Shown one piece after another: positions 1-34,233 of a stretch of DNA of 34,233 nt (positions within the stretch are counted from its first letter, which is position 1; every line of letters begins with the position of its first letter). Origin of the DNA: a virus; the IMG/VR virus record IMGVR_UViG_3300025151_000010, positions 1-34,233 of that record, one strand, 5' to 3'. The notes under the pieces are model-generated. The model did not search any database and had not been told where the DNA came from. It worked only from the letters and a program-made list of their open reading frames with translations. Position numbers and translations under genes: made by a program.

Positions 1-99
1 CCTACAACATCAACATTGTAATAGTGTTTGAAAGCCTTATTATTTCGGGTTGATGCTGGTACCTTAAACGATTGGGAATAATCGCTGACAACCGATTTA
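1..99. repeat. 99-bp terminal direct repeat, copy 1 (identical to 34135..34233). It marks a circular or terminally redundant genome of 34,134 unique bp.
   Basis: Base-by-base reading shows 1..99 (cctacaacatcaacattgtaatagtg...ctgacaaccgattta) equals 34135..34233. A minus-strand reading frame continues in frame across the junction. Confidence 0.95.
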
Positions 100-194
100 A
101 GGTCGCGCAAATCCTTTACCCTCCTGGAGAGTACAACGCTTTCGTCCTGGAACATATCCAGGGCAGTACCGTCAAGATAGACTACGAATCTCAT
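1..194 (-). CDS. 5' part of a 745-aa tail-tip/baseplate-like structural protein gene that wraps the linearisation point and continues 34134->32091
   Basis: The ATG at 194..192 overlaps the TGA of the upstream gene (ATGA at 191..194). MRFVVYLDGTALDMFQDESVVLSRRVKDLRDLKSVVSDYSQSFKVPASTRNNKAFKHYYNVDVVG joins in frame to GYDAHNKTPAVIEIDG...FYGDNKKLSS at the other end. 194 + 2044 nt = 746 codons. Confidence 0.85.
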   Translation of the reverse strand, partial: MRFVVYLDGTALDMFQDESVVLSRRVKDLRDLKSVVSDYSQSFKVPASTRNNKAFKHYYNVDVV

Positions 195-1327
195 GCGTTC
201 GCCATATTTAAGTAATCAGCCGTTTCCTCGAATTGGAATGTGTATTGTACAATCCTATCGTTGAGGCTGGTTTTTAGTGTAATGTTTTTCTCCACGATAT
301 TGACTGAACGCCAAATTGAATCGTGGTAGATTTGGATTTTTGGGGAGGCTAAAAGTTGCTCAATACTGCTATTGATTTCCTCTCCTAAAATTTGGGTGTT
401 AAGTTGGTATACAACCTTTCCCTTGTGCCCGTATGAACTGCCGTTTGTTTTGCTTACATCGATATTGAATCCATCGTAAAACATTGGGCGTTTGAATGCC
501 TGGCTTTCTAACTGAATTGATTTTGTTGCTCGTCCCTGGAAGAATAGGTACTGAAGGCAACCGAATTTATTTACAAAGGCAACGGGGTATGCCTCGTATC
601 GATTGGCACAACCTCTTTTGAATTTGTATACCTTGTTGTTGCCCGAACCCCCCAGGGTAACTGTAATGTCATCGCCCGTAATTGATTCGTCATTCATAAT
701 GTCAATAATGTCAACGTGTACCAGGCGTTGTTCACTTTCCGAAACCACTTTACCCGAAATATCTTCGGTGTATGTAGTCGTGCCGTCCGTTACCCTTACC
801 GAAGTGTGATGAGGTCGGTAAACGGGAATGTACATTGACGAGCCAAAGAATTCCATGTTCTCGGGAGAATCAATTAAGCCCACCGTATCGGCGTGGTCGT
901 AGTTGTGGTTGATTTCCTGGTTGTATGAATACGAATATCCCTGGACTGCATAGAAGCCGTTTCCCGTTGTGGATTCACTTCCCCCGTCCCAAACACCTTT
1001 GCAAACAGTTTTAACCCATACGGCAGTTCCTACACTATTCTTTACCCTATTTGTCCAGTCGTTTAACTGGGGCAATTCGAATTCGTCGTTGATTAGTTTA
1101 CTTAGGTCAAATACCGCACGATTATTCATTGAGGAATTCGGCAACTTTCGAAGGGTATAATTTGCATCGCTCGGTTGTGCGCTGGAAGCCCCCGTCCAAA
1201 TGTAAACCTCAACCTCATAAGTGAAATCGGTTTGAGTGATATTGGTGCTACTTACTTGAATAAGTACTGGGCTATTCGCCAGGGTCAAGTCCCCCGCATC
1301 GGGTTGTTTGTTAATCGTTAAGGCCAT
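191..1327 (-). CDS. hypothetical tail-module structural protein (378 aa)
   Basis: Long ORF coupled by overlaps to both neighbours and located in the tail gene block. I can name no catalytic motif. Confidence 0.6.
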   Translation of the reverse strand: MALTINKQPDAGDLTLANSPVLIQVSSTNITQTDFTYEVEVYIWTGASSAQPSDANYTLRKLPNSSMNNRAVFDLSKLINDEFELPQLNDWTNRVKNSVGTAVWVKTVCKGVWDGGSESTTGNGFYAVQGYSYSYNQEINHNYDHADTVGLIDSPENMEFFGSSMYIPVYRPHHTSVRVTDGTTTYTEDISGKVVSESEQRLVHVDIIDIMNDESITGDDITVTLGGSGNNKVYKFKRGCANRYEAYPVAFVNKFGCLQYLFFQGRATKSIQLESQAFKRPMFYDGFNIDVSKTNGSSYGHKGKVVYQLNTQILGEEINSSIEQLLASPKIQIYHDSIWRSVNIVEKNITLKTSLNDRIVQYTFQFEETADYLNMANA

Positions 1328-1868
1328 TTTTGAAATGCTTTATTAAGGCTTTTGTGAATTCGGGCTTTCGCTTACTCCAGGTTTCCTGGAATGCTTTTGC
1401 CTTGTATGGATAGGGTTCGATACCGTGTACACCAATTGAACGAGCCATGAGAAATGCCTGGCTTGAACGAGTGCTTTTTGAATTGGGTAATACTTGCCCC
1501 GTCTTTAAGTCCCTGGCAAGTATGCGCTTCATTTTTGTGTAGCCATTTGCAAAGTAATCCAGGGCTTGAGAAGGTGGTCTTTTGCCGTTCGGCATTCTTC
1601 CCTTTTCGACATATTCCCCGTATGCTTTTTCGACTATTGAAATCGTGCCTTTTGAAACCTTGGCTTTAACACTCTTTTGTAGGTTGCCCGAGGCCACACT
1701 ATTGCTTTTGAAAAAACGCACCTTAGAACCCGTCAAAATCCATGAGGTGCCGTTTTTCTTCCAGGTATTGCGATAGCCTTTGCGCTTACGAACGACACCC
1801 AGGTTCAAACGAATACGTCTTGCCCACTCCTCAGCAAAAGGGAAAAGTATTTTGTTGATTTCACTCAT
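1311..1868 (-). CDS. hypothetical protein (185 aa), tail module
   Basis: Start placed at ATG 1868 (MSEINKILFPF), which forms a TAATG overlap with the stop of the upstream gene. The track start at 1928 would overlap that gene by 60 nt. Confidence 0.6.
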   Translation of the reverse strand: MSEINKILFPFAEEWARRIRLNLGVVRKRKGYRNTWKKNGTSWILTGSKVRFFKSNSVASGNLQKSVKAKVSKGTISIVEKAYGEYVEKGRMPNGKRPPSQALDYFANGYTKMKRILARDLKTGQVLPNSKSTRSSQAFLMARSIGVHGIEPYPYKAKAFQETWSKRKPEFTKALIKHFKNGLND

Positions 1869-2341
1869 TAGCAATACCCGTCCGTTACGCTGGCGTTCAA
1901 TGTGCTTAGATTCAACACTACATTCCAACCAGCCACTACTTCTTCGCTATCATTTATAAATGCCGTACCAGCCGAATTACCTACCAATTCGATGAGTTCT
2001 TTTCTAAGGTCGCCACGGCGCAATTTGTCCAGGGCTTGTTCAACAGTCAAAGCCAGGTCGTGAAGTACGTCCTGGGTATTATCGTTGCCGTAGAAAGGCT
2101 CGGATTCATCACGAACATCATCACGGGTAAAATCGACTAAATCCATTATCGTTACGCTGAAGATGTAATCGGTTGTACGCTCGTTGAATGTTGCCCCCGT
2201 ACACACAACATGAACCAGGGGATAAATCGTTTGACGATTGAGGTCAATCATATTGAGGTCGCCGTGCGTGATGGTTTGAATCCTATCCGTTTCCGAAAAG
2301 GCTTTTCGTATTGCATCCGTAATTCCAAAGTATCCGCTCAT
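1868..2341 (-). CDS. hypothetical virion protein (157 aa)
   Basis: ORF whose start overlaps the end of the -1 frame ORF by 4 nt (2338..2341). It sits between the chaperone-like pair and the tail genes. Confidence 0.6.
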   Translation of the reverse strand: MSGYFGITDAIRKAFSETDRIQTITHGDLNMIDLNRQTIYPLVHVVCTGATFNERTTDYIFSVTIMDLVDFTRDDVRDESEPFYGNDNTQDVLHDLALTVEQALDKLRRGDLRKELIELVGNSAGTAFINDSEEVVAGWNVVLNLSTLNASVTDGYC

Positions 2342-2583
2342 CGTTGTACTAATTTATTTTCGAGTTCGTTTTTATCTTGCAAATATGCCAGGGCTGTCAA
2401 GCATTGATGCATAGGCTGTTTTGTAATTTGTCCAAGGCGAGATACATCTCCGTTAGCGAGGTTAAATATCGCTCCGTACCACCCCCACTTTCTTGCGAAG
2501 TTTGATTGGTGGCTAAAGTCTTTTTCGTTTCCTCCTCCAAAGAGTTCATCATATGATTCAACAATTCGTTCCCTAACTGGCAA
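2338..2583 (-). CDS. -1 frame extension ORF (about 80 codons, no ATG) reached from 2397..3071 by slippage at the T9 run; gpGT-like long product
   Basis: It is open in the -1 frame from the slippery run to TGA at 2338. It encodes a protein-like sequence (LPVRERIVESYDELFGGGNEKDFSHQSNFARKWGWYGAIFNLANGDV...). It is dual-coding with the zero frame for 187 nt. Confidence 0.5.
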   Translation of the reverse strand: MPVRERIVESYDELFGGGNEKDFSHQSNFARKWGWYGAIFNLANGDVSRLGQITKQPMHQCLTALAYLQDKNELENKLVQR

Positions 2584-3071
2584 AAAAAAACCAGCGCACC
2601 GAGGACGGCATTCATTGGCATCTTAGAGTAATCGATTTCCATCTCTAATGTGTCGGCGTATGAAGCCACTTCGTACTTGCCGAATTGCTCGGCAACAATT
2701 GGGCGATAAAACACCCTCATCATCTTGTCCCAGTCGGCTTCTTTGCCTTGGTAGGTTTCGATGTCGACAAATTCCCCGAATGTCATAGAATCCAGGTTGG
2801 GTAAAAAGCCGAGTTCTAAGCCGTTCAAATTAACCCGTTCGATAAACTCATGCTCCTCGACATTGATAACGCTTCTAAGACGTGTTAAAATCGTTCTACG
2901 GCTAAGTTCATTCATTTGTCGTATGTCGTGTCCCTTAAGATTGCAAAAAACTTGAATCAAAAGTTCCTCGTAACGGGCATCTTCGAGTTCCTCGGGAATG
3001 TCCTTGAATCGAAGATATTGTTCCAGGGTAATGTCCTGGAGGCTTGTAGGTATGTCAATAGTAAGTTTCAT
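2397..3071 (-). CDS. tail assembly chaperone-like protein, zero-frame product (224 aa)
   Basis: Start placed at ATG 3071 (MKLTIDIPTS), directly after the conserved CGTTATAATAGT motif. The track start at 3095 translates that motif. The gene contains the T9 slippery run and an overlapping -1 ORF, which is the gpG/gpGT arrangement. Confidence 0.55.
   Translation of the reverse strand: MKLTIDIPTSLQDITLEQYLRFKDIPEELEDARYEELLIQVFCNLKGHDIRQMNELSRRTILTRLRSVINVEEHEFIERVNLNGLELGFLPNLDSMTFGEFVDIETYQGKEADWDKMMRVFYRPIVAEQFGKYEVASYADTLEMEIDYSKMPMNAVLGALVFFCQLGNELLNHMMNSLEEETKKTLATNQTSQESGGGTERYLTSLTEMYLALDKLQNSLCINA
2582..2590 (-). other. T9 homopolymer (U UUU UUU slippery heptamer in frame) - candidate programmed -1 frameshift or transcriptional slippage site
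   Basis: Minus-strand codons read GGT GCG CTG GTT TTT TTT TGC. Slipping back one nt gives TTG CCA GTT AGG..., which is the 2338..2583 frame. Confidence 0.55.
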
Positions 3072-3103
3072 ACTATTATAACGCCCAAAAGCCAAAGTGT
3101 AGT
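3069..3103 (-). promoter_or_regulatory. late-type motif copy L1: ACTAC-N15-CGTTATAATAGT-ATG
   Basis: Minus strand reads ACTACACTTTGGCTTTTGGGCGTTATAATAGTATG. The block CGTTATARTAnTATG is shared with 25559, 29152 and 30115 and ends in the start codon. Confidence 0.5.
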
Positions 3104-3107
3104 AAAC

Positions 3108-3133
3108 AAAAAAACCCCAGGCGATGCCCAGGG
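3108..3133 (-). terminator. rho-independent terminator
   Basis: Minus strand reads CCCTGGGC-ATC-GCCTGGGG (two G-U pairs that form only in the minus-strand RNA) followed by T7. It lies just downstream of the stop at 3142. Confidence 0.7.
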
Positions 3134-3141
3134 TTTGTGTT

Positions 3142-3489
3142 TTAATGAACGAGGTGTTGTTTTAATCGTTCTCGAAGAATCTCCAATTTATCGGATTCGT
3201 TGTGGAGGTAGTGGTAGAATTCCCAGTACGCCCACTGGCATACGTTGTTAACATTGAATCCGTATTCGTCATAAATCCAGTCCCAGGAGTTCGAGACGAA
3301 TTCTCCATTCTCTCTTAGCATACCCCAGGCATCGTTGTAGTAGATTACGCAGTTATCGATGAAGGTGTGCATATTAGATTCAATGTATTCGTCAACATCA
3401 TCTTCGGTGTAAAGAGGAACGTACATACATTCAAGTTCATCGATTAGAGATATTTCTAATGTACGGAAGGTGTATTTCTGCTTTTCCAT
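3142..3489 (-). CDS. hypothetical small acidic Trp/Tyr-rich protein (115 aa), cassette gene
   Basis: Start at ATG 3489 (MEKQKYTF) forms a TAATG overlap with the upstream stop. The gene is followed by a terminator. Confidence 0.6.
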   Translation of the reverse strand: MEKQKYTFRTLEISLIDELECMYVPLYTEDDVDEYIESNMHTFIDNCVIYYNDAWGMLRENGEFVSNSWDWIYDEYGFNVNNVCQWAYWEFYHYLHNESDKLEILRERLKQHLVH

Positions 3490-3731
3490 TAGGCGTTGAA
3501 TTTTGGGATTAGTGGATTCGATGGTACTGGTGTGTTGTGGGCATCGAAACACGCCACGATAATCTCCATAGGAATCTCTCCGTCAACACAATCGATTGTA
3601 GCACCCGTAACATACTTGGTGTAAAAACCCCATTCAACGCCAGGCGTTTCGCTTGGGATAGTTTTGAGGTCGATAAGACACGCCTCAAGTTCGGTAAGCA
3701 ATTCAACTTGCTCTTTGGTTAACATTGTCAT
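3489..3731 (-). CDS. hypothetical protein (80 aa), first gene after early promoter P1
   Basis: The track start at 3758 lies inside the promoter element. I used the first ATG after the A-rich leader (MTMLTKEQVELL). Confidence 0.6.
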   Translation of the reverse strand: MTMLTKEQVELLTELEACLIDLKTIPSETPGVEWGFYTKYVTGATIDCVDGEIPMEIIVACFDAHNTPVPSNPLIPKFNA

Positions 3732-3759
3732 AGTTCTTTTATTTTGGTTGTTTGACATT

Positions 3760-3794
3760 CCAAATGTCAGTTAAGTATTTTGTTTATACAACAC
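3760..3794 (-). promoter_or_regulatory. conserved early promoter element P1
   Basis: Minus strand reads GTGTTGTATAAACAAAATACTTAACTGACATTTGG. It contains the invariant TGTTGTAnAAnnAAAAT and a TTTGG box about 12 nt further on, shared by 5 copies. The geometry resembles the Bacteroidota -33 TTG / -7 nnnnTTTG arrangement. Confidence 0.6.
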
Positions 3795-3802
3795 CGTGGA
3801 AT

Positions 3803-3825
3803 AAAAAAACCCCCCGTGCGGAGGG
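3803..3825 (-). terminator. rho-independent terminator
   Basis: Minus strand reads CCCTCC-GCAC-GGGGGG followed by T7, directly after the stop at 3835. Confidence 0.7.
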
Positions 3826-3834
3826 CTTCCAGGA

Positions 3835-4098
3835 TTAGAGATTATCTCTCATTGCATTTCCCATCAACATTTGTTCGGTGTTGGCGATGCCGAAATGAAT
3901 TCCGAATCGGCTAAAATTATTACGGCAAAAGTTCATAATCATTTCGCTATCCCAATCCAAGTGTTCGCCAGTTGGAGTTGTAACGGCAAACCAATGTTGT
4001 TCCCAGTTATCGTTTAGGAATGTAACCCAGGCTTTGTTCTCGTTTGTTACCTGGTTCAAGTTTACGCAGTTGCGATTTACAAATAATGTCTTGTCCAT
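3835..4098 (-). CDS. hypothetical protein (87 aa)
   Basis: ORF preceded by an A-rich leader and the conserved-loop hairpin, and followed by a terminator. Confidence 0.65.
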   Translation of the reverse strand: MDKTLFVNRNCVNLNQVTNENKAWVTFLNDNWEQHWFAVTTPTGEHLDWDSEMIMNFCRNNFSRFGIHFGIANTEQMLMGNAMRDNL

Positions 4099-4132
4099 TT
4101 TTTCTAATTATTAAGGTTTTCTACCACCACAA

Positions 4133-4156
4133 CCCCGCATTTGTTTCAGTGCGGGG
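4133..4156 (-). promoter_or_regulatory. conserved-loop hairpin H1 (candidate structured RNA element in a 5' UTR)
   Basis: Plus strand reads ccccgca-tttgtttcag-tgcgggg. The loop and closing GCA/TGC are the same as at 26526..26549, with two compensatory stem changes. Confidence 0.55.
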
Positions 4157-4179
4157 CGTGGGGCTTGTGGGTGTTTATT

Positions 4180-4446
4180 TTAGTTCGTTCTTTCGATGAT
4201 TCCCCACTCGTCAAGGTCGCGAGTTACTCGGATAGGCATTTGGTCGCCCTGGTTCATCTTGATTACTTTTTCGAAGTCCTCGCTGATTGCGAATACTACT
4301 TCTCTTTCTTCGACGCCTTCTTTGTAGAAGAATAATTCTTGGAATGTGAATTGCTCTCTGTAGGCTTTTCCTTTGAATACCATTACTACTGTGTAGCGAA
4401 TTTCGTCTACGAATAATGCTTTGCGGTTTTCGAAATCTTGTGTCAT
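4180..4446 (-). CDS. hypothetical protein (88 aa), first gene after early promoter P2
   Basis: Start MTQDFENRK at 4446 follows the leader AACCACAAAAGGAAAAAGAAA. The longer track ORF (to 4554) reads through the promoter and terminator. Confidence 0.6.
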   Translation of the reverse strand: MTQDFENRKALFVDEIRYTVVMVFKGKAYREQFTFQELFFYKEGVEEREVVFAISEDFEKVIKMNQGDQMPIRVTRDLDEWGIIERTN

Positions 4447-4476
4447 TTTCTTTTTCCTTTTGTGGTTATTAACACT

Positions 4477-4510
4477 CCGAAGGTCAGCACTTATTTTATT
4501 TCTACAACAC
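4477..4510 (-). promoter_or_regulatory. conserved early promoter element P2
   Basis: Minus strand reads GTGTTGTAGAAATAAAATAAGTGCTGACCTTCGG. Here the box is TTCGG rather than TTTGG. Confidence 0.5.
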
Positions 4511-4527
4511 CTAATCCAAAAAAAATG

Positions 4528-4563
4528 AAAAAAAAATTCCCAGGGAACGCACAACCCTGGGAA
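4528..4563 (-). terminator. rho-independent terminator
   Basis: Minus strand reads TTCCCAGGG-TTGTGCGTT-CCCTGGGAA followed by T9, downstream of the HNH gene stop. Confidence 0.75.
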
Positions 4564-4619
4564 TAGTGTAGTCTTAAAACCAAACCAATAAAAGAAAAAA
4601 GAACGTGTGCGTTGTGGTT

Positions 4620-4880
4620 TTACTTATTTCGTAATATGAGATTACCCTGGTGTACCTCCTTTAGCCAGGCTTTTTTCTTGGGCACATCTCCGTACTCGTT
4701 ATGACACCATCGGCATAATGCCATGAGGTTGTCAATGTGGTCGGCCTTTTTAGAACCTCCCATTCCCCGTGCCTCAATATGGTGTATGTCGACTGCCTTG
4801 CTTTGACATACTTCGCACGGTATAAAATCAGTCGCGTGATACCCCATTCCTTTGAGGTAAATCATTGTGTGTTTCTTCAT
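4620..4880 (-). CDS. HNH endonuclease (86 aa)
   Basis: Contains CEVCQSKAVDIHHIEARGMGG...NLMALCRWCHNEYG, i.e. CxxC...HH...N...CxxCH, the HNH zinc-finger nuclease pattern. Start placed at MKKHTMIYLKG (4880). Confidence 0.85.
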   Translation of the reverse strand: MKKHTMIYLKGMGYHATDFIPCEVCQSKAVDIHHIEARGMGGSKKADHIDNLMALCRWCHNEYGDVPKKKAWLKEVHQGNLILRNK

Positions 4881-5016
4881 CTGCGTACATCTTTTTGTAG
4901 CGAAGCAAAGTACGGTCGGATATGCCCAGGGCATCAGCCGCCTCCTTAAGCGTTTTGAAGCGTTTTAAGGCCGTTTTAACATGAAGGCGAGTGTGGTATT
5001 CGATATTCAAATTCAT
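4828..5016 (-). CDS. small helix-turn-helix DNA-binding protein (62 aa)
   Basis: TLKEAADALGISDRTLLRYKK is a Fis/excisionase-style HTH. The C-terminus overlaps the HNH start out of frame. Confidence 0.55.
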   Translation of the reverse strand: MNLNIEYHTRLHVKTALKRFKTLKEAADALGISDRTLLRYKKMYADEETHNDLPQRNGVSRD

Positions 5017-5192
5017 ATGTACAAATGCGGGTCATTTTGAATGTCCTCCTCGGGAACGTATCCAGCCCATTCTTGGCAACTGCTACATATTCCAATTCCG
5101 TCGTTTTCATTCCAAAGGTTAGCACCGCAACATTCCGAACCGAGTTCGTATTGAATTTCTACGATTTCCTCCGCTGTAAATTCCTTTTCCAT
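5013..5192 (-). CDS. small Cys-rich protein (59 aa), missing from the ORF track (just under 60 aa)
   Basis: Read by hand: MEKEFTAEEIVEIQYELGSECCGANLWNENDGIGICSSCQEWAGYVPEEDIQNDPHLYI. Its TGA overlaps the next ATG (ATGA at 5013..5016). The plus-strand track ORF 5025..5345 is its antisense shadow. Confidence 0.5.
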   Translation of the reverse strand: MEKEFTAEEIVEIQYELGSECCGANLWNENDGIGICSSCQEWAGYVPEEDIQNDPHLYI

Positions 5193-5441
5193 TGTAGTAA
5201 GTGTAAAGTGGTTAGTAATAGAATCGTCATTGTGAGGCTTGCAAGCACCACAACCCCAATAAGATACAAAAAATTAATTAACGTGCAACCCATTGTACAT
5301 CGAACCATCTTGCGAATGTGTGTTGCTCATCGTGATGAAAACTGAACAACGTAAATGTGAAGTTTGTAACATCGACCTCAAGGAAGCCAAGATGAAGGCC
5401 GTGCCTCCAATAACAGTAGAATAATTTAACGTCTAACATAA

Positions 5442-5924
5442 CTATTTAATTGATTGATAATGCTTTCTCCATAGTAACGCGCAGTACGCCTGGCGTTGCT
5501 TTTTGAATTTGTATTTACGGCGCAATACATTGTCAGCAATGCGAATGAATCGGGTACGGTACCATTCTAAGTCTAACTCCTGGGGTGTTTTGATTTCCAG
5601 GTCAAGAATCAAACTGTACTTATTCGACCAGTAGCCCTCCTCATTTAGGGCGAACAAGATTAGGTCGGCAATTTCCCATTCTCCTATGCGGATATTTTCG
5701 TCCTCAAGAAGTATTTCCTGGTCGCCTTCGTACCCTACTCTTAACTCCCACGTATCGATATAGCGACCCAAATCAAGGTCAATGTATTCGTAGCGGAATT
5801 CATTCTCGGCACATAACTGTACGATGCCTTCCTTAATATCAACCGTGTACCAATATGCACGGCCGTTAATTCTTACTCGCTCCGCCTCGGGAAATACGAT
5901 GGTGTTGTTATTCTTCGTGTGCAT
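5442..5924 (-). CDS. hypothetical protein (160 aa)
   Basis: ORF with a TAATG-type overlap to the upstream gene at 5924. Confidence 0.65.
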   Translation of the reverse strand: MHTKNNNTIVFPEAERVRINGRAYWYTVDIKEGIVQLCAENEFRYEYIDLDLGRYIDTWELRVGYEGDQEILLEDENIRIGEWEIADLILFALNEEGYWSNKYSLILDLEIKTPQELDLEWYRTRFIRIADNVLRRKYKFKKQRQAYCALLWRKHYQSIK

Positions 5925-6142
5925 TATTCCTCGGTTGTAAATTCGTATGCAATCATAAACACGGCTTCACTAAGTGAACGCCATAAAGAATCCATGTATT
6001 CCTCAACATCAACCGAGGCACACGATACGTGCCACTTGTTTGTTCCCTCAATCTCGGGGTAGTATGCGATGTAGAATGTATGACCAGCGAAATCAAACTG
6101 GTAAAATCCTTTTCTAAGTTTTTTGGCTTTTGTAGTATTCAT
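5924..6142 (-). CDS. hypothetical protein (72 aa), first gene after early promoter P3
   Basis: The ATG follows the leader AACCAAAAGAGAAAAGGCA downstream of P3. Confidence 0.65.
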   Translation of the reverse strand: MNTTKAKKLRKGFYQFDFAGHTFYIAYYPEIEGTNKWHVSCASVDVEEYMDSLWRSLSEAVFMIAYEFTTEE

Positions 6143-6164
6143 TGCCTTTTCTCTTTTGGTTTAT

Positions 6165-6199
6165 CCAAATTACAGAACACTATTTTAGTTATACAACAC
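6165..6199 (-). promoter_or_regulatory. conserved early promoter element P3
   Basis: Minus strand reads GTGTTGTATAACTAAAATAGTGTTCTGTAATTTGG, immediately after the terL stop. Confidence 0.55.
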
Positions 6200-6217
6200 C
6201 CCAGGGAAAAAAATTTT

Positions 6218-7390
6218 TTATCGAATATGGTATACGCCGTAGTTGGGATTTGATTTCGTCATATAAACCGAATAGCGTAGGGCATCGATAAGGTGGTTGA
6301 AGGCATCTACGGGAGTGTTTAAGGTTTGCCCGTTTCGGTCTTGCTTCCATTTGTAGTTCCTCATTTCCTTTATGCCATTGTTCGAGCCTGGCGTCCAAAA
6401 TAATTTGTGCCTTCTTAGAATATCAATTCCAGCGTTAACCGAATCCTTGCCTTTTGATGCTGGGCGAATCTTGAATCCCCACCGCTTTAGTTCCTCAATT
6501 GATTTCGGTTCTGCCGAATCGGCATAAATGATTTGACCTTGTATGCCCATGTCCTTAAGCCGTGAGGCGATGTCTGAGTTCGTCATTCCTATTTCGTAGA
6601 GTAGTTCCTCGAAATACAAATTGTCGCCCTTAGAATACACCCCAACCAATGCAGTCGGGTCGTTGCTAAATCCCCAGTCCAATCCGTATGCCAGGAATTC
6701 GGCATCGTTGGGAATGTTGCTGGTTTGAAAAGTGAATATGACTGCCCTGGATTGTGCCCGTTCTCCAAGCCCGTAAATCTTCCAATAAACCTCGTCAGTT
6801 TGTTTAAGTTTTTCGATTTCCTGGCGTAACGATTCATCAAGGAAGGGATTGTCCAGGTAAGTAGTTATATCGAATCTACAATCTTCCCTGGGTATTACCT
6901 TATCATAAATCCAGTGGAATTCTTCCGACGGGTTGAAGTCCATTATTACCTTCTCGGTAGTACGGATATTCAATTGAAAGAAATCCTCGTAGGTTAATTC
7001 ATTGGCCTCGTTGATGAATACCAAATCCCTCTTACGCCCCCGTATCTTTTGGGGCTGGTCAAGGGAAATAAATTCAACCGTATTTCCAAAGAGTTCGTAT
7101 TCGTGGCTTGATTTGTTATGAGCGTCGGGAAAGTACAGACCTTTTTCAGTCAAGATGTTTACGAAGTCCCTCATTACCGAAGCACGAAGTGAAGGGAAAG
7201 TCTTACGGCATATTGTAACCGTTTTCCCCTGGTTGTTATGCCTTAAGGTGTACGAGAAAATAAGCCACAAAAGAATGTTGTAGGTTTTACCCGAACGAGT
7301 ACCCCCTTGTTGTACTACATACCTCTCCTCGCTTTGTTCCAGGTATTCAAATACAACATTTGACTTGAATGTTAATTCGTTTCCAATCAT
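6218..7390 (-). CDS. terL: terminase large subunit (390 aa, short PBSX/Terminase_3-like type)
   Basis: Walker A GGTRSGKT is present, followed by VFINEANE (Walker B-like). The C-terminal nuclease half has GLDWGFSNDPTA, IYADSAEP and DAFNHLIDALRY. There is an ATGA overlap with terS. Confidence 0.9.
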   Translation of the reverse strand: MIGNELTFKSNVVFEYLEQSEERYVVQQGGTRSGKTYNILLWLIFSYTLRHNNQGKTVTICRKTFPSLRASVMRDFVNILTEKGLYFPDAHNKSSHEYELFGNTVEFISLDQPQKIRGRKRDLVFINEANELTYEDFFQLNIRTTEKVIMDFNPSEEFHWIYDKVIPREDCRFDITTYLDNPFLDESLRQEIEKLKQTDEVYWKIYGLGERAQSRAVIFTFQTSNIPNDAEFLAYGLDWGFSNDPTALVGVYSKGDNLYFEELLYEIGMTNSDIASRLKDMGIQGQIIYADSAEPKSIEELKRWGFKIRPASKGKDSVNAGIDILRRHKLFWTPGSNNGIKEMRNYKWKQDRNGQTLNTPVDAFNHLIDALRYSVYMTKSNPNYGVYHIR

Positions 7391-7743
7391 TCATCTTTTC
7401 GCACTACCTCAACATTGACCTTCAATGGCATATTGTCTTGTCCCGTTATCTCCTGGCGTTCGACATACCCTCGGTGTTTGCCCTGGGTTTTAAGGGCGAA
7501 TATAATAGCCGTCATATTGCCCCCGTCAATACCTTGCATAAGTTTACCCTCAATGTAATCCAAGCGCATTTCTTTGATGTTGTCTACTTCCTTTGCAAAG
7601 TCGGGGTCATTACTTAACCAATCGTAATAAGTTGTCCTACCAATACCCACCTTTTTACACGAAGCCGTTACATTGCTTAAGGTCTTTTGGAGGGCATCAA
7701 GCATTGCTTTTTTATGGTGTTCGGTTTTGTTCGGTTTTGGCAT
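7387..7743 (-). CDS. terS: terminase small subunit (118 aa)
   Basis: N-terminal HTH (SCKKVGIGRTTYYDWLSNDPDFAKEV) is followed by a helical region (GNMTAIIFALKTQGKHRGY). It sits directly upstream of terL and is coupled to it. Confidence 0.75.
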   Translation of the reverse strand: MPKPNKTEHHKKAMLDALQKTLSNVTASCKKVGIGRTTYYDWLSNDPDFAKEVDNIKEMRLDYIEGKLMQGIDGGNMTAIIFALKTQGKHRGYVERQEITGQDNMPLKVNVEVVRKDE

Positions 7744-8567
7744 TACTTAATCAGTTGTAAAAATTCATTGCGAGCCTTCTCGTCTTCCTTAAAATATCCA
7801 ACCATCTTAGATGTGGTGGTGTAGGTGTCGTGCTTCTTTACCCCTCGCATACTCATACACATATGTTGTGCCTTTAATACAACGGCTACTCCCTTAGGCT
7901 GTAGTTCCTCCATCAATCGGTCTGCAATTTGCATTGTAATCCTTTCCTGGTTTTGTAGCCTACGAGAATAGGTTTCAAGGGTACGGGCTAACTTGCTCAA
8001 TCCAACGATTTTTCCATCGGGTATGTAGGCAATATGTCCCACCCCAAAGAAAGGGGCTATATGATGTTCGCAAAGGCTATGAAACGGAATGTTGGTTTGT
8101 ACTATCATCTCGTCCATTCCTTCCGAATCGAATACCGTGAAATTGAATTCGGGAGGCGATAAGAATTCACGCATAAATTTGAGGTAGCGTTTTGGTGTTT
8201 CCTTTAACCCTTCTCGTGTTGGGTCTTCGCCCAGGTATTGGAAGATTCGCACCATGTTATCTTCTACCTCCCCGTCTTCTTCTTTTTCCCAGGGGAATAC
8301 CAACCACTCGCCCTGGAGTTCCTTGCGTTTATCGAATAACGCTACGAATGGTTTTTCGGGAAATTCGGCTTTCCACTTAACTTCGGTTGCTCCCGAATCA
8401 ATTAGGTCGTCAATAATAACATCGGCAACGTGAGGATTCATAACGGCTTTTCCAGTTAGTGCGGCTGGGACGGCTCCTCCCCTGGGCACACCGTAGTATG
8501 TTACGTCCTTTGGCAAGGCATTAACTCTCTCGTAAACTTGTTCCCAGGTGATGTAGGTTTTTTTCAT
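7743..8567 (-). CDS. folE: fusion protein: N-terminal Gpt-like mini phosphoribosyltransferase domain + C-terminal GTP cyclohydrolase I (FolE), 274 aa
   Basis: The N-terminal part has YITWEQV, GVPRGGAVPAALTG, VIIDDLIDSGAT (PRPP loop) and EWLVFPWE, which match the blocks of xanthine-guanine PRTase. The C-terminal part has EGLKETPKRY, CEHHIAPFFGVGHIAYIP, GLSKLAR, QNQERIT and HMCMSMRGV, which are FolE signatures. Confidence 0.8.
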   Translation of the reverse strand: MKKTYITWEQVYERVNALPKDVTYYGVPRGGAVPAALTGKAVMNPHVADVIIDDLIDSGATEVKWKAEFPEKPFVALFDKRKELQGEWLVFPWEKEEDGEVEDNMVRIFQYLGEDPTREGLKETPKRYLKFMREFLSPPEFNFTVFDSEGMDEMIVQTNIPFHSLCEHHIAPFFGVGHIAYIPDGKIVGLSKLARTLETYSRRLQNQERITMQIADRLMEELQPKGVAVVLKAQHMCMSMRGVKKHDTYTTTSKMVGYFKEDEKARNEFLQLIK

Positions 8568-9296
8568 CTAAACTCCAGTTTTTTTATTCCAAATATCAAT
8601 GTGCAAACGGCTGGTGTATTTTAGTCGTTCACGTTTACAAATTTCTGCAACGGCTGGTGCGCTTTCCGATAGAAGATTCTTGTCCTCTCCACTCGGCATA
8701 AGCCATACTTGTTCCCTTTTAACGATAGGCAAGTAATCCACTCGTATTTCTTCCCATTCACTTTCAGTAGTTACAACGAATTTGAACATAGCATTCATTC
8801 GTGATACCGCTTTAATGACTTCGGGCTGGTAGGTTTGATTTCTTGTATTGCCCGAATTGGATAGTTTGGGACTAACATTCCATTGGTCGACTTCCCTAAA
8901 AAGGGCATCGCTTGGAAGTATCGTTCCGTTGGTTTCGATTTCAACGAATACCTCGGGGTTTATGAATTCACGAATGTATTGAATGAAATCTACCACCGCA
9001 TCTTGTTGCATTGTAGGTTCGCCCCCCGTAATAATTACATTCGCCCCGTCGTTGATTGCTTCCACGCATTCATCGTCAAGGATTTCTTCTACGGCTTTCG
9101 CCTGGGCATTCATCCATACTTCCAGGGTATCGCATCGGAAGGTTGCCCCGTTCATTAATTCCCCAGTAAACTGTGTACCCATACCTCCACACATAAGGTT
9201 ACAACCCCCCAGGCGCACAAATACGGCTGGAAATCCTGCGGTCTTACCCTCCCCTTGTATTGAGTAGAATACTTCGCTAATCGCTAACTTTCTCAT
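8568..9296 (-). CDS. queE: 7-carboxy-7-deazaguanine (CDG) synthase, radical-SAM QueE (242 aa)
   Basis: N-terminus EVFYSIQGEGKTAGFPAVFVRLGGCNLMC...FRCDT matches QueE, and IITGGEPT is also present. The Cys spacing reads CX3CX18C. Confidence 0.8.
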   Translation of the reverse strand: MRKLAISEVFYSIQGEGKTAGFPAVFVRLGGCNLMCGGMGTQFTGELMNGATFRCDTLEVWMNAQAKAVEEILDDECVEAINDGANVIITGGEPTMQQDAVVDFIQYIREFINPEVFVEIETNGTILPSDALFREVDQWNVSPKLSNSGNTRNQTYQPEVIKAVSRMNAMFKFVVTTESEWEEIRVDYLPIVKREQVWLMPSGEDKNLLSESAPAVAEICKRERLKYTSRLHIDIWNKKTGV

Positions 9297-9672
9297 AGGC
9301 TACTTTGCTGGATTTTGTTTCGGCCAGCGTTATCTTAGTTATGTTTATATGCTCACGAATGAGGTCGAATAGGTGCATAGCCATGTTCTCAGCACTCGTT
9401 TGAAATGGTAATGGAATGAACGGTTCATTGAGGTCGATAAGCGCTTGACACAACGGGTCTTCATCGTGTAGCAAAAAGTAGTGGTCAAACTGCTTAACAA
9501 TCGGTTCAACTATTTCATCGATGTCGCTAAACAAGACCGTCAAATCCCCGTCCATCTCCAAAGAAAATTCACACTCAACATCGTAAGTGTGCCCGTGTAT
9601 TCTACCGCACTTTACCCCCGCTTCTTTATTGCGGTGTGCGGCGTAAAAATGGTATACTTTAATTACTTTCAT
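9277..9672 (-). CDS. queD: 6-carboxy-5,6,7,8-tetrahydropterin synthase QueD (131 aa)
   Basis: Contains FYAAHR, CGRIHGHTYDVE, FDHYFLL, TSAENMA and LAETKSSKV, which are canonical QueD/PTPS T-fold blocks. Confidence 0.8.
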   Translation of the reverse strand: MKVIKVYHFYAAHRNKEAGVKCGRIHGHTYDVECEFSLEMDGDLTVLFSDIDEIVEPIVKQFDHYFLLHDEDPLCQALIDLNEPFIPLPFQTSAENMAMHLFDLIREHINITKITLAETKSSKVAYEKVSD

Positions 9673-10589
9673 TATTCTTGATTTCCGCCGTAGTAGGCAT
9701 ATTGTTTTTTCAATAGCATTCCAGCAAGTCCGTACTTGCCGTAATAGTCCAGGCGTTTAGGTGTAACCTCCATTTCAAAGTGCTGAAGAATGTTTTCCAC
9801 TTTCGTCCTGGTAAGCCCTTCAAGTTTGGCTTTATTAATGTCCCGATTCTTTACCTTGGTGGTTTTATCCCCGTGGTTGAATACCAGGCTACCCCACCGA
9901 TTAACTTGTTGCCAGGAAGTAGAATCCGCACTACTACAAAACGAGCATTGTTTTAGTAGGTTGTTTTCGGTACAACCCAGCAAGTGAATATCAATCGACG
10001 GCTTCTTATTCTTAATGTAGTTAGCCAGGCGAACAACATCTTCCTTGTAGGTCTTGCGATTTGTGATTCTTAATTCGGGTACGGATACGGCAATGTAATC
10101 GCTGAATTCAATTAATCGGTCAAGCCCTTTCTTTCCGTCCTCTTTATGAAAGACGTTTATTTGTCTTAGGTTCGTCATTTCACGCATTCGTTTGCGGAAT
10201 TCCCAGGCTTTTTCTACACCGAGGATTTTTTGACAGTCTACCTCAACGATTGTACCAGTATACCCCACCTCCTCGGTAAAGCCTACGAGTTCCTCTAACC
10301 ACCTTGTAACAAACTTTTCATCTCGCTCCCCAGCGTGTGCCCCAAACATCAAAGTAAATAACCCCGAATCCATTATTGTGTGCCTATGTGCGCTCGTCAA
10401 ATAACCAGGGCTTTGTGTGGTACAAGATTTCATCTTTAATGGCTTGATACCGAATTTGTGGGCGATGAAGGGAAACACGGTAAAGAGGGAGTACTTGATG
10501 TCCCCTATGTCGGTCAACGCCATCGCAAAATCCTGGTTCTCCAGTCCTGCGAAATGCACCTTGATGTTTTGTTGGTCGTTTACTATCAT
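9672..10589 (-). CDS. dpdA: DpdA-like DNA guanine transglycosylase (TGT superfamily), 305 aa
   Basis: IMDSGLFTLMFG matches the TGT DSGGFQ block, IHLLGCTENNLL matches LMGVG, and SSADSTSWQQ matches the catalytic-Asp block. There is no C-terminal tRNA-binding or Zn segment. The gene is embedded in the folE-queDE block. Confidence 0.65.
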   Translation of the reverse strand: MIVNDQQNIKVHFAGLENQDFAMALTDIGDIKYSLFTVFPFIAHKFGIKPLKMKSCTTQSPGYLTSAHRHTIMDSGLFTLMFGAHAGERDEKFVTRWLEELVGFTEEVGYTGTIVEVDCQKILGVEKAWEFRKRMREMTNLRQINVFHKEDGKKGLDRLIEFSDYIAVSVPELRITNRKTYKEDVVRLANYIKNKKPSIDIHLLGCTENNLLKQCSFCSSADSTSWQQVNRWGSLVFNHGDKTTKVKNRDINKAKLEGLTRTKVENILQHFEMEVTPKRLDYYGKYGLAGMLLKKQYAYYGGNQE

Positions 10590-10912
10590 CTTTCAACCCT
10601 TGCACCTCCCCTATTGTCTTCAAATACCTCAACCCAAACGGCATTAAATTCCTGGAGTAATTCCTTTGCAATCATTTCGCAAGACATACCCCAAAAGTGG
10701 CAAGGCGTTAAGTATTTTTTATGTAAATATCTTCGAATCTTGTCCTCCTGGATAAAGATTTCAATCTCTCGGTCATCGTGCCCCACTTCAAAGGCACAAC
10801 GAATACGAAATATGTGTCGGTGTTTGTACTTTAGAAATTCAACTTCGGGCAATGCCCCTTCCCATTGGTGGAAGCCGATAACATCTTGGTCGGTTATTAC
10901 GAGCGTCCTCAT
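10586..10912 (-). CDS. divergent QueD/PTPS-like T-fold paralogue (108 aa), function unknown
   Basis: It aligns by eye to the in-window QueD in three blocks: KHRHIFRIR vs HGHTYDVE, MSCEMIAKELL vs TSAENMAMHLF, and VFEDNRGGARV vs LAETKSSKVAY. It lacks the CxxxHGH Cys. It has ATGA overlaps with both neighbours. Confidence 0.5.
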   Translation of the reverse strand: MRTLVITDQDVIGFHQWEGALPEVEFLKYKHRHIFRIRCAFEVGHDDREIEIFIQEDKIRRYLHKKYLTPCHFWGMSCEMIAKELLQEFNAVWVEVFEDNRGGARVER

Positions 10913-11490
10913 TTTCCTAAGTAATCTTTAAGTAGTTTCCACACCGCCGCTTCATAGGATTCGGCTACGTGCAAAAGCCCTTCTTTTACCACTTCCAATT
11001 CTTCTTCCGTATAAGTGAGTACCAGGTTAGTCGCTGGTTCGATATCCTTAGCATCGTCCTCCTGGGGTTCATCAAAAAAGCCATCGAGGTCAACATCTTG
11101 CTCGGGCATCCATACATCTACCCCCATTTCTTTCAAAAAGCCAGGGTCGTATTCGTTAGCCAGGAGTTCCCAGTCGTATTCCCCCGAATGCACATTGTCC
11201 TTAATTACGAATCGGCGCATAGCCTTAGTATCTGCTACATTGCCAGGGACAATCATAACGGGTACCTCTTTCCACCCTAAATGTTGGTAGGCTCGGAAGC
11301 GTTGATTTCCCCCCTGGGCAACCATGTCCTCATCTACAATAATTGGACGGGCTTCACTCATCCATGAATCCTCCTCAATGCTTTTGACCAAGTTGGCGAA
11401 TTTCTCGTCCCGTATAACCCTGGGGTTGTTTGGGTTTGCTTTGACCTTTGAAATAGGTACGTATTCGACCTTAATTTTCGGCTTCTTCAT
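10909..11490 (-). CDS. ParB/Srx-like N-terminal domain protein (193 aa) with acidic C-terminal half
   Basis: VEYVPISKVKANPNNPRVIRD and GGNQRFRAY correspond to ParB box-type motifs (NPR, GxxRxxA). It is translationally coupled to the deazaguanine genes. Confidence 0.65.
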   Translation of the reverse strand: MKKPKIKVEYVPISKVKANPNNPRVIRDEKFANLVKSIEEDSWMSEARPIIVDEDMVAQGGNQRFRAYQHLGWKEVPVMIVPGNVADTKAMRRFVIKDNVHSGEYDWELLANEYDPGFLKEMGVDVWMPEQDVDLDGFFDEPQEDDAKDIEPATNLVLTYTEEELEVVKEGLLHVAESYEAAVWKLLKDYLGK

Positions 11491-11905
11491 ATGTATTGTA
11501 GACTTGATTTATTTCGGCAATGAATTCCTTCCAACGAACGGGCGCACAAGTACACGGTCTTGTATAGGGGTGTTGAAATAGCCTGGCGTGTAGCGTTGCA
11601 ATGAGGTCAAGTTCACTCTTTTGAAGTACCTCGCTATCCTTGTCCCGAAAGACAGTCCAGTTATTGTATTCATTTTCGGTCATACATAAGGGTTGTTTGT
11701 AAGGGAACAAGGCGTTCAGTTTTTCCTTGCGTTCATCACAACCGCAATCTTCCCCCGCAATAAATTTGACCAGGCTTTTAATCCCAGTCGCTTCCGTAAT
11801 TTTCTCCACGGTATCCCCTAATCCTTTCGCCTTGGGTTTTGCGCTTTTCTTCCTTGTACTGCTGGTATTCTTCTTCGCAGTTGTTTTTGATTTTTTCTCT
11901 GACAT
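11471..11905 (-). CDS. hypothetical Lys-rich / Cys-containing protein (144 aa)
   Basis: Basic N-terminus followed by GLGDTVEKITEATGIKSLVKFIAGEDCGCDERKEKLN. The first 128 nt overlap the sigma ORF out of frame. Confidence 0.6.
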   Translation of the reverse strand: MSEKKSKTTAKKNTSSTRKKSAKPKAKGLGDTVEKITEATGIKSLVKFIAGEDCGCDERKEKLNALFPYKQPLCMTENEYNNWTVFRDKDSEVLQKSELDLIATLHARLFQHPYTRPCTCAPVRWKEFIAEINQVYNTYEEAEN

Positions 11906-12362
11906 TTTTTAAGGTAATAAAGATTGATTTAGCACTAATGTTTGTTGCCCTTGCCAGGCTTCGTATCGAATGACCCTCCTCCAAATACACCTTCAAGAGT
12001 TTACGGTCATACCAATGTTGTTCTTCTAATTGCTTTTCTACGGCATTTAGAAGCGTTTTGAAGGCGTTTTCGTAATCGTTCTGTATACTGGCATCAAAAC
12101 TAAACGAAACGTCGTCTAAGGGCTTCTCTTTAGATTTGCGATGTAATGATGTAACCATATTCCCCAGGGCAGTAAAGATGTAGGCCGTGTTTAACTGGCC
12201 GTTGTATGTTAGTCGATTCAAATCGCCTTCCCTTTCCTGGATTGTATGCAATTTCATATACAAGTCTTGAACGATGTCCTCTTCAAAGCCCGACGGCGCA
12301 CCTAAGTAGACTGCAATCGCAATCCATTCGTCGTGCCGTTGTGCTATGTCGGTTAAGGTCAT
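11778..12362 (-). CDS. sigma-70 family, ECF-like RNA polymerase sigma factor (194 aa)
   Basis: The region-2-like block is EEDIVQDLYMKLH. The region-4 HTH is HSIRSLARATNISAKSIFITLKNVREKIK. The size is typical of group-4 sigmas. Confidence 0.7.
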   Translation of the reverse strand: MTLTDIAQRHDEWIAIAVYLGAPSGFEEDIVQDLYMKLHTIQEREGDLNRLTYNGQLNTAYIFTALGNMVTSLHRKSKEKPLDDVSFSFDASIQNDYENAFKTLLNAVEKQLEEQHWYDRKLLKVYLEEGHSIRSLARATNISAKSIFITLKNVREKIKNNCEEEYQQYKEEKRKTQGERIRGYRGENYGSDWD

Positions 12363-12380
12363 TCAAAGTATTTGTCTTTT

Positions 12381-12411
12381 CAAATATAAAACAAAATCCT
12401 AACTTGTCAAA
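12381..12411 (-). promoter_or_regulatory. canonical Bacteroidota-type promoter upstream of the sigma gene
   Basis: Minus strand reads TTTG-(19 nt)-TATATTTG, an exact match to -33 TTTG / -7 TAnnTTTG. It continues GAAAAGACAAATACTTTGA then ATG. Confidence 0.6.
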
Positions 12412-12749
12412 TACCACTGAATCTCCCTGGCGAATTCTAAGAAGCCACCGACCACCACATACCGATAGCCCTGGCTTTCAACCGCTTCCTCAAATGCCTT
12501 TTGATGTTTGGTCTGCCGTCCTTTGCCGTGTTTCATTTCAATACACAAGCCGTGGTACTCTCCCCTGGGAACAAGCAAAATCAAATCACTTACCCCAGGT
12601 AATAAGCCTTCACGCTTCATTCTAATGGCCGTTCCCCGATTTCTCATACCTCCATTCGGTACGCTAAAAAATACCCCAGCATAGCCAGGGTATTGAAGCC
12701 GAAACCACTTAACACATTCGGCTTGTAGGGCACTTTCAAGTTGCTTCAT
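12399..12749 (-). CDS. VRR-NUC domain nuclease (116 aa)
   Basis: PD-(D/E)xK core: PGVSDLILLV ... LCIEMKHGKGRQT. Size and layout are typical of VRR-NUC. Confidence 0.8.
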   Translation of the reverse strand: MKQLESALQAECVKWFRLQYPGYAGVFFSVPNGGMRNRGTAIRMKREGLLPGVSDLILLVPRGEYHGLCIEMKHGKGRQTKHQKAFEEAVESQGYRYVVVGGFLEFAREIQWYLTS

Positions 12750-12835
12750 TTTGCCTTGTTTTTACCCGTCCAATAAATCATTAACATACTAACGGTAATC
12801 GTCAGTATTACCACCATCCATTTGAATTCAATCAT
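12746..12835 (-). CDS. 29-aa single-pass membrane peptide, missing from the ORF track
   Basis: Read by hand: MIEFKWMVVILTITVSMLMIYWTGKNKAK. It exactly fills the gap between two genes, with a TAATG overlap upstream and an ATGA overlap downstream. Confidence 0.45.
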   Translation of the reverse strand: MIEFKWMVVILTITVSMLMIYWTGKNKAK

Positions 12836-13122
12836 TAGTACCCTAATTTCTTTTTCACTATACTTTGTTTAGCCTGGCGTTCCTGGTATTTCTCGCCCCT
12901 TAGTTCCTGGAATTCTTCCTGGAGTTTACGGCGTTGTCTTGTAATGGTATCCGCTGAGGTAAGTTTCCCCTGGGCATATTCTTGCAACAAGGTAAAGCCA
13001 GTCATTCGTGCTGGATTCTGTCCATCGCTGGAAAGTTCCCAAAACCAAACATTCGCCACTAACTTAAAATCGTCGTCCCGTAAGCCAGCGTTCTCTCTCA
13101 ATAGTTTTTCTACGTATTTCAT
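12835..13122 (-). CDS. hypothetical protein (95 aa)
   Basis: ORF in the early/replication block. Confidence 0.6.
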   Translation of the reverse strand: MKYVEKLLRENAGLRDDDFKLVANVWFWELSSDGQNPARMTGFTLLQEYAQGKLTSADTITRQRRKLQEEFQELRGEKYQERQAKQSIVKKKLGY

Positions 13123-13264
13123 CGTCCCTTCTTTTGATTAGTAATTTCGTTCTATCCGCCCAGTATTCGGCATCTTCTATGGTTTTACATTCGCCACAGT
13201 TTTGTGCTTCGAATGTGCCCACGGTCAAGGCATTACCGCATTCGCAAAAATCAAATCTTTCCAT
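13064..13264 (-). CDS. small zinc-ribbon-like protein (66 aa)
   Basis: MERFDFCECGN...NCGECKT has CxC...CxxC. Start chosen at 13264. The 3' end overlaps the next gene by 59 nt. Confidence 0.4.
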   Translation of the reverse strand: MERFDFCECGNALTVGTFEAQNCGECKTIEDAEYWADRTKLLIKRRDDEIRRKTIERERWLTGRRF

Positions 13265-13940
13265 CTTCAATCGCCTTTTCAATAATTGAAGCCACCTTTA
13301 TAGCATTTTGTAAATCCTCGTTACTTGGCTCGGTGTAAGAATACCCCAGGGCTTTAAGTGGGTCGTTGGATTTTTTATTGCTTAAATGGTGCTTGTATTG
13401 GCGTTCGCAATACTGGGAAAGTTTCCATTCCAGTTCAGCGTATTTATCGTCAAGGTATTCCTTGTCAATCCACCCCTTCTTCTCCACCCACGAAGCCAGG
13501 GAAGAAAGGCTTTTGATATTGAATTTGAATAGCCACTTGGTATCCTCAAATGATTTTTTATAATCATCAGCAACGGCGTGCAAGGCTTTACGGCTTACCT
13601 TTTCCTCGTCTCTTTCGGGCATTTGGTAGGCTTGTTTTTGCTTTTGGAAATACCTTGATTTGTTTGGTGTTGACTTTAGGAATTCACGTATGAGTTTTAT
13701 AATAAGCACGGCCGTAAGTTGGCGTGTTTTGGGGTCGTAGTTTCCCTGGAGAAACCATTCGACCGAATCCTCCAGGAGTTGTACTTCATAATTCTTCCAG
13801 GTATGGCGTACATATTCAATTGTCGACTTCGGGTCGCCAGGCGGATTCATACCGCCCAGGTCAATGAGCCTTTTAACAATAGCCCCCAGTTCTTCGTTGC
13901 TTTGTTGTCCTATTTTCATTTTGGTTATCGTTAACTCCAT
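13251..13940 (-). CDS. hypothetical protein (229 aa), replication module
   Basis: Long ORF coupled to the replication-initiator-like gene. No motif recognised. Confidence 0.6.
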   Translation of the reverse strand: MELTITKMKIGQQSNEELGAIVKRLIDLGGMNPPGDPKSTIEYVRHTWKNYEVQLLEDSVEWFLQGNYDPKTRQLTAVLIIKLIREFLKSTPNKSRYFQKQKQAYQMPERDEEKVSRKALHAVADDYKKSFEDTKWLFKFNIKSLSSLASWVEKKGWIDKEYLDDKYAELEWKLSQYCERQYKHHLSNKKSNDPLKALGYSYTEPSNEDLQNAIKVASIIEKAIEDGKI

Positions 13941-14596
13941 TGAAGGTCGGTATTATTTGCGTTGTCTTGATACGGCAAATCATTTTCCCACCGTTGCTGA
14001 TTTAAGTAAGTAGCCAAGTGAGGTAGGTAAGCCATCTTGTTGTGGCTTTGATGATGCGCAATAAACAACGGTATATGAGCCAGGGCTTCCCGTTGTTGAT
14101 TCGAAGTAAGTCTTGTCCATGCTTTGTAAGAGGTTTTTTTCACGCCCTTCTTCAAATACAAATTCCAAATCTTTTCAAATTCAACCGAATAAGTATCCTT
14201 TTTATTTTTATCTAAAGAGTTATCCGTATTACTTACCCCATTTTGGACGGGAGGGGTATCCGCCAAACTGGAGGGGAGGTTGCCCCCAAATTGGGGAGGG
14301 GTATTTAAGGGCGTTATTCTTCGTTCTAAGACCGTCAAATTAGAATCCCGTAGTAGTTCTCGGAAAATCAATTTACGGCTTTCTAACACCTTCAAATCAC
14401 GTTCTAATGATTTAGCCGAGGTGTTTACGATTTCAATCAAAGCCTTATTTGAGGCGTAACAATATCCTTTTTTATTAGCCAGGGAATTTATAACCCCCAG
14501 GAGAACGCACTGGCGATGATTAAGAATCTCCAGTAGGTAAGAAGGAAAAACCACGAAATAATTCAAGCGTTCCAAATTTTGTGTTACATTTGACAT
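13931..14596 (-). CDS. putative replication initiation protein with N-terminal winged-HTH (221 aa)
   Basis: The N-terminus (VVFPSYLLEILNHRQCVLLGVINSLANKKGYCYASNKALIEIVNTSAKSLERDLKVLESRKLI) looks like a wHTH. The C-terminal block FEKIWNLYLKKGVKK...YLNQQRWEND is common in phage replication or DnaD-like proteins. Confidence 0.45.
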   Translation of the reverse strand: MSNVTQNLERLNYFVVFPSYLLEILNHRQCVLLGVINSLANKKGYCYASNKALIEIVNTSAKSLERDLKVLESRKLIFRELLRDSNLTVLERRITPLNTPPQFGGNLPSSLADTPPVQNGVSNTDNSLDKNKKDTYSVEFEKIWNLYLKKGVKKTSYKAWTRLTSNQQREALAHIPLFIAHHQSHNKMAYLPHLATYLNQQRWENDLPYQDNANNTDLQWS

Positions 14597-14633
14597 ACAA
14601 TTGTCCTTTTCGATAATTATTTTGGTTAGAAAG

Positions 14634-14658
14634 AAGCCCAGGTTTTGTGCCTGGGCTT
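14634..14658 (-). terminator. hairpin, weak terminator/attenuator after the SSB-like gene
   Basis: Minus strand reads AAGCCCAGG-CACAAAA-CCTGGGCTT followed by CTTTCT, a short U-tract. Confidence 0.45.
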
Positions 14659-14665
14659 TTTCATT

Positions 14666-15118
14666 TTAGAATGGTAAATCGCTTGTCGTTGCTACTGACT
14701 GCGGTGTTGGGTTTGGGGCTTGTGCCTCCGCATTTACCCAGTTAGCAAATTCACTTGCGATTCTCGGAACGTCGCTTAAAAGAATCTTATCTGCAATAGC
14801 CAGGTCGACGGCTCGTTGCAAAACATTCATTCTAACGATACGGGCTTCCGTTTTAGGGTCTTTGCCTTTGTATCCTCCGCCTGGGGTATAACCCTCATTG
14901 ACGTACTTTACATTGTAGTAAGTTTGACCATTGTATTCACGACTTGTTCGCTCATACGAGGCTTCTTGTCCTACGATAAATTTGCATTCCTGGGTTTTAC
15001 CCATTGCCGTACCGAATTCTCCGTTCTCGAATTCTACGTCGAATTTGTACATGAGGCCGTATTTTCCTTCATACGTGCCGTTCGGCGTTACCGCCTTTAC
15101 TTGACTTTTCTGTGCCAT
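14666..15118 (-). CDS. putative single-stranded DNA-binding protein (150 aa)
   Basis: The C-terminus ...TTSDLPF resembles the SSB acidic tail ending in (D)IPF. The N-terminal beta-rich region is compatible with an OB fold. The gene lies in the replication module. Confidence 0.45.
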   Translation of the reverse strand: MAQKSQVKAVTPNGTYEGKYGLMYKFDVEFENGEFGTAMGKTQECKFIVGQEASYERTSREYNGQTYYNVKYVNEGYTPGGGYKGKDPKTEARIVRMNVLQRAVDLAIADKILLSDVPRIASEFANWVNAEAQAPNPTPQSVATTSDLPF

Positions 15119-15309
15119 TTTTCGGGAGTTTTTAGTTTATATCCAGTTTTAGTAAGTATCGCTCTTTTCTTCTTATCCGATAGACCACCCTTGTTGAATT
15201 GAAATCGCCACGTGCTAATTGTATTGTAACTCAATTCAAGGTCGTGAGCCAGTTCGGTGTTGGATTGCTTAAATAAATCCAGCATACATTCATCAATAGT
15301 TCCGTGCAT
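15097..15309 (-). CDS. small HTH DNA-binding protein (70 aa)
   Basis: NTELAHDLELSYNTISTWR is an HTH-like segment. It is the second gene after a host-type promoter. Confidence 0.5.
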   Translation of the reverse strand: MHGTIDECMLDLFKQSNTELAHDLELSYNTISTWRFQFNKGGLSDKKKRAILTKTGYKLKTPEKWHRKVK

Positions 15310-15412
15310 TAGCCAGGTCTTTTAGAAGTTCGTTAATCGTAGCATCTCTTTCTTCGAGTGCTTTCTCCAGGGCTTCGACCCTGGATTTCCAGTACAAAAT
15401 TGTTTCCGTCAT
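15293..15412 (-). CDS. 39-aa helical peptide, missing from the ORF track
   Basis: Read by hand: MTETILYWKSRVEALEKALEERDATINELLKDLANARNY. It starts 13 nt after a TATATTTG box and overlaps the next start. Confidence 0.4.
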   Translation of the reverse strand: MTETILYWKSRVEALEKALEERDATINELLKDLANARNY

Positions 15413-15425
15413 TATTTTGGTTTTT

Positions 15426-15456
15426 CAAATATACAATTATTCTTAGCGTTTTGCAA
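15426..15456 (-). promoter_or_regulatory. Bacteroidota-type promoter for the HTH/SSB/replication operon
   Basis: Minus strand reads TTG-(20 nt)-TATATTTGAAAAACC. The TATATTTGAAAA -7 region is the same as at 12381. Confidence 0.5.
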
Positions 15457-15988
15457 GACAATTTCCTTTTACACGAAGCCCTGGCACGTAGCCGAATTGG
15501 TTCATTCTAAAACCATTTGAAAGGACTACGTGTACAAAGTTGTCGTATTTGTCATTCAATACAACCTCAGCGATTGTAAGTGGCTCGTCCATTGTACGAC
15601 CTTCAAGGCAGTACCATTTCATATCGTCATTGCTTGTACCGTAGTAGCCAATGAAGTCTACTTTATCGCCTACTTCGAATTTAACATAAGCGCGTTGTAG
15701 TCCGCCAAGGTTCTCCCACACAGTAACTTGAGCCTTTTCTTTTGCCTCTTGCATAATCGCAAAACCTTGAGGGTGTAGCATTAGTTTGTTGTAGTCAACA
15801 CCTACAACGAAATCGTAATCGTTGCGGTGCGAGTAGTTGTGGTCAGCCTTGTAAATACACATTCCCGTGTTGCGTAGAACATTTGCTTTACGTCCTTTTA
15901 CGTATCCCCAGGTGTTACCTTCGAGAGTGAAGCGGATTACATTTATTAACGCTTCTTTTTGTGCTTTAGTGAAGTTTGAAATTTTCAT
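15443..15988 (-). CDS. hypothetical protein (181 aa), first gene after early promoter P4
   Basis: The ATG follows the leader AACCAACAAAAGAAAAAGAC. Confidence 0.65.
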   Translation of the reverse strand: MKISNFTKAQKEALINVIRFTLEGNTWGYVKGRKANVLRNTGMCIYKADHNYSHRNDYDFVVGVDYNKLMLHPQGFAIMQEAKEKAQVTVWENLGGLQRAYVKFEVGDKVDFIGYYGTSNDDMKWYCLEGRTMDEPLTIAEVVLNDKYDNFVHVVLSNGFRMNQFGYVPGLRVKGNCLAKR

Positions 15989-16017
15989 GTCTTTTTCTTT
16001 TGTTGGTTATTGACATA

Positions 16018-16053
16018 CCAAATATCACTACATTCATTTTAATTTTACAACAG
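16018..16053 (-). promoter_or_regulatory. conserved early promoter element P4
   Basis: Minus strand reads CTGTTGTAAAATTAAAATGAATGTAGTGATATTTGG. Confidence 0.55.
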
Positions 16054-16261
16054 TACCAGCAAAAAAAAACGAGATTTTTTTAGAATCCCGTTATTTCCGT
16101 GCGTTGCCAGGCGAAAAAAAATTAGGTCGCCGTTCTATTTATACGCCCAATCCCTTGTGCCATCAATGAGCCGTCGCAACATTTACGGCTATATGTGTTG
16201 TTTTTACATAGGCAACCACGCTCGTCATCGTGGCGTGTCGCCAATCCTGGGGTCTTGTTTC

Positions 16262-17134
16262 CTATCTTGTCCATGTCGTTGGTATTATTATTACTTTATC
16301 TCTTTCCTTATAAGCGTTTCTATCTTCGAATACCAGGTCAGCCACTACACACCCCAGGGGTTTAGGTGGTGCGCCTCGTTCAATATGCCAACCTCCGTAG
16401 CCGTCATCGTATTCGTCTTTGTAGCATCCCGTTCTAAAGTGGTGTACTTCCCTATGCGTTGGCTTTAATTTATCATCGGTAAGATGTTTAACCGAATGCA
16501 CCATCGTATACAATTCGTGTACGTGCCCCATACAAATGATGTCAGCCCCTTCAATCGAAGCCATTTGGCGTTGATTTTGTATTGTACCCTTGGTAACTGG
16601 TCCGCCCCCACCCGAGCCGTGGAAGTGGTACATTTGAATACTGGCTTGTCTTTGGCTTGTTTCCCAGGGGATTAGTCTAAAACGAACCCAGCCGCCGTAG
16701 CCTCCAAGTTTAACCTCAGCCTTTTGCGTGTAGTTAAATAAATCAACCCAACGTCTTAAGGGGTCAGTTTCAAGATTCTTTACAATAGCCGTTTCGTGGT
16801 TGCCGTATCCCACGTGTACGATGACATCTTTATAAGGTGCAAACCATTCAACGGCATCTTCAATTACCGCATCAATGTAGTTAACCTTATTGTGTTCGGG
16901 ACGAATATCTTTTTTGCTTCTCCTGGGGTCGTATTTCCCTTGCATTAGGCAAAACATATCCCCGTTAATGAAAACCTTTCTATCTTCTTCCAAACACCTA
17001 TCCAGGTGCTTCTTAAGTAGTTCTCGATTACACTTTGGGTTGTCCCAATGCAAATCGCTCATAAAAGCCACCTTCATTACCTTGCCTGGGTATTCTATGA
17101 GGTGGGAGTTGCGGTGTTTGGTAAGGATTTTCAT
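16262..17134 (-). CDS. calcineurin-like metallophosphoesterase (290 aa), substrate unknown
   Basis: The ordered motifs are SDLHWD (DxH), INGDMF (GD), GYGNHET (GNHE), HFHGSGGGG and CMGHVHE (GHxH). Confidence 0.75.
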   Translation of the reverse strand: MKILTKHRNSHLIEYPGKVMKVAFMSDLHWDNPKCNRELLKKHLDRCLEEDRKVFINGDMFCLMQGKYDPRRSKKDIRPEHNKVNYIDAVIEDAVEWFAPYKDVIVHVGYGNHETAIVKNLETDPLRRWVDLFNYTQKAEVKLGGYGGWVRFRLIPWETSQRQASIQMYHFHGSGGGGPVTKGTIQNQRQMASIEGADIICMGHVHELYTMVHSVKHLTDDKLKPTHREVHHFRTGCYKDEYDDGYGGWHIERGAPPKPLGCVVADLVFEDRNAYKERDKVIIIPTTWTR

Positions 17135-17496
17135 TTTACATTTCCTCTTTTATCAATGGTTCTCACGGCAAAATAACCCCCGATGACTGTTATACTTACC
17201 ATTTCCCAAAGTCCTATCCAGGAGTCCGAAATATCAAGTAATTCAGCACCGCTGAAAAAGGTCATAATGACTAAAGAAGCCATCACTGTTAGTAGTGTTA
17301 GTGGACGGACGTTTTTAGATAGCCAAGAATCTGACGCCATGTCAGCCTTCCACCGTGACGATAAAGCCCGTTCAACTTCTGCCTTAAATTGTTCTTTTTC
17401 TTCGGGTGTTTGGATAAACTTATCCGCCACGTCAGCCACTTCTTTAACGACCGATACAGCATTTCCTCCCAGTATCTTCTTAAGTATTCCACTCAT
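17131..17496 (-). CDS. holin-like membrane protein (121 aa)
   Basis: The soluble N-terminus (ILGGNAVSVVKEVADVADKFIQTPEEKEQF) is followed by hydrophobic segments, resembling the 3-TM GTA-type holin family. It lies next to the endolysin. Confidence 0.55.
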   Translation of the reverse strand: MSGILKKILGGNAVSVVKEVADVADKFIQTPEEKEQFKAEVERALSSRWKADMASDSWLSKNVRPLTLLTVMASLVIMTFFSGAELLDISDSWIGLWEMVSITVIGGYFAVRTIDKRGNVK

Positions 17497-17592
17497 AATT
17501 CATTTAACTACCACACGCTTCGCAATCCTCGGGATTCTCCAGGTTGCAAGATTCGGGTTGTGGTAGGCTTTCCATTTCGTTGATTAAGTCTT

Positions 17593-18009
17593 CTAAATCT
17601 CTTGTATCCATCCGTATTTCTCTTGAACATTAAAACTTGGACAAGCCTTATTGGCCACCTCATTGTGCCCGTGGAATGTAATTCCTGGGAATTGCTCCTG
17701 GAGGGCTTTCAATAGGTTTACCATCGCCGTGTCTTGAGCCGTATTCATGGTGTCTTTCGGCTCATTGTTTGCATCGACACCACCGATGTAACAAATCCCT
17801 ATTGAACCGATATTGTGCCCCCTTGCGTGAGCCCCTACTTTCTTAAGTGGACGGCCATCTTGTACCGTGCCGTCTAAAGTGATTACATAGTGATAACCAC
17901 AATCCGACCAACCCTGGGCTTTATGCCAGGCTCGGATATCGTCAACATCGAACGCCTTTCCCTCGGGAGTAGCGCTACAATGAATGAACACTTTATTTAT
18001 TTTTCGCAT
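17593..18009 (-). CDS. N-acetylmuramoyl-L-alanine amidase endolysin (T7-lysozyme/PGRP type, 138 aa)
   Basis: Contains IHCSAT, GYHYVI, HARGHNIGSIGICYIGG and HNEVANKACPSF, which include the Zn ligands and layout of Amidase_2. Confidence 0.85.
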   Translation of the reverse strand: MRKINKVFIHCSATPEGKAFDVDDIRAWHKAQGWSDCGYHYVITLDGTVQDGRPLKKVGAHARGHNIGSIGICYIGGVDANNEPKDTMNTAQDTAMVNLLKALQEQFPGITFHGHNEVANKACPSFNVQEKYGWIQEI

Positions 18010-18268
18010 TTGCTGGTAGATTTACTTCGCCAGTTTCAATGTTTACCTCGGCATCAGTACCAAAGGCTTCTTCCCATTTTGCCGTCCACGAGTTCAAATC
18101 GTTTTCAGCCTGGGTAAGATTAGAAAAGCAAACCTCCAATGCCTGGGCAAGTTGCTTTTGACTAATACTTAGTCGGGTAAATTCATCTTTCGTAGCGAGG
18201 TAAGTTTTGTAATTCGCATTGAATTGGTCAAGTTCCTTTTGAGGAACACGTAGTGGTTTTTTAGCCAT
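17993..18268 (-). CDS. hypothetical protein (91 aa), lysis block
   Basis: ORF overlapping the amidase start by 17 nt. Confidence 0.55.
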   Translation of the reverse strand: MAKKPLRVPQKELDQFNANYKTYLATKDEFTRLSISQKQLAQALEVCFSNLTQAENDLNSWTAKWEEAFGTDAEVNIETGEVNLPANAKNK

Positions 18269-18279
18269 TGTATTAAGAT

Positions 18280-18570
18280 TTATTTGTTACGAAGTAGACG
18301 GTCGTTTTCCGATTCAAGGTTTTTAACCCTTTCACGAAGCGTACCCAATTCGCCAGTCAATTCAATAACCTTTTGATTGGCGTCCGCTAATTCTTGTTTA
18401 ACCCTATCCAGTTCCTGGAGGATTTGGTCACGGAATAAATTTTGGTCGGATTTATCGTCCGATTTTGATTGGTATTTCAACTCTAATTTTTTACTATAAA
18501 ATTGCCAGGCACCAGCACCACCAAGTACGGCCACCAAGGCTAACACTATTTGTATTACACTATTTTCCAC
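18280..18570 (-). CDS. type-II membrane protein with coiled coil (96 aa), spanin-like/lysis accessory
   Basis: N-terminal TM segment VIQIVLALVAVLGGAGAW followed by a heptad-rich helix (LQELDRVKQELADANQKVIELTGELGTLRERVKNLESEN). Confidence 0.5.
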   Translation of the reverse strand: MENSVIQIVLALVAVLGGAGAWQFYSKKLELKYQSKSDDKSDQNLFRDQILQELDRVKQELADANQKVIELTGELGTLRERVKNLESENDRLLRNK

Positions 18571-18928
18571 GAATCAATTTTTCTTTGAAGGTTCGATATA
18601 AATTAAGAAAAGTCATTACAAGTACCAAAGTCCAGCCCAGGCGTGAGCCATTCATCATTCCTACTTCAAGGTAGTGAACGACAGTATAAAGGGCTAACAA
18701 CGCCGCCCCTTGACAAGCCCACACACGACACTTAAGGTTTTTCGTTCCCACGGCATACAATTGAAAGCCACCAATTAGAATCCCAGCACATTGTACGTGA
18801 TACAAACTGCCTATTTCTAAAATCGCCAGGGGCAAAATAAAGAAGTGTAAAGCCCCTACGAATAGTTCAAAGAGGTAGGAGTCGGAATACAAAAGAATGT
18901 CCCTTAGATTGCGTAATACTGCTTTCAT
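18560..18928 (-). CDS. multi-pass membrane protein (122 aa), possible second holin/antiholin
   Basis: About four hydrophobic segments. Start moved to MKAVLRNL (18928), which forms an ATGA overlap with the 40-aa ORF upstream. Confidence 0.5.
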   Translation of the reverse strand: MKAVLRNLRDILLYSDSYLFELFVGALHFFILPLAILEIGSLYHVQCAGILIGGFQLYAVGTKNLKCRVWACQGAALLALYTVVHYLEVGMMNGSRLGWTLVLVMTFLNLYRTFKEKLIRGK

Positions 18929-19047
18929 TTCAATTGGTTTATGTACTCTTGACATTCCTCTTGCGTTCCGTAGAATTCGGGTATGCCGTCATTCAGCACC
19001 TCGAACACGGTTTCTTCTTCATTATATGCCTCAATCGTATGTGCCAT
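18925..19047 (-). CDS. 40-aa acidic peptide, missing from the ORF track
   Basis: Read by hand: MAHTIEAYNEEETVFEVLNDGIPEFYGTQEECQEYINQLK. It has a TAATG overlap upstream and an ATGA overlap downstream. Confidence 0.45.
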   Translation of the reverse strand: MAHTIEAYNEEETVFEVLNDGIPEFYGTQEECQEYINQLK

Positions 19048-19952
19048 TAGTACGTGTTAACTACACCTCCAGTAATGGAATTCGTGTACTTTGAATTACT
19101 ATCATTTGCGTTGCCACCTTCAAACGTCCACTCGGTAATTAAACCGCTTGAAACTGTTTGGGAAGAATCGGCTATTGAACCGCTATTATAAAGCGTACTT
19201 ACCTCGCTTGAAGAAAGCACCTTGTTAAAGATTTTGAATTCATCGTAATCCAAGGTTGCGTTTCCAGCCGAATTTGTTAGGTGTAAATTTTCTCCTATTC
19301 TACCTCGGATTGCCGTCATCGCCGTTCGTGTACCGCTATTGGCCACCGCCTGGGAAGTCATTTCCCCAGCATTCCAATACATTTTGAAGGCGTTAGCGGC
19401 GTTACTTTGAGAGGCATCGTAAGTACCAGTAATCATACAAAAGCCGTCGCTATTGGTATTCCCCCGACTTGAACTTGTCCAACCCGTACTACTTGACGTA
19501 ACCCCCGTACCGCTATTGTCGTGTAAACCCCATTGACGGTCAAAGTTGACCGAGTTGCTACGATACCTAAAAACAAAGCGATTTAAGTTGGCGCTATACG
19601 ATAGGAAAATACGGTTGTTCCCGTTGGAGTTTGTATTGCCGAAGTTGAAAATCATTTGGTTTTGCTTCGACCCGTTTTGACGTACCCAAAAACAAAAGGA
19701 TAAATCCTGGGTAGTGTTGATTGAAAAGGGCGAAGTAGAAGTAGTGCAGTTTATGTAATCCCCCGTACCATCATTACGATAGTATCTTGTGTTTGAGTAG
19801 GCTGGTGTATTGGAATATCCGTAGAATTCCTTCATACCATGTGGCGCAGTTTTTCCAGCCGCTACCGAAAGTGTAGAAAGGCTATAACTTGATGAGCCTA
19901 ATTCGGTGCGAATGTCGCTGATTGATATTTGACCGCTACTCTGTAATGCCAT
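19047..19952 (-). CDS. receptor-binding/tail fibre protein with LamG (concanavalin-A-like lectin) domain (301 aa)
   Basis: N-terminal fibre adaptor GQISISDIRTELG. The C-terminal LamG-type signature includes LDYDEFKIFNKVLSSSEVSTLY. Confidence 0.65.
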   Translation of the reverse strand: MALQSSGQISISDIRTELGSSSYSLSTLSVAAGKTAPHGMKEFYGYSNTPAYSNTRYYRNDGTGDYINCTTSTSPFSINTTQDLSFCFWVRQNGSKQNQMIFNFGNTNSNGNNRIFLSYSANLNRFVFRYRSNSVNFDRQWGLHDNSGTGVTSSSTGWTSSSRGNTNSDGFCMITGTYDASQSNAANAFKMYWNAGEMTSQAVANSGTRTAMTAIRGRIGENLHLTNSAGNATLDYDEFKIFNKVLSSSEVSTLYNSGSIADSSQTVSSGLITEWTFEGGNANDSNSKYTNSITGGVVNTY

Positions 19953-20314
19953 TACGGATTGAAAATATCGCTGACTGCTATAACGTCTCCTTTAACGTGG
20001 AAATCCCCATCGGCTTCAAGCCTGGCTACCCAAGTTCCCGAGATATAGAAATCAATGTTGTTATTGTCGTCGTGGTCTATTGCAATGTAGTTGCTTGAAT
20101 CTTTGCCTACCAGGGTTTGACCACCTCGAAGGTCGTCGGGTATCCTGGCTATATTAAACGTACCCGAAGTAATTTTACTGGCATCTAAAGAGGGAATACG
20201 AGCGGTACCCAATGTACCACTCGTTATCTTACTCGCAGAAAGGTTAGGAACATCACTTGCCGTGATGCCCATACTTCCCGAAACATCTAAATCGCCGATT
20301 ATTTTAACCGCCAT
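19952..20314 (-). CDS. short tail fibre protein (120 aa)
   Basis: Tandem motif LSASKITSGTLGTARIP / LDASKITSGTFNIARIP, typical of fibre shafts. Confidence 0.6.
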   Translation of the reverse strand: MAVKIIGDLDVSGSMGITASDVPNLSASKITSGTLGTARIPSLDASKITSGTFNIARIPDDLRGGQTLVGKDSSNYIAIDHDDNNNIDFYISGTWVARLEADGDFHVKGDVIAVSDIFNP

Positions 20315-20324
20315 GATTTACAGT

Positions 20325-22163
20325 TTATGCACGTACACCGCTTACAGCGACATAGTAAGTTCCACTTGGTAATGTGCCCGATGTAATATCGCGCGTGTCC
20401 GAGGCTTGGTTTATTTCACAATGAACCATGTCCCCGTCGGAATTGTATACCGATACATTACAAGGGAATTCCGCACGGTGGGTTGTACCAGCGATTGAGA
20501 AACTTGTCGCACTTGTGAATGTTTCGTTGTACGATACATACAAGTTAGTCAATGCGACGTTGTTTCCGCTATCGTTATCCGAAGCACTTATACCCGTGTG
20601 CGAAGCATTTCCAACCATTACATCACCCACTAAATCACGAATTTCTTCGTCGCTTCTTTGAGTGTTTGTATCCGTAGCACTAAGTACGCCGTTGCTGATG
20701 CTTAGGTTTGTACCTACTTTAATACCACCAAGCGTACTTGCTGATGCCGTTGGAAGCGAGTAGGCATTTGCGCTTTCTTCAATGTTAGAAAGTTTATCTT
20801 TTTCCTCCTGGGTAAAGTTTGTGTCCGACTGAACATCTGCCGAAATAACCCCCGAAGAAATAGTAATACGGCTACCAATTTTTACCCCACCAAGGGCTGA
20901 AGCCGTTGCCGTATCCAAACTAATATCGTTGGCGTTAGCCGTAATACCAGTTCCACCAACAACATTCAAGGTAGCACTACCCGATGTTGCCCCACCAGTC
21001 AAACCGTTGCCAGCGACTACGGCAGTAATATCTCCCGAGTTGTTTGAGTATTCGGAAGTGATAGGAATGTTGTAGTACGTAGAACCATCGTTTGTGAATT
21101 GCCATCTATCGGTAGATTCATTCCAGCGTAGTAACGTGTTGGTTGACGTACCACGTTCGATTTCAATACCAGCGTTCTCTGAAGGCGTACCCGATTCATC
21201 GTTGTTCAATACAATGATGTTATCGCCCGTTGATACCGTCGTCGAGTTAATCGTAGTCGTTTCGCCATCTACACGAAGGCCACCAATGATTCTTACTTGG
21301 TCTCCAGCATCGCTACCAATGGTAATTGTGCCCGAAAGTTGACCTAAACGTGTTTGAAGATTTGAAGCGCTTACATTGACATCGGTATTCGTAGTTTGGT
21401 CTACCCAGGAGAATGTACCATCGCCGTCCGACTTAAGCACCTGGCCAGCCGTTCCGTTTGCGCCTACTTTCAATTCACTTGCGCCTACACTATTGGCATC
21501 GATTTGCGCTGAACCTACACTATCCAATGAGGCAAGTGCTCCACTTGGAATAGTTGGCGTGCCAGTAAGCGAAGAATACGCCCCGTCAAAAGATGAAGTA
21601 CCAGCCCCAATCAAAGTACGAATTTCTCCAGCCGTTACCCCAGTAGCCAAAGTTGGTGTACCACCGCCTCGGTTAATTGCTGGTTCATTCGTATTGGTTG
21701 CCCCGTCAGCGATGTTTTCTAACTTATCCTTTTCATCTTGCGTGAAATTGGCTTCCGATTGTACGTCTGCGCTAATTACACCGCTTGAAATGGTAATGCG
21801 TGAACCGATTTTTACACCCCCTAATGTAGATGCAGTAGCCGTGTCCAGGGCAATGTCATTTGCATTTGCCGTGATACCCGTACCACCGACTACGTTAAGA
21901 GTAACCGAACCACTCGTACCACCGCCCGTAAGACCAGCACCAGCCGTTACACCAGTTATGTCCCCAGTCGCTGAAGATAGGTTTACCCAAGACGACCCGT
22001 TGTAGAATCGAATTTCATTGTCCGAGGTATTGTAGTAAATCTGTCCCGCACTCGGACCTGACGGGTTTGTTGATGCGTTTTGTAAACGGGCATTCTTAAG
22101 AAGATTACCGTTTAACTCTAACGCGCCCGACAAGTCTATGTCGGAAAGAAACTTTAATGCCAT
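20325..22163 (-). CDS. long tail fibre protein (612 aa) with an internal 85-aa duplicated module
   Basis: N-terminal adaptor MALKFLSDIDLSGALELNGN...GQIYYNTSDNEIRFYNGSSW. Gly/Thr/Ser-rich repeats are present, and there is a duplicated module at aa 67-151 and 377-461. Confidence 0.8.
   Translation of the reverse strand: MALKFLSDIDLSGALELNGNLLKNARLQNASTNPSGPSAGQIYYNTSDNEIRFYNGSSWVNLSSATGDITGVTAGAGLTGGGTSGSVTLNVVGGTGITANANDIALDTATASTLGGVKIGSRITISSGVISADVQSEANFTQDEKDKLENIADGATNTNEPAINRGGGTPTLATGVTAGEIRTLIGAGTSSFDGAYSSLTGTPTIPSGALASLDSVGSAQIDANSVGASELKVGANGTAGQVLKSDGDGTFSWVDQTTNTDVNVSASNLQTRLGQLSGTITIGSDAGDQVRIIGGLRVDGETTTINSTTVSTGDNIIVLNNDESGTPSENAGIEIERGTSTNTLLRWNESTDRWQFTNDGSTYYNIPITSEYSNNSGDITAVVAGNGLTGGATSGSATLNVVGGTGITANANDISLDTATASALGGVKIGSRITISSGVISADVQSDTNFTQEEKDKLSNIEESANAYSLPTASASTLGGIKVGTNLSISNGVLSATDTNTQRSDEEIRDLVGDVMVGNASHTGISASDNDSGNNVALTNLYVSYNETFTSATSFSIAGTTHRAEFPCNVSVYNSDGDMVHCEINQASDTRDITSGTLPSGTYYVAVSGVRA
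20781..21035 (-). repeat. fibre repeat module copy 2 (aa 377-461)
   Basis: GDITAVVAGNGLTGGATSGSATLNVVGGTGITANANDISLDTATASALGGVKIGSRITISSGVISADVQSDTNFTQEEKDKLSNI. Confidence 0.85.
21711..21965 (-). repeat. fibre repeat module copy 1 (aa 67-151)
   Basis: GDITGVTAGAGLTGGGTSGSVTLNVVGGTGITANANDIALDTATASTLGGVKIGSRITISSGVISADVQSEANFTQDEKDKLENI. 74 of 85 residues are identical to copy 2. Confidence 0.85.
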
Positions 22164-22169
22164 AACTTG

Positions 22170-22493
22170 TTAATTTAAGTATGCTTTTCCACTTTCAGCC
22201 GAGTTAAATAAAACGGTCAGTTGGTTGGCTGAATCGTACCGTACCTCCGTTATCAATATGTTTCCGCCGTCGTCCACTATGGCTACGGCTGGGTGTTTAT
22301 TCAAGTTGTGGGTAATAACCCATTGGTCAGTTGCCGTACTTTGGGTGTGCGTATAATGCTTGTCCCCCGATGCCACGGCAACACGGCTCACAGTAACCGA
22401 CATAGGTGCCGAATTGGTAAGGCTTACCGAATTCGAACCCCCTTGTTGGATACTGACTGAATTGGGGTCTTGCTGGTTTACGTTTACACTCAT
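22170..22493 (-). CDS. small beta-rich virion/fibre-associated protein (107 aa)
   Basis: HYTHTQSTATDQWVITHNLNKHPAVAIVDDGGN...VRYDSANQLTVLF is a pattern I recognise from small phage fibre-associated proteins. It is coupled to the upstream gene. Confidence 0.5.
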   Translation of the reverse strand: MSVNVNQQDPNSVSIQQGGSNSVSLTNSAPMSVTVSRVAVASGDKHYTHTQSTATDQWVITHNLNKHPAVAIVDDGGNILITEVRYDSANQLTVLFNSAESGKAYLN

Positions 22494-22852
22494 TATTCAG
22501 TAACGTCATCTTTTACAATAAATAAGCCTCCAAGCCAGGTACTAACCTCGCTTGTGCTTGTATGTGTTGCTTGGACATCGTAGGTATATGTTCCCCCTTT
22601 TAAGGTCATATCCGATGCCCCTTTTTTCATCAAAAGGTTGCCCGAAGAATCCTTCGTAAAATCCGCATCGTTAAAGGTTAGCAATACAGTCGACCCCGTA
22701 CTCTTTTTTCGTACCTGGGCTTTGAATGTATACGCCGTCAAATCGATTGCGTTGTCATCTGCATCCGTCCAGTCCATGTCCAGTTTGAAGGTGTCGTGGC
22801 GCATACAAGTGATGTCGAGCGTTTCCTTTATAATGAGATTAACCTTTGCCAT
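22493..22852 (-). CDS. hypothetical beta-sandwich-like virion protein (119 aa)
   Basis: ORF in the structural block. No motif I can name. Confidence 0.5.
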   Translation of the reverse strand: MAKVNLIIKETLDITCMRHDTFKLDMDWTDADDNAIDLTAYTFKAQVRKKSTGSTVLLTFNDADFTKDSSGNLLMKKGASDMTLKGGTYTYDVQATHTSTSEVSTWLGGLFIVKDDVTE

Positions 22853-22933
22853 TTTTCTTGTTATGTGTGGAAGCCTTGGTCAAGTAAACGGTTAATTTTT
22901 TGACGTTGGTTTCTTTTGGTTTATATGTCGTTT

Positions 22934-23437
22934 TTATAGTACCCACCCAGTGAATCCGTTTTGCTTTCCAGTTGGGTAATAGCCGTCGTCCTGGTATTCC
23001 GAATACTCGGGGTACAAGTCGTTATGTAAAGCCAGGTGTCGTACAAGTTGGGTACGATAGTGGTCGGCGATATCACGTTGCTTTCTTACAAGCCCGTCTA
23101 CTTCGTTTTTTTCTACCACTTGACCCGTATCACTATTACGCTTAAAAACACCGCCATTTTCGATGCTATACGCATGAAACGAAATGAAGTCCGCTACGGC
23201 GTAATGAATCAAAACTGGCTTAACATATTTTGTAACCAGGTTTTCATATGTAGACGACAAATCGCCTTCATCAATGTCGGTAAGGATTTTCTCCAGGAGT
23301 TTAGTCCCGAGTAACCCTTGAATGTGAATGTCCTGGGCTGACTTAATAAACGGCGTAATCTTATCCGTGTCGATTGAACCGCTTAAAGCCGTTCTCGTCA
23401 TTATGTCGTCCCTGGTACAAAGTAATACTTCAGCCAT
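22934..23437 (-). CDS. putative head-tail connector/head completion protein (167 aa)
   Basis: It lies immediately downstream of the portal, and its helical composition fits. This is a weak call based on position. Confidence 0.4.
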   Translation of the reverse strand: MAEVLLCTRDDIMTRTALSGSIDTDKITPFIKSAQDIHIQGLLGTKLLEKILTDIDEGDLSSTYENLVTKYVKPVLIHYAVADFISFHAYSIENGGVFKRNSDTGQVVEKNEVDGLVRKQRDIADHYRTQLVRHLALHNDLYPEYSEYQDDGYYPTGKQNGFTGWVL

Positions 23438-23438
23438 C

Positions 23439-25226
23439 TTATCTGTTTAATCGTCCCCCGTCGGGCATATCAATTGGTCGGGTTTGCGCCGTTGTCCATT
23501 CCTTTGGTTGGAATTTATCTCCTGGCACACCAGCCGAACGGGCTTCGTTGTCCGTAACTCGCTTATCATTTTCGAGGTCTGCAGTAGTGGAATTCGGTAG
23601 GAACTGCCCCTTGTCCCCACGCTTTCTAAAGTATACTAATCGCTTCCAGGCGTGATGACAATTTACGCCACCCTTGAATCTCCATATTGAATATGTGCTC
23701 GTTCCCTGGGGAGCGAATTCGGTGTTAACCTGGCCGTCCATTGAATCAATATCCTCACGGCGATATACTACCCCCATCTTGGCGTTGTTTACCATATTCT
23801 TGCAGAAGGTTCGGCTATTGGTTGAATTGCTTTGTGGCGTATATGCGTATCGGATTTTGTATAAGCCCGAATCATCTTCACTCTTGTTTGTAGGATTGGC
23901 AAACCGCTTAAAGAATTTGTACTTTTCTTCTTCGGCATCGGGGTCGCTAACGATTTCCTCGTCAATCAATTCCCATTCTTCCTCGTCGATGGTTTCCCCT
24001 CTTTCGTATAGGAATTCAAGCCACTTTTCCTCGTCGTCGTTTGACATATCCTGGAATGCCTGGGCTTGTGCTTTATCGCTGGACAATTCAACGCCCGTTT
24101 CTTTCTCCTGGGTTTCCTTGTCAACCGCTTTACCCGACAAGTCTACAAATTCAAGTGGCTGAAGTGTCTTGAAGTACATATTCAAGTTGTAGCCATTTTC
24201 ATTCATTACCTCGGCAATCGCATCGATGATAATTTGCTGGAAAGGACGAATAACGATGTTGTCGAATAGGGTTGAAGCCGATTTCAATTCTTCGGCGTTG
24301 TTACCCAGCCCCGTGTTGTCCTTGATACCCAATAACATAGGTGAAGTGATACGGTGGCTTACCATTATTTTCGTCATACATTCGTTCGACAAAAACTGGT
24401 ACTGATTGTGTGCATCACTTAACTGAATAGGCTCGATTGTAGCCGCTGAATCTTTATCCTCGTTAAAGGCTAAAACCAATTTCCCAGCATTAGACGAGCC
24501 ACTAAATTTATGTAGAATCTTAGATTCAATTTGTTGTTGTTTGCGCTCGTCGGGAATCCCATTATTCATGTTCAATATCATTGTCGGCGTCATGCCGTTT
24601 TTGATATTGTTGAGGTGGTAGTTAGCGATTTCGCCTTCAAGTTCAGCGTACTGAAGTCCCCCCTGGTAATCTACTGGGTTGAAGTATTCGTTGCCCGTTG
24701 AGTAAGGCTTAATCACATAAATACAAACGGGGCTATTTTTCTCGAATCCAAATGCTGGAATTCTTGTTGGTTCGTCTTTTTGGCTATACTCTGCCCAGTT
24801 AGGATGATAGTAATACGCTTCGATTTCCCCGTCCTCGTTCATCTTCTCGGGACGTAGGGTATGAATAGGGAAGTGCTCGGCTTGTACGAAGCGTTTTCCG
24901 TCCTTGCTTTTAATTAACTGGAAACTTGCTTGTCCCAGCATCTTAAAGTCCATGACAACCTTTCTAATACAACTATCACGGAACATCTTTTTAAGGTGCA
25001 CGTAGCCTTCAAGGTTACGGTCGGCTTTGACTACCTCCAGTCCAGCACCAAACACCAGGTCGGAAATTCCCTTTACTGCGGCGTTATTTGTTGGGCTTGA
25101 ATGGTACAAATTGATTAGGTGTTGGAAGTAGTTGTTATCCTCCCCGTAGTTTACCCATTCATTGCGCTTGTCCTCAATTATTTGAGGGCTGGAGTATTGA
25201 CTTAATTGTAAGAATCTTACGCTCAT
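23439..25226 (-). CDS. portal protein with C-terminal MuF/SPP1-gp7-like head-morphogenesis domain (595 aa)
   Basis: The size and N-terminal portal-like region (YFQHLINLYHSSPTNNAAVKGISDLVFGAGLEV) fit a portal. After an acidic linker the C-terminus carries NSRTFCKNMVNNAKMGVVYRREDI...GGVNCHHAW, reminiscent of the MuF minor-head motif. Confidence 0.65.
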   Translation of the reverse strand: MSVRFLQLSQYSSPQIIEDKRNEWVNYGEDNNYFQHLINLYHSSPTNNAAVKGISDLVFGAGLEVVKADRNLEGYVHLKKMFRDSCIRKVVMDFKMLGQASFQLIKSKDGKRFVQAEHFPIHTLRPEKMNEDGEIEAYYYHPNWAEYSQKDEPTRIPAFGFEKNSPVCIYVIKPYSTGNEYFNPVDYQGGLQYAELEGEIANYHLNNIKNGMTPTMILNMNNGIPDERKQQQIESKILHKFSGSSNAGKLVLAFNEDKDSAATIEPIQLSDAHNQYQFLSNECMTKIMVSHRITSPMLLGIKDNTGLGNNAEELKSASTLFDNIVIRPFQQIIIDAIAEVMNENGYNLNMYFKTLQPLEFVDLSGKAVDKETQEKETGVELSSDKAQAQAFQDMSNDDEEKWLEFLYERGETIDEEEWELIDEEIVSDPDAEEEKYKFFKRFANPTNKSEDDSGLYKIRYAYTPQSNSTNSRTFCKNMVNNAKMGVVYRREDIDSMDGQVNTEFAPQGTSTYSIWRFKGGVNCHHAWKRLVYFRKRGDKGQFLPNSTTADLENDKRVTDNEARSAGVPGDKFQPKEWTTAQTRPIDMPDGGRLNR

Positions 25227-25561
25227 AGCGTCATAAATTTATTGTCAAAGCCTAACTCGTGTTCGTACTTGTCCTTCAGCACCGAGTACGCATCTAATTC
25301 CGTTTGCGAAGTGGCGTAAACCTTGCCTCGGTAAACTGGAATTTCGTTCGAATCTCGTAAGGTAATTGCGTACCATTTTCCCTCCTCAAAGTGGTAATCG
25401 AAAGCCAGGCTTCGATATGAATTGGAAGTGGTTACAACGACCTCGGGTGTTGAAGTTTCTTTACTGTAATCATCACGAATAGTCAATTCCAGGTCGCCCG
25501 TATATTTACGTGTTGCAACCTTTAGTGAATGTTCCGACTGATTAGGATTAACGATGTTCAT
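25223..25561 (-). CDS. hypothetical head-module protein (112 aa)
   Basis: Start placed at MNIVNPNQ (25561), immediately after the CGTTATAGTAAT motif. It has an ATGA overlap with the portal. Confidence 0.6.
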   Translation of the reverse strand: MNIVNPNQSEHSLKVATRKYTGDLELTIRDDYSKETSTPEVVVTTSNSYRSLAFDYHFEEGKWYAITLRDSNEIPVYRGKVYATSQTELDAYSVLKDKYEHELGFDNKFMTL

Positions 25562-25593
25562 ATTACTATAACGCAAGAATCCCTTTTTGTTAC
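25559..25593 (-). promoter_or_regulatory. late-type motif copy L2: GTAAC-N15-CGTTATAGTAAT-ATG
   Basis: Minus strand reads GTAACAAAAAGGGATTCTTGCGTTATAGTAATATG, directly after a terminator. Confidence 0.5.
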
Positions 25594-25594
25594 C

Positions 25595-25619
25595 AAAAAA
25601 AAAGAGGGCAATGCCCTCT
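25595..25619 (-). terminator. rho-independent terminator closing the second small-gene cassette
   Basis: Minus strand reads AGAGGGC-ATT-GCCCTCT followed by T9. Confidence 0.75.
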
Positions 25620-25622
25620 CTC

Positions 25623-25760
25623 TTAATTTCCTGGCCAGTACATTATCCTGGCATCTTCGCTATAACCGTATTTTAATGCGATTTGAACGGCTTTCTCCTC
25701 GTCGGGGCATAGAATGTACATCTTGCCTACATTTGGGTGCATTAGAACGAAGATTTTCAT
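25623..25760 (-). CDS. hypothetical peptide (45 aa)
   Basis: Start MKIFVLMHPN at 25760 forms an ATGA overlap with the upstream stop. Confidence 0.45.
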   Translation of the reverse strand: MKIFVLMHPNVGKMYILCPDEEKAVQIALKYGYSEDARIMYWPGN

Positions 25761-25978
25761 TTCCAGTAAAAAGTGGTTTCTTCTTCGTCGAATGAAACCT
25801 GGGGTTCGCAAGAGTAATACATCTTCATTTCCTCCAGGTGCATCTTACGTTCGCTCGGGCTCATTGCTATGGTAACGCCGAGGTCATCTTTCTTCATTTC
25901 CCAAAAGTGGTAATACAATTCCAGTTGGGAAAGGATTGCCCGTTTAACGGCTTTCTCGTGAATGTTCAATCTAACCAT
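25757..25978 (-). CDS. hypothetical protein (73 aa)
   Basis: Start MVRLNIHEKAV at 25978 gives an 8-nt overlap with the upstream gene. Confidence 0.5.
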   Translation of the reverse strand: MVRLNIHEKAVKRAILSQLELYYHFWEMKKDDLGVTIAMSPSERKMHLEEMKMYYSCEPQVSFDEEETTFYWK

Positions 25979-26192
25979 TTTGTAATCGTCTTTGCATTTT
26001 AACGGCTTCTTGTAGACAAGCCAGTTTATCTCTCCAGTGGTAAGCAAACGGAATATCAATATCTTGGTCGAATTCTAAAACGTATTCGTAAGGTATCATA
26101 CCCCCTTGCACCACTCTTGTCTTGAAATGCTCCAGGCGAAACTTACAAACGCCCGTGCGCATATAGATTAGGTCATAGAAAGCGCTACTCAT
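25971..26192 (-). CDS. hypothetical protein (73 aa)
   Basis: ORF with an ATGA overlap at 26189..26192. Confidence 0.55.
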   Translation of the reverse strand: MSSAFYDLIYMRTGVCKFRLEHFKTRVVQGGMIPYEYVLEFDQDIDIPFAYHWRDKLACLQEAVKMQRRLQNG

Positions 26193-26494
26193 GATGCTTG
26201 GATTTTTTTCATTAGACGGTTAATTGCACGACGGTTCAAATCGCCTACCACGGGGCATTGAATTCCCTGGGCTTTACGATGCCATTTTTTGGTGTTCCAA
26301 AGGTCGGGTTGACCTACTGGCCAAACGGCTACCTCGAATAAATCGTGTTTGTGTACTAACGGAGAAGTAGTCCATGTGCCTCTTGTCCACATACCGCTTA
26401 TCACGGATACGACTTGACCGTTGATTTCAATTTGTCCTCGTATGCCTTCGATATCCTTGCAAGGCTTAAATACGATGTCCTTAAATGTTTTCAT
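26189..26494 (-). CDS. hypothetical protein (101 aa)
   Basis: Start MKTFKDIVFKP at 26494 follows the leader AACCAAAATATAAAGGAA. The longer track ORF begins inside hairpin H2. Confidence 0.55.
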   Translation of the reverse strand: MKTFKDIVFKPCKDIEGIRGQIEINGQVVSVISGMWTRGTWTTSPLVHKHDLFEVAVWPVGQPDLWNTKKWHRKAQGIQCPVVGDLNRRAINRLMKKIQAS

Positions 26495-26525
26495 TTCCTT
26501 TATATTTTGGTTTCTACTGACAAAA

Positions 26526-26549
26526 CCTGGCATTTGTTTCAGTGCCAGG
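26526..26549 (-). promoter_or_regulatory. conserved-loop hairpin H2 (partner of 4133..4156)
   Basis: Plus strand reads cctggca-tttgtttcag-tgccagg. Confidence 0.55.
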
Positions 26550-26570
26550 CGTTGTCGATGTTGGTTGTGA

Positions 26571-26834
26571 TTACTCTGCTACGTCGTAGATTCTTGACAT
26601 TAGGTTTAACCACTCTGCGTACAATAGTGGTTCGTCGTTTACCACTTTTACAATCTTCCACTTAAGGTCATCGTAAATAACCCCGTCGTAAAGGGCTGAA
26701 AGTTCGTTACATACTGTCCAGTAGTCAAATTCAAACTTTTCTCTGTTAGTGAAGAAGTAAGCATCTAAGTTGCGTACCAATTTCATGTCGTCCATTAGGA
26801 AAGTTTCGTGGCGGTTGAATTTCAAGTATCCCAT
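26571..26834 (-). CDS. hypothetical protein (87 aa), first gene after early promoter P5
   Basis: Start MGYLKFNRHE at 26834 follows the leader AACCAAAAAAAGAGAAAAA. The track start at 26867 lies inside the promoter. Confidence 0.55.
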   Translation of the reverse strand: MGYLKFNRHETFLMDDMKLVRNLDAYFFTNREKFEFDYWTVCNELSALYDGVIYDDLKWKIVKVVNDEPLLYAEWLNLMSRIYDVAE

Positions 26835-26863
26835 TTTTTCTCTTTTTTTGGTTGTTTGATAGT

Positions 26864-26898
26864 CCAAACTACGGAACTATATTTTAGTTCTACAACAC
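26864..26898 (-). promoter_or_regulatory. conserved early promoter element P5
   Basis: Minus strand reads GTGTTGTAGAACTAAAATATAGTTCCGTAGTTTGG. Confidence 0.55.
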
Positions 26899-26915
26899 TA
26901 AACTGAAAAAAAAAC

Positions 26916-26946
26916 AAAAAAAAAGGGGCTGACCGAAGCCAACCCC
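26916..26946 (-). terminator. rho-independent terminator after the tail-tube-like gene
   Basis: Minus strand reads GGGGTTGGC-TTCG-GTCAGCCCC (UUCG tetraloop; two G-U pairs valid only in minus-strand RNA) followed by T9 G T9. Confidence 0.8.
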
Positions 26947-26971
26947 AGGGGATACTTACTAAAACCACTAC

Positions 26972-27508
26972 TTAACTCCCCGCTACAATCGTAATGTGGT
27001 CATCAATATCATTCGTTACTGAAATGAAATTTGCTGGTTCCTTCTCCTGGGCAGTAAGGGTAATTGTGTACCCGTACAAATCGCCCATCGCCGCACCAGT
27101 AGCCACAGTACCACCAGTAACTTCACAACCGTGCTCAAGACCCATCATCCAGTAAGCGCCGTTGTTATCTTCAACGATTACGTGTGGACGGCCGTAAGCC
27201 ATTAGTTTAAGTTGCTTGTGCATTTCTTTAGTTAAGCCTTTCAATTGAAGTGAAAGTACTTGCTCAAAGAATACCGTGCCGTTTTCGCGTGATGCGTTAA
27301 TTGTTTCTTCGAAGGAATTAGTTCCTCGTAGGTCGTATTTGTAACCAGTAGGTTCAGTCGTACCATCAGCCTCCGTGATGTCGGTGATTTCGCCGTCCGA
27401 ACCATTTGTTACTTCCAAAGGCTGGTAGTTGATGAAATAAACCGCTTTCAGACCCCCTACTTTGTCCTTACAAGGTTCTAAACGTCCAAGTGTTAAATTA
27501 CAAGACAT
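26972..27508 (-). CDS. putative major tail (tube) protein (178 aa)
   Basis: The pattern CNLTLGRLEPCKDKVGGLKAVYFINY...GRPHVIVEDNNGAYWMMGLEHGCEV...YGYTITLTAQE is one I recognise from siphovirus tail-tube proteins of Bacteroidota phages. It lies downstream of the capsid gene. Confidence 0.55.
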   Translation of the reverse strand: MSCNLTLGRLEPCKDKVGGLKAVYFINYQPLEVTNGSDGEITDITEADGTTEPTGYKYDLRGTNSFEETINASRENGTVFFEQVLSLQLKGLTKEMHKQLKLMAYGRPHVIVEDNNGAYWMMGLEHGCEVTGGTVATGAAMGDLYGYTITLTAQEKEPANFISVTNDIDDHITIVAGS

Positions 27509-27524
27509 AAAATTTAATTTTTAG

Positions 27525-27554
27525 GAGGAAAAGAAGCCAGGTTTTACCCTGGCT
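27525..27554 (-). terminator. hairpin/attenuator after the major capsid gene
   Basis: Minus strand reads AGCCAGG-GTAAAA-CCTGGCT followed by TCTTTTCC. Confidence 0.5.
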
Positions 27555-27567
27555 CCGTCCCAGTTTA

Positions 27568-28437
27568 TTATCGATTCAATACCACTTCGCTACCGATACC
27601 GAAGTCTACGGCACGAGTGAAGCGCATTACAAAGCGTACGTTTTGCGAGCCATCGATGTCCGCCATGTCAATGACACGTACTTCGTTGTGGTCGTTCAAT
27701 AGACCAGTCGCAAAATATAGGTTTGACTTACGCGCCGCTACGATTTGGTCTGCACCCAATCCAGGAGCAACGAACATATCTTTACCTTCGAAGTTCAAAG
27801 GCTTCGCACCTACTGAGTACATATCGTTATAACCAGCCGTACCGAGGTAACGCATATATAGTTTCGCAATCTTAGGAGAAACGTACAACGTCAAATCTTC
27901 TTCGTCGTAGATTTCAGTTGGGATAGCATCGATTACGTCAGCCAATTCGTCGTCAACATTTGTTGCATCCAATGTACGAGTTGAAGCGTTGTTTACTACG
28001 CTCGAACCCGATGCGTTGAATTTAGTGTCCAATGAAGACCAAATAAACTGCTCGTTGTTCTTAGCCACGTGCGCCGCCATTTGACCAATCAAGTAGTCGC
28101 TGAAAGATGGAGGAAGGCTATCGTGTGCTGAGTAACCCATTGAAATCGCTTCCCAGTCGCTGTGAAAGTCTGACTTACACAAAGATAGGTTGACTTGCTT
28201 TTCTTCGGGAGTAATTACTCTTTCGCCCAAAGTAACTGCACCAGCATCGCTGAAATCACAAGATGCGTCGGCTACAAGACCCGAGGCGGTAAATGTTTTA
28301 AGTACTTGCTTGTACTTTACGTTTGGCATGATAGTGATTGCACTTTCATCCAATGTTTTAGCCGATAGGAGTGCTGCTGAAATATATCCTGCAGCCTTCT
28401 CACCAGCGTAAGTTGTAGTAATTGTTGGTGTTGCCAT
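27568..28437 (-). CDS. major capsid protein, HK97-fold type (289 aa)
   Basis: It follows the protease and scaffold genes. The N-terminus is MATPTITTTYAGEKAAGYISAALLSAKTLDESAITIMPNVKYKQVL, and the overall composition is typical of MCPs. Confidence 0.8.
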   Translation of the reverse strand: MATPTITTTYAGEKAAGYISAALLSAKTLDESAITIMPNVKYKQVLKTFTASGLVADASCDFSDAGAVTLGERVITPEEKQVNLSLCKSDFHSDWEAISMGYSAHDSLPPSFSDYLIGQMAAHVAKNNEQFIWSSLDTKFNASGSSVVNNASTRTLDATNVDDELADVIDAIPTEIYDEEDLTLYVSPKIAKLYMRYLGTAGYNDMYSVGAKPLNFEGKDMFVAPGLGADQIVAARKSNLYFATGLLNDHNEVRVIDMADIDGSQNVRFVMRFTRAVDFGIGSEVVLNR

Positions 28438-28443
28438 GATTTA

Positions 28444-29154
28444 CTATTTATTAAATAATCGGTTATAAACTCGGCTTTCAGTCGTGTTGTTTTGGACTTT
28501 AGCCTTAAAGAATTCCTTACGTTGTGCTACTGCTTCAACGCTATGCTTCAAAGGTTGAGCCGCTGGTTCCTCGGCCAGTTTAGACTTAAGTTCCTCAACT
28601 TCAGCCGATAGGGCTACTCGCTGGGCTTCTACTTCTGCTAACTGCTTAGACCACTCGTCCTTTTCCGCCTGGAATTTAACTTCCATTTCGCTAATCTGCT
28701 TTTCGAATTGCATTTCAACCGACTTGCTTTCGGTTTGAATTACACGCTTCGGCTCGGCCGTTGCTGGTGCTGATTCTACTTGCATCTTTTCTTCGTCATC
28801 GTATCCAGCCTCCACTTCGCCTTCTGCTGGGGCTTCTGCTGGGGCTGGTGCTTCTTCTTCCTCACTTGGTTGCTCCTCGTATGCTTCGATAACGCCCTGG
28901 TCATTTACCATCATCACGTTGCCGTCTTCCATAGCGTAGTGCCCCTCAGGTGCTGGAATTCTCTCGCCATCTTCAGTCAATACAAACACCGCATCGCCTG
29001 GGGCAAATGAATCGCTTTCGAATACGACGTCCCCTTCTGCTTGTTTGCGTTGTTCGAATTTAACCTCAACAACGGGAGTTTCTTGTACTTGCTCGGCTTC
29101 TTTTTCCATGCCGAGGTAGGTCATGATTTTACCTAATGTAGTTTCTGCATTCAT
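28444..29154 (-). CDS. scaffolding protein (236 aa)
   Basis: Highly acidic (EEQPSEEEEAPAPAEAPAEGEVEAGYDDEE) with a C-terminal coiled coil. It lies between the protease and the MCP. Confidence 0.7.
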   Translation of the reverse strand: MNAETTLGKIMTYLGMEKEAEQVQETPVVEVKFEQRKQAEGDVVFESDSFAPGDAVFVLTEDGERIPAPEGHYAMEDGNVMMVNDQGVIEAYEEQPSEEEEAPAPAEAPAEGEVEAGYDDEEKMQVESAPATAEPKRVIQTESKSVEMQFEKQISEMEVKFQAEKDEWSKQLAEVEAQRVALSAEVEELKSKLAEEPAAQPLKHSVEAVAQRKEFFKAKVQNNTTESRVYNRLFNK

Positions 29155-29186
29155 AGTATTATAACGCTTATAAATTATTGTGTTCC
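29152..29186 (-). promoter_or_regulatory. late-type motif copy L3: GGAAC-N15-CGTTATAATACT-ATG
   Basis: Minus strand reads GGAACACAATAATTTATAAGCGTTATAATACTATG. Confidence 0.5.
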
Positions 29187-29190
29187 GTTT

Positions 29191-30117
29191 TTATTCGAGT
29201 TCCCCTAATTCGCGGAGTTTATTTCTTGACCAGCCCAGCGCCGACTTGCCACCCCACAACAAAAACGAAATAGTACCGCACGCGCTGGTGTCGTTCGGGT
29301 CATAGTATTCCTCGGCTCGGCTGAGGTACGAATACATTCGTTTAATTGTTTGAAGGCTTAATGGTTTACCCTGGGCAATTTGTTGCGCCCTAACCTTACC
29401 AGTTTGTGTCGCACATTTATTACCATTCTTTTCGTTTAGTTCGATACCTCGCTTGGCGTTATTACGAATTCCCTGGCCGTAATCGGAATACGATTCCATC
29501 TCCATTCGTTTGCCTTTTTTATAACGAGCATCGGGGCGTATAATGGCGCGAATCTCACTAAGGATTAGTTCGGCTTCTTCTTCATCGATAGAAGCCCTTA
29601 GTTTCATTTTATCGGCGAAATAACCTTCAATACTAAAGCCCTGGACTTTGCCCGTTTTAACGTAATTCTCCCACACGTCATTGTTTTCGACTTTCATCGA
29701 AATCATCCACGTGCCTACGGGAAGGCTCATATTGTATAGCGCACTCTTGTCTTTTTCCACGTCCTCAATAATCCAGGATTCAACCACGGACAAACCATTG
29801 ATTGAAACCTCGTGTTCGAGAGTGGCTTTGTTTTGGTGGCCACGCTGGAAGAATAATTCGTTAGCGCGTCGAATGGTTTCTTTGCTGAAATACACATAGA
29901 ATTCTTCGGTGCCGTTTCTTCGGTAGATTGGCTTATTAGGAATAAGTGCCGCACCCATTAGAATTCGTTTCTCTTTATCGTGAACGGCAAATTCTTGTCG
30001 TCCCTCGTCCTTCAATGCGATGAAGTTTTCTTCTATTGCTGGTTCGGAAACAATGCTAATCGCATCAATGCCATTCGCAAGGCTTTCCTCGTCCAAAATA
30101 AGTTCGATGATTCTCAT
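29191..30117 (-). CDS. XkdF-like prohead serine protease domain protein with C-terminal extra domain (308 aa)
   Basis: GIDAISIVSEPAIEENFIALK...ILMGAALIPNKPIYR...ATLEHEVSINGLSVVESWIIED resembles the XkdF/S78-like family. It lies upstream of the scaffold and MCP genes. Confidence 0.65.
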   Translation of the reverse strand: MRIIELILDEESLANGIDAISIVSEPAIEENFIALKDEGRQEFAVHDKEKRILMGAALIPNKPIYRRNGTEEFYVYFSKETIRRANELFFQRGHQNKATLEHEVSINGLSVVESWIIEDVEKDKSALYNMSLPVGTWMISMKVENNDVWENYVKTGKVQGFSIEGYFADKMKLRASIDEEEAELILSEIRAIIRPDARYKKGKRMEMESYSDYGQGIRNNAKRGIELNEKNGNKCATQTGKVRAQQIAQGKPLSLQTIKRMYSYLSRAEEYYDPNDTSACGTISFLLWGGKSALGWSRNKLRELGELE

Positions 30118-30149
30118 AGTACTATAACGATTGATTAACCAAATGTTGC
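30115..30149 (-). promoter_or_regulatory. late-type motif copy L4: GCAAC-N15-CGTTATAGTACT-ATG
   Basis: Minus strand reads GCAACATTTGGTTAATCAATCGTTATAGTACTATG. It overlaps the 3' end of the upstream gene. Confidence 0.5.
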
Positions 30150-31961
30150 GTTTTCAACGATGCGACGGTCAAGAGATTGCTGGGTAGTTACATCTTGTCC
30201 CACTACATAAGCCCTTTGTGGTCGTTCGGTATTTTGACTAATTGCCCCCAGGAGTTGTGTATTAGGATTCGCACTTGCCCCCACAATTCCAACACTCGGT
30301 GCCAGGCTTTGACCAAATGCACCACCACCGCTTTGTGGTCGTGCCCCACTTGAAGCACCTCCGCCCGACTTATCGCCAAACTTGGTATTCTTAATTGCTA
30401 ACACCTGGGCTAAACCCGAGATACCAGCGATACCAGCCTCAATGAATCTACCTCCTGGAATTGGGTTAACGGTGGCTAATGCACCCGAAATAGCATTTGC
30501 CGTGTTCATTATTGCCGTACCTATATTCAGCGCCTTGTTTACTTTGAAGGCTTTTCTCTGCGCCTTTTCGTTATCCCCAGCCAATGCCGTAGCAAGTTGT
30601 CCAACGGCTTGAGCCCCCTTCTCAGCAAGTGCTAATTTTGAATCCTGGAGGGCACGTTCGTCATCGATTTCTTTTTGCTTTAATTCGGCTAAAGCCTCTT
30701 GACGTTTTTGTTCTAACACCGTGGTGTCCTGGCCATACTTTTCAGCCAGGGCTACAAGTTTGTCGTACTTGTCATTGATTTCGAATATCTCGTTTTCCTT
30801 GTCGGTGGCATTGGCTTCACGAAGGGCTTCCAGGGCTTCAAGACGAGCCTTTTCTTCCTCGGCTATTCTTTTGGCTTTTTCGTCAGCACGTTTCTTTTCT
30901 TCCGCCGCCAATTCACGCTCAAGTGCTTCCGTTTCGGTAGCCAATCTTTTTTGTCTTTGAATAGTGGCTTGTTCGAGTTGTAATACCCTGGCTCGTGCTT
31001 GTGCAATTTCATCAAGGGTTTCCTCATTTGAATCGGCGAGCGCCGCCTGGCCTTCAAGGATTGCAAGTTTTTCTTTTTGAGCGTTTAATTCTTTTTGCGC
31101 TACTTCTTCTTCCAGTTCCCCAGCCTTTCGAATCGCCGCTAATCTTTCTTCCTGGGATTTTGTTTCGTCCATTGCAATCAAACGAGCCTTTGCAATTTCT
31201 TTGTTAGCCCTGGCACGGTCAACAATCAATTCACGTTCGATTTGTTTTACACGGTTCATTTGGGCTTCTAATTCCGCCGCCGCTTTAACATCTTCCCGTA
31301 CCTCTTTTGCTATCTTCTTGCCCGTTTCAACCATCGCTTCCATTATCATAGCCGACGGGTTTATCCCACGGTTGAGGTCAACGAAACTTTGACCAGCATC
31401 TTTAAGTGCGCCTTTGAAATCCCCCTTGAATAATTTTACCATAGCGCTCCCCAAAAGTTTTACGCTATTCAATACCAATTCAAATCGTCCAATAACGAAG
31501 TCTTTGATTGACTTTCCGAAATCCATGAGGGCTTGTTTCGGGTTTGTAAATAGGAAAACCAGTTTTTCTCCTACCTTGCTTACCAAGTCTAAAAACACAT
31601 CAAACCCAGCCTTAAGACCAGCCGTTGCAACACGAAGGGTTTGTGCCCCTTTTTCGGTACGAGAGAAGTACGCCGCCAAAGAGGCAAACACAACCACTAA
31701 AGCACCAACACCCGTTGATATGATTGCGCCTTTCAAGGTTCTAAATCCATTGGCTACACCACGCACCGCAGCGAGTCCACTTTTACCCATCATTACAAGA
31801 CCACCAGTTGCCGAGTTCGCCGCCGCCGTTACACCGCCGATTTCAGCACTCGTTTTCTTGGAAGCCTTTCCCGTGTCCTTGATGCCTTTACCCATCTTGG
31901 AAATATCCTTCTCCGCTCGTTGGGTTTTGGCTTCAAATACTACCGTTACTTTTTCAGACAT
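30135..31961 (-). CDS. tape-measure-like coiled-coil/transmembrane virion protein (608 aa)
   Basis: Hydrophobic segments (AIISTGVGALVVVFASLAAYF), a long central Ala/Glu/Lys coiled coil and a Gly-rich C-terminus with IGTAIMNTANAISGAL. Its position in the gene order is atypical for a TMP. Confidence 0.5.
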   Translation of the reverse strand: MSEKVTVVFEAKTQRAEKDISKMGKGIKDTGKASKKTSAEIGGVTAAANSATGGLVMMGKSGLAAVRGVANGFRTLKGAIISTGVGALVVVFASLAAYFSRTEKGAQTLRVATAGLKAGFDVFLDLVSKVGEKLVFLFTNPKQALMDFGKSIKDFVIGRFELVLNSVKLLGSAMVKLFKGDFKGALKDAGQSFVDLNRGINPSAMIMEAMVETGKKIAKEVREDVKAAAELEAQMNRVKQIERELIVDRARANKEIAKARLIAMDETKSQEERLAAIRKAGELEEEVAQKELNAQKEKLAILEGQAALADSNEETLDEIAQARARVLQLEQATIQRQKRLATETEALERELAAEEKKRADEKAKRIAEEEKARLEALEALREANATDKENEIFEINDKYDKLVALAEKYGQDTTVLEQKRQEALAELKQKEIDDERALQDSKLALAEKGAQAVGQLATALAGDNEKAQRKAFKVNKALNIGTAIMNTANAISGALATVNPIPGGRFIEAGIAGISGLAQVLAIKNTKFGDKSGGGASSGARPQSGGGAFGQSLAPSVGIVGASANPNTQLLGAISQNTERPQRAYVVGQDVTTQQSLDRRIVENATFG

Positions 31962-32089
31962 CTTCTCATTTGTTTTATCCCCTGGGTTACAGAGGTAATT
32001 CGTTCATATTTTCCTTTGGCACGTTCGGTTAATTCACCAGCACCATAGTGTTCATCTACCCACAAAATTTCTAATACCTTGCTAATCAT
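31946..32089 (-). CDS. 47-aa ORF filling the gap between two structural genes, missing from the ORF track
   Basis: Read by hand: MISKVLEILWVDEHYGAGELTERAKGKYERITSVTQGIKQMRRCLKK. It starts 2 nt after the upstream stop and overlaps the next start by 16 nt. Confidence 0.4.
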   Translation of the reverse strand: MISKVLEILWVDEHYGAGELTERAKGKYERITSVTQGIKQMRRCLKK

Positions 32090-32090
32090 A

Positions 32091-34233
32091 TTACGGTTCT
32101 TCAGTTCCGCCACCGCCCGTGTCTACCTCGGATTCGTATGCGCTTGCTATAATGTTAGAAACCACCACAAAAGGTACTGACGGGGCATTAGGTTGTTGAG
32201 TGGTTCTCGTTCCGTTTACTGTATTGATGTTCCCCAGGGAAGTACCTTGCGACCCCGTACCCACAAATGTTATTCCGTTGTTATTGGCTGACGGCGTACC
32301 CACATTCCAGTTGTTGCCCGTGCTTGATGCCGAGTAAATGTTTATGTCGGGGTATGTCATTAAAGTAACCTTCGCTTCTTCCTTCAACATATCGTATTGA
32401 ATACCGTCGATTTTATAGTAGTAACCCGATATGTTTATTGTTTCGCTTAAGTCCAGGTCAAGCCACTGCCCTACTGGAAGCCGTAGGGTAAGTTCTACGA
32501 GCCTGGATTGTGAAGAATAGATGCGAGATATATAACCGAGCCAAAACTCGCTTAGAATCGTTTTTTCAGGGGCATCGCCACTAAGGGTAGATTCAAGACT
32601 AAACGCCAGGCTTCGAGAAGTCGACGCAGTTGGATAGGCATTGTACGGGCTTATGATTGGGAAGGAGGTTTTTAATGAGCCACCGAAATACCAATCGTCC
32701 GAAGATTTCAGCCCGTTGTAATAGAATAAAAGGAAGTTAATTTGAATCGGATTTAAGCCGTTATCCAATGCCTGGAATAATTGAATATCTGTGGTCGATG
32801 CAACACTCCCGTACTGGTTTATGTCCCGAATCAAAGTAGGTGGGAATACTTGGAAAGGGGATTGCACCTTCAAATCCTTGCTACCAAAATCTACCGAGGT
32901 GCTACTCTCCGATGACCCAAATTCACGAACGGCGTTTTGGGTAAATGCTTGGTTTTGGAAATCCGTTGATTTTTTATGCTTGAACGAAAGCCTTTTGGCT
33001 ACGTCAACCTTCTTGTGTACCACGGAGGAAATATCGGCGTACTTGCTCCAGTCTTTTGTTGCCCCGTTATCGTACCAATCCTTAAGCGGTTCTACATCGA
33101 TTCGCGAATCACTAATCGGAAGTAAAATACAGTTGAATGTTTGTAATACCCCGTTCAAGAATTCAGCCACTTTCACTTTAGGCATTAACTCGCCAAAATT
33201 GATATTCGTATTGCTACTTGTATTCGGTCCCGATGTACATTCGAATGTTATATTGCTAATCTGCGCTCCCGATTGCGTAGAAGAATAACGCATTGTAATC
33301 AAATCCCCAGCGGCGAGAGTAACCGCAAAAGAATCCGTCTTATTTCCCGTAGTGGTATGCGTATTTCCATTGGCTACGCTTGAACCATTCTTGTATAGTT
33401 TTGAGGCGATTGTTCCACTTTGGGTAGTGGCTACATAGTACGAGTTTGTGAATGAATATAACCCAGCCGTAGGCGCAGTAAAAGTACCCGAGGTATAGTT
33501 CATTGCATTGACCGTATCTAAGGCCTCAGCCGTGTAGGTCATTGTAACATAAAAGTTACTCATACCAAAGTTGTAGGTCGTCGCCCTGGACACTTCAAAT
33601 TTAGGTACGACGGTGGCTACATTTAATGTACCAGCGTAAGCCGAGGGGCACACATAAAGGTCATCAAGGTGGGAATTCGTATAGAAACTTCCCTGGCTAT
33701 CATATCCGTAATGTGTGAAAATCGCCTTTACCATTTCGGTCAATAAAAGGGCTGGTTTCAAATCGGAAATGGTAACGCCCCCCGTACTTGTCGCTATGTT
33801 TTTTGAGATAGAAGTACCAGCCGATGAATAGTTAAAGGCTTCGCCCCAGGCAATCACGGGGTACATAACCTTACCACTAAGCAAGTTTCCGTTCCAGGAA
33901 TTCGTTATGTTTTGGGAAGTACGGGCATGAGTATAGTCGTCCCATTGAATCGCCTGGAGAGTATCTTCTCCCATAGACGAGGACAGTTTTTTGTTGTCCC
34001 CGTAAAACACGATTGAATAGTCCTGGGGTTGCCCGTCCTTGAATGTTACGCTATTTAATTCTACTACGCCGTTGAATACTTCGATGCCGTCTATTTCGAT
34101 AACCGCTGGGGTCTTGTTGTGGGCATCGTATCCACCTACAACATCAACATTGTAATAGTGTTTGAAAGCCTTATTATTTCGGGTTGATGCTGGTACCTTA
34201 AACGATTGGGAATAATCGCTGACAACCGATTTA
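32091..34233 (-). CDS. 3' part (plus junction overlap) of the 745-aa tail-tip/baseplate-like structural protein gene; the true start is at 194 across the circular junction
   Basis: The frame stays open upstream of the track start (GTG at 34010) to the window edge and joins in frame to 194..1. The protein is Ser/Thr/Asn-rich and typical of tail tip or fibre proteins. Confidence 0.8.
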   Translation of the reverse strand, partial: KSVVSDYSQSFKVPASTRNNKAFKHYYNVDVVGGYDAHNKTPAVIEIDGIEVFNGVVELNSVTFKDGQPQDYSIVFYGDNKKLSSSMGEDTLQAIQWDDYTHARTSQNITNSWNGNLLSGKVMYPVIAWGEAFNYSSAGTSISKNIATSTGGVTISDLKPALLLTEMVKAIFTHYGYDSQGSFYTNSHLDDLYVCPSAYAGTLNVATVVPKFEVSRATTYNFGMSNFYVTMTYTAEALDTVNAMNYTSGTFTAPTAGLYSFTNSYYVATTQSGTIASKLYKNGSSVANGNTHTTTGNKTDSFAVTLAAGDLITMRYSSTQSGAQISNITFECTSGPNTSSNTNINFGELMPKVKVAEFLNGVLQTFNCILLPISDSRIDVEPLKDWYDNGATKDWSKYADISSVVHKKVDVAKRLSFKHKKSTDFQNQAFTQNAVREFGSSESSTSVDFGSKDLKVQSPFQVFPPTLIRDINQYGSVASTTDIQLFQALDNGLNPIQINFLLFYYNGLKSSDDWYFGGSLKTSFPIISPYNAYPTASTSRSLAFSLESTLSGDAPEKTILSEFWLGYISRIYSSQSRLVELTLRLPVGQWLDLDLSETINISGYYYKIDGIQYDMLKEEAKVTLMTYPDINIYSASSTGNNWNVGTPSANNNGITFVGTGSQGTSLGNINTVNGTRTTQQPNAPSVPFVVVSNIIASAYESEVDTGGGGTEEP
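34135..34233. repeat. 99-bp terminal direct repeat, copy 2
   Basis: Identical to 1..99. Confidence 0.95.

Follow-up and report, generated by a model that had tools for sequence, protein, structure and literature searches.

An about five-fold excess of CCWGG in a marine siphophage genome, possibly imposed by the host

The pentamer CCWGG is present in about five-fold excess in the 34,233-nt stretch of viral DNA analysed here (the window). This excess is real and acts at the DNA level. An exact count on the + strand yields 207 sites, 101 CCAGG and 106 CCTGG, dispersed over positions 1..34233 at a density of 6.0 per kb. The cause is not proven. We tentatively favour the explanation that the excess is host-imposed and combines restriction avoidance with a T:G-to-C:G repair drive resembling very-short-patch (VSP) repair, with the host leaving CCWGG unrestricted. 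The two ends of the window share an identical stretch of 99 nt, which indicates a circular assembly overlap and a unique genome of 34134 bp.

CCWGG count and null models

At a GC content of 43.6%, the mononucleotide expectation for CCWGG is 43.3. The initial annotation had given about 206 sites, a GC of about 43% and an expectation of about 40; these figures are borne out, and its individual claims agree with ours within 1 nt or 1 site. Markov nulls yield 44.3 ± 6.7 (dinucleotide), 48.0 ± 6.7 (order 2) and 134.5 ± 11.1 sites (order 3; z 6.5 for the observed 207). Synonymous-codon shuffles, which hold every protein and the codon usage fixed, predict 66.5 ± 5.1 sites when codons are pooled genome-wide and 75.2 ± 5.0 when they are pooled gene by gene (z about 27), and the maximum in 300 shuffles was 91. 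About 200 sites in a codon- and dinucleotide-aware shuffle had been named as the outcome that removes the signal; with 67-75 and 44.3, respectively, the excess stands. CCWGG ranks first among pentamers by over-representation, and with 3.07x it stands far apart from the other GC-rich ones, of which the highest reaches 2.0x. Its spacing is Poisson-like (CV 1.0). No extended motif was found around the pentamer. The initial annotation knew of no described phage system that explains such an excess, and a literature search likewise found none.

Location of the sites

Coding sequence contains 180 of the 207 sites, and 27 touch non-coding DNA. All three codon phases are enriched, as had been claimed: xxC CWG Gxx (121 sites) 6-8x and xCC WGG (40 sites) 3-6x, while CCW GGx (19 sites) is used by 19 of 19 Pro-Gly pairs. 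The earlier regional counts were also confirmed, with 22 sites in the first 2.4 kb (at or before position 2388), eight in terL, four in the fibre gene, one each in the capsid and tube genes and 20 in 12399..14596. The latter stretch encodes a VRR-NUC nuclease, small ORFs, a 229-aa protein and a replication initiator. Only 4 of 23 possible sites are used in the fibre gene (20325-22163), 1 of 6 in the putative tail tube ORF and 1 of 11 in the putative major capsid ORF. The intergenic hairpins described as having CCWGG stems are real (Table 1).

Table 1. Features of the window mentioned in the text
Feature	Position	Strand	Remarks
99-nt repeat	1..99	+	identical to 34135-34233; contains no CCWGG
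Terminator-like hairpin	3115..3133	-	stem with two CCWGG (3117, 3128), followed by coding-strand T-run
Terminator-like hairpin TTCCCAGGG...CCCTGGGAA	4537..4563	-	sites 4540 and 4556, followed by T-run
GTP cyclohydrolase I (FolE)	7743..8567	-	N-terminal extension of about 100 aa, phosphoribosyltransferase-like
QueE-like radical-SAM 7-carboxy-7-deazaguanine synthase	8568..9296	-	
QueD (6-carboxytetrahydropterin synthase, PTPS family)	9277..9672	-	
Candidate DpdA-like DNA guanine transglycosylase	9672..10589	-	matches phrog_887
DpdL, proposed 7-carboxy-7-deazaguanine decarboxylase	10586..10912	-	LxxxHRHxF signature (LKYKHRHIF)
ParB N-terminal-domain protein	10909..11490	-	adjoins transglycosylase gene
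Densest CCWGG stretch	12399..14596	-	20 sites in 2.2 kb
Hairpin AAGCCCAGG...CCTGGGCTT	14634..14658	-	sites 14638 and 14650
Hairpin, CCTGG/CCAGG arm pair	26526..26549	-	sites 26526 and 26545
Sparsest CCWGG genes	26972..28437	-	tail tube and major capsid ORFs (putative; names from the initial annotation)
Hairpin GAGCCAGG...CCTGGCTTC	27535..27554	-	downstream of capsid gene; sites 27537 and 27548

Purged words and constrained resampling

GATC, AGCT, CTAG, CCGG, TTTAAA, AATATT, AACGTT and CCAGA/TCTGG have zero copies genome-wide; for CCAGA, 44 copies were expected. The outer-position variants DCAGG/CCTGH were observed 6 times (115 expected) and GCWGC 3 times (27 expected). The central variants (CCSGG), CTAGG and many other words with a CAG/CTG core are purged as well, and GGTGA, GTCAC, GACTC, CCGCG, GGCCC and GGATG are strongly depleted. 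The initial annotation overlooked the absence of GATC, AGCT, CTAG and CCGG and of the near-cognates DCAGG and CCAGA. Part of the CCWGG excess stems from this absence, which puts the finding in a different light.

A survey of phage genomes reports elimination for just about 7% of the Type II sites, and no comparable enrichment (PMC6286503). The window is an extreme textbook case of such restriction-site avoidance, with four 4-bp palindromes at zero and many 5- and 6-mers purged, and its relatives purge CCWGG itself. In the window, however, CCWGG has the opposite sign, and the earlier remark that the direction is contrary to normal phage behaviour is supported.

Constrained synonymous resampling, which holds codon usage fixed and is not a mechanistic model, yields about 80 sites with unrelated bans only, about 97-116 on addition of the neighbour bans and 143-157 under looser ban lists, which are partly circular. 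By this measure, roughly one to two thirds of the excess can be attributed to bans. Since all these values fall short of 207, a real positive push on CCWGG remains. No other allowed pentamer has as large a share of its single-substitution neighbours banned as CCWGG (0.46); CCAGC, second with 0.40, is enriched too. Word by word, banned neighbours and enrichment correlate with a rho of 0.065.

A transition-specific drain

Before a G-codon and with a preceding C, Gln is encoded 70 times by CAG vs 11 times by CAA; in free contexts the numbers are 38 vs 69 (OR 11.6, p 8e-13). For Leu CTG the OR is 5.9, and NCC-TGG is found in 24/37. Relative to the synonymous-shuffle expectation, CCAGG reaches 3.07x and its donor CCAAG 0.63x, CCAGC 1.87x and CCAAC 0.72x, the tetramer CCAG 1.73x and CTAG 0. 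The initial annotation had counted about 48 CCAAG/CTTGG and considered this near expectation. The count was nearly correct (51), but the codon-aware expectation is 81. This means, the donor words are depleted, and a VSP-type drive had been dismissed prematurely.

Transitions and transversions were compared in the five strongly enriched genomes. CAA, TTG and TTA, codons one transition from CCWGG or exchanging with those, have a preceding C in 52/296 cases when located before G (18% vs 26% expected, p 7e-4). CTT and CTC, one transversion away, have it in 36/103 (35%; Fisher test between both groups, p 5e-4). Simple equilibrium selection for CCWGG predicts no such gap, which therefore speaks against it. 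In addition, the Arg-AGG:Lys-AAG ratio is 16:10 after NCC vs 7:29 after NCD (p 0.001); the AGG preference is A-to-G at position 4 of CCWGG even where this is non-synonymous.

Published work credits VSP repair with maintaining Dcm sites and Vsr with the ability to drive mutation from CTAGG to CCAGG (PMC2715241). Neither a C5-methyltransferase motif in the phage genome nor a Vsr match among roughly 28 phage proteins searched against family libraries was found, which supports a host-imposed over a phage-encoded cause.

CCWGG in relatives

The relatives are marine Flavobacteriaceae-type siphophages. About half of them have purged CCWGG; the subclade of the window and two or three further lineages are enriched in it. 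Observed/expected counts are 47/12 and 8/3 in the closest relatives (L204 and L203) and 1/26 and 3/24 in the next clades out (L205 and L208). Between the window and L204, CCWGG positions are conserved with an OR of 23 (69% retained vs 30% for control pentamers). The window, but not L204, has purged ACAGG, AGCT, TTTAAA, AATATT and CGCG. Such differing ban sets imply that bans change more quickly than synonymous sites reach saturation. L040 does not ban DCAGG and CCAGA, yet is enriched in CCWGG.

A possible host-imposed signature

According to the favoured reading, this 34-kb siphophage would replicate with host enzymes under exceptionally broad restriction pressure. Almost every short palindrome has been purged, and the bans funnel some of the codon choices and hairpin stems into CCWGG, a word probably spared in this lineage by a host that has a Dcm-type cytosine methylase but no effective nuclease to go with it. 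In addition to this funnel, CCAAG/CTTGG would be converted directionally into CCAGG/CCTGG, presumably by the T:G-to-C:G bias of the Vsr-type very-short-patch mismatch repair that accompanies such methylases. This conversion would drain the states one transition from CCWGG and build up CCWGG and CCAG-containing words. Lineages in hosts restricting CCWGG would purge it, and such host differences would thus yield the purge-or-enrich split across the family. The reading is supported by the observation that enrichment follows lineage and host, not phage modification genes.

The VSP signature of E. coli K-12 (Dcm and Vsr) is similar: CCWGG and CCAG/CTGG are up, CTAG and CTWGG/CCWAG down, and the drain is confined to states one transition away. 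In contrast to E. coli, where the effect is roughly 1.3x, it amounts to 3-5x in the window. Furthermore, the signature there is that of a chromosome and here that of a lytic-type phage genome whose host would have to provide Dcm and Vsr, and VSP does not explain the complete purge of DCAGG and CCAGA. CCWGG-rich genomes are not known from coliphages grown in Dcm+/Vsr+ E. coli, so that a drive would need far greater strength here.

Several observations on relatives speak against a VSP drive. Neither L040 (20 observed/15 expected) nor L112 (9/9) shows a shortage of the second donor, CTAGG, and the moderately enriched L046 group shows none of CCAAG (41 vs 26 expected). Other words enriched in relatives (GATC, CCGG, GGCC, CTACC) show no depletion of transition donors. 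Selection before equilibrium drains transition-connected states first and would mimic a transition-specific drain. For its funnel component, the reading relies chiefly on resampling with fixed codon usage, the rho given above being weak.

The 7-deazaguanine gene cluster and positive selection as an alternative

The initial annotation had regarded a DpdA-like transglycosylase as the obvious candidate for the cause. The candidate protein has no match in Pfam and NCBIfam; the top structural matches of its AlphaFold model (pLDDT 93.9) are tRNA-guanine transglycosylases. DpdL is 32% identical to gp040 of Cellulophaga phage phiST, and the ParB N-terminal-domain protein may be a DpdB-like partner. 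Among phages with 7-deazaguanine systems, CAjan and iggy have motif-specific DpdA enzymes and phiST has the dDG pathway (PMC7544227, PMC10484667, PMC10516641). As in the proposed 2'-deoxy-7-deazaguanine pathway, FolE, QueD, QueE, a DpdL signature and a TGT-fold transglycosylase are present in the window, and no QueC was found in its gene set. Unlike in these systems, the transglycosylase has no detectable sequence similarity to phiST DpdA3 (E 0.36), and phiST replaces all G, whereas the window phage still avoids G-containing restriction sites.

Nothing links the transglycosylase to CCWGG. Contigs with DpdA homologues mostly have near-zero CCWGG (observed/expected 1/14 in L081, 0/14 in L082 and L111), Faecalibacterium phage Roos with DpdA and DpdL has 6 vs 119 expected, and DpdA proteins 64-65% identical to that of the window, such as that of L040, occur in enriched and purged genomes alike. 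The DpdA/DpdL cluster does not predict CCWGG enrichment. The earlier interpretation thus holds for a real, DNA-level, phase-independent excess, but DpdA as obvious candidate is not supported, and the rejection of a VSP-type drive came too early.

These data also weigh on an unlikely but arguable alternative, namely that CCWGG is positively selected, either as target of a protective modification (by phage DpdA/DpdL or a host methylase) or as binding site of a dimeric protein. Near-cognates would be purged since they are unmodified and still vulnerable, and more sites would mean more protection. The synonymous bias is indeed strong in three codon phases, frame-independent and strand-symmetric. 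The three strongest enrichments (window clade, L040 and L112) are all DpdA-positive, and the most enriched pentamer is built on a CWGG/CCWG core in 10/18 DpdA-positive vs 11/71 DpdA-negative loci (p 0.001, not phylogeny-corrected). Known phage DpdA enzymes are motif-specific (GA, or GA and GGC), bacterial DpdA has its target within a CAGCTG context, and CCWGG holds 5.5% of all guanines in the window. The high retention of CCWGG between the window and L204 fits as well, but is also expected because most synonymous exits from CCWGG are banned words. A single enriched word amid banned neighbours is also found in loci lacking the cluster (ACAGG in L004, CCAGA in L022/L023). Equilibrium selection predicts no transition-specific drain, and the heavy purging of G-containing restriction sites suggests that modification protects at most to a limited degree.

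Other explanations

Rather unlikely is a pure by-product of restriction avoidance, in which codons, Pro-Gly and X-Trp junctions and stems pile into the allowed word and successive ban episodes act as a ratchet. The top banned-neighbour fraction of CCWGG, the enriched CCAGC next to it, the words enriched amid banned neighbours in relatives and the fast turnover of bans fit this explanation. The CCGG ban forces all Pro-Gly pairs to CCW-GG, and protecting more of the depleted words lifts the resampled count from 67 to 110-157. However, the most generous resampling, partly circular and with codon usage fixed, stops at about 157, and if sites evolve independently, an allowed word does not become more frequent at equilibrium through bans on its neighbours. 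The CAG preference over CAA is left unexplained, CCAAG being allowed, and so is L040; over all words, enrichment is weakly correlated with banned neighbours.

General host mimicry, by which the phage mirrors the oligonucleotide usage of the host chromosome through shared, unspecified replication or repair biases, is improbable. The trait tracks lineage, and no phage DNA polymerase or repair genes are among the annotated proteins. On the other hand, CCWGG is near expectation in the one bacterial flank compared, from Hymenobacter pini (94 observed vs 74 expected), and the explanation is unspecific and overlaps the VSP reading.

Chi sites, DNA uptake sequences and GATC for Dam-directed repair are also short words far above expectation genome-wide, and such functions can enrich host-specific words, but Chi (orientation-biased) and uptake sequences are read on one strand, whereas CCWGG is strand-balanced, Poisson-spaced and without extended motif, and we know of no reader protein for it; a signal of this type is very improbable, as is a sequencing or assembly artefact, since, although modified DNA can give systematic base-calling errors, ORFs are intact, proteins are conserved, a second assembly, made independently from a different run, agrees over 10 kb at 99.99% identity, and related contigs of other projects share the pattern.

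Over-representation of CCWGG in the window

The window has a GC content of 43.6% and contains 207 CCWGG sites, distributed symmetrically over the strands (101 CCAGG and 106 CCTGG on the plus strand), where 43.3 are expected from base composition. The initial annotation had counted about 206 sites by eye against about 40 expected, and an exact recount found its site positions right within one base and its per-gene counts within one site. The excess also holds against more demanding models. Expected numbers are 44 ± 7 for a dinucleotide, 48 ± 7 for a second-order and 134 ± 11 for a third-order Markov model, and synonymous-codon shuffling yields 66.5 ± 5.1 with genome-wide and 75.2 ± 5.0 with per-gene pools. 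The corresponding z values are about 27 for the codon shuffles and 6.5 for the third-order model. All mononucleotide, dinucleotide, Markov and codon-shuffle nulls stay far below 207, and the count is nowhere near 40. CCWGG is the most strongly over-represented pentamer in the window and, among GC-rich pentamers, an outlier at 3.07-fold, the second highest reaching 2.0-fold. Its flanks carry at most 0.14 bit of information at each position and its spacing is Poisson-like (CV 1.0). Neither an extended motif nor a dispersed repeat element was found: The unit of the enrichment is the pentamer CCWGG alone.

The excess operates at the DNA level. All codon phases are enriched relative to codon usage, 7.7-fold in the context x-Leu-G, 6.1-fold in x-Gln-G, 6.0-fold in [SPTA]-Arg and 2.9-fold in [SPTA]-Trp, and Pro-Gly carries the site in 19 of 19 cases. 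Altogether, 180 of the 479 amino-acid contexts able to hold CCWGG by synonymous choice do so. For Gln before a G-codon, C+CAG was found 70 times, C+CAA 11 times, D+CAG never and D+CAA 42 times (D, any base except C). Compared with a CAG:CAA ratio of 38:69 in ban-free contexts, the ratio of 70 to 11 after C gives an odds ratio of 11.6. Moreover, 27 sites touch non-coding DNA, which totals 3.6 kb, and several pairs of them form the stems of terminator-like hairpins. In the genes that the initial annotation named fibre, tube and capsid, 9-17% of the possible CCWGG positions are used; genome-wide use is 38%. Strong expression with its codon constraints could explain this low use, as could a recent transfer of these genes from a CCWGG-purging lineage.

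Purged words

Phage genomes are normally read as a record of the restriction sites attacked by the host. Depletion of this kind was found for GATC, AGCT, CTAG, CCGG, DCAGG, CCAGA and others, but not for CCWGG itself, which is 3-fold enriched against the codon-aware expectation. Beyond the usual record of avoidance, the window thus also records an actively favoured site. In the literature, no phage was found described with a favoured site of comparable strength.

Purged words in the window, with expected numbers from the synonymous shuffle
Word	Found	Expected	Remark
GATC	0	84	
AGCT	0	98	
CTAG	0	56	
CCGG	0	61	
TTTAAA	0	17	
AATATT	0	14	
AACGTT	0	14	
GCWGC	3	27	
ACAGG	0	41	CCWGG neighbour
GCAGG	3	32	CCWGG neighbour
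TCAGG	3	41	CCWGG neighbour
CCAGA	0	44	CCWGG neighbour
CCSGG	0	23.5	CCWGG neighbour
CTAGG	0	21	CCWGG neighbour

GGTGA, GTCAC, GACTC, CCGCG, GGCCC, words containing GGATG and many more are also strongly depleted. This purging, which had escaped the initial annotation, amounts to an unusual degree of sculpting, and the words closest to CCWGG in sequence are themselves banned. Due to the neighbour bans, CAGG/CCTG occurs 213 times, approximately the expected number, yet almost solely within CCWGG.

Directional bias and a possible host-imposed signature

We tentatively favour a reading, possible but short of probable, in which the CCWGG excess is a host-imposed signature: extreme avoidance of many restriction enzymes joined to a directional repair bias resembling very-short-patch (VSP) repair, the host being one that leaves CCWGG unrestricted. 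We infer that such a host would presumably methylate CCWGG and lack the cognate nuclease, and that a Vsr-type host enzyme would give the directional bias toward CCWGG. Vsr maintains Dcm sites and promotes CTAGG-to-CCAGG mutation (PMC2715241).

In the window, product words and, less clearly, their donors behave as VSP repair predicts. Words of the VSP-type 4/5 class are over-represented (CCAG 389 versus 225 expected from the codon shuffle), and CCAAG/CTTGG was found 51 times versus 81 expected. CCAGG stands at 3.07-fold and its donor CCAAG at 0.63-fold, CCAGC at 1.87-fold and CCAAC at 0.72-fold, and CCAG at 1.73-fold with CTAG at 0. CTAG and CTAGG are both absent from the window, but this is confounded by the general CTAG ban. 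Evidence against the VSP reading comes from relatives: CTAGG is undepleted in the CCWGG-rich L040 and L112, and CCAAG is not depleted in the L046 group.

The direction of the push was further assessed from the base preceding those codons that stand before a G, since equilibrium selection predicts a neutral share of preceding C in every non-site state. In five strongly enriched genomes, the transition-linked or rapidly exchanging codons CAA, TTG and TTA are preceded by C in 52 of 296 cases (18% versus 26% expected, p 7e-4). For the transversion-linked codons CTT and CTC it is 36 of 103 (35%), and the groups differ with a Fisher p of 5e-4. The window alone gives 28/130 for the transition group versus 27/64 for the transversion group (p 0.004). 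In addition, the ratio of Arg-AGG to Lys-AAG is 16:10 after NCC versus 7:29 after other NCN codons (p 0.001). This drain and the AGG bias are what T:G-to-C:G correction in CCWGG context would do, VSP repair acting solely through T:G mismatches and hence through transitions at site positions 2 and 4. Non-equilibrium selection could also produce the transition-specific drain.

Depletion of NCC-AAG (Lys) was not seen, which also speaks against VSP repair. TTG depletion among Leu codons proved uninformative because non-favoured codons keep neutral proportions at equilibrium. Among the enriched words of relatives (GATC, CCGG, GGCC, CTACC, CCAGA, ACAGG), transition donors are not consistently depleted, a further point against the reading. 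A phage-encoded Dcm-like methylase was rejected, as no C5-methyltransferase motif is found in the window or in enriched relatives. None of about 28 window proteins scanned against family libraries matches Vsr.

If a repair drive is at work, the mismatch-repair specificity of the host leaves a strong, readable mark on phage DNA, which could assign uncultured phages to hosts with particular methylase/Vsr pairs, and VSP repair can shape genomes far more than in E. coli.

Phage identity and modification gene cluster

The first 99 nt of the window recur at its end; this terminal repeat indicates a circular assembly, so that the unique genome comprises 34134 bp. Greedy ORF calling places virtually all genes on the minus strand. 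Besides the features tabulated below, an ECF sigma factor of Bacteroidetes type, a VRR-NUC nuclease, a replication initiator and an amidase were identified; polymerase and tRNA genes were not among the genes identified. The sole cultured relatives of the portal protein are the Nonlabens (Persicivirga) phages P12024S/L (36% identity), and the terminase is 37% identical to terminases of Bacteroides and Phocaeicola phages. Among uncultured phages, close relatives were found in Tara Oceans data and in further aquatic metagenomes. Judged by these similarities, the relatives point to marine Flavobacteriaceae.

Nucleotide searches among cultured phages gave no match to the window, and a metagenome scan yielded no terminase relative above 61% identity. 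The search for a host in the genome collection returned solely mis-binned or distant matches (a Saprospiraceae MAG, a Hymenobacter prophage at 44% and a 'Ruminiclostridium' MAG contig). L117 (CAYVNT010000014.1), a 30.6-kb contig in an 'uncultured Ruminiclostridium' MAG with a terminase 66% identical to that of the window, is probably of phage origin and wrongly assigned to a bacterial MAG. It lacks CCWGG, CCGG and GATC entirely.

Coordinates of features in the window
Feature	Position	Strand	Remark
Terminase	6218-7390		
Modification cluster	7743-11490		FolE, QueE, QueD, 305-aa protein, 108-aa protein, ParB-domain protein; directly upstream of the terminase genes
FolE	7743-8567		
DpdA-like 305-aa protein	9672-10589	-	
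DpdL-like 108-aa protein	10586-10912	-	
Fibre, tube and capsid genes	20325-22163, 26972-28437		names from the initial annotation
Segment shared with L121	20176-30269		

The 305-aa DpdA-like protein has no sequence match in Pfam, NCBIfam or PDB; it matches phrog_887 (E 9e-21). Its AlphaFold model (pLDDT 93.9) retrieves tRNA-guanine transglycosylases (TGTs) as top Foldseek matches (E ~1e-6, TM 0.5-0.6), and this predicted structure makes the protein, which adjoins FolE, QueD and QueE, a candidate TGT-fold transglycosylase. Its similarity to DpdA3 of phiST is not significant at the sequence level, and its only cultured homologue is found in Faecalibacterium phage Roos. The family is large and unannotated, with 1547 homologues of which 0 have a Pfam domain. 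The 108-aa protein is 32% identical to phiST gp040 (E 2e-21) and carries LKYKHRHIF. This fits LxxxHRHxF, which replaces the QueD motif CxxxHGH and is the signature defining DpdL (PMC10516641). QueC was not found among the proteins scanned, a set that included part of the small ORFs. The gene set equals that proposed for 2'-deoxy-7-deazaguanine DNA (PMC10516641). FolE is extended at its N-terminus by about 100 aa, a segment weakly similar to xanthine phosphoribosyltransferase (NF006613, E 8e-6, residues 50-82); this arrangement may be a fusion that couples base salvage with the deazaguanine pathway.

A possible role of CCWGG in modification or binding

In our view, it is rather unlikely that CCWGG is selected because it is modified or bound. 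The initial annotation had proposed the DpdA-like transglycosylase as an obvious candidate, and the three strongest enrichments indeed all belong to DpdA-positive genomes. Among 80 terminase-matched viral contigs, the cluster is present solely in the CCWGG-rich L040. The top enriched pentamer contains a CWGG/CCWG core in 10 of 18 DpdA-positive loci versus 11 of 71 others (p 0.001, kinship ignored). The search for transglycosylase homologues added 35 further contigs, most of them with almost no CCWGG and L112 as the sole enriched one. DpdA proteins 64-65% identical to that of the window occur in purged and enriched genomes alike. A tie between CCWGG enrichment and the DpdA cluster did not hold up since most carriers purge CCWGG, and the comparison of genomes leans against CCWGG as the DpdA modification motif.

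CCWGG in relatives of the window
Genome	Relation	Found	Expected
L040	terminase-matched, cluster present	39	7-13
L112	DpdA homologue	38	8
L081	DpdA homologue	1	14
L082	DpdA homologue	0	14
L111	DpdA homologue	0	14
Faecalibacterium phage Roos	DpdA and DpdL	6	119
L203	DpdA 87% identical	8	3
L204	portal protein 89% identical	47	12
L205	next clades out	1	26
L208	next clades out	3	24

It is doubtful that, in this phage clade, CCWGG would be the recognition motif of 7-deazaguanine insertion by DpdA/DpdL, enriched by selection for modification density. The corollary that each lineage of relatives would have a motif of its own built on a CAG/CTG core, e.g. ACAGG, CCAGA and CCTGC, deserves the same doubt. 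Just as questionable is a purge of near-cognate words as unmodifiable, by which the genome would have co-evolved with the specificity of its own enzyme. Should CCWGG be a modification target, a 7-deazaguanine (dDG) system would for the first time have a known sequence motif, and the window would exemplify a genome adapted to the enzyme that modifies it.

How far the bans alone reach

That the CCWGG excess is a pure by-product of avoidance is unlikely, although bans contribute substantially. In constrained resampling, synonymous codons were redrawn and banned words barred from increasing, with codon usage fixed in every version, a choice that favours the null. When only words without relation to the CAG/CTG core are banned, the equilibrium is about 80 CCWGG sites; adding the DCAGG, CCAGA and GCWGC bans raises it to 91-116. 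Automatic ban lists of words observed at no more than 0.15, 0.35 or 0.5 of expectation yield about 112, 143 and 157, the looser lists being partly circular since concentrating CAG/CTG in CCWGG depletes other contexts by itself. Even the best value thus remains below 207. It follows that, of the sites in excess of the codon shuffle, bans account for roughly one to two thirds and never for all. The banned-neighbour fraction of CCWGG, 0.46, is the highest among allowed pentamers; across all pentamers, this fraction correlates only weakly with enrichment (rho 0.065). When sites evolve independently, banning its neighbours should leave the equilibrium frequency of an allowed word unraised. As the bans are insufficient and not expected to raise the equilibrium, a positive term is needed for CCWGG. 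The observation itself is confirmed, and composition, codon usage or bans alone do not explain it.

Unspecific host mimicry, which would likewise place the origin of the signal in the host, is very unlikely. A Chi-like signal or an artefact is hardly credible: The strand symmetry of CCWGG dismisses a Chi-like or uptake-type one-strand signal, and L121, 10 kb assembled independently from a separate sequencing run (Logan SRR5251700) and 99.99% identical to the window, argues against an assembly artefact.

Purged and enriched words in related phages

Among 72 de-duplicated loci of at least 10 kb, palindromic tetramers fall below 0.1-fold in 19% of cases, non-palindromes in 0.7%. CCWGG is below 0.33-fold in 49% and above 2-fold in 7% of these loci. 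The purged set differs from lineage to lineage, and a lineage usually has one strand-symmetric word at 3-4-fold (ACAGG, CCAGA, CTACC, GATC, CCGG or GGCC), often surrounded by banned neighbours. On either the repair-drive or the modification-target reading, this family is a natural experiment on the speed at which restriction pressure rewrites genomes: It comprises hundreds of 30-35 kb contigs from aquatic samples, and in each of them a distinct set of words is purged and one or two are enriched.

L204, a Logan contig (SRR14828376) with DNA about 72-78% identical to the window, shares the CCWGG enrichment, as does L203, which also belongs to the nearest relatives. ACAGG, AGCT, TTTAAA, AATATT and CGCG are absent or depleted in the window, but not in L204; the sets of banned words therefore change more quickly than synonymous sites reach saturation. 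Aligned CCWGG positions are occupied in both genomes in 25 cases, in the window only in 13, in L204 only in 5 and in neither in 60 (OR 23, p 6e-10). Retention is 69% for CCWGG versus about 30% for control pentamers. Such sharing agrees with a constraint acting on the sites; it would also arise because synonymous changes out of CCWGG mostly create banned words. For positional conservation with the distant enriched L040, L112 and L046, counts were too small. In the clades one step further out, CCWGG has been purged together with the entire CCAG tetramer. In L205, L206 and L208 (the L004 contig), CCAG/CTGG is essentially absent and DCAGG words are up 2-3-fold, a mirror image of the window.

Classical restriction palindromes that are enriched rather than purged in other relatives are GATC in L201 (3.1-fold), CCGG in L148 (about 2-fold, with CCGGA and ACCGG at 4-fold) and GGCC in L190 and L196 (about 4-fold); their transition donors are undepleted. 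In a large clade (L027, L037, L042, L043, L045 and about 20 more loci), the non-palindromic CTACC/GGTAG is up about 3-4-fold and strand-symmetric, together with ACTAC and AGGTA. In the window, the EcoRI site GAATTC is enriched as well, with 42 occurrences versus 9.8 expected from base composition or 25 from the codon shuffle (1 found and 4 expected in the closest relative L204), and TTCGAA, TTGCAA, ATCGAT and CTTAAG likewise reach about 2-fold.

Follow-up and report, generated by a model that had tools for sequence, protein, structure and literature searches.

Gene block and genomic context

The two ends of the window, the whole stretch of 34,233 nucleotides of viral DNA analyzed here, form a 99-nt direct repeat, indicating that the assembly is complete and circular, at 34,134 bp, so that claims on the absence of genes anywhere in the genome are meaningful. 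No tRNA genes are found in this genome. The minus strand carries a block of six overlapping genes that extends from 10909-11490 down to 7743-8567 and encodes a ParB-like protein, a T-fold protein (DpdL, see below), a TGT/DpdA-like TIM-barrel protein, QueD, QueE, and a fusion of a mini-PRT domain with FolE, all of these ORFs being present where the earlier note had placed them. The block continues into the genes for the terminase small subunit (terS; 7387..7743, minus strand; phrog_309 at 4.8e-10 and other terS PHROGs) and large subunit (terL; 6218..7390, minus strand; Pfam Terminase_3 at 9e-24 and Terminase_3C at 5e-21). The close coupling with the terminase genes that had been proposed is borne out at every junction from ParB through terL: 4-nt ATGA overlaps at ParB/DpdL, DpdL/DpdA and terS/terL, where the terL start overlaps the terS stop; 1-nt TAATG overlaps at DpdA/QueD and FolE/terS, where the terS start overlaps the FolE stop; a 20-nt overlap at QueD/QueE; and TAGATG, with zero gap, at QueE/FolE. 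Such gap-free read-through suggests that modification is likely co-expressed with packaging.

Upstream, two further minus-strand genes (11471..12362) overlap into the block, namely, those for an ECF-type sigma factor (11778-12362; TIGR02937 at 3.4e-7, NF058625 at 5.3e-7) and a conserved Cys-rich protein of 144 aa (11471-11905; phrog_32048 at 4.9e-12). Even with different cassettes, terL relatives keep the order sigma factor, 144-aa protein, ParB, and these two genes belong to the phage backbone, outside the modification chemistry. The best sigma-70-like promoter match within 5300-13300 (TTGACA-16-TATATT, 11/12 matches; 12383..12410, minus strand) sits just upstream of the sigma factor gene and is a possible, low-confidence candidate for the operon start, given that the sigma-70-like consensus may not be that of the host and that promoter matches in total show no excess over shuffled sequence.

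Predicted synthesis of 7-carboxy-7-deazaguanine

Three enzymes of the block are assigned by profile matches to the established route from GTP to 7-carboxy-7-deazaguanine (CDG). QueD, a 6-carboxytetrahydropterin synthase of 131 aa (9277..9672, minus strand; Pfam PTPS at 6e-21, TIGR03367 at 2.5e-17, phrog_2389 at 2.3e-22), retains an intact CxxxHGH motif with invariant C22 and H26. QueE, a radical-SAM CDG synthase of 242 aa (8568..9296, minus strand), matches phrog_2076 over its full length at 1.3e-53 as well as five NCBIfam QueE models at 1e-15 to 1e-19, and the positions of its ExFxSxQGEG, GGEP, ETxG and SPK motifs are invariant or nearly so (at least 44 of 45 relatives). The GTP cyclohydrolase I domain, FolE (7743..8273, minus strand), matches Pfam GTP_cyclohydroI at 6.2e-66 over residues 102-273 and TIGR00063 at 4.3e-62, above the cut-off.

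The N-terminal part of the FolE fusion is a mini-PRT domain of about 98 aa (8274..8567, minus strand), which resembles XGPRT/Gpt and matches models for XGPRT and for phage PRT proteins: 1a95, the XGPRT of E. coli, at 1.9e-5, over a region spanning PRGG and the PRPP motif VIIDDLIDSGAT, NF006613 at 7.8e-6 and phrog_8995 at 6.6e-6. About 20-25 residues that make up the flexible loop region in E. coli XGPRT are missing from it, which makes catalysis uncertain. Of 53 related FolE genes, 21 carry the domain as a fusion and the other 32 lack it; in locus L170, a stand-alone PRT lies directly upstream of FolE, and in locus L173, a PRT belongs to a QueC-containing cluster. It is absent among terL-related loci without a deazaguanine block and is thus restricted to deazaguanine clusters, DpdL- and QueC-type alike.

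The earlier note had also reported that QueC, QueF, ArcS and Gat-QueC are missing, and motif, Pfam and tblastn searches of the complete genome agree. There is no SGGxDS motif in six frames and no match to Pfam QueC, QueF, ArcS or GATase in the non-overlapping set of ORFs of at least 60 aa, apart from a weak cross-match of the FolE domain to the QueF T-fold model; the best E value for three QueC queries against the genome by tblastn was 0.6.

A QueD-like protein of the DpdL family

The T-fold protein (108 aa; 10586..10912, minus strand; phrog_17812 at 8.5e-21), previously left unassigned, belongs to the published DpdL family, as indicated by its LxxxHRHxF motif, which here reads LKYKHRHIF, and by 32-46% identity to the aligned DpdL homologs: 32% to phiST CGPG_00067 (tblastn 5e-13), 34% to ACP17 gp125, 39% to the protein of Chryseobacterium phage MA9V-3 and 46% to Faecalibacterium phage Roos orf77, with ACP17 and Roos matched by tblastn as well. 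In the alignment, the HRH and Glu residues are retained, and Leu occupies the position of the QueD Cys. The AF2 model (pLDDT 95.3) has E. coli QueD 4ntk as its best PDB match in Foldseek (E 1e-5, TM 0.62-0.70). DpdL was named and proposed to be a CDG decarboxylase by Cui et al. 2023 (PMC10516641), and dDG was not obtained in E. coli with the DpdL and DpdA of phiST or ACP17 (PMC10516641).

The context of DpdL was surveyed in 66 non-redundant loci of the DpdA clade found in the window, all of which contain DpdA by construction. QueD and QueE are both present in 56 of these, 52 of them with DpdL and 3, in the same neighborhood, with QueC, whereas none has both; this mutual exclusivity, and the prevalence of DpdL, fit an enzyme that consumes free CDG. 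The complete genome of Faecalibacterium phage Roos and some other relatives encode ParB, DpdL and DpdA along with a YhhQ/Vut_1 transporter and lack FolE, QueD and QueE, so that DpdL must there use a host-made or imported precursor. That precursor may be something other than CDG, which counts against the CDG-decarboxylase reading.

A divergent clade of DpdA-like transglycosylases

The identification of the 305-aa protein (9672..10589, minus strand) as a DpdA-like transglycosylase is upheld by a match to phrog_887, "queuine tRNA-ribosyltransferase", at 9e-21 and by an AF2 model (pLDDT 92.4) that is a TIM barrel with phage queuine tRNA-ribosyltransferases (TGT/DpdA) as its nearest viral structures in BFVD. 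Pfam (including TGT), NCBIfam and PDB sequences gave no match, and the top 50 PDB fold matches of the model are generic TIM barrels (TM about 0.43), with TGT missing from among them. The homologs comprise 1547 clusters, none with a Pfam domain. The link to characterized enzymes runs through the TGT of phiFN37, which aligns with the window protein at 98% probability (hhalign, E 1.5e-13) and with the DpdA of 9g/CAjan at 27% identity (E 1e-11). Direct similarity between the window protein and 9g DpdA is marginal (E 6e-4, in the active-site region), with the family-invariant D74-S75-G76 and H202-L-L-G...D222-S-T-x-W226 lining up with the 9g DpdA motifs DSG and D-S-x-x-W. Identity with DpdA3 is ruled out (phrog_887 against phrog_20335 of phiST, hhalign E 0.08). 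Judging by sequence, the transglycosylase thus represents a large, unannotated clade on the DpdA1/phrog_887 side, with transitive homology to 9g DpdA via the phiFN37 TGT.

A ParB-like protein, the likely partner of swappable cassettes

The 193-aa ParB-like protein (10909..11490, minus strand; Pfam ParB_N at 1.4e-9, residues 7-96) starts with a ParB/Srx nucleotide-binding-type domain (GNQRFRA, that is, GxxRxxA), followed by an acidic linker with a conserved D-x-FF-D/E motif and a short C-terminal domain; no HTH domain is recognizable. It matches phrog_620 (1.5e-21) as well as the N-terminal part of phrog_498, a ParB-MTase family (2.4e-21). PADLOC gave no DpdB match, the sole match being to the N-terminal ParB part of a type II MTase.

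ParB adjoins DpdA in 60 of the 66 loci, and 5 of the remaining 6 are cut just upstream; the two genes stay together where gene order is rearranged, and ParB is also paired with a TGT in isolate phiFN37. In terL-related phages, the equivalent slot holds ParB with an N6/N4 MTase fusion, TAGT, Tet_JBP, Mom or PAPS reductase, whereas in loci without ParB it holds small ORFs only. The ParB-like gene is not peculiar to this block; the best reading makes it the constant companion of an interchangeable DNA-modification cassette ahead of the terminase, an arrangement that Iyer and Aravind called the "ParB-Tls locus". Neither is the gene combination rare: dozens of viral contigs in IMG/VR share the canonical order ParB-DpdL-DpdA-QueD-QueE-(PRT-)FolE-terS-terL.

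The likely modification and its alternatives

Phages phiST, phi19:2 and phi13:1 encode FolE, QueD, QueE, DpdL and DpdA without QueC, and in their DNA, 2'-deoxy-7-deazaguanine (dDG) replaces all dG (PMC10516641). Because phiST, with this gene set, has dDG as its guanine, the product predicted here is dDG rather than dCDG. Reasonably likely, in our assessment, is that the block is a self-contained module that swaps guanine in the phage's own DNA for a 7-deazaguanine base, most likely dDG. Once FolE, QueD and QueE have produced CDG, DpdL, which has lost the catalytic Cys of QueD, would intercept CDG at the step usually carried out by QueC and decarboxylate it to 7-deazaguanine, a putative activity that we infer from the literature and from the exclusivity of DpdL and QueC. 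The TIM-barrel enzyme, as a DpdA family member, would then exchange guanine in dsDNA for 7-deazaguanine after replication. By analogy with DpdB, which accompanies bacterial DpdA, and with ParB176, which accompanies a phage thymine dioxygenase, the ParB-like protein is probably an accessory that enables DpdA to act on dsDNA. The mini-PRT domain probably binds a purine or PRPP; speculatively, it could recycle excised guanine into the GTP pool or regulate FolE.

Several observations count against this reading, among them the failure to obtain dDG in E. coli mentioned above, the lack of a TGT match to the transglycosylase in Pfam or among the top PDB folds, and the lack of a DpdB match to the ParB-like protein. 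The window DpdA also differs from that of phiST, where dDG goes together with the DpdA3 type. Furthermore, the extreme word usage previously noted is confirmed: GATC, AGCT and CCGG, and likewise CTAG, each occur 0 times (expected 57-126), and CCWGG is strongly enriched, with 207 occurrences where base composition predicts 43 and a Markov model about 134. The total absence of four G-containing palindromes would be unexpected were every G already protected.

The primary reading of the earlier note, that CDG itself is inserted, yielding dCDG in virion DNA, with DpdL acting later on DNA or unrelated, appears rather unlikely. The pathway does depart from the canonical route at CDG, as that note held, and stops there once DpdL, with its putative activity, is ignored; dCDG occurs naturally in Sulfolobus virus STSV-2, and in a queC mutant, DpdA2 of Vibrio phage VH7D can insert CDG, though inefficiently (PMC10516641). 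As the base in DNA, however, CDG gives way to the dDG predicted from the literature on DpdL: phiST, with the same biosynthetic set and DpdL, has no detected CDG in its DNA, and DpdL is kept in most QueD+QueE loci to the exclusion of QueC. We regard it as unlikely that the phage genes merely boost a precursor that host QueC, and perhaps QueF, would convert, yielding dPreQ0 or dPreQ1. The DpdA1 affinity of the transglycosylase (tested DpdA1 members insert preQ0), the three same-clade loci with QueC in place of DpdL, and the YhhQ-type transporters of relatives, which point to preQ0 or preQ1 use, are all compatible with this scheme; but a phage relying on host QueC would not need DpdL, and two enzymes that never co-occur suggest alternative fates of CDG, not cooperation.

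Very unlikely is a pre-replicative route, in which the mini-PRT would make 7-deaza-GMP from 7-deazaguanine for reduction, phosphorylation and incorporation by a polymerase, with the TGT-like protein secondary. The confinement of a purine-PRT-like domain on FolE to deazaguanine clusters, along with the 100% replacement and the MazG/dUTPase-like gene of the phiST cluster, would suit such a route, but no DNA polymerase, MazG/dGTPase, kinase or ribonucleotide reductase families were detected in the 34-kb genome, and PRT is missing from most related FolE genes, occurs in a QueC-type cluster and lacks the flexible loop region, whereas DpdA is present in every locus (by construction). That the enzyme targets tRNA, in a takeover of host queuosine metabolism, is hardly credible despite the descent of the family from tRNA-guanine transglycosylases and the PHROG label: all phage DpdA tested to date act on DNA, the slot holds DNA methylases, TAGT, TET/JBP and Mom in related phages, and the gene is paired with that of a ParB-like, DNA-associated protein in a phage without tRNA genes.

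Relationship to known systems

The predicted dDG module recalls that of phiST and its relatives (Cui, Hutinet et al., NAR 2023, PMC10516641) in combining FolE, QueD and QueE, without QueC, with DpdL and a distant TGT-like transglycosylase. In phiST, however, the transglycosylase belongs to a different family, and the cluster lacks a ParB-like gene and a PRT domain, includes a MazG-like gene and lies among replication and lysis genes, not before the terminase, in a genome of 79 kb rather than 34 kb; the phiST host is Cellulophaga (Bacteroidota), and a Bacteroidota host for the window phage is inferred only. The nearest characterized transglycosylases, by transitive homology, are DpdA1 of Queuovirinae (Enterobacteria phage 9g and Escherichia phage CAjan; Hutinet et al. 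2019, PMC6884629), but these phages have QueC or Gat-QueC, insert preQ0 or G+, and lack DpdL and an adjacent ParB. The coupling of a DNA guanine transglycosylase with a ParB-superfamily protein is shared with bacterial DpdA and DpdB (Gedara et al. 2023, PMC10164549), where DpdB, a ParB-like ATPase with a [D/G]G-x-x-R nucleotide-binding motif, is required by DpdA, which alone is inactive on DNA. DpdB is about 44 kDa and has an SspE-like C-terminal domain, unlike that of the shorter window protein, and the bacterial Dpd system inserts preQ0 as part of a restriction-modification system.

A ParB-like gene that encodes a nucleotide-binding-type and a C-terminal domain without HTH, and that lies next to a DNA-modifying enzyme just upstream of the terminase, also characterizes the phage ParB-Tls loci (Iyer and Aravind, cited in PMC4738411) and the phage thymine dioxygenases that depend on ParB (O'Toole et al. 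2026, PMC13229309). The cassette here is of the 7-deazaguanine type, and the literature searched describes neither such a cassette in the pre-terminase slot nor a ParB-DpdA pairing in phages; the search surfaced only bacterial DpdB and BREX work, and "ParB" is absent from the two main phage 7-deazaguanine papers. The layout with a ParB-like helper beside the packaging genes is common and, in the literature searched, undescribed, whereas the chemistry itself is a published pathway.

Genome context and layout of the block

The window begins and ends with the same 99 nucleotides (bases 1-99 are identical to 34135-34233, a direct repeat that represents the assembly overlap), which identifies it as a complete circular assembly of 34,134 bp and the whole genome of a small tailed phage. 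All sizeable ORFs are on the minus strand. Structural and lysis genes outside the block encode a portal, an XkdF-type protease, fibre-like proteins and an amidase; further genes encode a metallophosphatase, a replication-initiator-like HTH protein, a VRR-NUC nuclease, an ECF-type sigma factor, the terminase subunits (terS/terL) and an HNH nuclease. No DNA methyltransferase and no DNA polymerase family was detected in this genome. The two large fibre-like proteins are encoded at 32091-34010 and 20325-22163; one of them has a C1q-like domain (Pfam, 4.8e-5), and the other combines a Phage_head_fibr segment with internal repeats, GVTAGAGLTGG...NVVGGTGITANANDI. In the genome scan, the closest hosts were Flavobacteriales and other Bacteroidota, and more distant relatives were prophages of Clostridia, Faecalibacterium and Veillonella. 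A megablast search with window positions 6218-12400 against 50,697 phage records gave zero matches.

The six genes that the earlier note placed at 7743-11490 are all there: a ParB-like protein, DpdL, a DpdA-like transglycosylase, QueD, QueE and a fusion of a truncated purine phosphoribosyltransferase (mini-PRT) with FolE. Their coupling into terS-terL is likewise borne out, with ATGA overlaps at ParB/DpdL, DpdL/DpdA and terS/terL and TAATG at DpdA/QueD and FolE/terS; at the remaining junctions, QueD and QueE overlap by 20 nt, and QueE and FolE meet at TAGATG. Terminator-like hairpins are no more frequent in the block region than in shuffled sequence. The tight packing continues upstream through p144 (a Cys-rich protein of 144 aa, phrog_32048) and the gene for the ECF-type sigma factor, which has weak matches to Bacteroidota-type models. 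These two genes occupy 11471-12362, ahead of ParB, and overlap each other by 128 nt. The best promoter-like match lies directly before the sigma gene; such matches are not enriched relative to shuffled sequences. The VRR-NUC nuclease is encoded upstream of the sigma gene (12399-12749), and the HNH endonuclease about 1.3 kb downstream of terL (4620-4934), with three ORFs between. Nucleases of both kinds commonly accompany packaging and replication modules.

A pathway to CDG without QueC

Three enzymes of 7-carboxy-7-deazaguanine (CDG) synthesis, FolE, QueD and QueE, are encoded in the window, and the profile matches make their identities unambiguous. FolE matches its Pfam model at 6e-66, QueD matches at 6e-21 (Pfam) with the CxxxHGH motif intact, and QueE belongs to phrog_2076 (1.3e-53), its signature positions being kept in at least 44 of 45 relatives. 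A Pfam 'QueF' match on FolE is a T-fold cross-match beneath the far stronger FolE match, and matches to 'Serglycin' are artefacts of the Gly-Ser linkers used in the scan.

The earlier note had reported that the genome lacks QueC, QueF, ArcS and Gat-QueC-type proteins, and this observation holds. The SGGxDS motif of QueC occurs in none of the six frames of the window; the Pfam scan of the ORFs of at least 60 aa in the non-overlapping ORF set contains no QueC, stand-alone QueF, ArcS or glutamine amidotransferase/Gat-QueC; and tblastn with three QueC sequences found no homolog (best E at least 0.6). Because the genome is complete, the absence of QueC is real. Completion of the pathway to preQ0 by a host QueC is a rival route, which we consider less likely than one that runs through the phage's own DpdL.

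DpdL, the 108-aa protein encoded at 10586..10912, had been described in the earlier note as an unassigned, divergent T-fold protein. The fold stands: in the PDB, E. coli QueD is the entry that the AF2 model (pLDDT 95) matches best, and the profile-profile alignment with QueD is full-length but weak (E 4.4e-4). The protein is not unassigned, because the family has a name. It matches nothing in Pfam or NCBIfam, and its profile finds nothing significant among PDB sequences (PTPS entry 2dj6, E 0.71); it shows clear homology, at 32-46% identity, to four phage proteins, namely, CGPG_00067 of Cellulophaga phage phiST, gp125 of Acidovorax phage ACP17, orf77 of Faecalibacterium phage Roos and a protein of Chryseobacterium phage MA9V-3. 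The family name DpdL, given to the candidate CDG decarboxylase, and its signature, LxxxHRHxF in place of CxxxHGH, come from Cui, Hutinet et al. 2023 (PMC10516641); the window protein has LKYKHRHIF at the position of the QueD motif.

In the same study, phages phiST, phi19:2 and phi13:1 were found to encode FolE, QueD, QueE, DpdL and the transglycosylase DpdA3, without QueC, and in their DNA, dG was undetectable and was replaced by 2'-deoxy-7-deazaguanine (dDG), whereas dCDG was not found. DpdL also occurs in other phages with DpdA, FolE, QueD and QueE and without QueC (PMC10516641). The window resembles phiST in having FolE, QueD, QueE and DpdL without QueC and differs from it in the transglycosylase, which is not DpdA3. 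The match between the gene sets implies that the core of the block is the published pathway, with dDG as the predicted product. The gene content described in the earlier note was accurate; its interpretation, with CDG or a derivative made by the T-fold protein as the base, calls for one correction, in that DpdL is predicted to carry the pathway past CDG. Insertion of CDG itself into DNA is less likely. Co-expression of DpdL and DpdA in E. coli yielded no dDG (PMC10516641).

DpdL and QueC alternate in related loci

The DpdA family was used to scan IMG/VR, which yielded 80 loci, 66 of them non-redundant; their ORFs were labelled by profiles made from the window proteins. The canonical gene order in these loci is that of the window, ParB-DpdL-DpdA-QueD-QueE-(PRT-)FolE-terS-terL, so that the gene combination that the earlier note did not recognise is a common layout rather than a unique one. 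Among the 56 loci with both QueD and QueE, 52 have DpdL, three have QueC (L082, L083 and L086), and none has both; the truncated locus L022 has neither. The QueC of L083 (L083:3694-4479) has a normal SGGQDS loop and is placed between DpdA and QueD. The lack of co-occurrence within one syntenic context suggests that DpdL and QueC are alternative consumers of CDG, and this exclusivity is our best evidence in support of DpdL acting at the CDG branch point.

Some of the loci are variants with a transporter. A YhhQ/Vut_1 transporter is encoded in ten DpdA-clade loci, most of which lack DpdL and all but one of which lack QueE. A membrane protein of 165-174 aa with a weak Vut_1 match (E 1.9e-5) is encoded between DpdA and QueD in L009 (L009:8890-9387) and about 11 other loci, where FolE mostly lacks the PRT domain; there is no such gene in the window. 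Faecalibacterium phage Roos (L001 and L211, PP479939.1, 51706-54302) has ParB-DpdL-DpdA-YhhQ/Vut_1 directly before the terminase, all four genes being annotated 'hypothetical', and none of FolE, QueD, QueE and QueC in its complete genome, that of a temperate isolate. The DpdL substrate in Roos must therefore be made by the host or imported, and Roos-type phages raise the possibility that this substrate is other than CDG, or not CDG alone.

A divergent clade of DpdA-like transglycosylases

The 305-aa protein encoded at 9672..10589 is the weakest identification of the block by standard annotation. The earlier note had left its call as a DpdA-like transglycosylase to be decided by TGT/DpdA profiles, and the outcome is divided: the protein matches phrog_887 (9e-21) and phrog_7068 (1.9e-4), but nothing in Pfam or NCBIfam at E <= 0.01, the curated TGT model PF01702 included. 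Searches of PDB sequences with phmmer and with the family profile gave chance matches only, with no TGT among them. The AF2 model (pLDDT 92.4) is a (beta/alpha)8 TIM barrel, for which the top 50 Foldseek matches in the PDB are generic TIM barrels, again without a TGT; among the predicted viral structures of BFVD, its neighbours are phage proteins annotated as TGT/DpdA (E 1e-9 to 1e-4, TM 0.5-0.63).

The connection to DpdA is made mainly through the TGT of Fusobacterium phage phiFN37, to which the clade profile aligns with a probability of 98% (hhalign, E 1.5e-13) and which itself matches the DpdA of phages 9g and CAjan (E about 1e-11). Direct comparison of the clade with 9g DpdA (hhalign) gives E 6e-4 and a probability of 28% over 111 columns, the link being otherwise transitive. 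D74-S75-G76 and H202-L-L-G...D222-S-T-x-W226 do not vary among 28 members of the clade, and both motifs, DSG and HLLG...DS(T)xW, line up with the corresponding residues of 9g DpdA and the phiFN37 TGT; by analogy with known TGTs, the Asp of DSG (D74) would have a catalytic role, and the Asp of D-S-x-x-W after h-h-G-x-T (D222) would be the nucleophile. Membership in DpdA3 is rejected: comparison with phiST CGPG_00065 gives a BLASTP E of 0.36 and an hhalign E of 0.082 over 30 columns, and the phiST and MA9V-3 proteins belong to phrog_20335, as opposed to phrog_887 for the window protein. ACP17 gp124 shows no BLASTP similarity to the window DpdA, and both gp123 and gp124 fall outside phrog_887. 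We file the 305-aa protein as a putative DpdA of a divergent clade, tentatively placed towards DpdA1. Its homologs form 1547 protein clusters in public data, none of which has a Pfam domain, so that a clade of more than 1500 clusters is missed by current annotation pipelines. The label of phrog_887, 'queuine tRNA-ribosyltransferase', would point to tRNA as the target of the enzyme; this is less likely than action on DNA.

The ParB-like protein and the pre-terminase slot

The ParB-like protein (10909..11490) consists of a ParB_N domain (Pfam 1.4e-9, above the cut-off) with GNQRFRA, a GxxRxxA-type motif, followed by an acidic linker, in which D-x-FF-D/E is conserved, and then by a short C-terminal domain; no HTH domain was detected in it, and NCBIfam gave only weak Noc/ParB domain matches under the cut-off. 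PADLOC identified neither DpdB nor bacterial DpdA, its sole ParB match being to the N-terminus of a type II methyltransferase. The ParB-like gene adjoins DpdL or DpdA in 60 of the 66 non-redundant loci, and five of the remaining six are truncated immediately upstream. It also follows DpdA through rearrangement, for example, in L039 (QueD-QueE-PRT::FolE-DpdL-DpdA-ParB-terL), and the phiFN37 isolate (L168, OR492271.1) has ParB-TGT-DUF6884-YhhQ, the last being a queuosine-precursor transporter. Three separate ParB-like genes are found within 10 kb in phiFN37, one beside a PAPS reductase and one beside the TGT.

Whether the ParB-like gene belongs to the backbone or to the cassette was addressed with 80 loci (L088-L167) fetched by terL similarity (57-65% identity). 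The deazaguanine block is present in only one of these, and the sigma-p144-ParB trio is kept regardless of the cassette. In the other terL relatives, a hypervariable slot lies between sigma/p144 and terS and pairs a ParB-like gene with a different DNA-modifying enzyme. The occupants include a fusion of ParB with an N6/N4 methylase; a TAGT glycosyltransferase, sometimes with a Tet_JBP dioxygenase; Mom; PAPS reductase and DUF3440 beside two ParB genes; an ATPase-GNAT protein; and sugar-tailoring and other enzymes, among them FkbM methyltransferase, epimerase, PIG-L and WbqC. In the terL-related loci without ParB, the slot holds small ORFs only.

This arrangement of ParB_N with GxxRxxA beside a DNA-modifying enzyme and the terminase is the 'ParB-Tls locus', for which Iyer and Aravind (cited in PMC4738411) proposed a role in modifying phage DNA in connection with packaging. 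Two precedents exist for dependence on a ParB partner: bacterial DpdA is inactive on DNA without DpdB, a ParB-superfamily ATPase (PMC10164549), and a phage thymine dioxygenase requires ParB176 specifically on dsDNA (PMC13229309). DpdB is about 400 aa long with an SspE-like C-terminal domain, whereas the window protein has 193 aa and no detected homology to DpdB; the analogy would thus be one of accessory role, not of family membership. Neither the pairing of ParB with DpdA in a phage nor a deazaguanine cassette in the pre-terminase slot turned up in the searchable literature.

A truncated phosphoribosyltransferase fused to FolE

The FolE protein opens with ~98 residues of a truncated type I purine phosphoribosyltransferase (XGPRT/Gpt-like) that matches NF006613 and phrog_8995 but not Pfam Pribosyltran. 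Among solved structures, E. coli XGPRT (1a95, E 1.9e-5) is the closest to it, and the PRGG motif (PPi loop) and VIIDDLIDSGAT (PRPP-binding motif) align with this enzyme. The alignable blocks (query 24-58 with Gpt 32-66 and query 50-81 with Gpt 85-116) leave ~20-25 Gpt residues of the flexible loop region between PRGG and the PRPP motif missing, which makes catalysis uncertain.

The fusion is found in 21 of 53 related FolE genes; in L170, the PRT stands alone immediately upstream of FolE, and in a Saprospiraceae MAG contig, it closes a QueC-QueC-QueD-QueE cluster. No mini-PRT was found in terL relatives without the deazaguanine block. Its occurrence in both DpdL- and QueC-type clusters, and not elsewhere, ties it to 7-deazaguanine synthesis generally rather than to the dDG branch. 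A plausible role for the domain is to salvage released guanine towards GTP, the FolE substrate, or to make FolE control responsive to purine or PRPP. A phosphoribosyltransferase could also suggest a pre-replicative nucleotide route to the modification, which we judge less likely than exchange in DNA.

Word usage

The extreme word usage pointed out in the earlier note is evident across the whole window, in which not one GATC, AGCT, CCGG or CTAG site occurs (57-126 expected for each); GGCC, CGCG and CATG are depleted as well. No 5-mer is more over-represented than CCWGG, which has 207 sites compared to 43 expected from base composition and ~134 from the Markov model (z = 6.2 against the third-order expectation). 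CAGG/CCTG is nearly confined to CCWGG (ACAGG 0, GCAGG 3, TCAGG 3, CCAGG 207, CCAGA 0). Very-short-patch-repair drift does not account for the excess, given that CTTGG shows no depletion and DCAGG hardly occurs. Two thirds of the genic CCWGG sites (123 of 183) fall in the codon phase NNC CWG GNN, a bias that indicates selection on the DNA itself. In relatives that carry this module, other sets of palindromes are avoided, and CCWGG is either absent or enriched. The word usage has the look of host-specific restriction avoidance added to base modification, and the modification may be partial or motif-specific, as with DpdA1-type enzymes.

Proposed pathway and implications

In the pathway that we favor, FolE would convert GTP to H2NTP, QueD would convert H2NTP to CPH4, and QueE would convert CPH4 to CDG, from which DpdL is predicted to make 7-deazaguanine. 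DpdA would then exchange G in phage dsDNA after replication, presumably helped by the ParB-like protein, and the modification genes would be co-expressed with the terminase. A broader scheme, possible rather than probable, casts the ParB-like protein as an obligatory, exchangeable adaptor that would license post-replicative enzymes on dsDNA (the DpdA clade here; methylase, TAGT, TET/JBP, Mom or PAPS-reductase-like enzymes in sister phages) and tie modification to packaging. The absence of this partner could explain the failed reconstitution with DpdL and DpdA, and the mini-PRT would close a guanine loop, from excised G via GMP and GTP to new deazaguanine.

Phages use 7-deazaguanine modification of their DNA as a counter-defence against restriction enzymes and Cas9. 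Its dDG branch hinges on DpdL, a predicted decarboxylase, and the mutual exclusivity of DpdL and QueC in one syntenic context is a natural experiment on the placement of DpdL. New here are the large unannotated DpdA clade and its near-obligate ParB partner in a modular pre-terminase slot, as well as the alternation of DpdL and QueC and the deazaguanine-specific mini-PRT. The ParB-like protein and the purine-PRT-like domain are candidate missing partners that could explain failed reconstitutions, and the modular slot before the terminase, with ParB and a swappable cassette, is a practical hunting ground for new DNA-modification chemistry in viral metagenomes.

Follow-up and report, generated by a model that had tools for sequence, protein, structure and literature searches.

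Why would a phage place a phosphoribosyltransferase-like domain in front of GTP cyclohydrolase I (FolE)? The question is raised by one open reading frame (ORF) of a small marine phage whose 34-kb record is complete and carries terminal repeats; the window analysed here is this whole stretch of 34,233 nucleotides. Working from the letters of the sequence, a first-pass annotation had proposed that the ORF joins a Gpt-like mini phosphoribosyltransferase (mini-PRT) to FolE within a DpdA-type deazaguanine cluster. It had suggested that the domain recycles guanine freed by base exchange or, alternatively, acts on a deazapurine base.

A short Gpt-like domain fused to FolE

The ORF occupies positions 7743..8567 and was found on the minus strand, the annotation having given none. 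It encodes 274 aa plus a stop codon without interruption and consists of the mini-PRT domain, an acidic linker and FolE. The four sequence blocks that had been quoted for it were all present: YITWEQV at aa 5-11, GVPRGGAVPAALTG at aa 26-39, VIIDDLIDSGAT at aa 50-61 and EWLVFPWE at aa 87-94. A chance motif match and a frameshift or assembly artefact were excluded, given the uninterrupted ORF, the complete record with its terminal repeats, and a full-length architecture that is common to >100 clusters at 65-93% identity.

The C-terminal part of the protein (aa 102-273; 7746..8264, minus strand) is a GTP cyclohydrolase I of type IA. It matched PF01227 over profile positions 2-178 of 179 (E 6e-66) and scored 208.8 bits with TIGR00063, above the cut-off of 181.6, which bore out the proposed in-frame fusion to a complete FolE. 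The CEHH motif (C166-E-H168-H169) and C237 were present, and its C and H together with the distal C were invariant in an alignment of 25 sequences. By analogy with E. coli FolE, we take the Cys-x-His-His and the distal Cys to be the zinc and catalytic residues.

Profile searches and structure prediction, named by the first-pass annotation as checks on its Gpt-like assignment, both came out in its favour: Gpt-like profiles were matched and a type I PRT fold was modelled. The AF2 model of the N-domain (aa 1-100; 8268..8567, minus strand) had a pLDDT of 95.6 and a pTM of 0.86. Its top Foldseek matches were all XGPRT, and VIA-align superposed it on E. coli and Yersinia XGPRT with a best Z of 11.4, an rmsd of 2.8 Å and 98 of 100 residues aligned; across the XGPRT structures Z ranged over 10.4-11.4, and 97-100 of the 100 residues could be aligned. 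The top structural matches were all 6-oxopurine PRTs of type I, and these matches, the model and the PRPP motif VIIDDLIDSGAT together identify the type I PRT fold. When the protein was compared with the PDB by phmmer, E. coli XGPRT was found at E 2e-5, and the family profile found XGPRT at E 7e-9 in two collinear pieces. The N-domain also matched phrog_8995 (E 2e-7) and NF006613 (E 1e-7), the latter at 31.3 bits against an equivalog cut-off of 138 and over profile positions 90-122 of 159 only. No family was matched in a Pfam scan of aa 1-105 at E<=10, so that the gathering threshold of PF00156 was not reached, and the mini-PRT family is outside the current Pfam model. The Gpt likeness of the domain is not a matter of chance. 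Sequence, profile and fold support its description as a minimal, loop-less relative of Gpt that is fused in frame to a complete FolE. In the full-length AF2 model (pTM 0.48) the two domains were not packed against each other with confidence, and a docking prediction for FolE and the PRT domain returned no answer (score 0.00), which speaks neither for nor against docking.

The domain had been described as lacking the long hood of Gpt. Eleven hood residues between Lys115 and Trp134 are indeed gone, but the description was imprecise, since the largest loss, of ~35 residues equivalent to Gpt 50-84, comprises one core strand and the flexible catalytic loop. In the AF2 model the helix of aa 32-37 runs almost directly into the strand of aa 50-56, and the flexible loop (loop II), which would link the second core strand to the strand of the PRPP motif, was absent by both alignment and model. 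In other type I PRTs this loop closes over the active site. Because the loop and one core strand are missing, the activity of the mini-PRT may be low or absent.

Conservation of the remaining residues was counted over 150 representative clusters sharing <=50% identity. The PPi loop P28-R29-G30-G31 (8475..8486, minus strand), which a HMMER alignment to 1a95 equates with Gpt S36-R37-G38-G39, retained P in 146 of 149 clusters, R in 130 (with K in 11 more) and the two G residues in 142 and 149. In the PRPP-binding motif VIIDDLIDSGAT (aa 50-61; 8385..8420, minus strand), alignment to Gpt paired D53/D54 with D88/D89, D57 with D92 and S58-T61 with T93-T96; D53 was found in 149 of 150 clusters, D54 in 147, D57 in 138 (E in a further 6), G59 in 146 and T61 in 147. 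The stretch from K80 to W88-L-V-F-P-W-E94 (8286..8330, minus strand) aligned with Gpt K115 and W134-I-E-Q-P-W-D140, the 11-residue deletion lying between them, and the counts in this hood region were 121 for K80 (plus R in 13), 135 of 145 for W88, 142 for P92, 135 for W93 and 136 for E94. In Gpt, W134-I-E-Q-P-W-D140 is the purine pocket of the hood.

Residues R29, D53, D54, D57, S58-T61, K80 and W88 thus align with Gpt R37, D88, D89, D92, T93-T96, K115 and W134, whose roles in ligand contact we assume as described in the XGPRT and HGPRT structure papers. These positions were 87-100% conserved across the 150 clusters when R/K, D/E and S/T swaps were counted. Conservation of the positions that contact ligands in Gpt indicates selection for catalysis or for the binding of ligands. 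In Gpt and HGPRT, the Asp that corresponds to D57 is taken to contact the purine N7; 7-deazapurines have no N7.

The operon and the distribution of the module

Genes of the operon overlap or abut one another. The start codon of the fusion abuts the QueE stop codon (TAG-ATG), and its stop codon overlaps the TerS start (TAATG). The DpdA-type context proposed for the locus was recovered, as the other pathway genes lie directly upstream of the fusion in the same operon, all on the minus strand. They encode a QueE-like radical SAM CDG synthase (8568..9296; weak Radical_SAM and Fer4_12 matches), QueD (CPH4 synthase; 9277..9672; PF01242, E 6e-21), a divergent candidate DpdA/TGT-like DNA transglycosylase (9672..10589; phrog_887 'queuine tRNA-ribosyltransferase', E 9e-21) and a homologue of DpdL, the proposed CDG decarboxylase (10586..10912; phrog_17812, E 8.5e-21). 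The DpdL homologue matched the phiST and ACP17 DpdL loci in tblastn and has the LxxxHRHxF signature (L-KYK-HRH-I-F) that was defined for DpdL in PMC10516641 (section 16). The DpdA/TGT-like protein had no Pfam match, and tblastn against cultured phages returned only a Faecalibacterium phage Roos protein, which is 41% identical and adjoins a DpdL homologue, and two weak TGT matches. This protein would be the candidate guanine-releasing enzyme. QueC was not found in the complete phage genome. Because QueD, QueE, a DpdA-like protein and DpdL are present without QueC, the phage probably has 7-deazaguanine in place of DNA guanine, as far as gene content can predict. Megablast of positions 5000-12000 against cultured phages gave no match.

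The mini-PRT module was found in hundreds of sequence clusters and is common in phages with 7-deazaguanine clusters. Of the best 150 representative clusters, 54 showed fusion to FolE, and a search for the same fusion in other phages, as the first-pass annotation had advised, yielded 34 records of cultured phages, none with an annotation beyond 'GTP cyclohydrolase'. The view that the fusion was undescribed agreed with the literature, in which we found no paper describing a mini-PRT-FolE module and no mention of it in three key phage papers, Hutinet 2019, Hutinet 2023 and Olsen 2023; in GenBank, the fusion already stands in phage genomes under the cyclohydrolase name. Annotation pipelines either give this name to the whole protein or mis-split it, as in PaMx25. 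Among cultured phages with FolE, only about a tenth have the mini-PRT.

Other arrangements were also found. In a QueC-QueD-QueE contig the mini-PRT is fused to the non-homologous FolE2 (PF02649), and it forms a separate gene overlapping or adjoining folE in locus L006 and in Flavobacterium phage immuto (gp211/gp210). The mini-PRT was also seen joined to a DpdL-like domain in P0140, to a MazG-type pyrophosphatase in P0249 and to DpdA-like parts, each on a single contig; the contigs of the DpdL and MazG fusions are short. Stand-alone copies are frequent, some of them not beside a cyclohydrolase; one such homologue belongs to a replication module on a 5.6-kb contig that carries no que genes. The stand-alone homologues P0123 and P0148 are on short contigs. 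In cultured phages, all mini-PRT matches were inside or beside the FolE gene except the two weakest (E 0.07, unannotated fragments).

QueE is conserved beside the fusion in 86 of 88 loci. Of these 88, many of them only short fragments, 47 had a DpdA-type transglycosylase, as did all four of the annotated or complete genomes examined (source phage, immuto, PaMx25 and Vibrio 1.207.B). Among 80 IMG/VR relatives, mostly close kin, the fusion occurred in both DpdL-type (29) and QueC-type (31) clusters, and in cultured phages it accompanies Gat-QueC (PaMx25) or QueC (Vibrio 1.207.B). Because the fusion occurs whichever deazaguanine base the cluster makes, this distribution points to action of the module at the guanine/GTP end, which all these clusters have in common. 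The split form is carried by a full-replacement phage, immuto, in which fdPreQ1 amounts to 345,000 per 10^6 nucleotides, a value read by the authors as complete modification (PMC10516641). Cellulophaga phage phiST had no mini-PRT homologue, even at E<=1. Since phiST reaches full 7-deazaguanine replacement (PMC10516641) without such a homologue, the module is dispensable.

Guanine recycling and other possible roles

The reading that we put forward, and to which we give about an even chance, is that the mini-PRT converts guanine and PRPP to GMP and so refills GTP. Its basis is observed: the fold, the conserved residues at Gpt ligand-contact positions and the genomic coupling. The DpdA-like transglycosylase would take guanine out of the DNA and put in a 7-deazaguanine base, which FolE, QueD, QueE and DpdL would build from GTP, and each inserted base would then spend one GTP and free one guanine; the duplex genome contains 14,937 guanines. 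The PRT domain would recapture the freed guanine as GMP, which the guanylate kinase and nucleoside diphosphate kinase of the host would turn back into GTP for FolE, closing the loop, and removal of free guanine would pull the base exchange forward. In this scheme we infer that guanine is the substrate, that catalysis can do without the flexible loop, that host kinases complete the cycle and that DpdA is pulled forward.

Guanine recycling fits the retained Gpt ligand-contact positions, the coupling to GTP cyclohydrolase and an occurrence that is independent of the base made. In its favour, the domain has partnered with both FolE and FolE2, GTP cyclohydrolase I families that are not homologous. 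Because GMP is not a FolE substrate, the fusion would give no direct channelling. The loss of the flexible loop and a core strand, the full replacement in phiST without the domain, the small share of FolE-bearing cultured phages that have it and the homologue on a contig devoid of que genes also weigh against recycling. The single-contig DpdL and MazG fusions count against recycling, as they fit nucleotide-level chemistry equally well. In its fullest form, the proposal holds that a guanine PRT of ~100 residues is active without the flexible loop and serves a dedicated loop from guanine through GMP and GTP to 7-deazaguanine, making G replacement nearly self-financing and pulling the DpdA exchange to completion; we lean somewhat against this form while treating it as a serious possibility. 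To our knowledge, an active domain of ~100 residues would be the smallest type I phosphoribosyltransferase known.

PRT folds are also used for regulation, as in PyrR and PurR, and the domain might be a non-catalytic ligand sensor or scaffold that binds guanine, GMP, PRPP or (p)ppGpp and tunes the activity or assembly of GTP cyclohydrolase. The deletion of the flexible loop and a core strand is consistent with this, and a covalent link to two unrelated GTP cyclohydrolases suits control better than precursor supply three reactions away; in addition, the structural neighbours include PyrR (Z about 7) and the ppGpp-bound PRT-like protein 5vog (Z 9.0). We nevertheless consider a sensor unlikely. 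As in active enzymes, conservation is strong at the PPi loop, acidic dyad, N7-type Asp and stacking Trp, stand-alone copies are frequent and not always beside a cyclohydrolase, and the full-length model lacks confident interdomain packing. Quite unlikely, in our judgement, is a deazapurine PRT like TubE/ToyH, which would convert CDG (or 7-deazaguanine or preQ0) and PRPP to a 7-deazaguanine nucleotide, for decarboxylation by DpdL and then replication or for another nucleotide-level purpose. TubE is a CDG-specific PRT in vitro and belongs to a FolE-QueD-QueE pathway without QueC that is followed by a decarboxylase (PMC6112128; bioRxiv 10.64898/2026.04.15.718813), and the source phage shares this gene logic, with a PRT, the proposed CDG decarboxylase DpdL and no QueC. 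The metagenomic fusions of the mini-PRT to the DpdL-like domain and the MazG-type pyrophosphatase would also fit, although each is known from one short contig, and dpdL with dpdA gave no dDG in E. coli, for which the authors raised the possibility that a further enzyme is required (PMC10516641, section 16). However, clusters of the QueC and Gat-QueC types, which make different free bases, contain the same fusion, and a DpdA-type transglycosylase, which uses a free base, occurs in the 47 loci and the four genomes counted above. Moreover, the DNA of phiST is fully dDG and its genome gave no match to the domain. Guanine/xanthine enzymes are the closest in structure, and conservation reaches 92% at the Asp that lines up with the N7-contacting one.

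The domain could also belong to a general purine-salvage auxiliary gene that supplies nucleotides from degraded host nucleic acids, its fusion to FolE reflecting genome compaction only. Such a gene would account for the stand-alone homologue whose contig shows a replication module and no que genes, and fusions arise easily where operon genes overlap or abut. Repeated independent fusions to FolE, FolE2 and other deazaguanine-pathway proteins make this explanation very unlikely, as does the position of the cultured-phage matches inside or beside the FolE gene, the two at E 0.07 excepted.

Phages use 7-deazaguanine DNA modification against restriction, a system under active study, and the mini-PRT, as a conserved component of the pathway, touches on the cost of replacing a quarter to all guanines and on the fate of the expelled guanine. 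As a guanine PRT it would add a salvage arm to the pathway and might bear on heterologous reconstitution, which has sometimes failed. If active on CDG, it would point to a nucleotide-level route, at odds with the prevailing view in which every such modification follows replication. A loop-less PRT of 100 residues would also be a useful minimal model of the fold.

Comparison with known systems

The dDG cluster of phiST (FolE, QueD, QueE, DpdL and DpdA3; Hutinet et al. 2023, PMC10516641) has the same pathway content as the source phage, again without QueC. In contrast, the phiST FolE has no PRT domain, its genome is 78-79 kb rather than 34 kb, and tblastn detected no similarity between DpdA3 and the DpdA-like protein of the source phage. 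The same module is represented by a stand-alone homologue of 131 aa, encoded directly upstream of folE in a deazaguanine cluster, which is 26% identical over aa 2-97; the HMM covers only aa 50-96 of the source phage domain. Tubercidin and toyocamycin biosynthesis use PRPP-dependent deazapurine PRTs, TubE and ToyH, which are encoded with FolE, QueD and QueE, as the mini-PRT is. The tubercidin pathway resembles the source phage in gene content, having no QueC and a decarboxylase that follows (PMC6112128), whereas TubE belongs to PF00156 and to the secondary metabolism of Streptomyces, in clusters that lack DpdA.

The small archaeal and epsilonproteobacterial 6-oxopurine PRTs, namely Pyrococcus horikoshii 1VDM, Sulfolobus HGXPRT (4Z1O/5BQP) and Helicobacter pylori XGHPRT (7KL6), formed the next structural rank at Z 9.3-10.6, and 1VDM aligned end to end with the mini-PRT family profile (E 3e-7). 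Unlike the mini-PRT, these are free-standing cellular enzymes of 150-180 residues that keep the loop region. Closest is Gpt/XGPRT (E. coli 1NUL, 1A95-1A98 and 4JLS; Yersinia pestis 5XTK and 6KP5; NF006613), which shares the type I PRT fold and is 27-31% identical to the phage domain over Gpt residues 3-146 in structure-based alignment (Z 10.4-11.4). The two are collinear from the PPi loop through the PRPP motif and its acidic dyad, the next Asp and the Lys before the hood to the W-x-x-x-P-W-[DE] purine pocket. Gpt has 152 residues and acts in cellular salvage, whereas the phage domain has ~100, is usually fused to FolE and is found in phages.

Structure and conservation of the PRT-FolE fusion

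The interval 7743-8567 holds, on the minus strand, one uninterrupted ORF of 274 aa, and the plus-strand frame across it contains many stops. All four sequence blocks quoted in the first-pass annotation were found in the minus-strand translation. Residues 102-273 form a full GTP cyclohydrolase I domain (Pfam, profile positions 2-178 of 179, E = 6e-66), and the ORF passed the cut-off of the NCBIfam folE equivalog TIGR00063 (208.8 bits versus 181.6), confirming that a complete FolE lies in frame with the N-terminal domain. The FolE part has the CEHH motif and the distal Cys, which were invariant in an alignment of 25 relatives. Some PRT-FolE fusions (metagenomic relatives P0203 and P0266) contain inteins within the FolE domain, at profile position ~69/70 adjoining the catalytic CEHH motif: a mini-intein in one case and an intein with an HNH endonuclease in the other.

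For residues 1-100, Pfam gave no match up to E = 10. Matches to PHROG 8995 'phosphoribosyl transferase' (E = 2e-7) and to NF006613, the Gpt model (E = 1e-7), both covered the PRPP-motif region only. A phmmer search of PDB sequences aligned the domain with E. coli XGPRT in two collinear segments (E = 2e-5); with a family profile of 42 sequences this match improved to E = 7e-9, and the Pyrococcus purine PRT 1VDM aligned with the profile end to end. In AlphaFold2 the domain had a score of 82-94 as part of the full-length model, and modelled from the family alignment it reached pLDDT 95.6 and pTM 0.86. The top 30 Foldseek matches in the PDB were PRTs, headed by E. coli and Yersinia XGPRT (E ~3e-5, TMq 0.70). 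VIA-align superposed 98 of 100 residues on Gpt residues 3-146 (Z 11.4, rmsd 2.8 Å), followed by archaeal and Helicobacter 6-oxopurine PRTs (Z 9.3-10.6), HGPRT/APRT (~8) and PyrR (~7). By this agreement of phmmer, family profile, AlphaFold2, Foldseek and VIA-align, the N-terminal domain is a genuine PRT, and the Gpt-like assignment of the first-pass annotation holds at the level of both profile and predicted fold.

Alignments to Gpt showed that the phage domain lacks ~35 residues corresponding to Gpt 50-84, a core strand and the flexible loop closing over the active site, and 11 more residues of the hood between Lys115 and Trp134. In the AlphaFold2 model, helix 32-37 leads nearly straight into the PRPP-motif strand 50-56. 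The earlier description of a missing long hood was thus imprecise: 11 hood residues are indeed gone, but the larger deletion is the catalytic loop region. The remaining site aligns with Gpt as P28-R29-G30-G31 with S36-R37-G38-G39, D53-D54 with D88-D89, D57 with D92, S58-G-A-T61 with T93-G-G-T96, K80 with K115, and W88-L-V-F-P-W-E94 with W134-I-E-Q-P-W-D140. In XGPRT/HGPRT structures, the roles of these Gpt residues concern PPi, ribose/Mg, purine N7, the 5'-phosphate, O6 and base stacking. Across 150 representative clusters with mutual identity of at most 50%, these positions were 87-100% conserved, counting R/K, D/E and S/T swaps (for example, D53 in 149/150, G31 in 149/149, T61 in 147, D57 in 138 plus 6 Glu, W88 in 135/145). 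Judged from the alignment, this pattern is that of a working ligand site, not of a decaying remnant.

Gene neighbourhood and predicted DNA base

The window is a complete virus record of 34,233 bp with 99-bp direct terminal repeats (1-99 and 34135-34233), and all ORFs of at least 200 aa but one are on the minus strand. ParB, DpdL, a DpdA-like gene, QueD and QueE lie directly upstream of the fusion on the same strand, and TerS and TerL lie downstream, making 6218-11490 (minus strand) one tightly coupled operon. Its stops and starts overlap or abut (TAG then ATG at 8567/8568, TAATG at 7743), so that the packaging genes follow the DNA-modification genes without a break.

The 108-aa DpdL homologue (10586-10912, minus strand) has the LxxxHRHxF signature, and its matches include the DpdL loci of Cellulophaga phage phiST and of ACP17. 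The adjacent TGT/DpdA-like protein (9672-10589, minus strand) is very divergent, with no Pfam match and phrog_887 as its only family match. Faecalibacterium phage Roos was the only close cultured counterpart of this pair. Because a DpdL homologue stands beside a DpdA-like protein and QueC is absent from the whole genome, the predicted product, by comparison with phiST (PMC10516641), is phiST-type 7-deazaguanine (dDG) DNA in a phage of only 34 kb. If every guanine were replaced, 14,937 of them would be exchanged in each genome copy.

Distribution and architectures of the domain

An exhaustive HMMER search of 1.84 billion representative proteins gave 464 clusters at E ≤ 1e-3. Among the best 150 of these 464, PRT is followed by FolE in 54, and the others are stand-alone proteins or fragments. 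A word-indexed search gave at least 120 matches from marine and other metagenomes, and the best 120 were essentially all full-length (97-100% query coverage, 64-93% identity). Sought in other phages, as suggested in the first pass, the same fusion was found in 34 cultured-phage records, including phages of Pseudomonas (PaMx25, NP1, JG012, JG054, Quinobequin), Vibrio (VpKK5, 1.207.B), Stenotrophomonas, Xanthomonas, Variovorax and Sphingomonas, all labelled merely GTP cyclohydrolase. In the PaMx25 RefSeq record (NC_041953.1; locus L002, 5883-6813) the gene is mis-split into gp38, a 'hypothetical protein' in another frame, and folE gp37 from an internal start; tblastn placed both domains in one continuous frame.

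Split forms also occur. On a QueD-QueE-PRT-FolE-DpdL phage contig, a 132-aa PRT protein overlaps the folE start, and in Flavobacterium phage immuto gp211 is immediately upstream of folE gp210 within a QueD/QueE/DpdA/DpdN/QueF cluster. In one 564-aa protein, P0214 (2967-4661 of its contig), encoded downstream of QueC, QueD and QueE, the mini-PRT (aa 31-129) is joined through ~160 residues with no family match to a complete FolE2 (GCYH-IB; PF02649). FolE2 is a type IB cyclohydrolase non-homologous to FolE.

Rarer fusion partners of the domain are a DpdL-like domain bearing the HRH signature, a MazG-type pyrophosphatase, and what seems to be the C-terminal half alone of a TGT/DpdA-like protein. 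The last fusion, P0127, lies between QueD and ParB in two assemblies (L091 1655-2449, L092 1641-2435) and may have arisen by deletion or represent a new arrangement. Each of these three fusions comes from a single short contig or a near-identical pair, and we give them little weight. A stand-alone 145-aa mini-PRT, P0131 (L094 3235-3672), lies within a replication/recombination module (SSB, PDDEXK nuclease); its 5.6-kb contig carries no que genes, so the mini-PRT may also occur outside deazaguanine clusters.

Candidate functions and comparison with known systems

The best-supported reading, to which we give about an even chance, is that the domain is a guanine PRT for salvage, an activity proposed from its relatives, retained residues and genomic coupling. 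For each base inserted, DpdA would free one guanine and FolE would spend one GTP; a guanine PRT with host Gmk and Ndk would return the freed guanine to GTP. The nearest relatives are guanine/xanthine enzymes, and the Asp aligned with the N7-contacting Asp is kept. The two unrelated enzymes to which the domain is coupled have in common only that they consume GTP. The final base appears immaterial: among 80 IMG/VR relatives fetched, a DpdL homologue was present in 29 and a QueC homologue in 31, and cultured-phage Gat-QueC and QueC clusters have the domain too. Against salvage, the catalytic loop is missing, the PRT product would not be channelled to FolE because GMP is not GTP, and phiST manages with no detectable homologue of the domain.

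The lost loop and the covalent link to cyclohydrolases would instead suit a non-catalytic sensor controlling FolE, which we consider unlikely because the catalytic dyad is conserved and the domain often stands alone. Slightly less probable still is a TubE-like PRT acting on CDG or another deazapurine, despite a precedent in the tubercidin pathway, a QueC-less CDG pathway in which a PRT is followed by a decarboxylase (PMC6112128), and the hint of a deazapurine substrate in the PRT-DpdL fusion; clusters for different bases contain the same fusion, DpdA was found wherever enough genome could be inspected, and no copy of the domain was found in phiST. That a general salvage gene was fused by accident is improbable, as independent fusions recur.

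The first-pass annotation knew of no described PRT-FolE fusion, and our literature searches agree: Hutinet 2019, Hutinet 2023 and Olsen 2023 do not mention a PRT, and full-text searches for DpdA or 7-deazaguanine with phosphoribosyltransferase gave only unrelated papers and secondary-metabolite work. The fusion sequences themselves are already public, and for the stand-alone form there is a named family, PHROG 8995. We class the domain as a minimal Gpt-like PRT subfamily in its own right, dedicated to the deazaguanine clusters of phages.

Follow-up and report, generated by a model that had tools for sequence, protein, structure and literature searches.

Four copies of one promoter-like block, each ending in the start codon of a gene, are found in the window, which is the whole 34,233-nt stretch of viral DNA that was analysed. 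These four sites are probably late promoters that depend on a sigma factor of the phage itself, and they would give leaderless mRNAs. The comparison of related sequences indicates that the promoter-on-ATG design is family-wide in this Flavobacteria-type phage group, including a cultured relative. The morphogenesis messages of these phages are probably leaderless, which is uncommon in this bacterial group. To our knowledge, almost nothing is known about the timing of gene expression in phages of Flavobacteriia and other Bacteroidota. These bacteria are major degraders in oceans and lakes; the promoters of Bacteroidota hosts are unusual, and their translation does without Shine-Dalgarno sequences.

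The block CGTTATARTAnTATG has four exact copies in the window, all on the minus strand, which is also the coding strand. By base composition, about 0.0009 exact copies are expected by chance on both strands. The four sites of the original prediction are all present and are listed below together with their genes, and they are referred to as candidate class A promoters.

Positions 3069..3103, minus strand: site 1, candidate class A promoter ACTAC-N15-CGTTATAATAGTATG, with ACTAC at 3103-3099, a 15-nt spacer, the -10 block CGTTATAATAGT at 3083-3072 and ATG at 3071-3069; the gene encodes 224 aa and is the first in the tail/fibre operon.
Positions 25559..25593, minus strand: site 2, candidate class A promoter GTAAC-N15-CGTTATAGTAATATG, with GTAAC at 25593-25589, a 15-nt spacer, CGTTATAGTAAT at 25573-25562 and ATG at 25561-25559; the gene encodes 112 aa and precedes the portal gene.
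Positions 29152..29186, minus strand: site 3, candidate class A promoter GGAAC-N15-CGTTATAATACTATG, with GGAAC at 29186-29182, a 15-nt spacer, CGTTATAATACT at 29166-29155 and ATG at 29154-29152; the gene encodes a scaffold-like protein of 236 aa, and a major-capsid-like gene lies 6 nt downstream.
Positions 30115..30149, minus strand: site 4, candidate class A promoter GCAAC-N15-CGTTATAGTACTATG, with GCAAC at 30149-30145, a 15-nt spacer, CGTTATAGTACT at 30129-30118 and ATG at 30117-30115; the gene encodes the 308-aa prohead protease (Peptidase_S78_2).

When up to two mismatches were allowed, no further match to the block was found on either strand of the window. Similarly, when the 12-mers upstream of 238 candidate ATG starts were compared, the only clique of similar sequences consisted of these four sites. 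A motif scan of the genome, proposed with the original prediction as a check that could count against it, found no equally good match inside genes. The predicted pentamers GGAAC, GTAAC, GCAAC and ACTAC are seen as -35-like elements exactly 15 nt upstream of CGTT at 4/4 sites. Three of the four contain AAC and site 1 has TAC; a 608-aa gene lying upstream contains the GCAAC of site 4 in its 3' end. The -10 element CGTT is present at all four sites, with its C exactly 12 nt before the A of ATG, so that the A stands 8 nt after CGTT.

In ECF promoters, the -10 element is followed at about 6-8 nt by the transcription start; the spacer that separates it from the -35 element usually has some 16-18 nt, a figure that varies with the motif boundaries chosen. 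The AAC-to-CGTT spacer lies at the short edge of the ECF range, with exactly 15 nt in the window and 15 or 16 nt in relatives; spacers of 15-18 nt were used in BioProspector searches for ECF motifs (PMC7776599). Given the 12-nt distance from the C of CGTT to the ATG, an ECF-type -10 geometry would place the transcription start at the A or within 1-2 nt of it. From this geometry we infer a start at the A of ATG itself. Start sites usually prefer a pyrimidine followed by a purine, and T at -1 with A at +1 agrees with this. Within the genome, positions -8 to -3 (ATARTA) are conserved above what is normal for a plain discriminator, which leaves room for an additional function.

The motif ATGs open real ORFs of 224, 112, 236 and 308 aa (sites 1-4). 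At sites 3 and 4 no possible start lies between the preceding stop codon and the motif ATG. At sites 1 and 2 the ORF finder had placed TTG starts at 3095 and 25576; both lie inside the motif and are artefacts, as had been supposed. The TTG start at 26867, at a separate class B site, is likewise an artefact. Alignments to PHROG profiles begin at residue 1 of the 224-aa protein and at residue 14 of the protease, which corresponds to profile position 13, and the same ATG is used as the start by orthologs. The largest ORFs of the window are structural. As to the gene labels given earlier, the protease was borne out by Peptidase_S78_2, and the label of scaffold for the site 3 gene is plausible from its match to the C-terminal part of a PHROG whose N-terminal part matches the protease. 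The labels of a chaperone-like gene (site 1) and a head gene (site 2) found no support, the PHROGs concerned being of unknown function.

The conservation of the block was followed in related phages. A megablast of 4 kb around the sites against the phage collection found nothing, and a protein-level search of the collection found only the Nonlabens phages P12024S/L. The exact block of the window had no match in 80 relatives selected by portal; orthology alignment of portal-selected relatives revealed it as clade-specific variants. A scan of the collection for the block plus an extra G gave mostly single chance matches on unrelated contigs, and the true relatives were sorted by tblastn. The family set comprises 38 distinct upstream regions at the position orthologous to site 2, picked by orthology alone and aligned on the ATG only, with portals 36-62% identical. 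In this set T-10 is found in 36/38, T-9 in 34/38, G-11 in 27/38, T-1 in 35/38 and A-30 in 32/38 regions. GTT at -11..-9 is present in 27/38 regions versus 4/31 portal-start controls. AAC starts at -31 or -30 in 28 of the 38 regions, and it starts anywhere in -33..-29 in 32/38 versus 6/31 portal-start control upstreams. These orthology-selected regions bear out the predicted architecture, with AAC, a spacer of 15-16 nt and (C)GTT kept and phase-locked to the ATG.

The family -10 core is (C/G)GTT, with TATT instead in some clades; the cores by clade are CGTTATA, CGTTTTATA, GGTTAAC, TATTGTAT and CGTTAATA. Within each clade, a -10 variant of its own recurs at 2-6 genes, always on the coding strand. 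ATG ends every site in the window and every site identified in relatives, in a search that was mostly anchored on ATG, and only a scan free of ATG tests the coupling independently. In that scan the coupling was found at 6/6 cores in P12024S, 3/3 in L017 and 4/6 in the window, with 0 on the opposite strands; the two uncoupled window cores are intragenic and have no AAC. In the cultured Nonlabens phage P12024S, the ATG is exactly 12 nt from the C in 6/6 CGTTA[AC]TA cores. Individual sites are also kept. The site 1 block is found in L131, L132 and L213, and the site 1 orthologs of L107, L109 and L110 have the identical block together with the TAC-type -35. Scaffold orthologs in several clades each carry the block of their own clade. 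The promoter of the protease ortholog is present in L029, L071, L115, L117, L126, L133 and others, and it is absent in other clades.

The candidate reader of these promoters is encoded in the same genome, and no phage RNA polymerase is encoded there.

Positions 11778..12362, minus strand: divergent ECF-type sigma factor of 194 aa with two domains (sigma2 and sigma4), assigned by TIGR02937, Pfam matches within its family and fold.

The original prediction of an ECF-like sigma at this position is upheld by agreement between TIGR02937, Pfam matches of the homolog family and the predicted fold, and by sequence and modelled structure the protein is a divergent ECF-type sigma. TIGR02937 matches it with E = 3.4e-7, aligning residues 26-160 with positions 26-163 of the 165 in the profile, at a score of 30 bits, which is under the curated cut-off of 42.9. 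The same model matches 8/8 family members (best 2.3e-11), and the Bacteroidota ECF model NF058625 (NCBIfam) matches the window sigma at 5.3e-7. Pfam Sigma70_r2 is found in 6/8 homologs (best 8.5e-6), and Sigma70_r4_2 and Sigma70_ECF match more distant family members, with Sigma70_r4_2 on family member P0100 reaching 28.8 bits, above the cut-off of 25.7. The window sigma itself has no Pfam or PHROG match and no significant match in a sequence search of the PDB, and the profile of eight homologs gave a best sigma match of E = 0.29 against PDB sequences.

The AlphaFold model of the sigma, built from an alignment of eight sequences, is weak (pLDDT 59), and its fold matches are supporting evidence only; the top Foldseek matches of this model are almost all ECF sigmas. 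The modelled C-terminal domain superposes on region 4 of E. coli sigmaE, on sigma4 of Mtb SigD and on the -35-binding domain of 3hug, with TM 0.75-0.84 and rmsd 1.2-2.0 A. In the model, a low-confidence linker (residues 78-95) connects two helical blocks, and regions 1.1 and 3 are absent. ECF sigmas have two domains only and about 160-220 aa; the members of this family have 150-240 aa. At E <= 0.001, 1,197 representative clusters belong to the family. Among the larger ORFs next to the sigma gene, which encode a VRR-NUC protein and a ParB_N protein, none was recognised as anti-sigma-like. A cognate anti-sigma next door is typical of ECF sigmas and is not universal.

The window sigma is most likely the reader of the class A promoters, judged by the sequence data together. 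Its gene is found in every clade whose locus reaches far enough, and the VRR-NUC / sigma / ParB / TerL synteny is kept across relatives, including P12024S gp33. This constancy has to be weighed against the idea that the sites are genuine ECF-type leaderless promoters read by a host ECF sigma, while the phage sigma does something else, such as reading other promoters or acting as a decoy or an anti-sigma target. Flavobacteria encode many ECF sigmas. The SM6 motif of Flavobacterium psychrophilum has a CGT -10 box, so that host promoters of the ECF type share this element with the window (PMC9723704). In addition, an identical block persists with phage sigmas that are 34-53% identical to that of the window, as would be expected with a conserved host factor. 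The three relatives with an identical site 1 block and TAC-type -35 have sigmas 48-53% identical, and in L135 and L213 the sigma is only 34% identical, yet the block is identical. Other sigmas at about 30-34% identity accompany GGTTAAC or TATTGTAT. Co-variation of the sigma and the -10 element is not claimed here, as the same block is found with sigmas 34-100% identical and different blocks at about 30%. However, the clades do differ in the -10 core, which a co-evolving phage factor explains more easily, and apart from a host-type sigmaA motif no recurrent intergenic motif was found in the window that could be another target of the phage sigma. Reading by a host ECF sigma is thus considered unlikely, and the phage sigma is the reader that we favour.

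The surroundings of two of the sites also speak for promoters. Sites 1 and 2 lie directly after intrinsic terminators.

Positions 3112..3136, minus strand: terminator-like hairpin with an 11-pair stem followed by the T-run TTTTGTTT, immediately upstream of site 1.
Positions 25595..25620, minus strand: terminator made up of the hairpin AGAGGGC-ATT-GCCCTCT and T9, just before site 2.

About 0.2 terminator-like sites are expected by chance in the region of the first, and the order of terminator and then promoter at site 2 is kept in relatives. With transcription ending there, the genes of sites 1 and 2 require a promoter of their own. No terminator stands upstream of site 3 or site 4, and a read-through RNA containing the block must therefore exist. 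The existence of such RNA, and the conservation of -8 to -3 beyond that of a discriminator, would suit a different reading, in which a phage protein binds the block at the RNA level, over the start codon, as a translational operator or site of processing, with transcripts coming from further upstream. The original prediction had named a translational operator as its alternative. Folding found no common RNA structure across the four sites. The first ~20 nt of the predicted 5' ends are unpaired in 4/4 minimum-free-energy folds, with z-scores of -0.1 to +1.5 against shuffles, and the sites have no match to an Rfam family; the idea of a structured RNA was rejected on these grounds. The -35-type element conserved at a fixed distance of 15-16 nt and the terminators directly before sites 1 and 2 also argue against an RNA element. 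In the relatives L201 and L115, the -35/-10 block is intact and detached from the ATG, with a leader present; such cases are rare, and a block that is kept despite a leader is more readily explained as a DNA promoter than as an RNA operator. The RNA-level reading is judged to be very unlikely.

A second promoter class in the window resembles the housekeeping promoters of the host.

Positions 12381..12410, minus strand: Bacteroidota sigmaA-type promoter TTG-N19-TATATTTG, preceding the sigma gene and leaving it a leader of about 19 nt.

This motif (TTG...TAnnTTTG) is the only other recurrent intergenic motif; it is found before the sigma gene and at other intergenic sites with normal leaders. 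It follows the Bacteroidota sigmaA consensus of -33 TTTG and -7 TAnnTTTG, in which the box lies at -12..-5 and TTTG about 19-21 nt upstream (PMC9723704). The TAnnTTTG box is absent from the four class A sites of the window. TATAAT or TATAGT does lie inside the class A block, and a generic sigma-70 scan flags site 2 as GTAACA-17-TATAGT, which might suggest a housekeeping -10 element read by the primary sigma, with transcription starting a few nt past the ATG and the true start codon further downstream. That scan, however, found no excess of promoters over shuffles, and sigmaA of the host phylum uses TAnnTTTG and not TATAAT (PMC9723704). Relatives keep GTT at -11..-9 but not TATAAT, two examples being GGTTAACCTATT and CGTTAATATAGT, and the protein N-termini align from the motif ATG. 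We give almost no credence to a housekeeping promoter here. Equally improbable is that the block is no promoter at all, being either a DNA operator for a dimeric regulator over the start codon or a repeat left by recombination at module boundaries: site 4 has a perfect 10-bp palindrome, ATAGTACTAT, but sites 1-3 have only an imperfect dyad and the variants of relatives have none, and the element is confined to one strand, phased to the ATG and conserved at orthologous sites across portal identities of 36-62%, so that the palindrome was rejected as the basis of the motif.

Under the preferred reading of phage-sigma promoters, the host core RNA polymerase loaded with the phage ECF-type sigma would read the class A sites. 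The sigma4 domain would recognise the AAC-type -35 element and sigma2 the CGTT-type -10 element 15 nt away. The 12 nt before the ATG are taken up by the -10 block, and no Shine-Dalgarno sequence or leader would be available. The morphogenesis operons would be made as leaderless mRNAs and translated from a 5'-terminal AUG. These would be the tail/fibre operon from site 1, the pre-portal gene with the portal and downstream genes from site 2, the scaffold and capsid from site 3 and the protease from site 4. A cascade of two steps is proposed. Host sigmaA would drive the early and middle genes, including the sigma gene, from sigmaA-type promoters, and the phage sigma would then drive the virion genes. 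The sigmaA-type promoter before the sigma gene may be the entry point of this cascade. The choice of the phage sigma over a host ECF sigma, the late timing of the class A genes and their leaderless translation are all derived from the arrangement of sequence elements and are put forward as presumptive. Leaderless mRNAs make up 5.5% in one mapped Flavobacterium species (PMC9723704); because of this low share, efficient translation of leaderless messages by the host enters the model as an assumption.

A broader proposal, which we regard as rather doubtful, is that the ATG phase-locking is more than compact genome layout, being a design to which a large family of Bacteroidota phages is bound, and gives the late proteins a leaderless channel of translation apart from host mRNAs. 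If true, this channel might, for example, use 70S-type initiation on a 5'-AUG, independent of the A-rich, Kozak-like leaders of the host, and might keep working while the host is shut off or defends itself. The bases at -8 to -3 would then have a double role, for the sigma and for the initiating ribosome or polymerase. More immediately, a two-tier model, which extends across a large metagenomic family, can be annotated from sequence, with sigmaA promoters and leaders for early genes versus ATG-fused phage-sigma promoters for virion genes. In practice, the start-codon calls at the three TTG codons (3095, 25576 and 26867) are corrected and late operons are defined, and compact orthogonal sigma/promoter pairs could become available for Bacteroidota genetics. 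The question is also raised of how efficiently Bacteroidota ribosomes work on leaderless mRNAs. The cultured Nonlabens phage P12024S has the same architecture at at least six genes, which makes the prediction directly testable.

Temporal control of late genes by phage sigmas is known from gp28 and gp33/34 of Bacillus subtilis phage SPO1 and from gp55 of T4. Those sigmas are not of the ECF type, and their late mRNAs have leaders and Shine-Dalgarno sequences. The cI mRNA made from PRM of lambda is leaderless and is a single message, not a regulon. Leaderless late transcripts were reportedly described in Thermus phage P23-45 by Berdygulova et al. in 2011.

The phage phiEco32 has a distant sigma homolog of its own, gp36, with middle and late promoters (PMC12276001). 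Like the window, it has a small two-domain phage sigma with an N-terminal domain like sigma2 and a C-terminal domain like sigma4, a phage-specific motif centred on the -10 region with an additional -35 contact, and a host core RNA polymerase redirected from sigma70-dependent early genes to phage middle and late genes; in the window, these features are predicted. The phiEco32 consensus is AATGTA centred at -11.5, whereas the window has AAC-N15-CGTT. phiEco32 further needs the co-factor gp79 and infects E. coli, not a member of the Bacteroidota, and, unlike in the window, no fusion of its promoters to start codons is described.

Cellular ECF (group IV) promoters resemble the candidate promoters of the window in the AAC -35 element, the CGT -10 element and, less clearly, their fixed spacing. 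They also share with the predicted start sites a pyrimidine at -1 and a purine at +1, the latter an A if the transcript is leaderless; the leaderless ECF promoters known from Actinobacteria show a preference for a pyrimidine at -1 followed by A at +1 (PMC7776599). In contrast to cellular systems, the sigma of the window is encoded by the phage and lacks an evident anti-sigma partner, the spacer is 15-16 nt, and essentially the whole putative regulon, not a minority, is phase-locked to the ATG. The leaderless ECF promoters of Actinobacteria also differ in their setting, since in the host phylum only about 5.5% of transcripts are leaderless, a figure from one mapped Flavobacterium species.

The placing of the -10 region adjacent to ORFs in Deinococcus-Thermus is similar to the window in that the -10 element stands a few bp before the start codon and leaderless mRNAs are made systematically (PMC12340547). 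The distance between the -10 element and the start codon matters in that mode as well (PMC12340547). It relies on RpoD, the housekeeping sigma, with a TATAAT-like motif that depends little on a -35 element, and it is genome-wide in a bacterial phylum (PMC12340547), whereas the window would have a late phage regulon under an alternative sigma. Phage sigma cascades and promoter-ATG fusions are already known, and the class A sites would be a phage ECF-type variant of them.

The block, CGTTATARTAnTATG, carries a -10-type core and ends in a start codon, and a -35-like pentamer lies upstream of it. The four sites of the original prediction were recovered by motif scan, with the pentamer exactly 15 nt before CGTT in each case. 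They are termed predicted class A promoters, and like every gene in the window they lie on the minus strand:

3103..3069, minus strand: site 1, ACTAC-N15-CGTTATAATAGTATG
25593..25559, minus strand: site 2, GTAAC-N15-CGTTATAGTAATATG
29186..29152, minus strand: site 3, GGAAC-N15-CGTTATAATACTATG
30149..30115, minus strand: site 4, GCAAC-N15-CGTTATAGTACTATG

When the two strands of the window were scanned with up to two mismatches allowed, these four matches were found and none beyond them. The chance expectation for the exact motif, from base composition, is ~0.0009. Among 238 ATGs with at least 50 codons following, sites 1-4 were the sole clique of similar upstream 12-mers. Their ATGs open real ORFs of 224, 112, 236, and 308 aa, respectively, and the ORF-finder TTG starts at 3095 and 25576 fall inside the motif, artefacts as had been proposed. 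With 15 nt, the spacer is among the shortest in the ECF range, positions -8..-3 are conserved above the need of a plain discriminator, and RNA folding leaves ~20 nt unpaired at the predicted mRNA 5' ends. A dyad operator was rejected, as the palindrome occurs at site 4 only. A weaker, leadered candidate for a fifth class-A-like site, CCAAC-N14-CGTTTACTTGAC, was seen at window ~22907-22853 (minus strand), in the 81-nt gap preceding gene 22493-22852 and ~35 nt before the ATG.

The window ends are identical over 99 nt (1-99 = 34135-34233). This indicates a complete, circularly assembled genome with a unit of 34,134 bp. Judged by gene content, the four predicted promoters are the heads of the morphogenesis operons. 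The 308-aa protein at site 4 was confirmed as a prohead protease by its Peptidase_S78_2 domain match. The 236-aa protein at site 3, labeled scaffold, can be called scaffold-like on the basis of the C-terminal part of the protease's PHROG: the N-terminal half of PHROG 24921 is matched by the protease and the C-terminal half by this next gene. The two (28444-30117, minus strand) are one fused protease-scaffold protein in other phages. Site 3 lies exactly at the split, where it would make expression of scaffold and capsid independent of the protease gene. The 112-aa gene of site 2 precedes the portal gene, and the 224-aa gene of site 1 is the first of a block that crosses the circular junction to a fibre-like protein:

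32091-34010, minus strand: C1q-domain ORF, 639 aa, reached by the site 1 operon across the junction

Hairpin-plus-T-run terminators lie a few nt upstream of sites 1 and 2, so transcription would need to restart there. Elsewhere the genome has genes for replication and for a 7-deazaguanine pathway, as well as TerL and the sigma, and neither a class A site nor a phage RNA polymerase was found there. Shine-Dalgarno sequences are generally absent from the window genes, and upstream regions are A-rich. The cluster at 7387-10589 (minus strand) resembles a 7-deazaguanine (preQ0-type) DNA-modification pathway and includes two small flanking ORFs; at its position, the related viral contigs L109 and L110 have a TAGT-family gene and an epimerase instead:

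9672-10589, minus strand: queuine tRNA-ribosyltransferase/DpdA-like protein
8568-9296, minus strand: QueE-like radical SAM protein
7743-8567, minus strand: GTP cyclohydrolase

The conservation of the promoter architecture was analyzed in 80 viral contigs with portals 40-62% identical to that of the window. The exact window block was absent from all 80 of these portal-selected contigs. When the upstream regions of the orthologous pre-portal gene were lined up by orthology, a common architecture was found throughout: terminator, (T/C)AAC element, 15-16-nt spacer, clade-specific core (CGTTATA, CGTTTTATA, GGTTAAC, TATTGTAT, or GTTTATAG), and ATG, the last 8 nt past the initial four core bases. A set of 38 distinct upstream sequences was then aligned solely on the ATG. 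The most informative positions were T-10 (36/38), T-9 (34/38), T-1 (35/38), A-30 (32/38), and G-11 (27/38), and AAC began at -31 or -30 in 28/38. AAC beginning anywhere in -33..-29 was present in 32/38, compared with 6/31 portal-start upstreams from the same genomes used as controls; for GTT at -11..-9, the counts were 27/38 and 4/31. Within a clade, the clade's own core recurs at 2-6 genes; every copy is on the coding strand and ends in the ATG of a real ORF. The contigs found by block scan are true relatives, in which the block stands upstream of the protease, 224-aa, or pre-portal gene. L107, L109, and L110, with sigmas 48-53% identical to that of the window, have an identical block at the site 1 ortholog. 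The -35 of site 1 (3099-3103) and of these orthologs is ACTAC or AGTAC, i.e., TAC for AAC. Its retention across phages with ~50% identical sigmas suggests a deliberately different promoter of the 224-aa gene, perhaps weaker or later.

The only cultured relatives found are the Nonlabens (Flavobacteriaceae) phages P12024S and P12024L, genus Inhavirus. The P12024S synteny of VRR-NUC, sigma (gp33), and TerL matches that of the window, and AAAACAA-N~15-CGTTA[AC]TAnnnn-ATG is present at gp01, gp05, gp08, gp41, gp44, and gp45. Coupling was measured by scanning for cores without requiring an ATG. In P12024S, the ATG stood exactly 12 nt from the C in 6/6 coding-strand CGTTA[AC]TA cores, versus 0/3 on the opposite strand. 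The related contig L017 gave 3/3 and the window 4/6, its two exceptions being intragenic and without AAC. Upstream of the scaffold gene in contigs L201 and L115, the -35 and -10 are kept with a leader between block and ATG, which indicates that the block is a DNA element able to function without the ATG. The leadered block, e.g., CGTTATAATACTAT, lies ~26-60 nt before the scaffold ATG in L201 and L115 (position 10038).

ORF 11778..12362 (minus strand, 194 aa) had been described as an ECF-like sigma. Searched alone, it gave no Pfam, PHROG, or PDB-sequence match. Against NCBIfam, it matched TIGR02937 (sigma70-ECF) end to end (E = 3.4e-7), as well as the Bacteroidota ECF models NF058625 and TIGR02985. 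NCBIfam ECF models were matched by 8/8 family members (best 2.3e-11), and Pfam Sigma70_r2 was found in 6/8 homologs. A family profile search returned 1,197 representative clusters (E <= 0.001), and among the more distant members were proteins with Sigma70_r4_2 (one above the Pfam cut-off), Sigma70_r2, and Sigma70_ECF. The best PDB matches of the AlphaFold model, itself weak (pLDDT 59), were nearly all ECF sigmas; the C-terminal domain superposed on region 4 of sigmaE, SigD, and SigL with TM 0.75-0.84. The NCBIfam, homolog, and fold matches support the assignment, and the predicted protein is a divergent two-domain ECF-type sigma.

Another motif, class B (TGTTGTA-nAAn-AAAAT...TAnnTTTGG), recurs in intergenic regions directly downstream of T-run terminators, with A-rich leaders of ~25 nt following it:

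26897, 16052, 6198, 4509, 3793 (5' coordinates of TGTTGTA), minus strand: class B copies

Apart from extra conserved bases, it resembles the sigmaA promoter type of Bacteroidota (-33 TTG / -7 TAnnTTTG), whose -7 box is TAnnTTTG (PMC9723704). One copy falls between the capsid and portal blocks of the structural module, and the TTG "start" of listed ORF 26571..26867 belongs to the motif. A perfect sigmaA-type promoter precedes the sigma gene, with a similar one at 15456-15426:

12381-12410, minus strand: TTG-N19-TATATTTG, ~19 nt before the sigma ATG

This suggests that the sigma is produced by the host holoenzyme. Class A and sigmaA-type motifs thus form two clearly distinct promoter classes in this genome. 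Downstream of TerL in L107 (sigma 53% identical), small genes are preceded by textbook Bacteroidota sigmaA promoters, TTTG-N19-21-TATCTTTG, at 11150-11207 and 12450-12509, in support of Bacteroidota as hosts of the whole phage group.

The best-supported reading of these sequences is a two-step cascade. Host sigmaA would transcribe the early and middle genes, including the sigma, and the class A promoters would then be used by core polymerase under the direction of the phage sigma. We infer that the phage sigma reads class A sites and that their expression is late. With CGTT at -12..-9, the A of the ATG would be +1 and T would be -1, and transcription would presumably start at that A. This geometry would fit the rule of a pyrimidine at -1 and a purine at +1 and, for leaderless ECF promoters, the enrichment of A at +1 (PMC7776599). 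Leaderless mRNAs were only 5.5% of transcripts in the one mapped Flavobacterium species (PMC9723704). Reading of class A sites by a host ECF sigma is less likely: it does not readily account for -10 cores that differ between clades or for the phage sigma gene in every clade examined; co-variation of sigma and -10 across relatives is not clean. The block as an RNA operator or processing site, including the translational operator first offered as an alternative, is disfavoured by the phased -35, by the position of sites after terminators, and by the leadered exceptions, as well as by the lack of a common fold among the sites by RNA folding and the lack of an Rfam match. A TATAAT-type housekeeping -10 fails, since it is not the type used in the host phylum (PMC9723704) and the relatives keep GTT, not TATAAT.

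Among characterized systems the closest is that of phiEco32, where the two-domain phage sigma gp36 serves middle/late promoters of its own; it differs in motif (AATGTA), host, need for gp79, and promoters not described as ATG-fused (PMC12276001). Fusion of promoter and ATG, with leaderless mRNAs as the product, is known for ECF promoters in Actinobacteria (PMC7776599) and for RpoD in Deinococcus-Thermus (PMC12340547). No earlier description was found in the literature on Inhavirus/P12024S and on leaderless or late genes of Bacteroidetes phages. With the parts known separately, the novelty lies in the combination: an entire, putatively late phage regulon with an ECF-type promoter phase-locked to the start codon. 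As predicted here, a large family of Bacteroidota phages shares this ATG-locked regulon. The components are familiar from the known systems, and the value lies in how systematic the coupling is, in the host phylum, and in the cultured test system.
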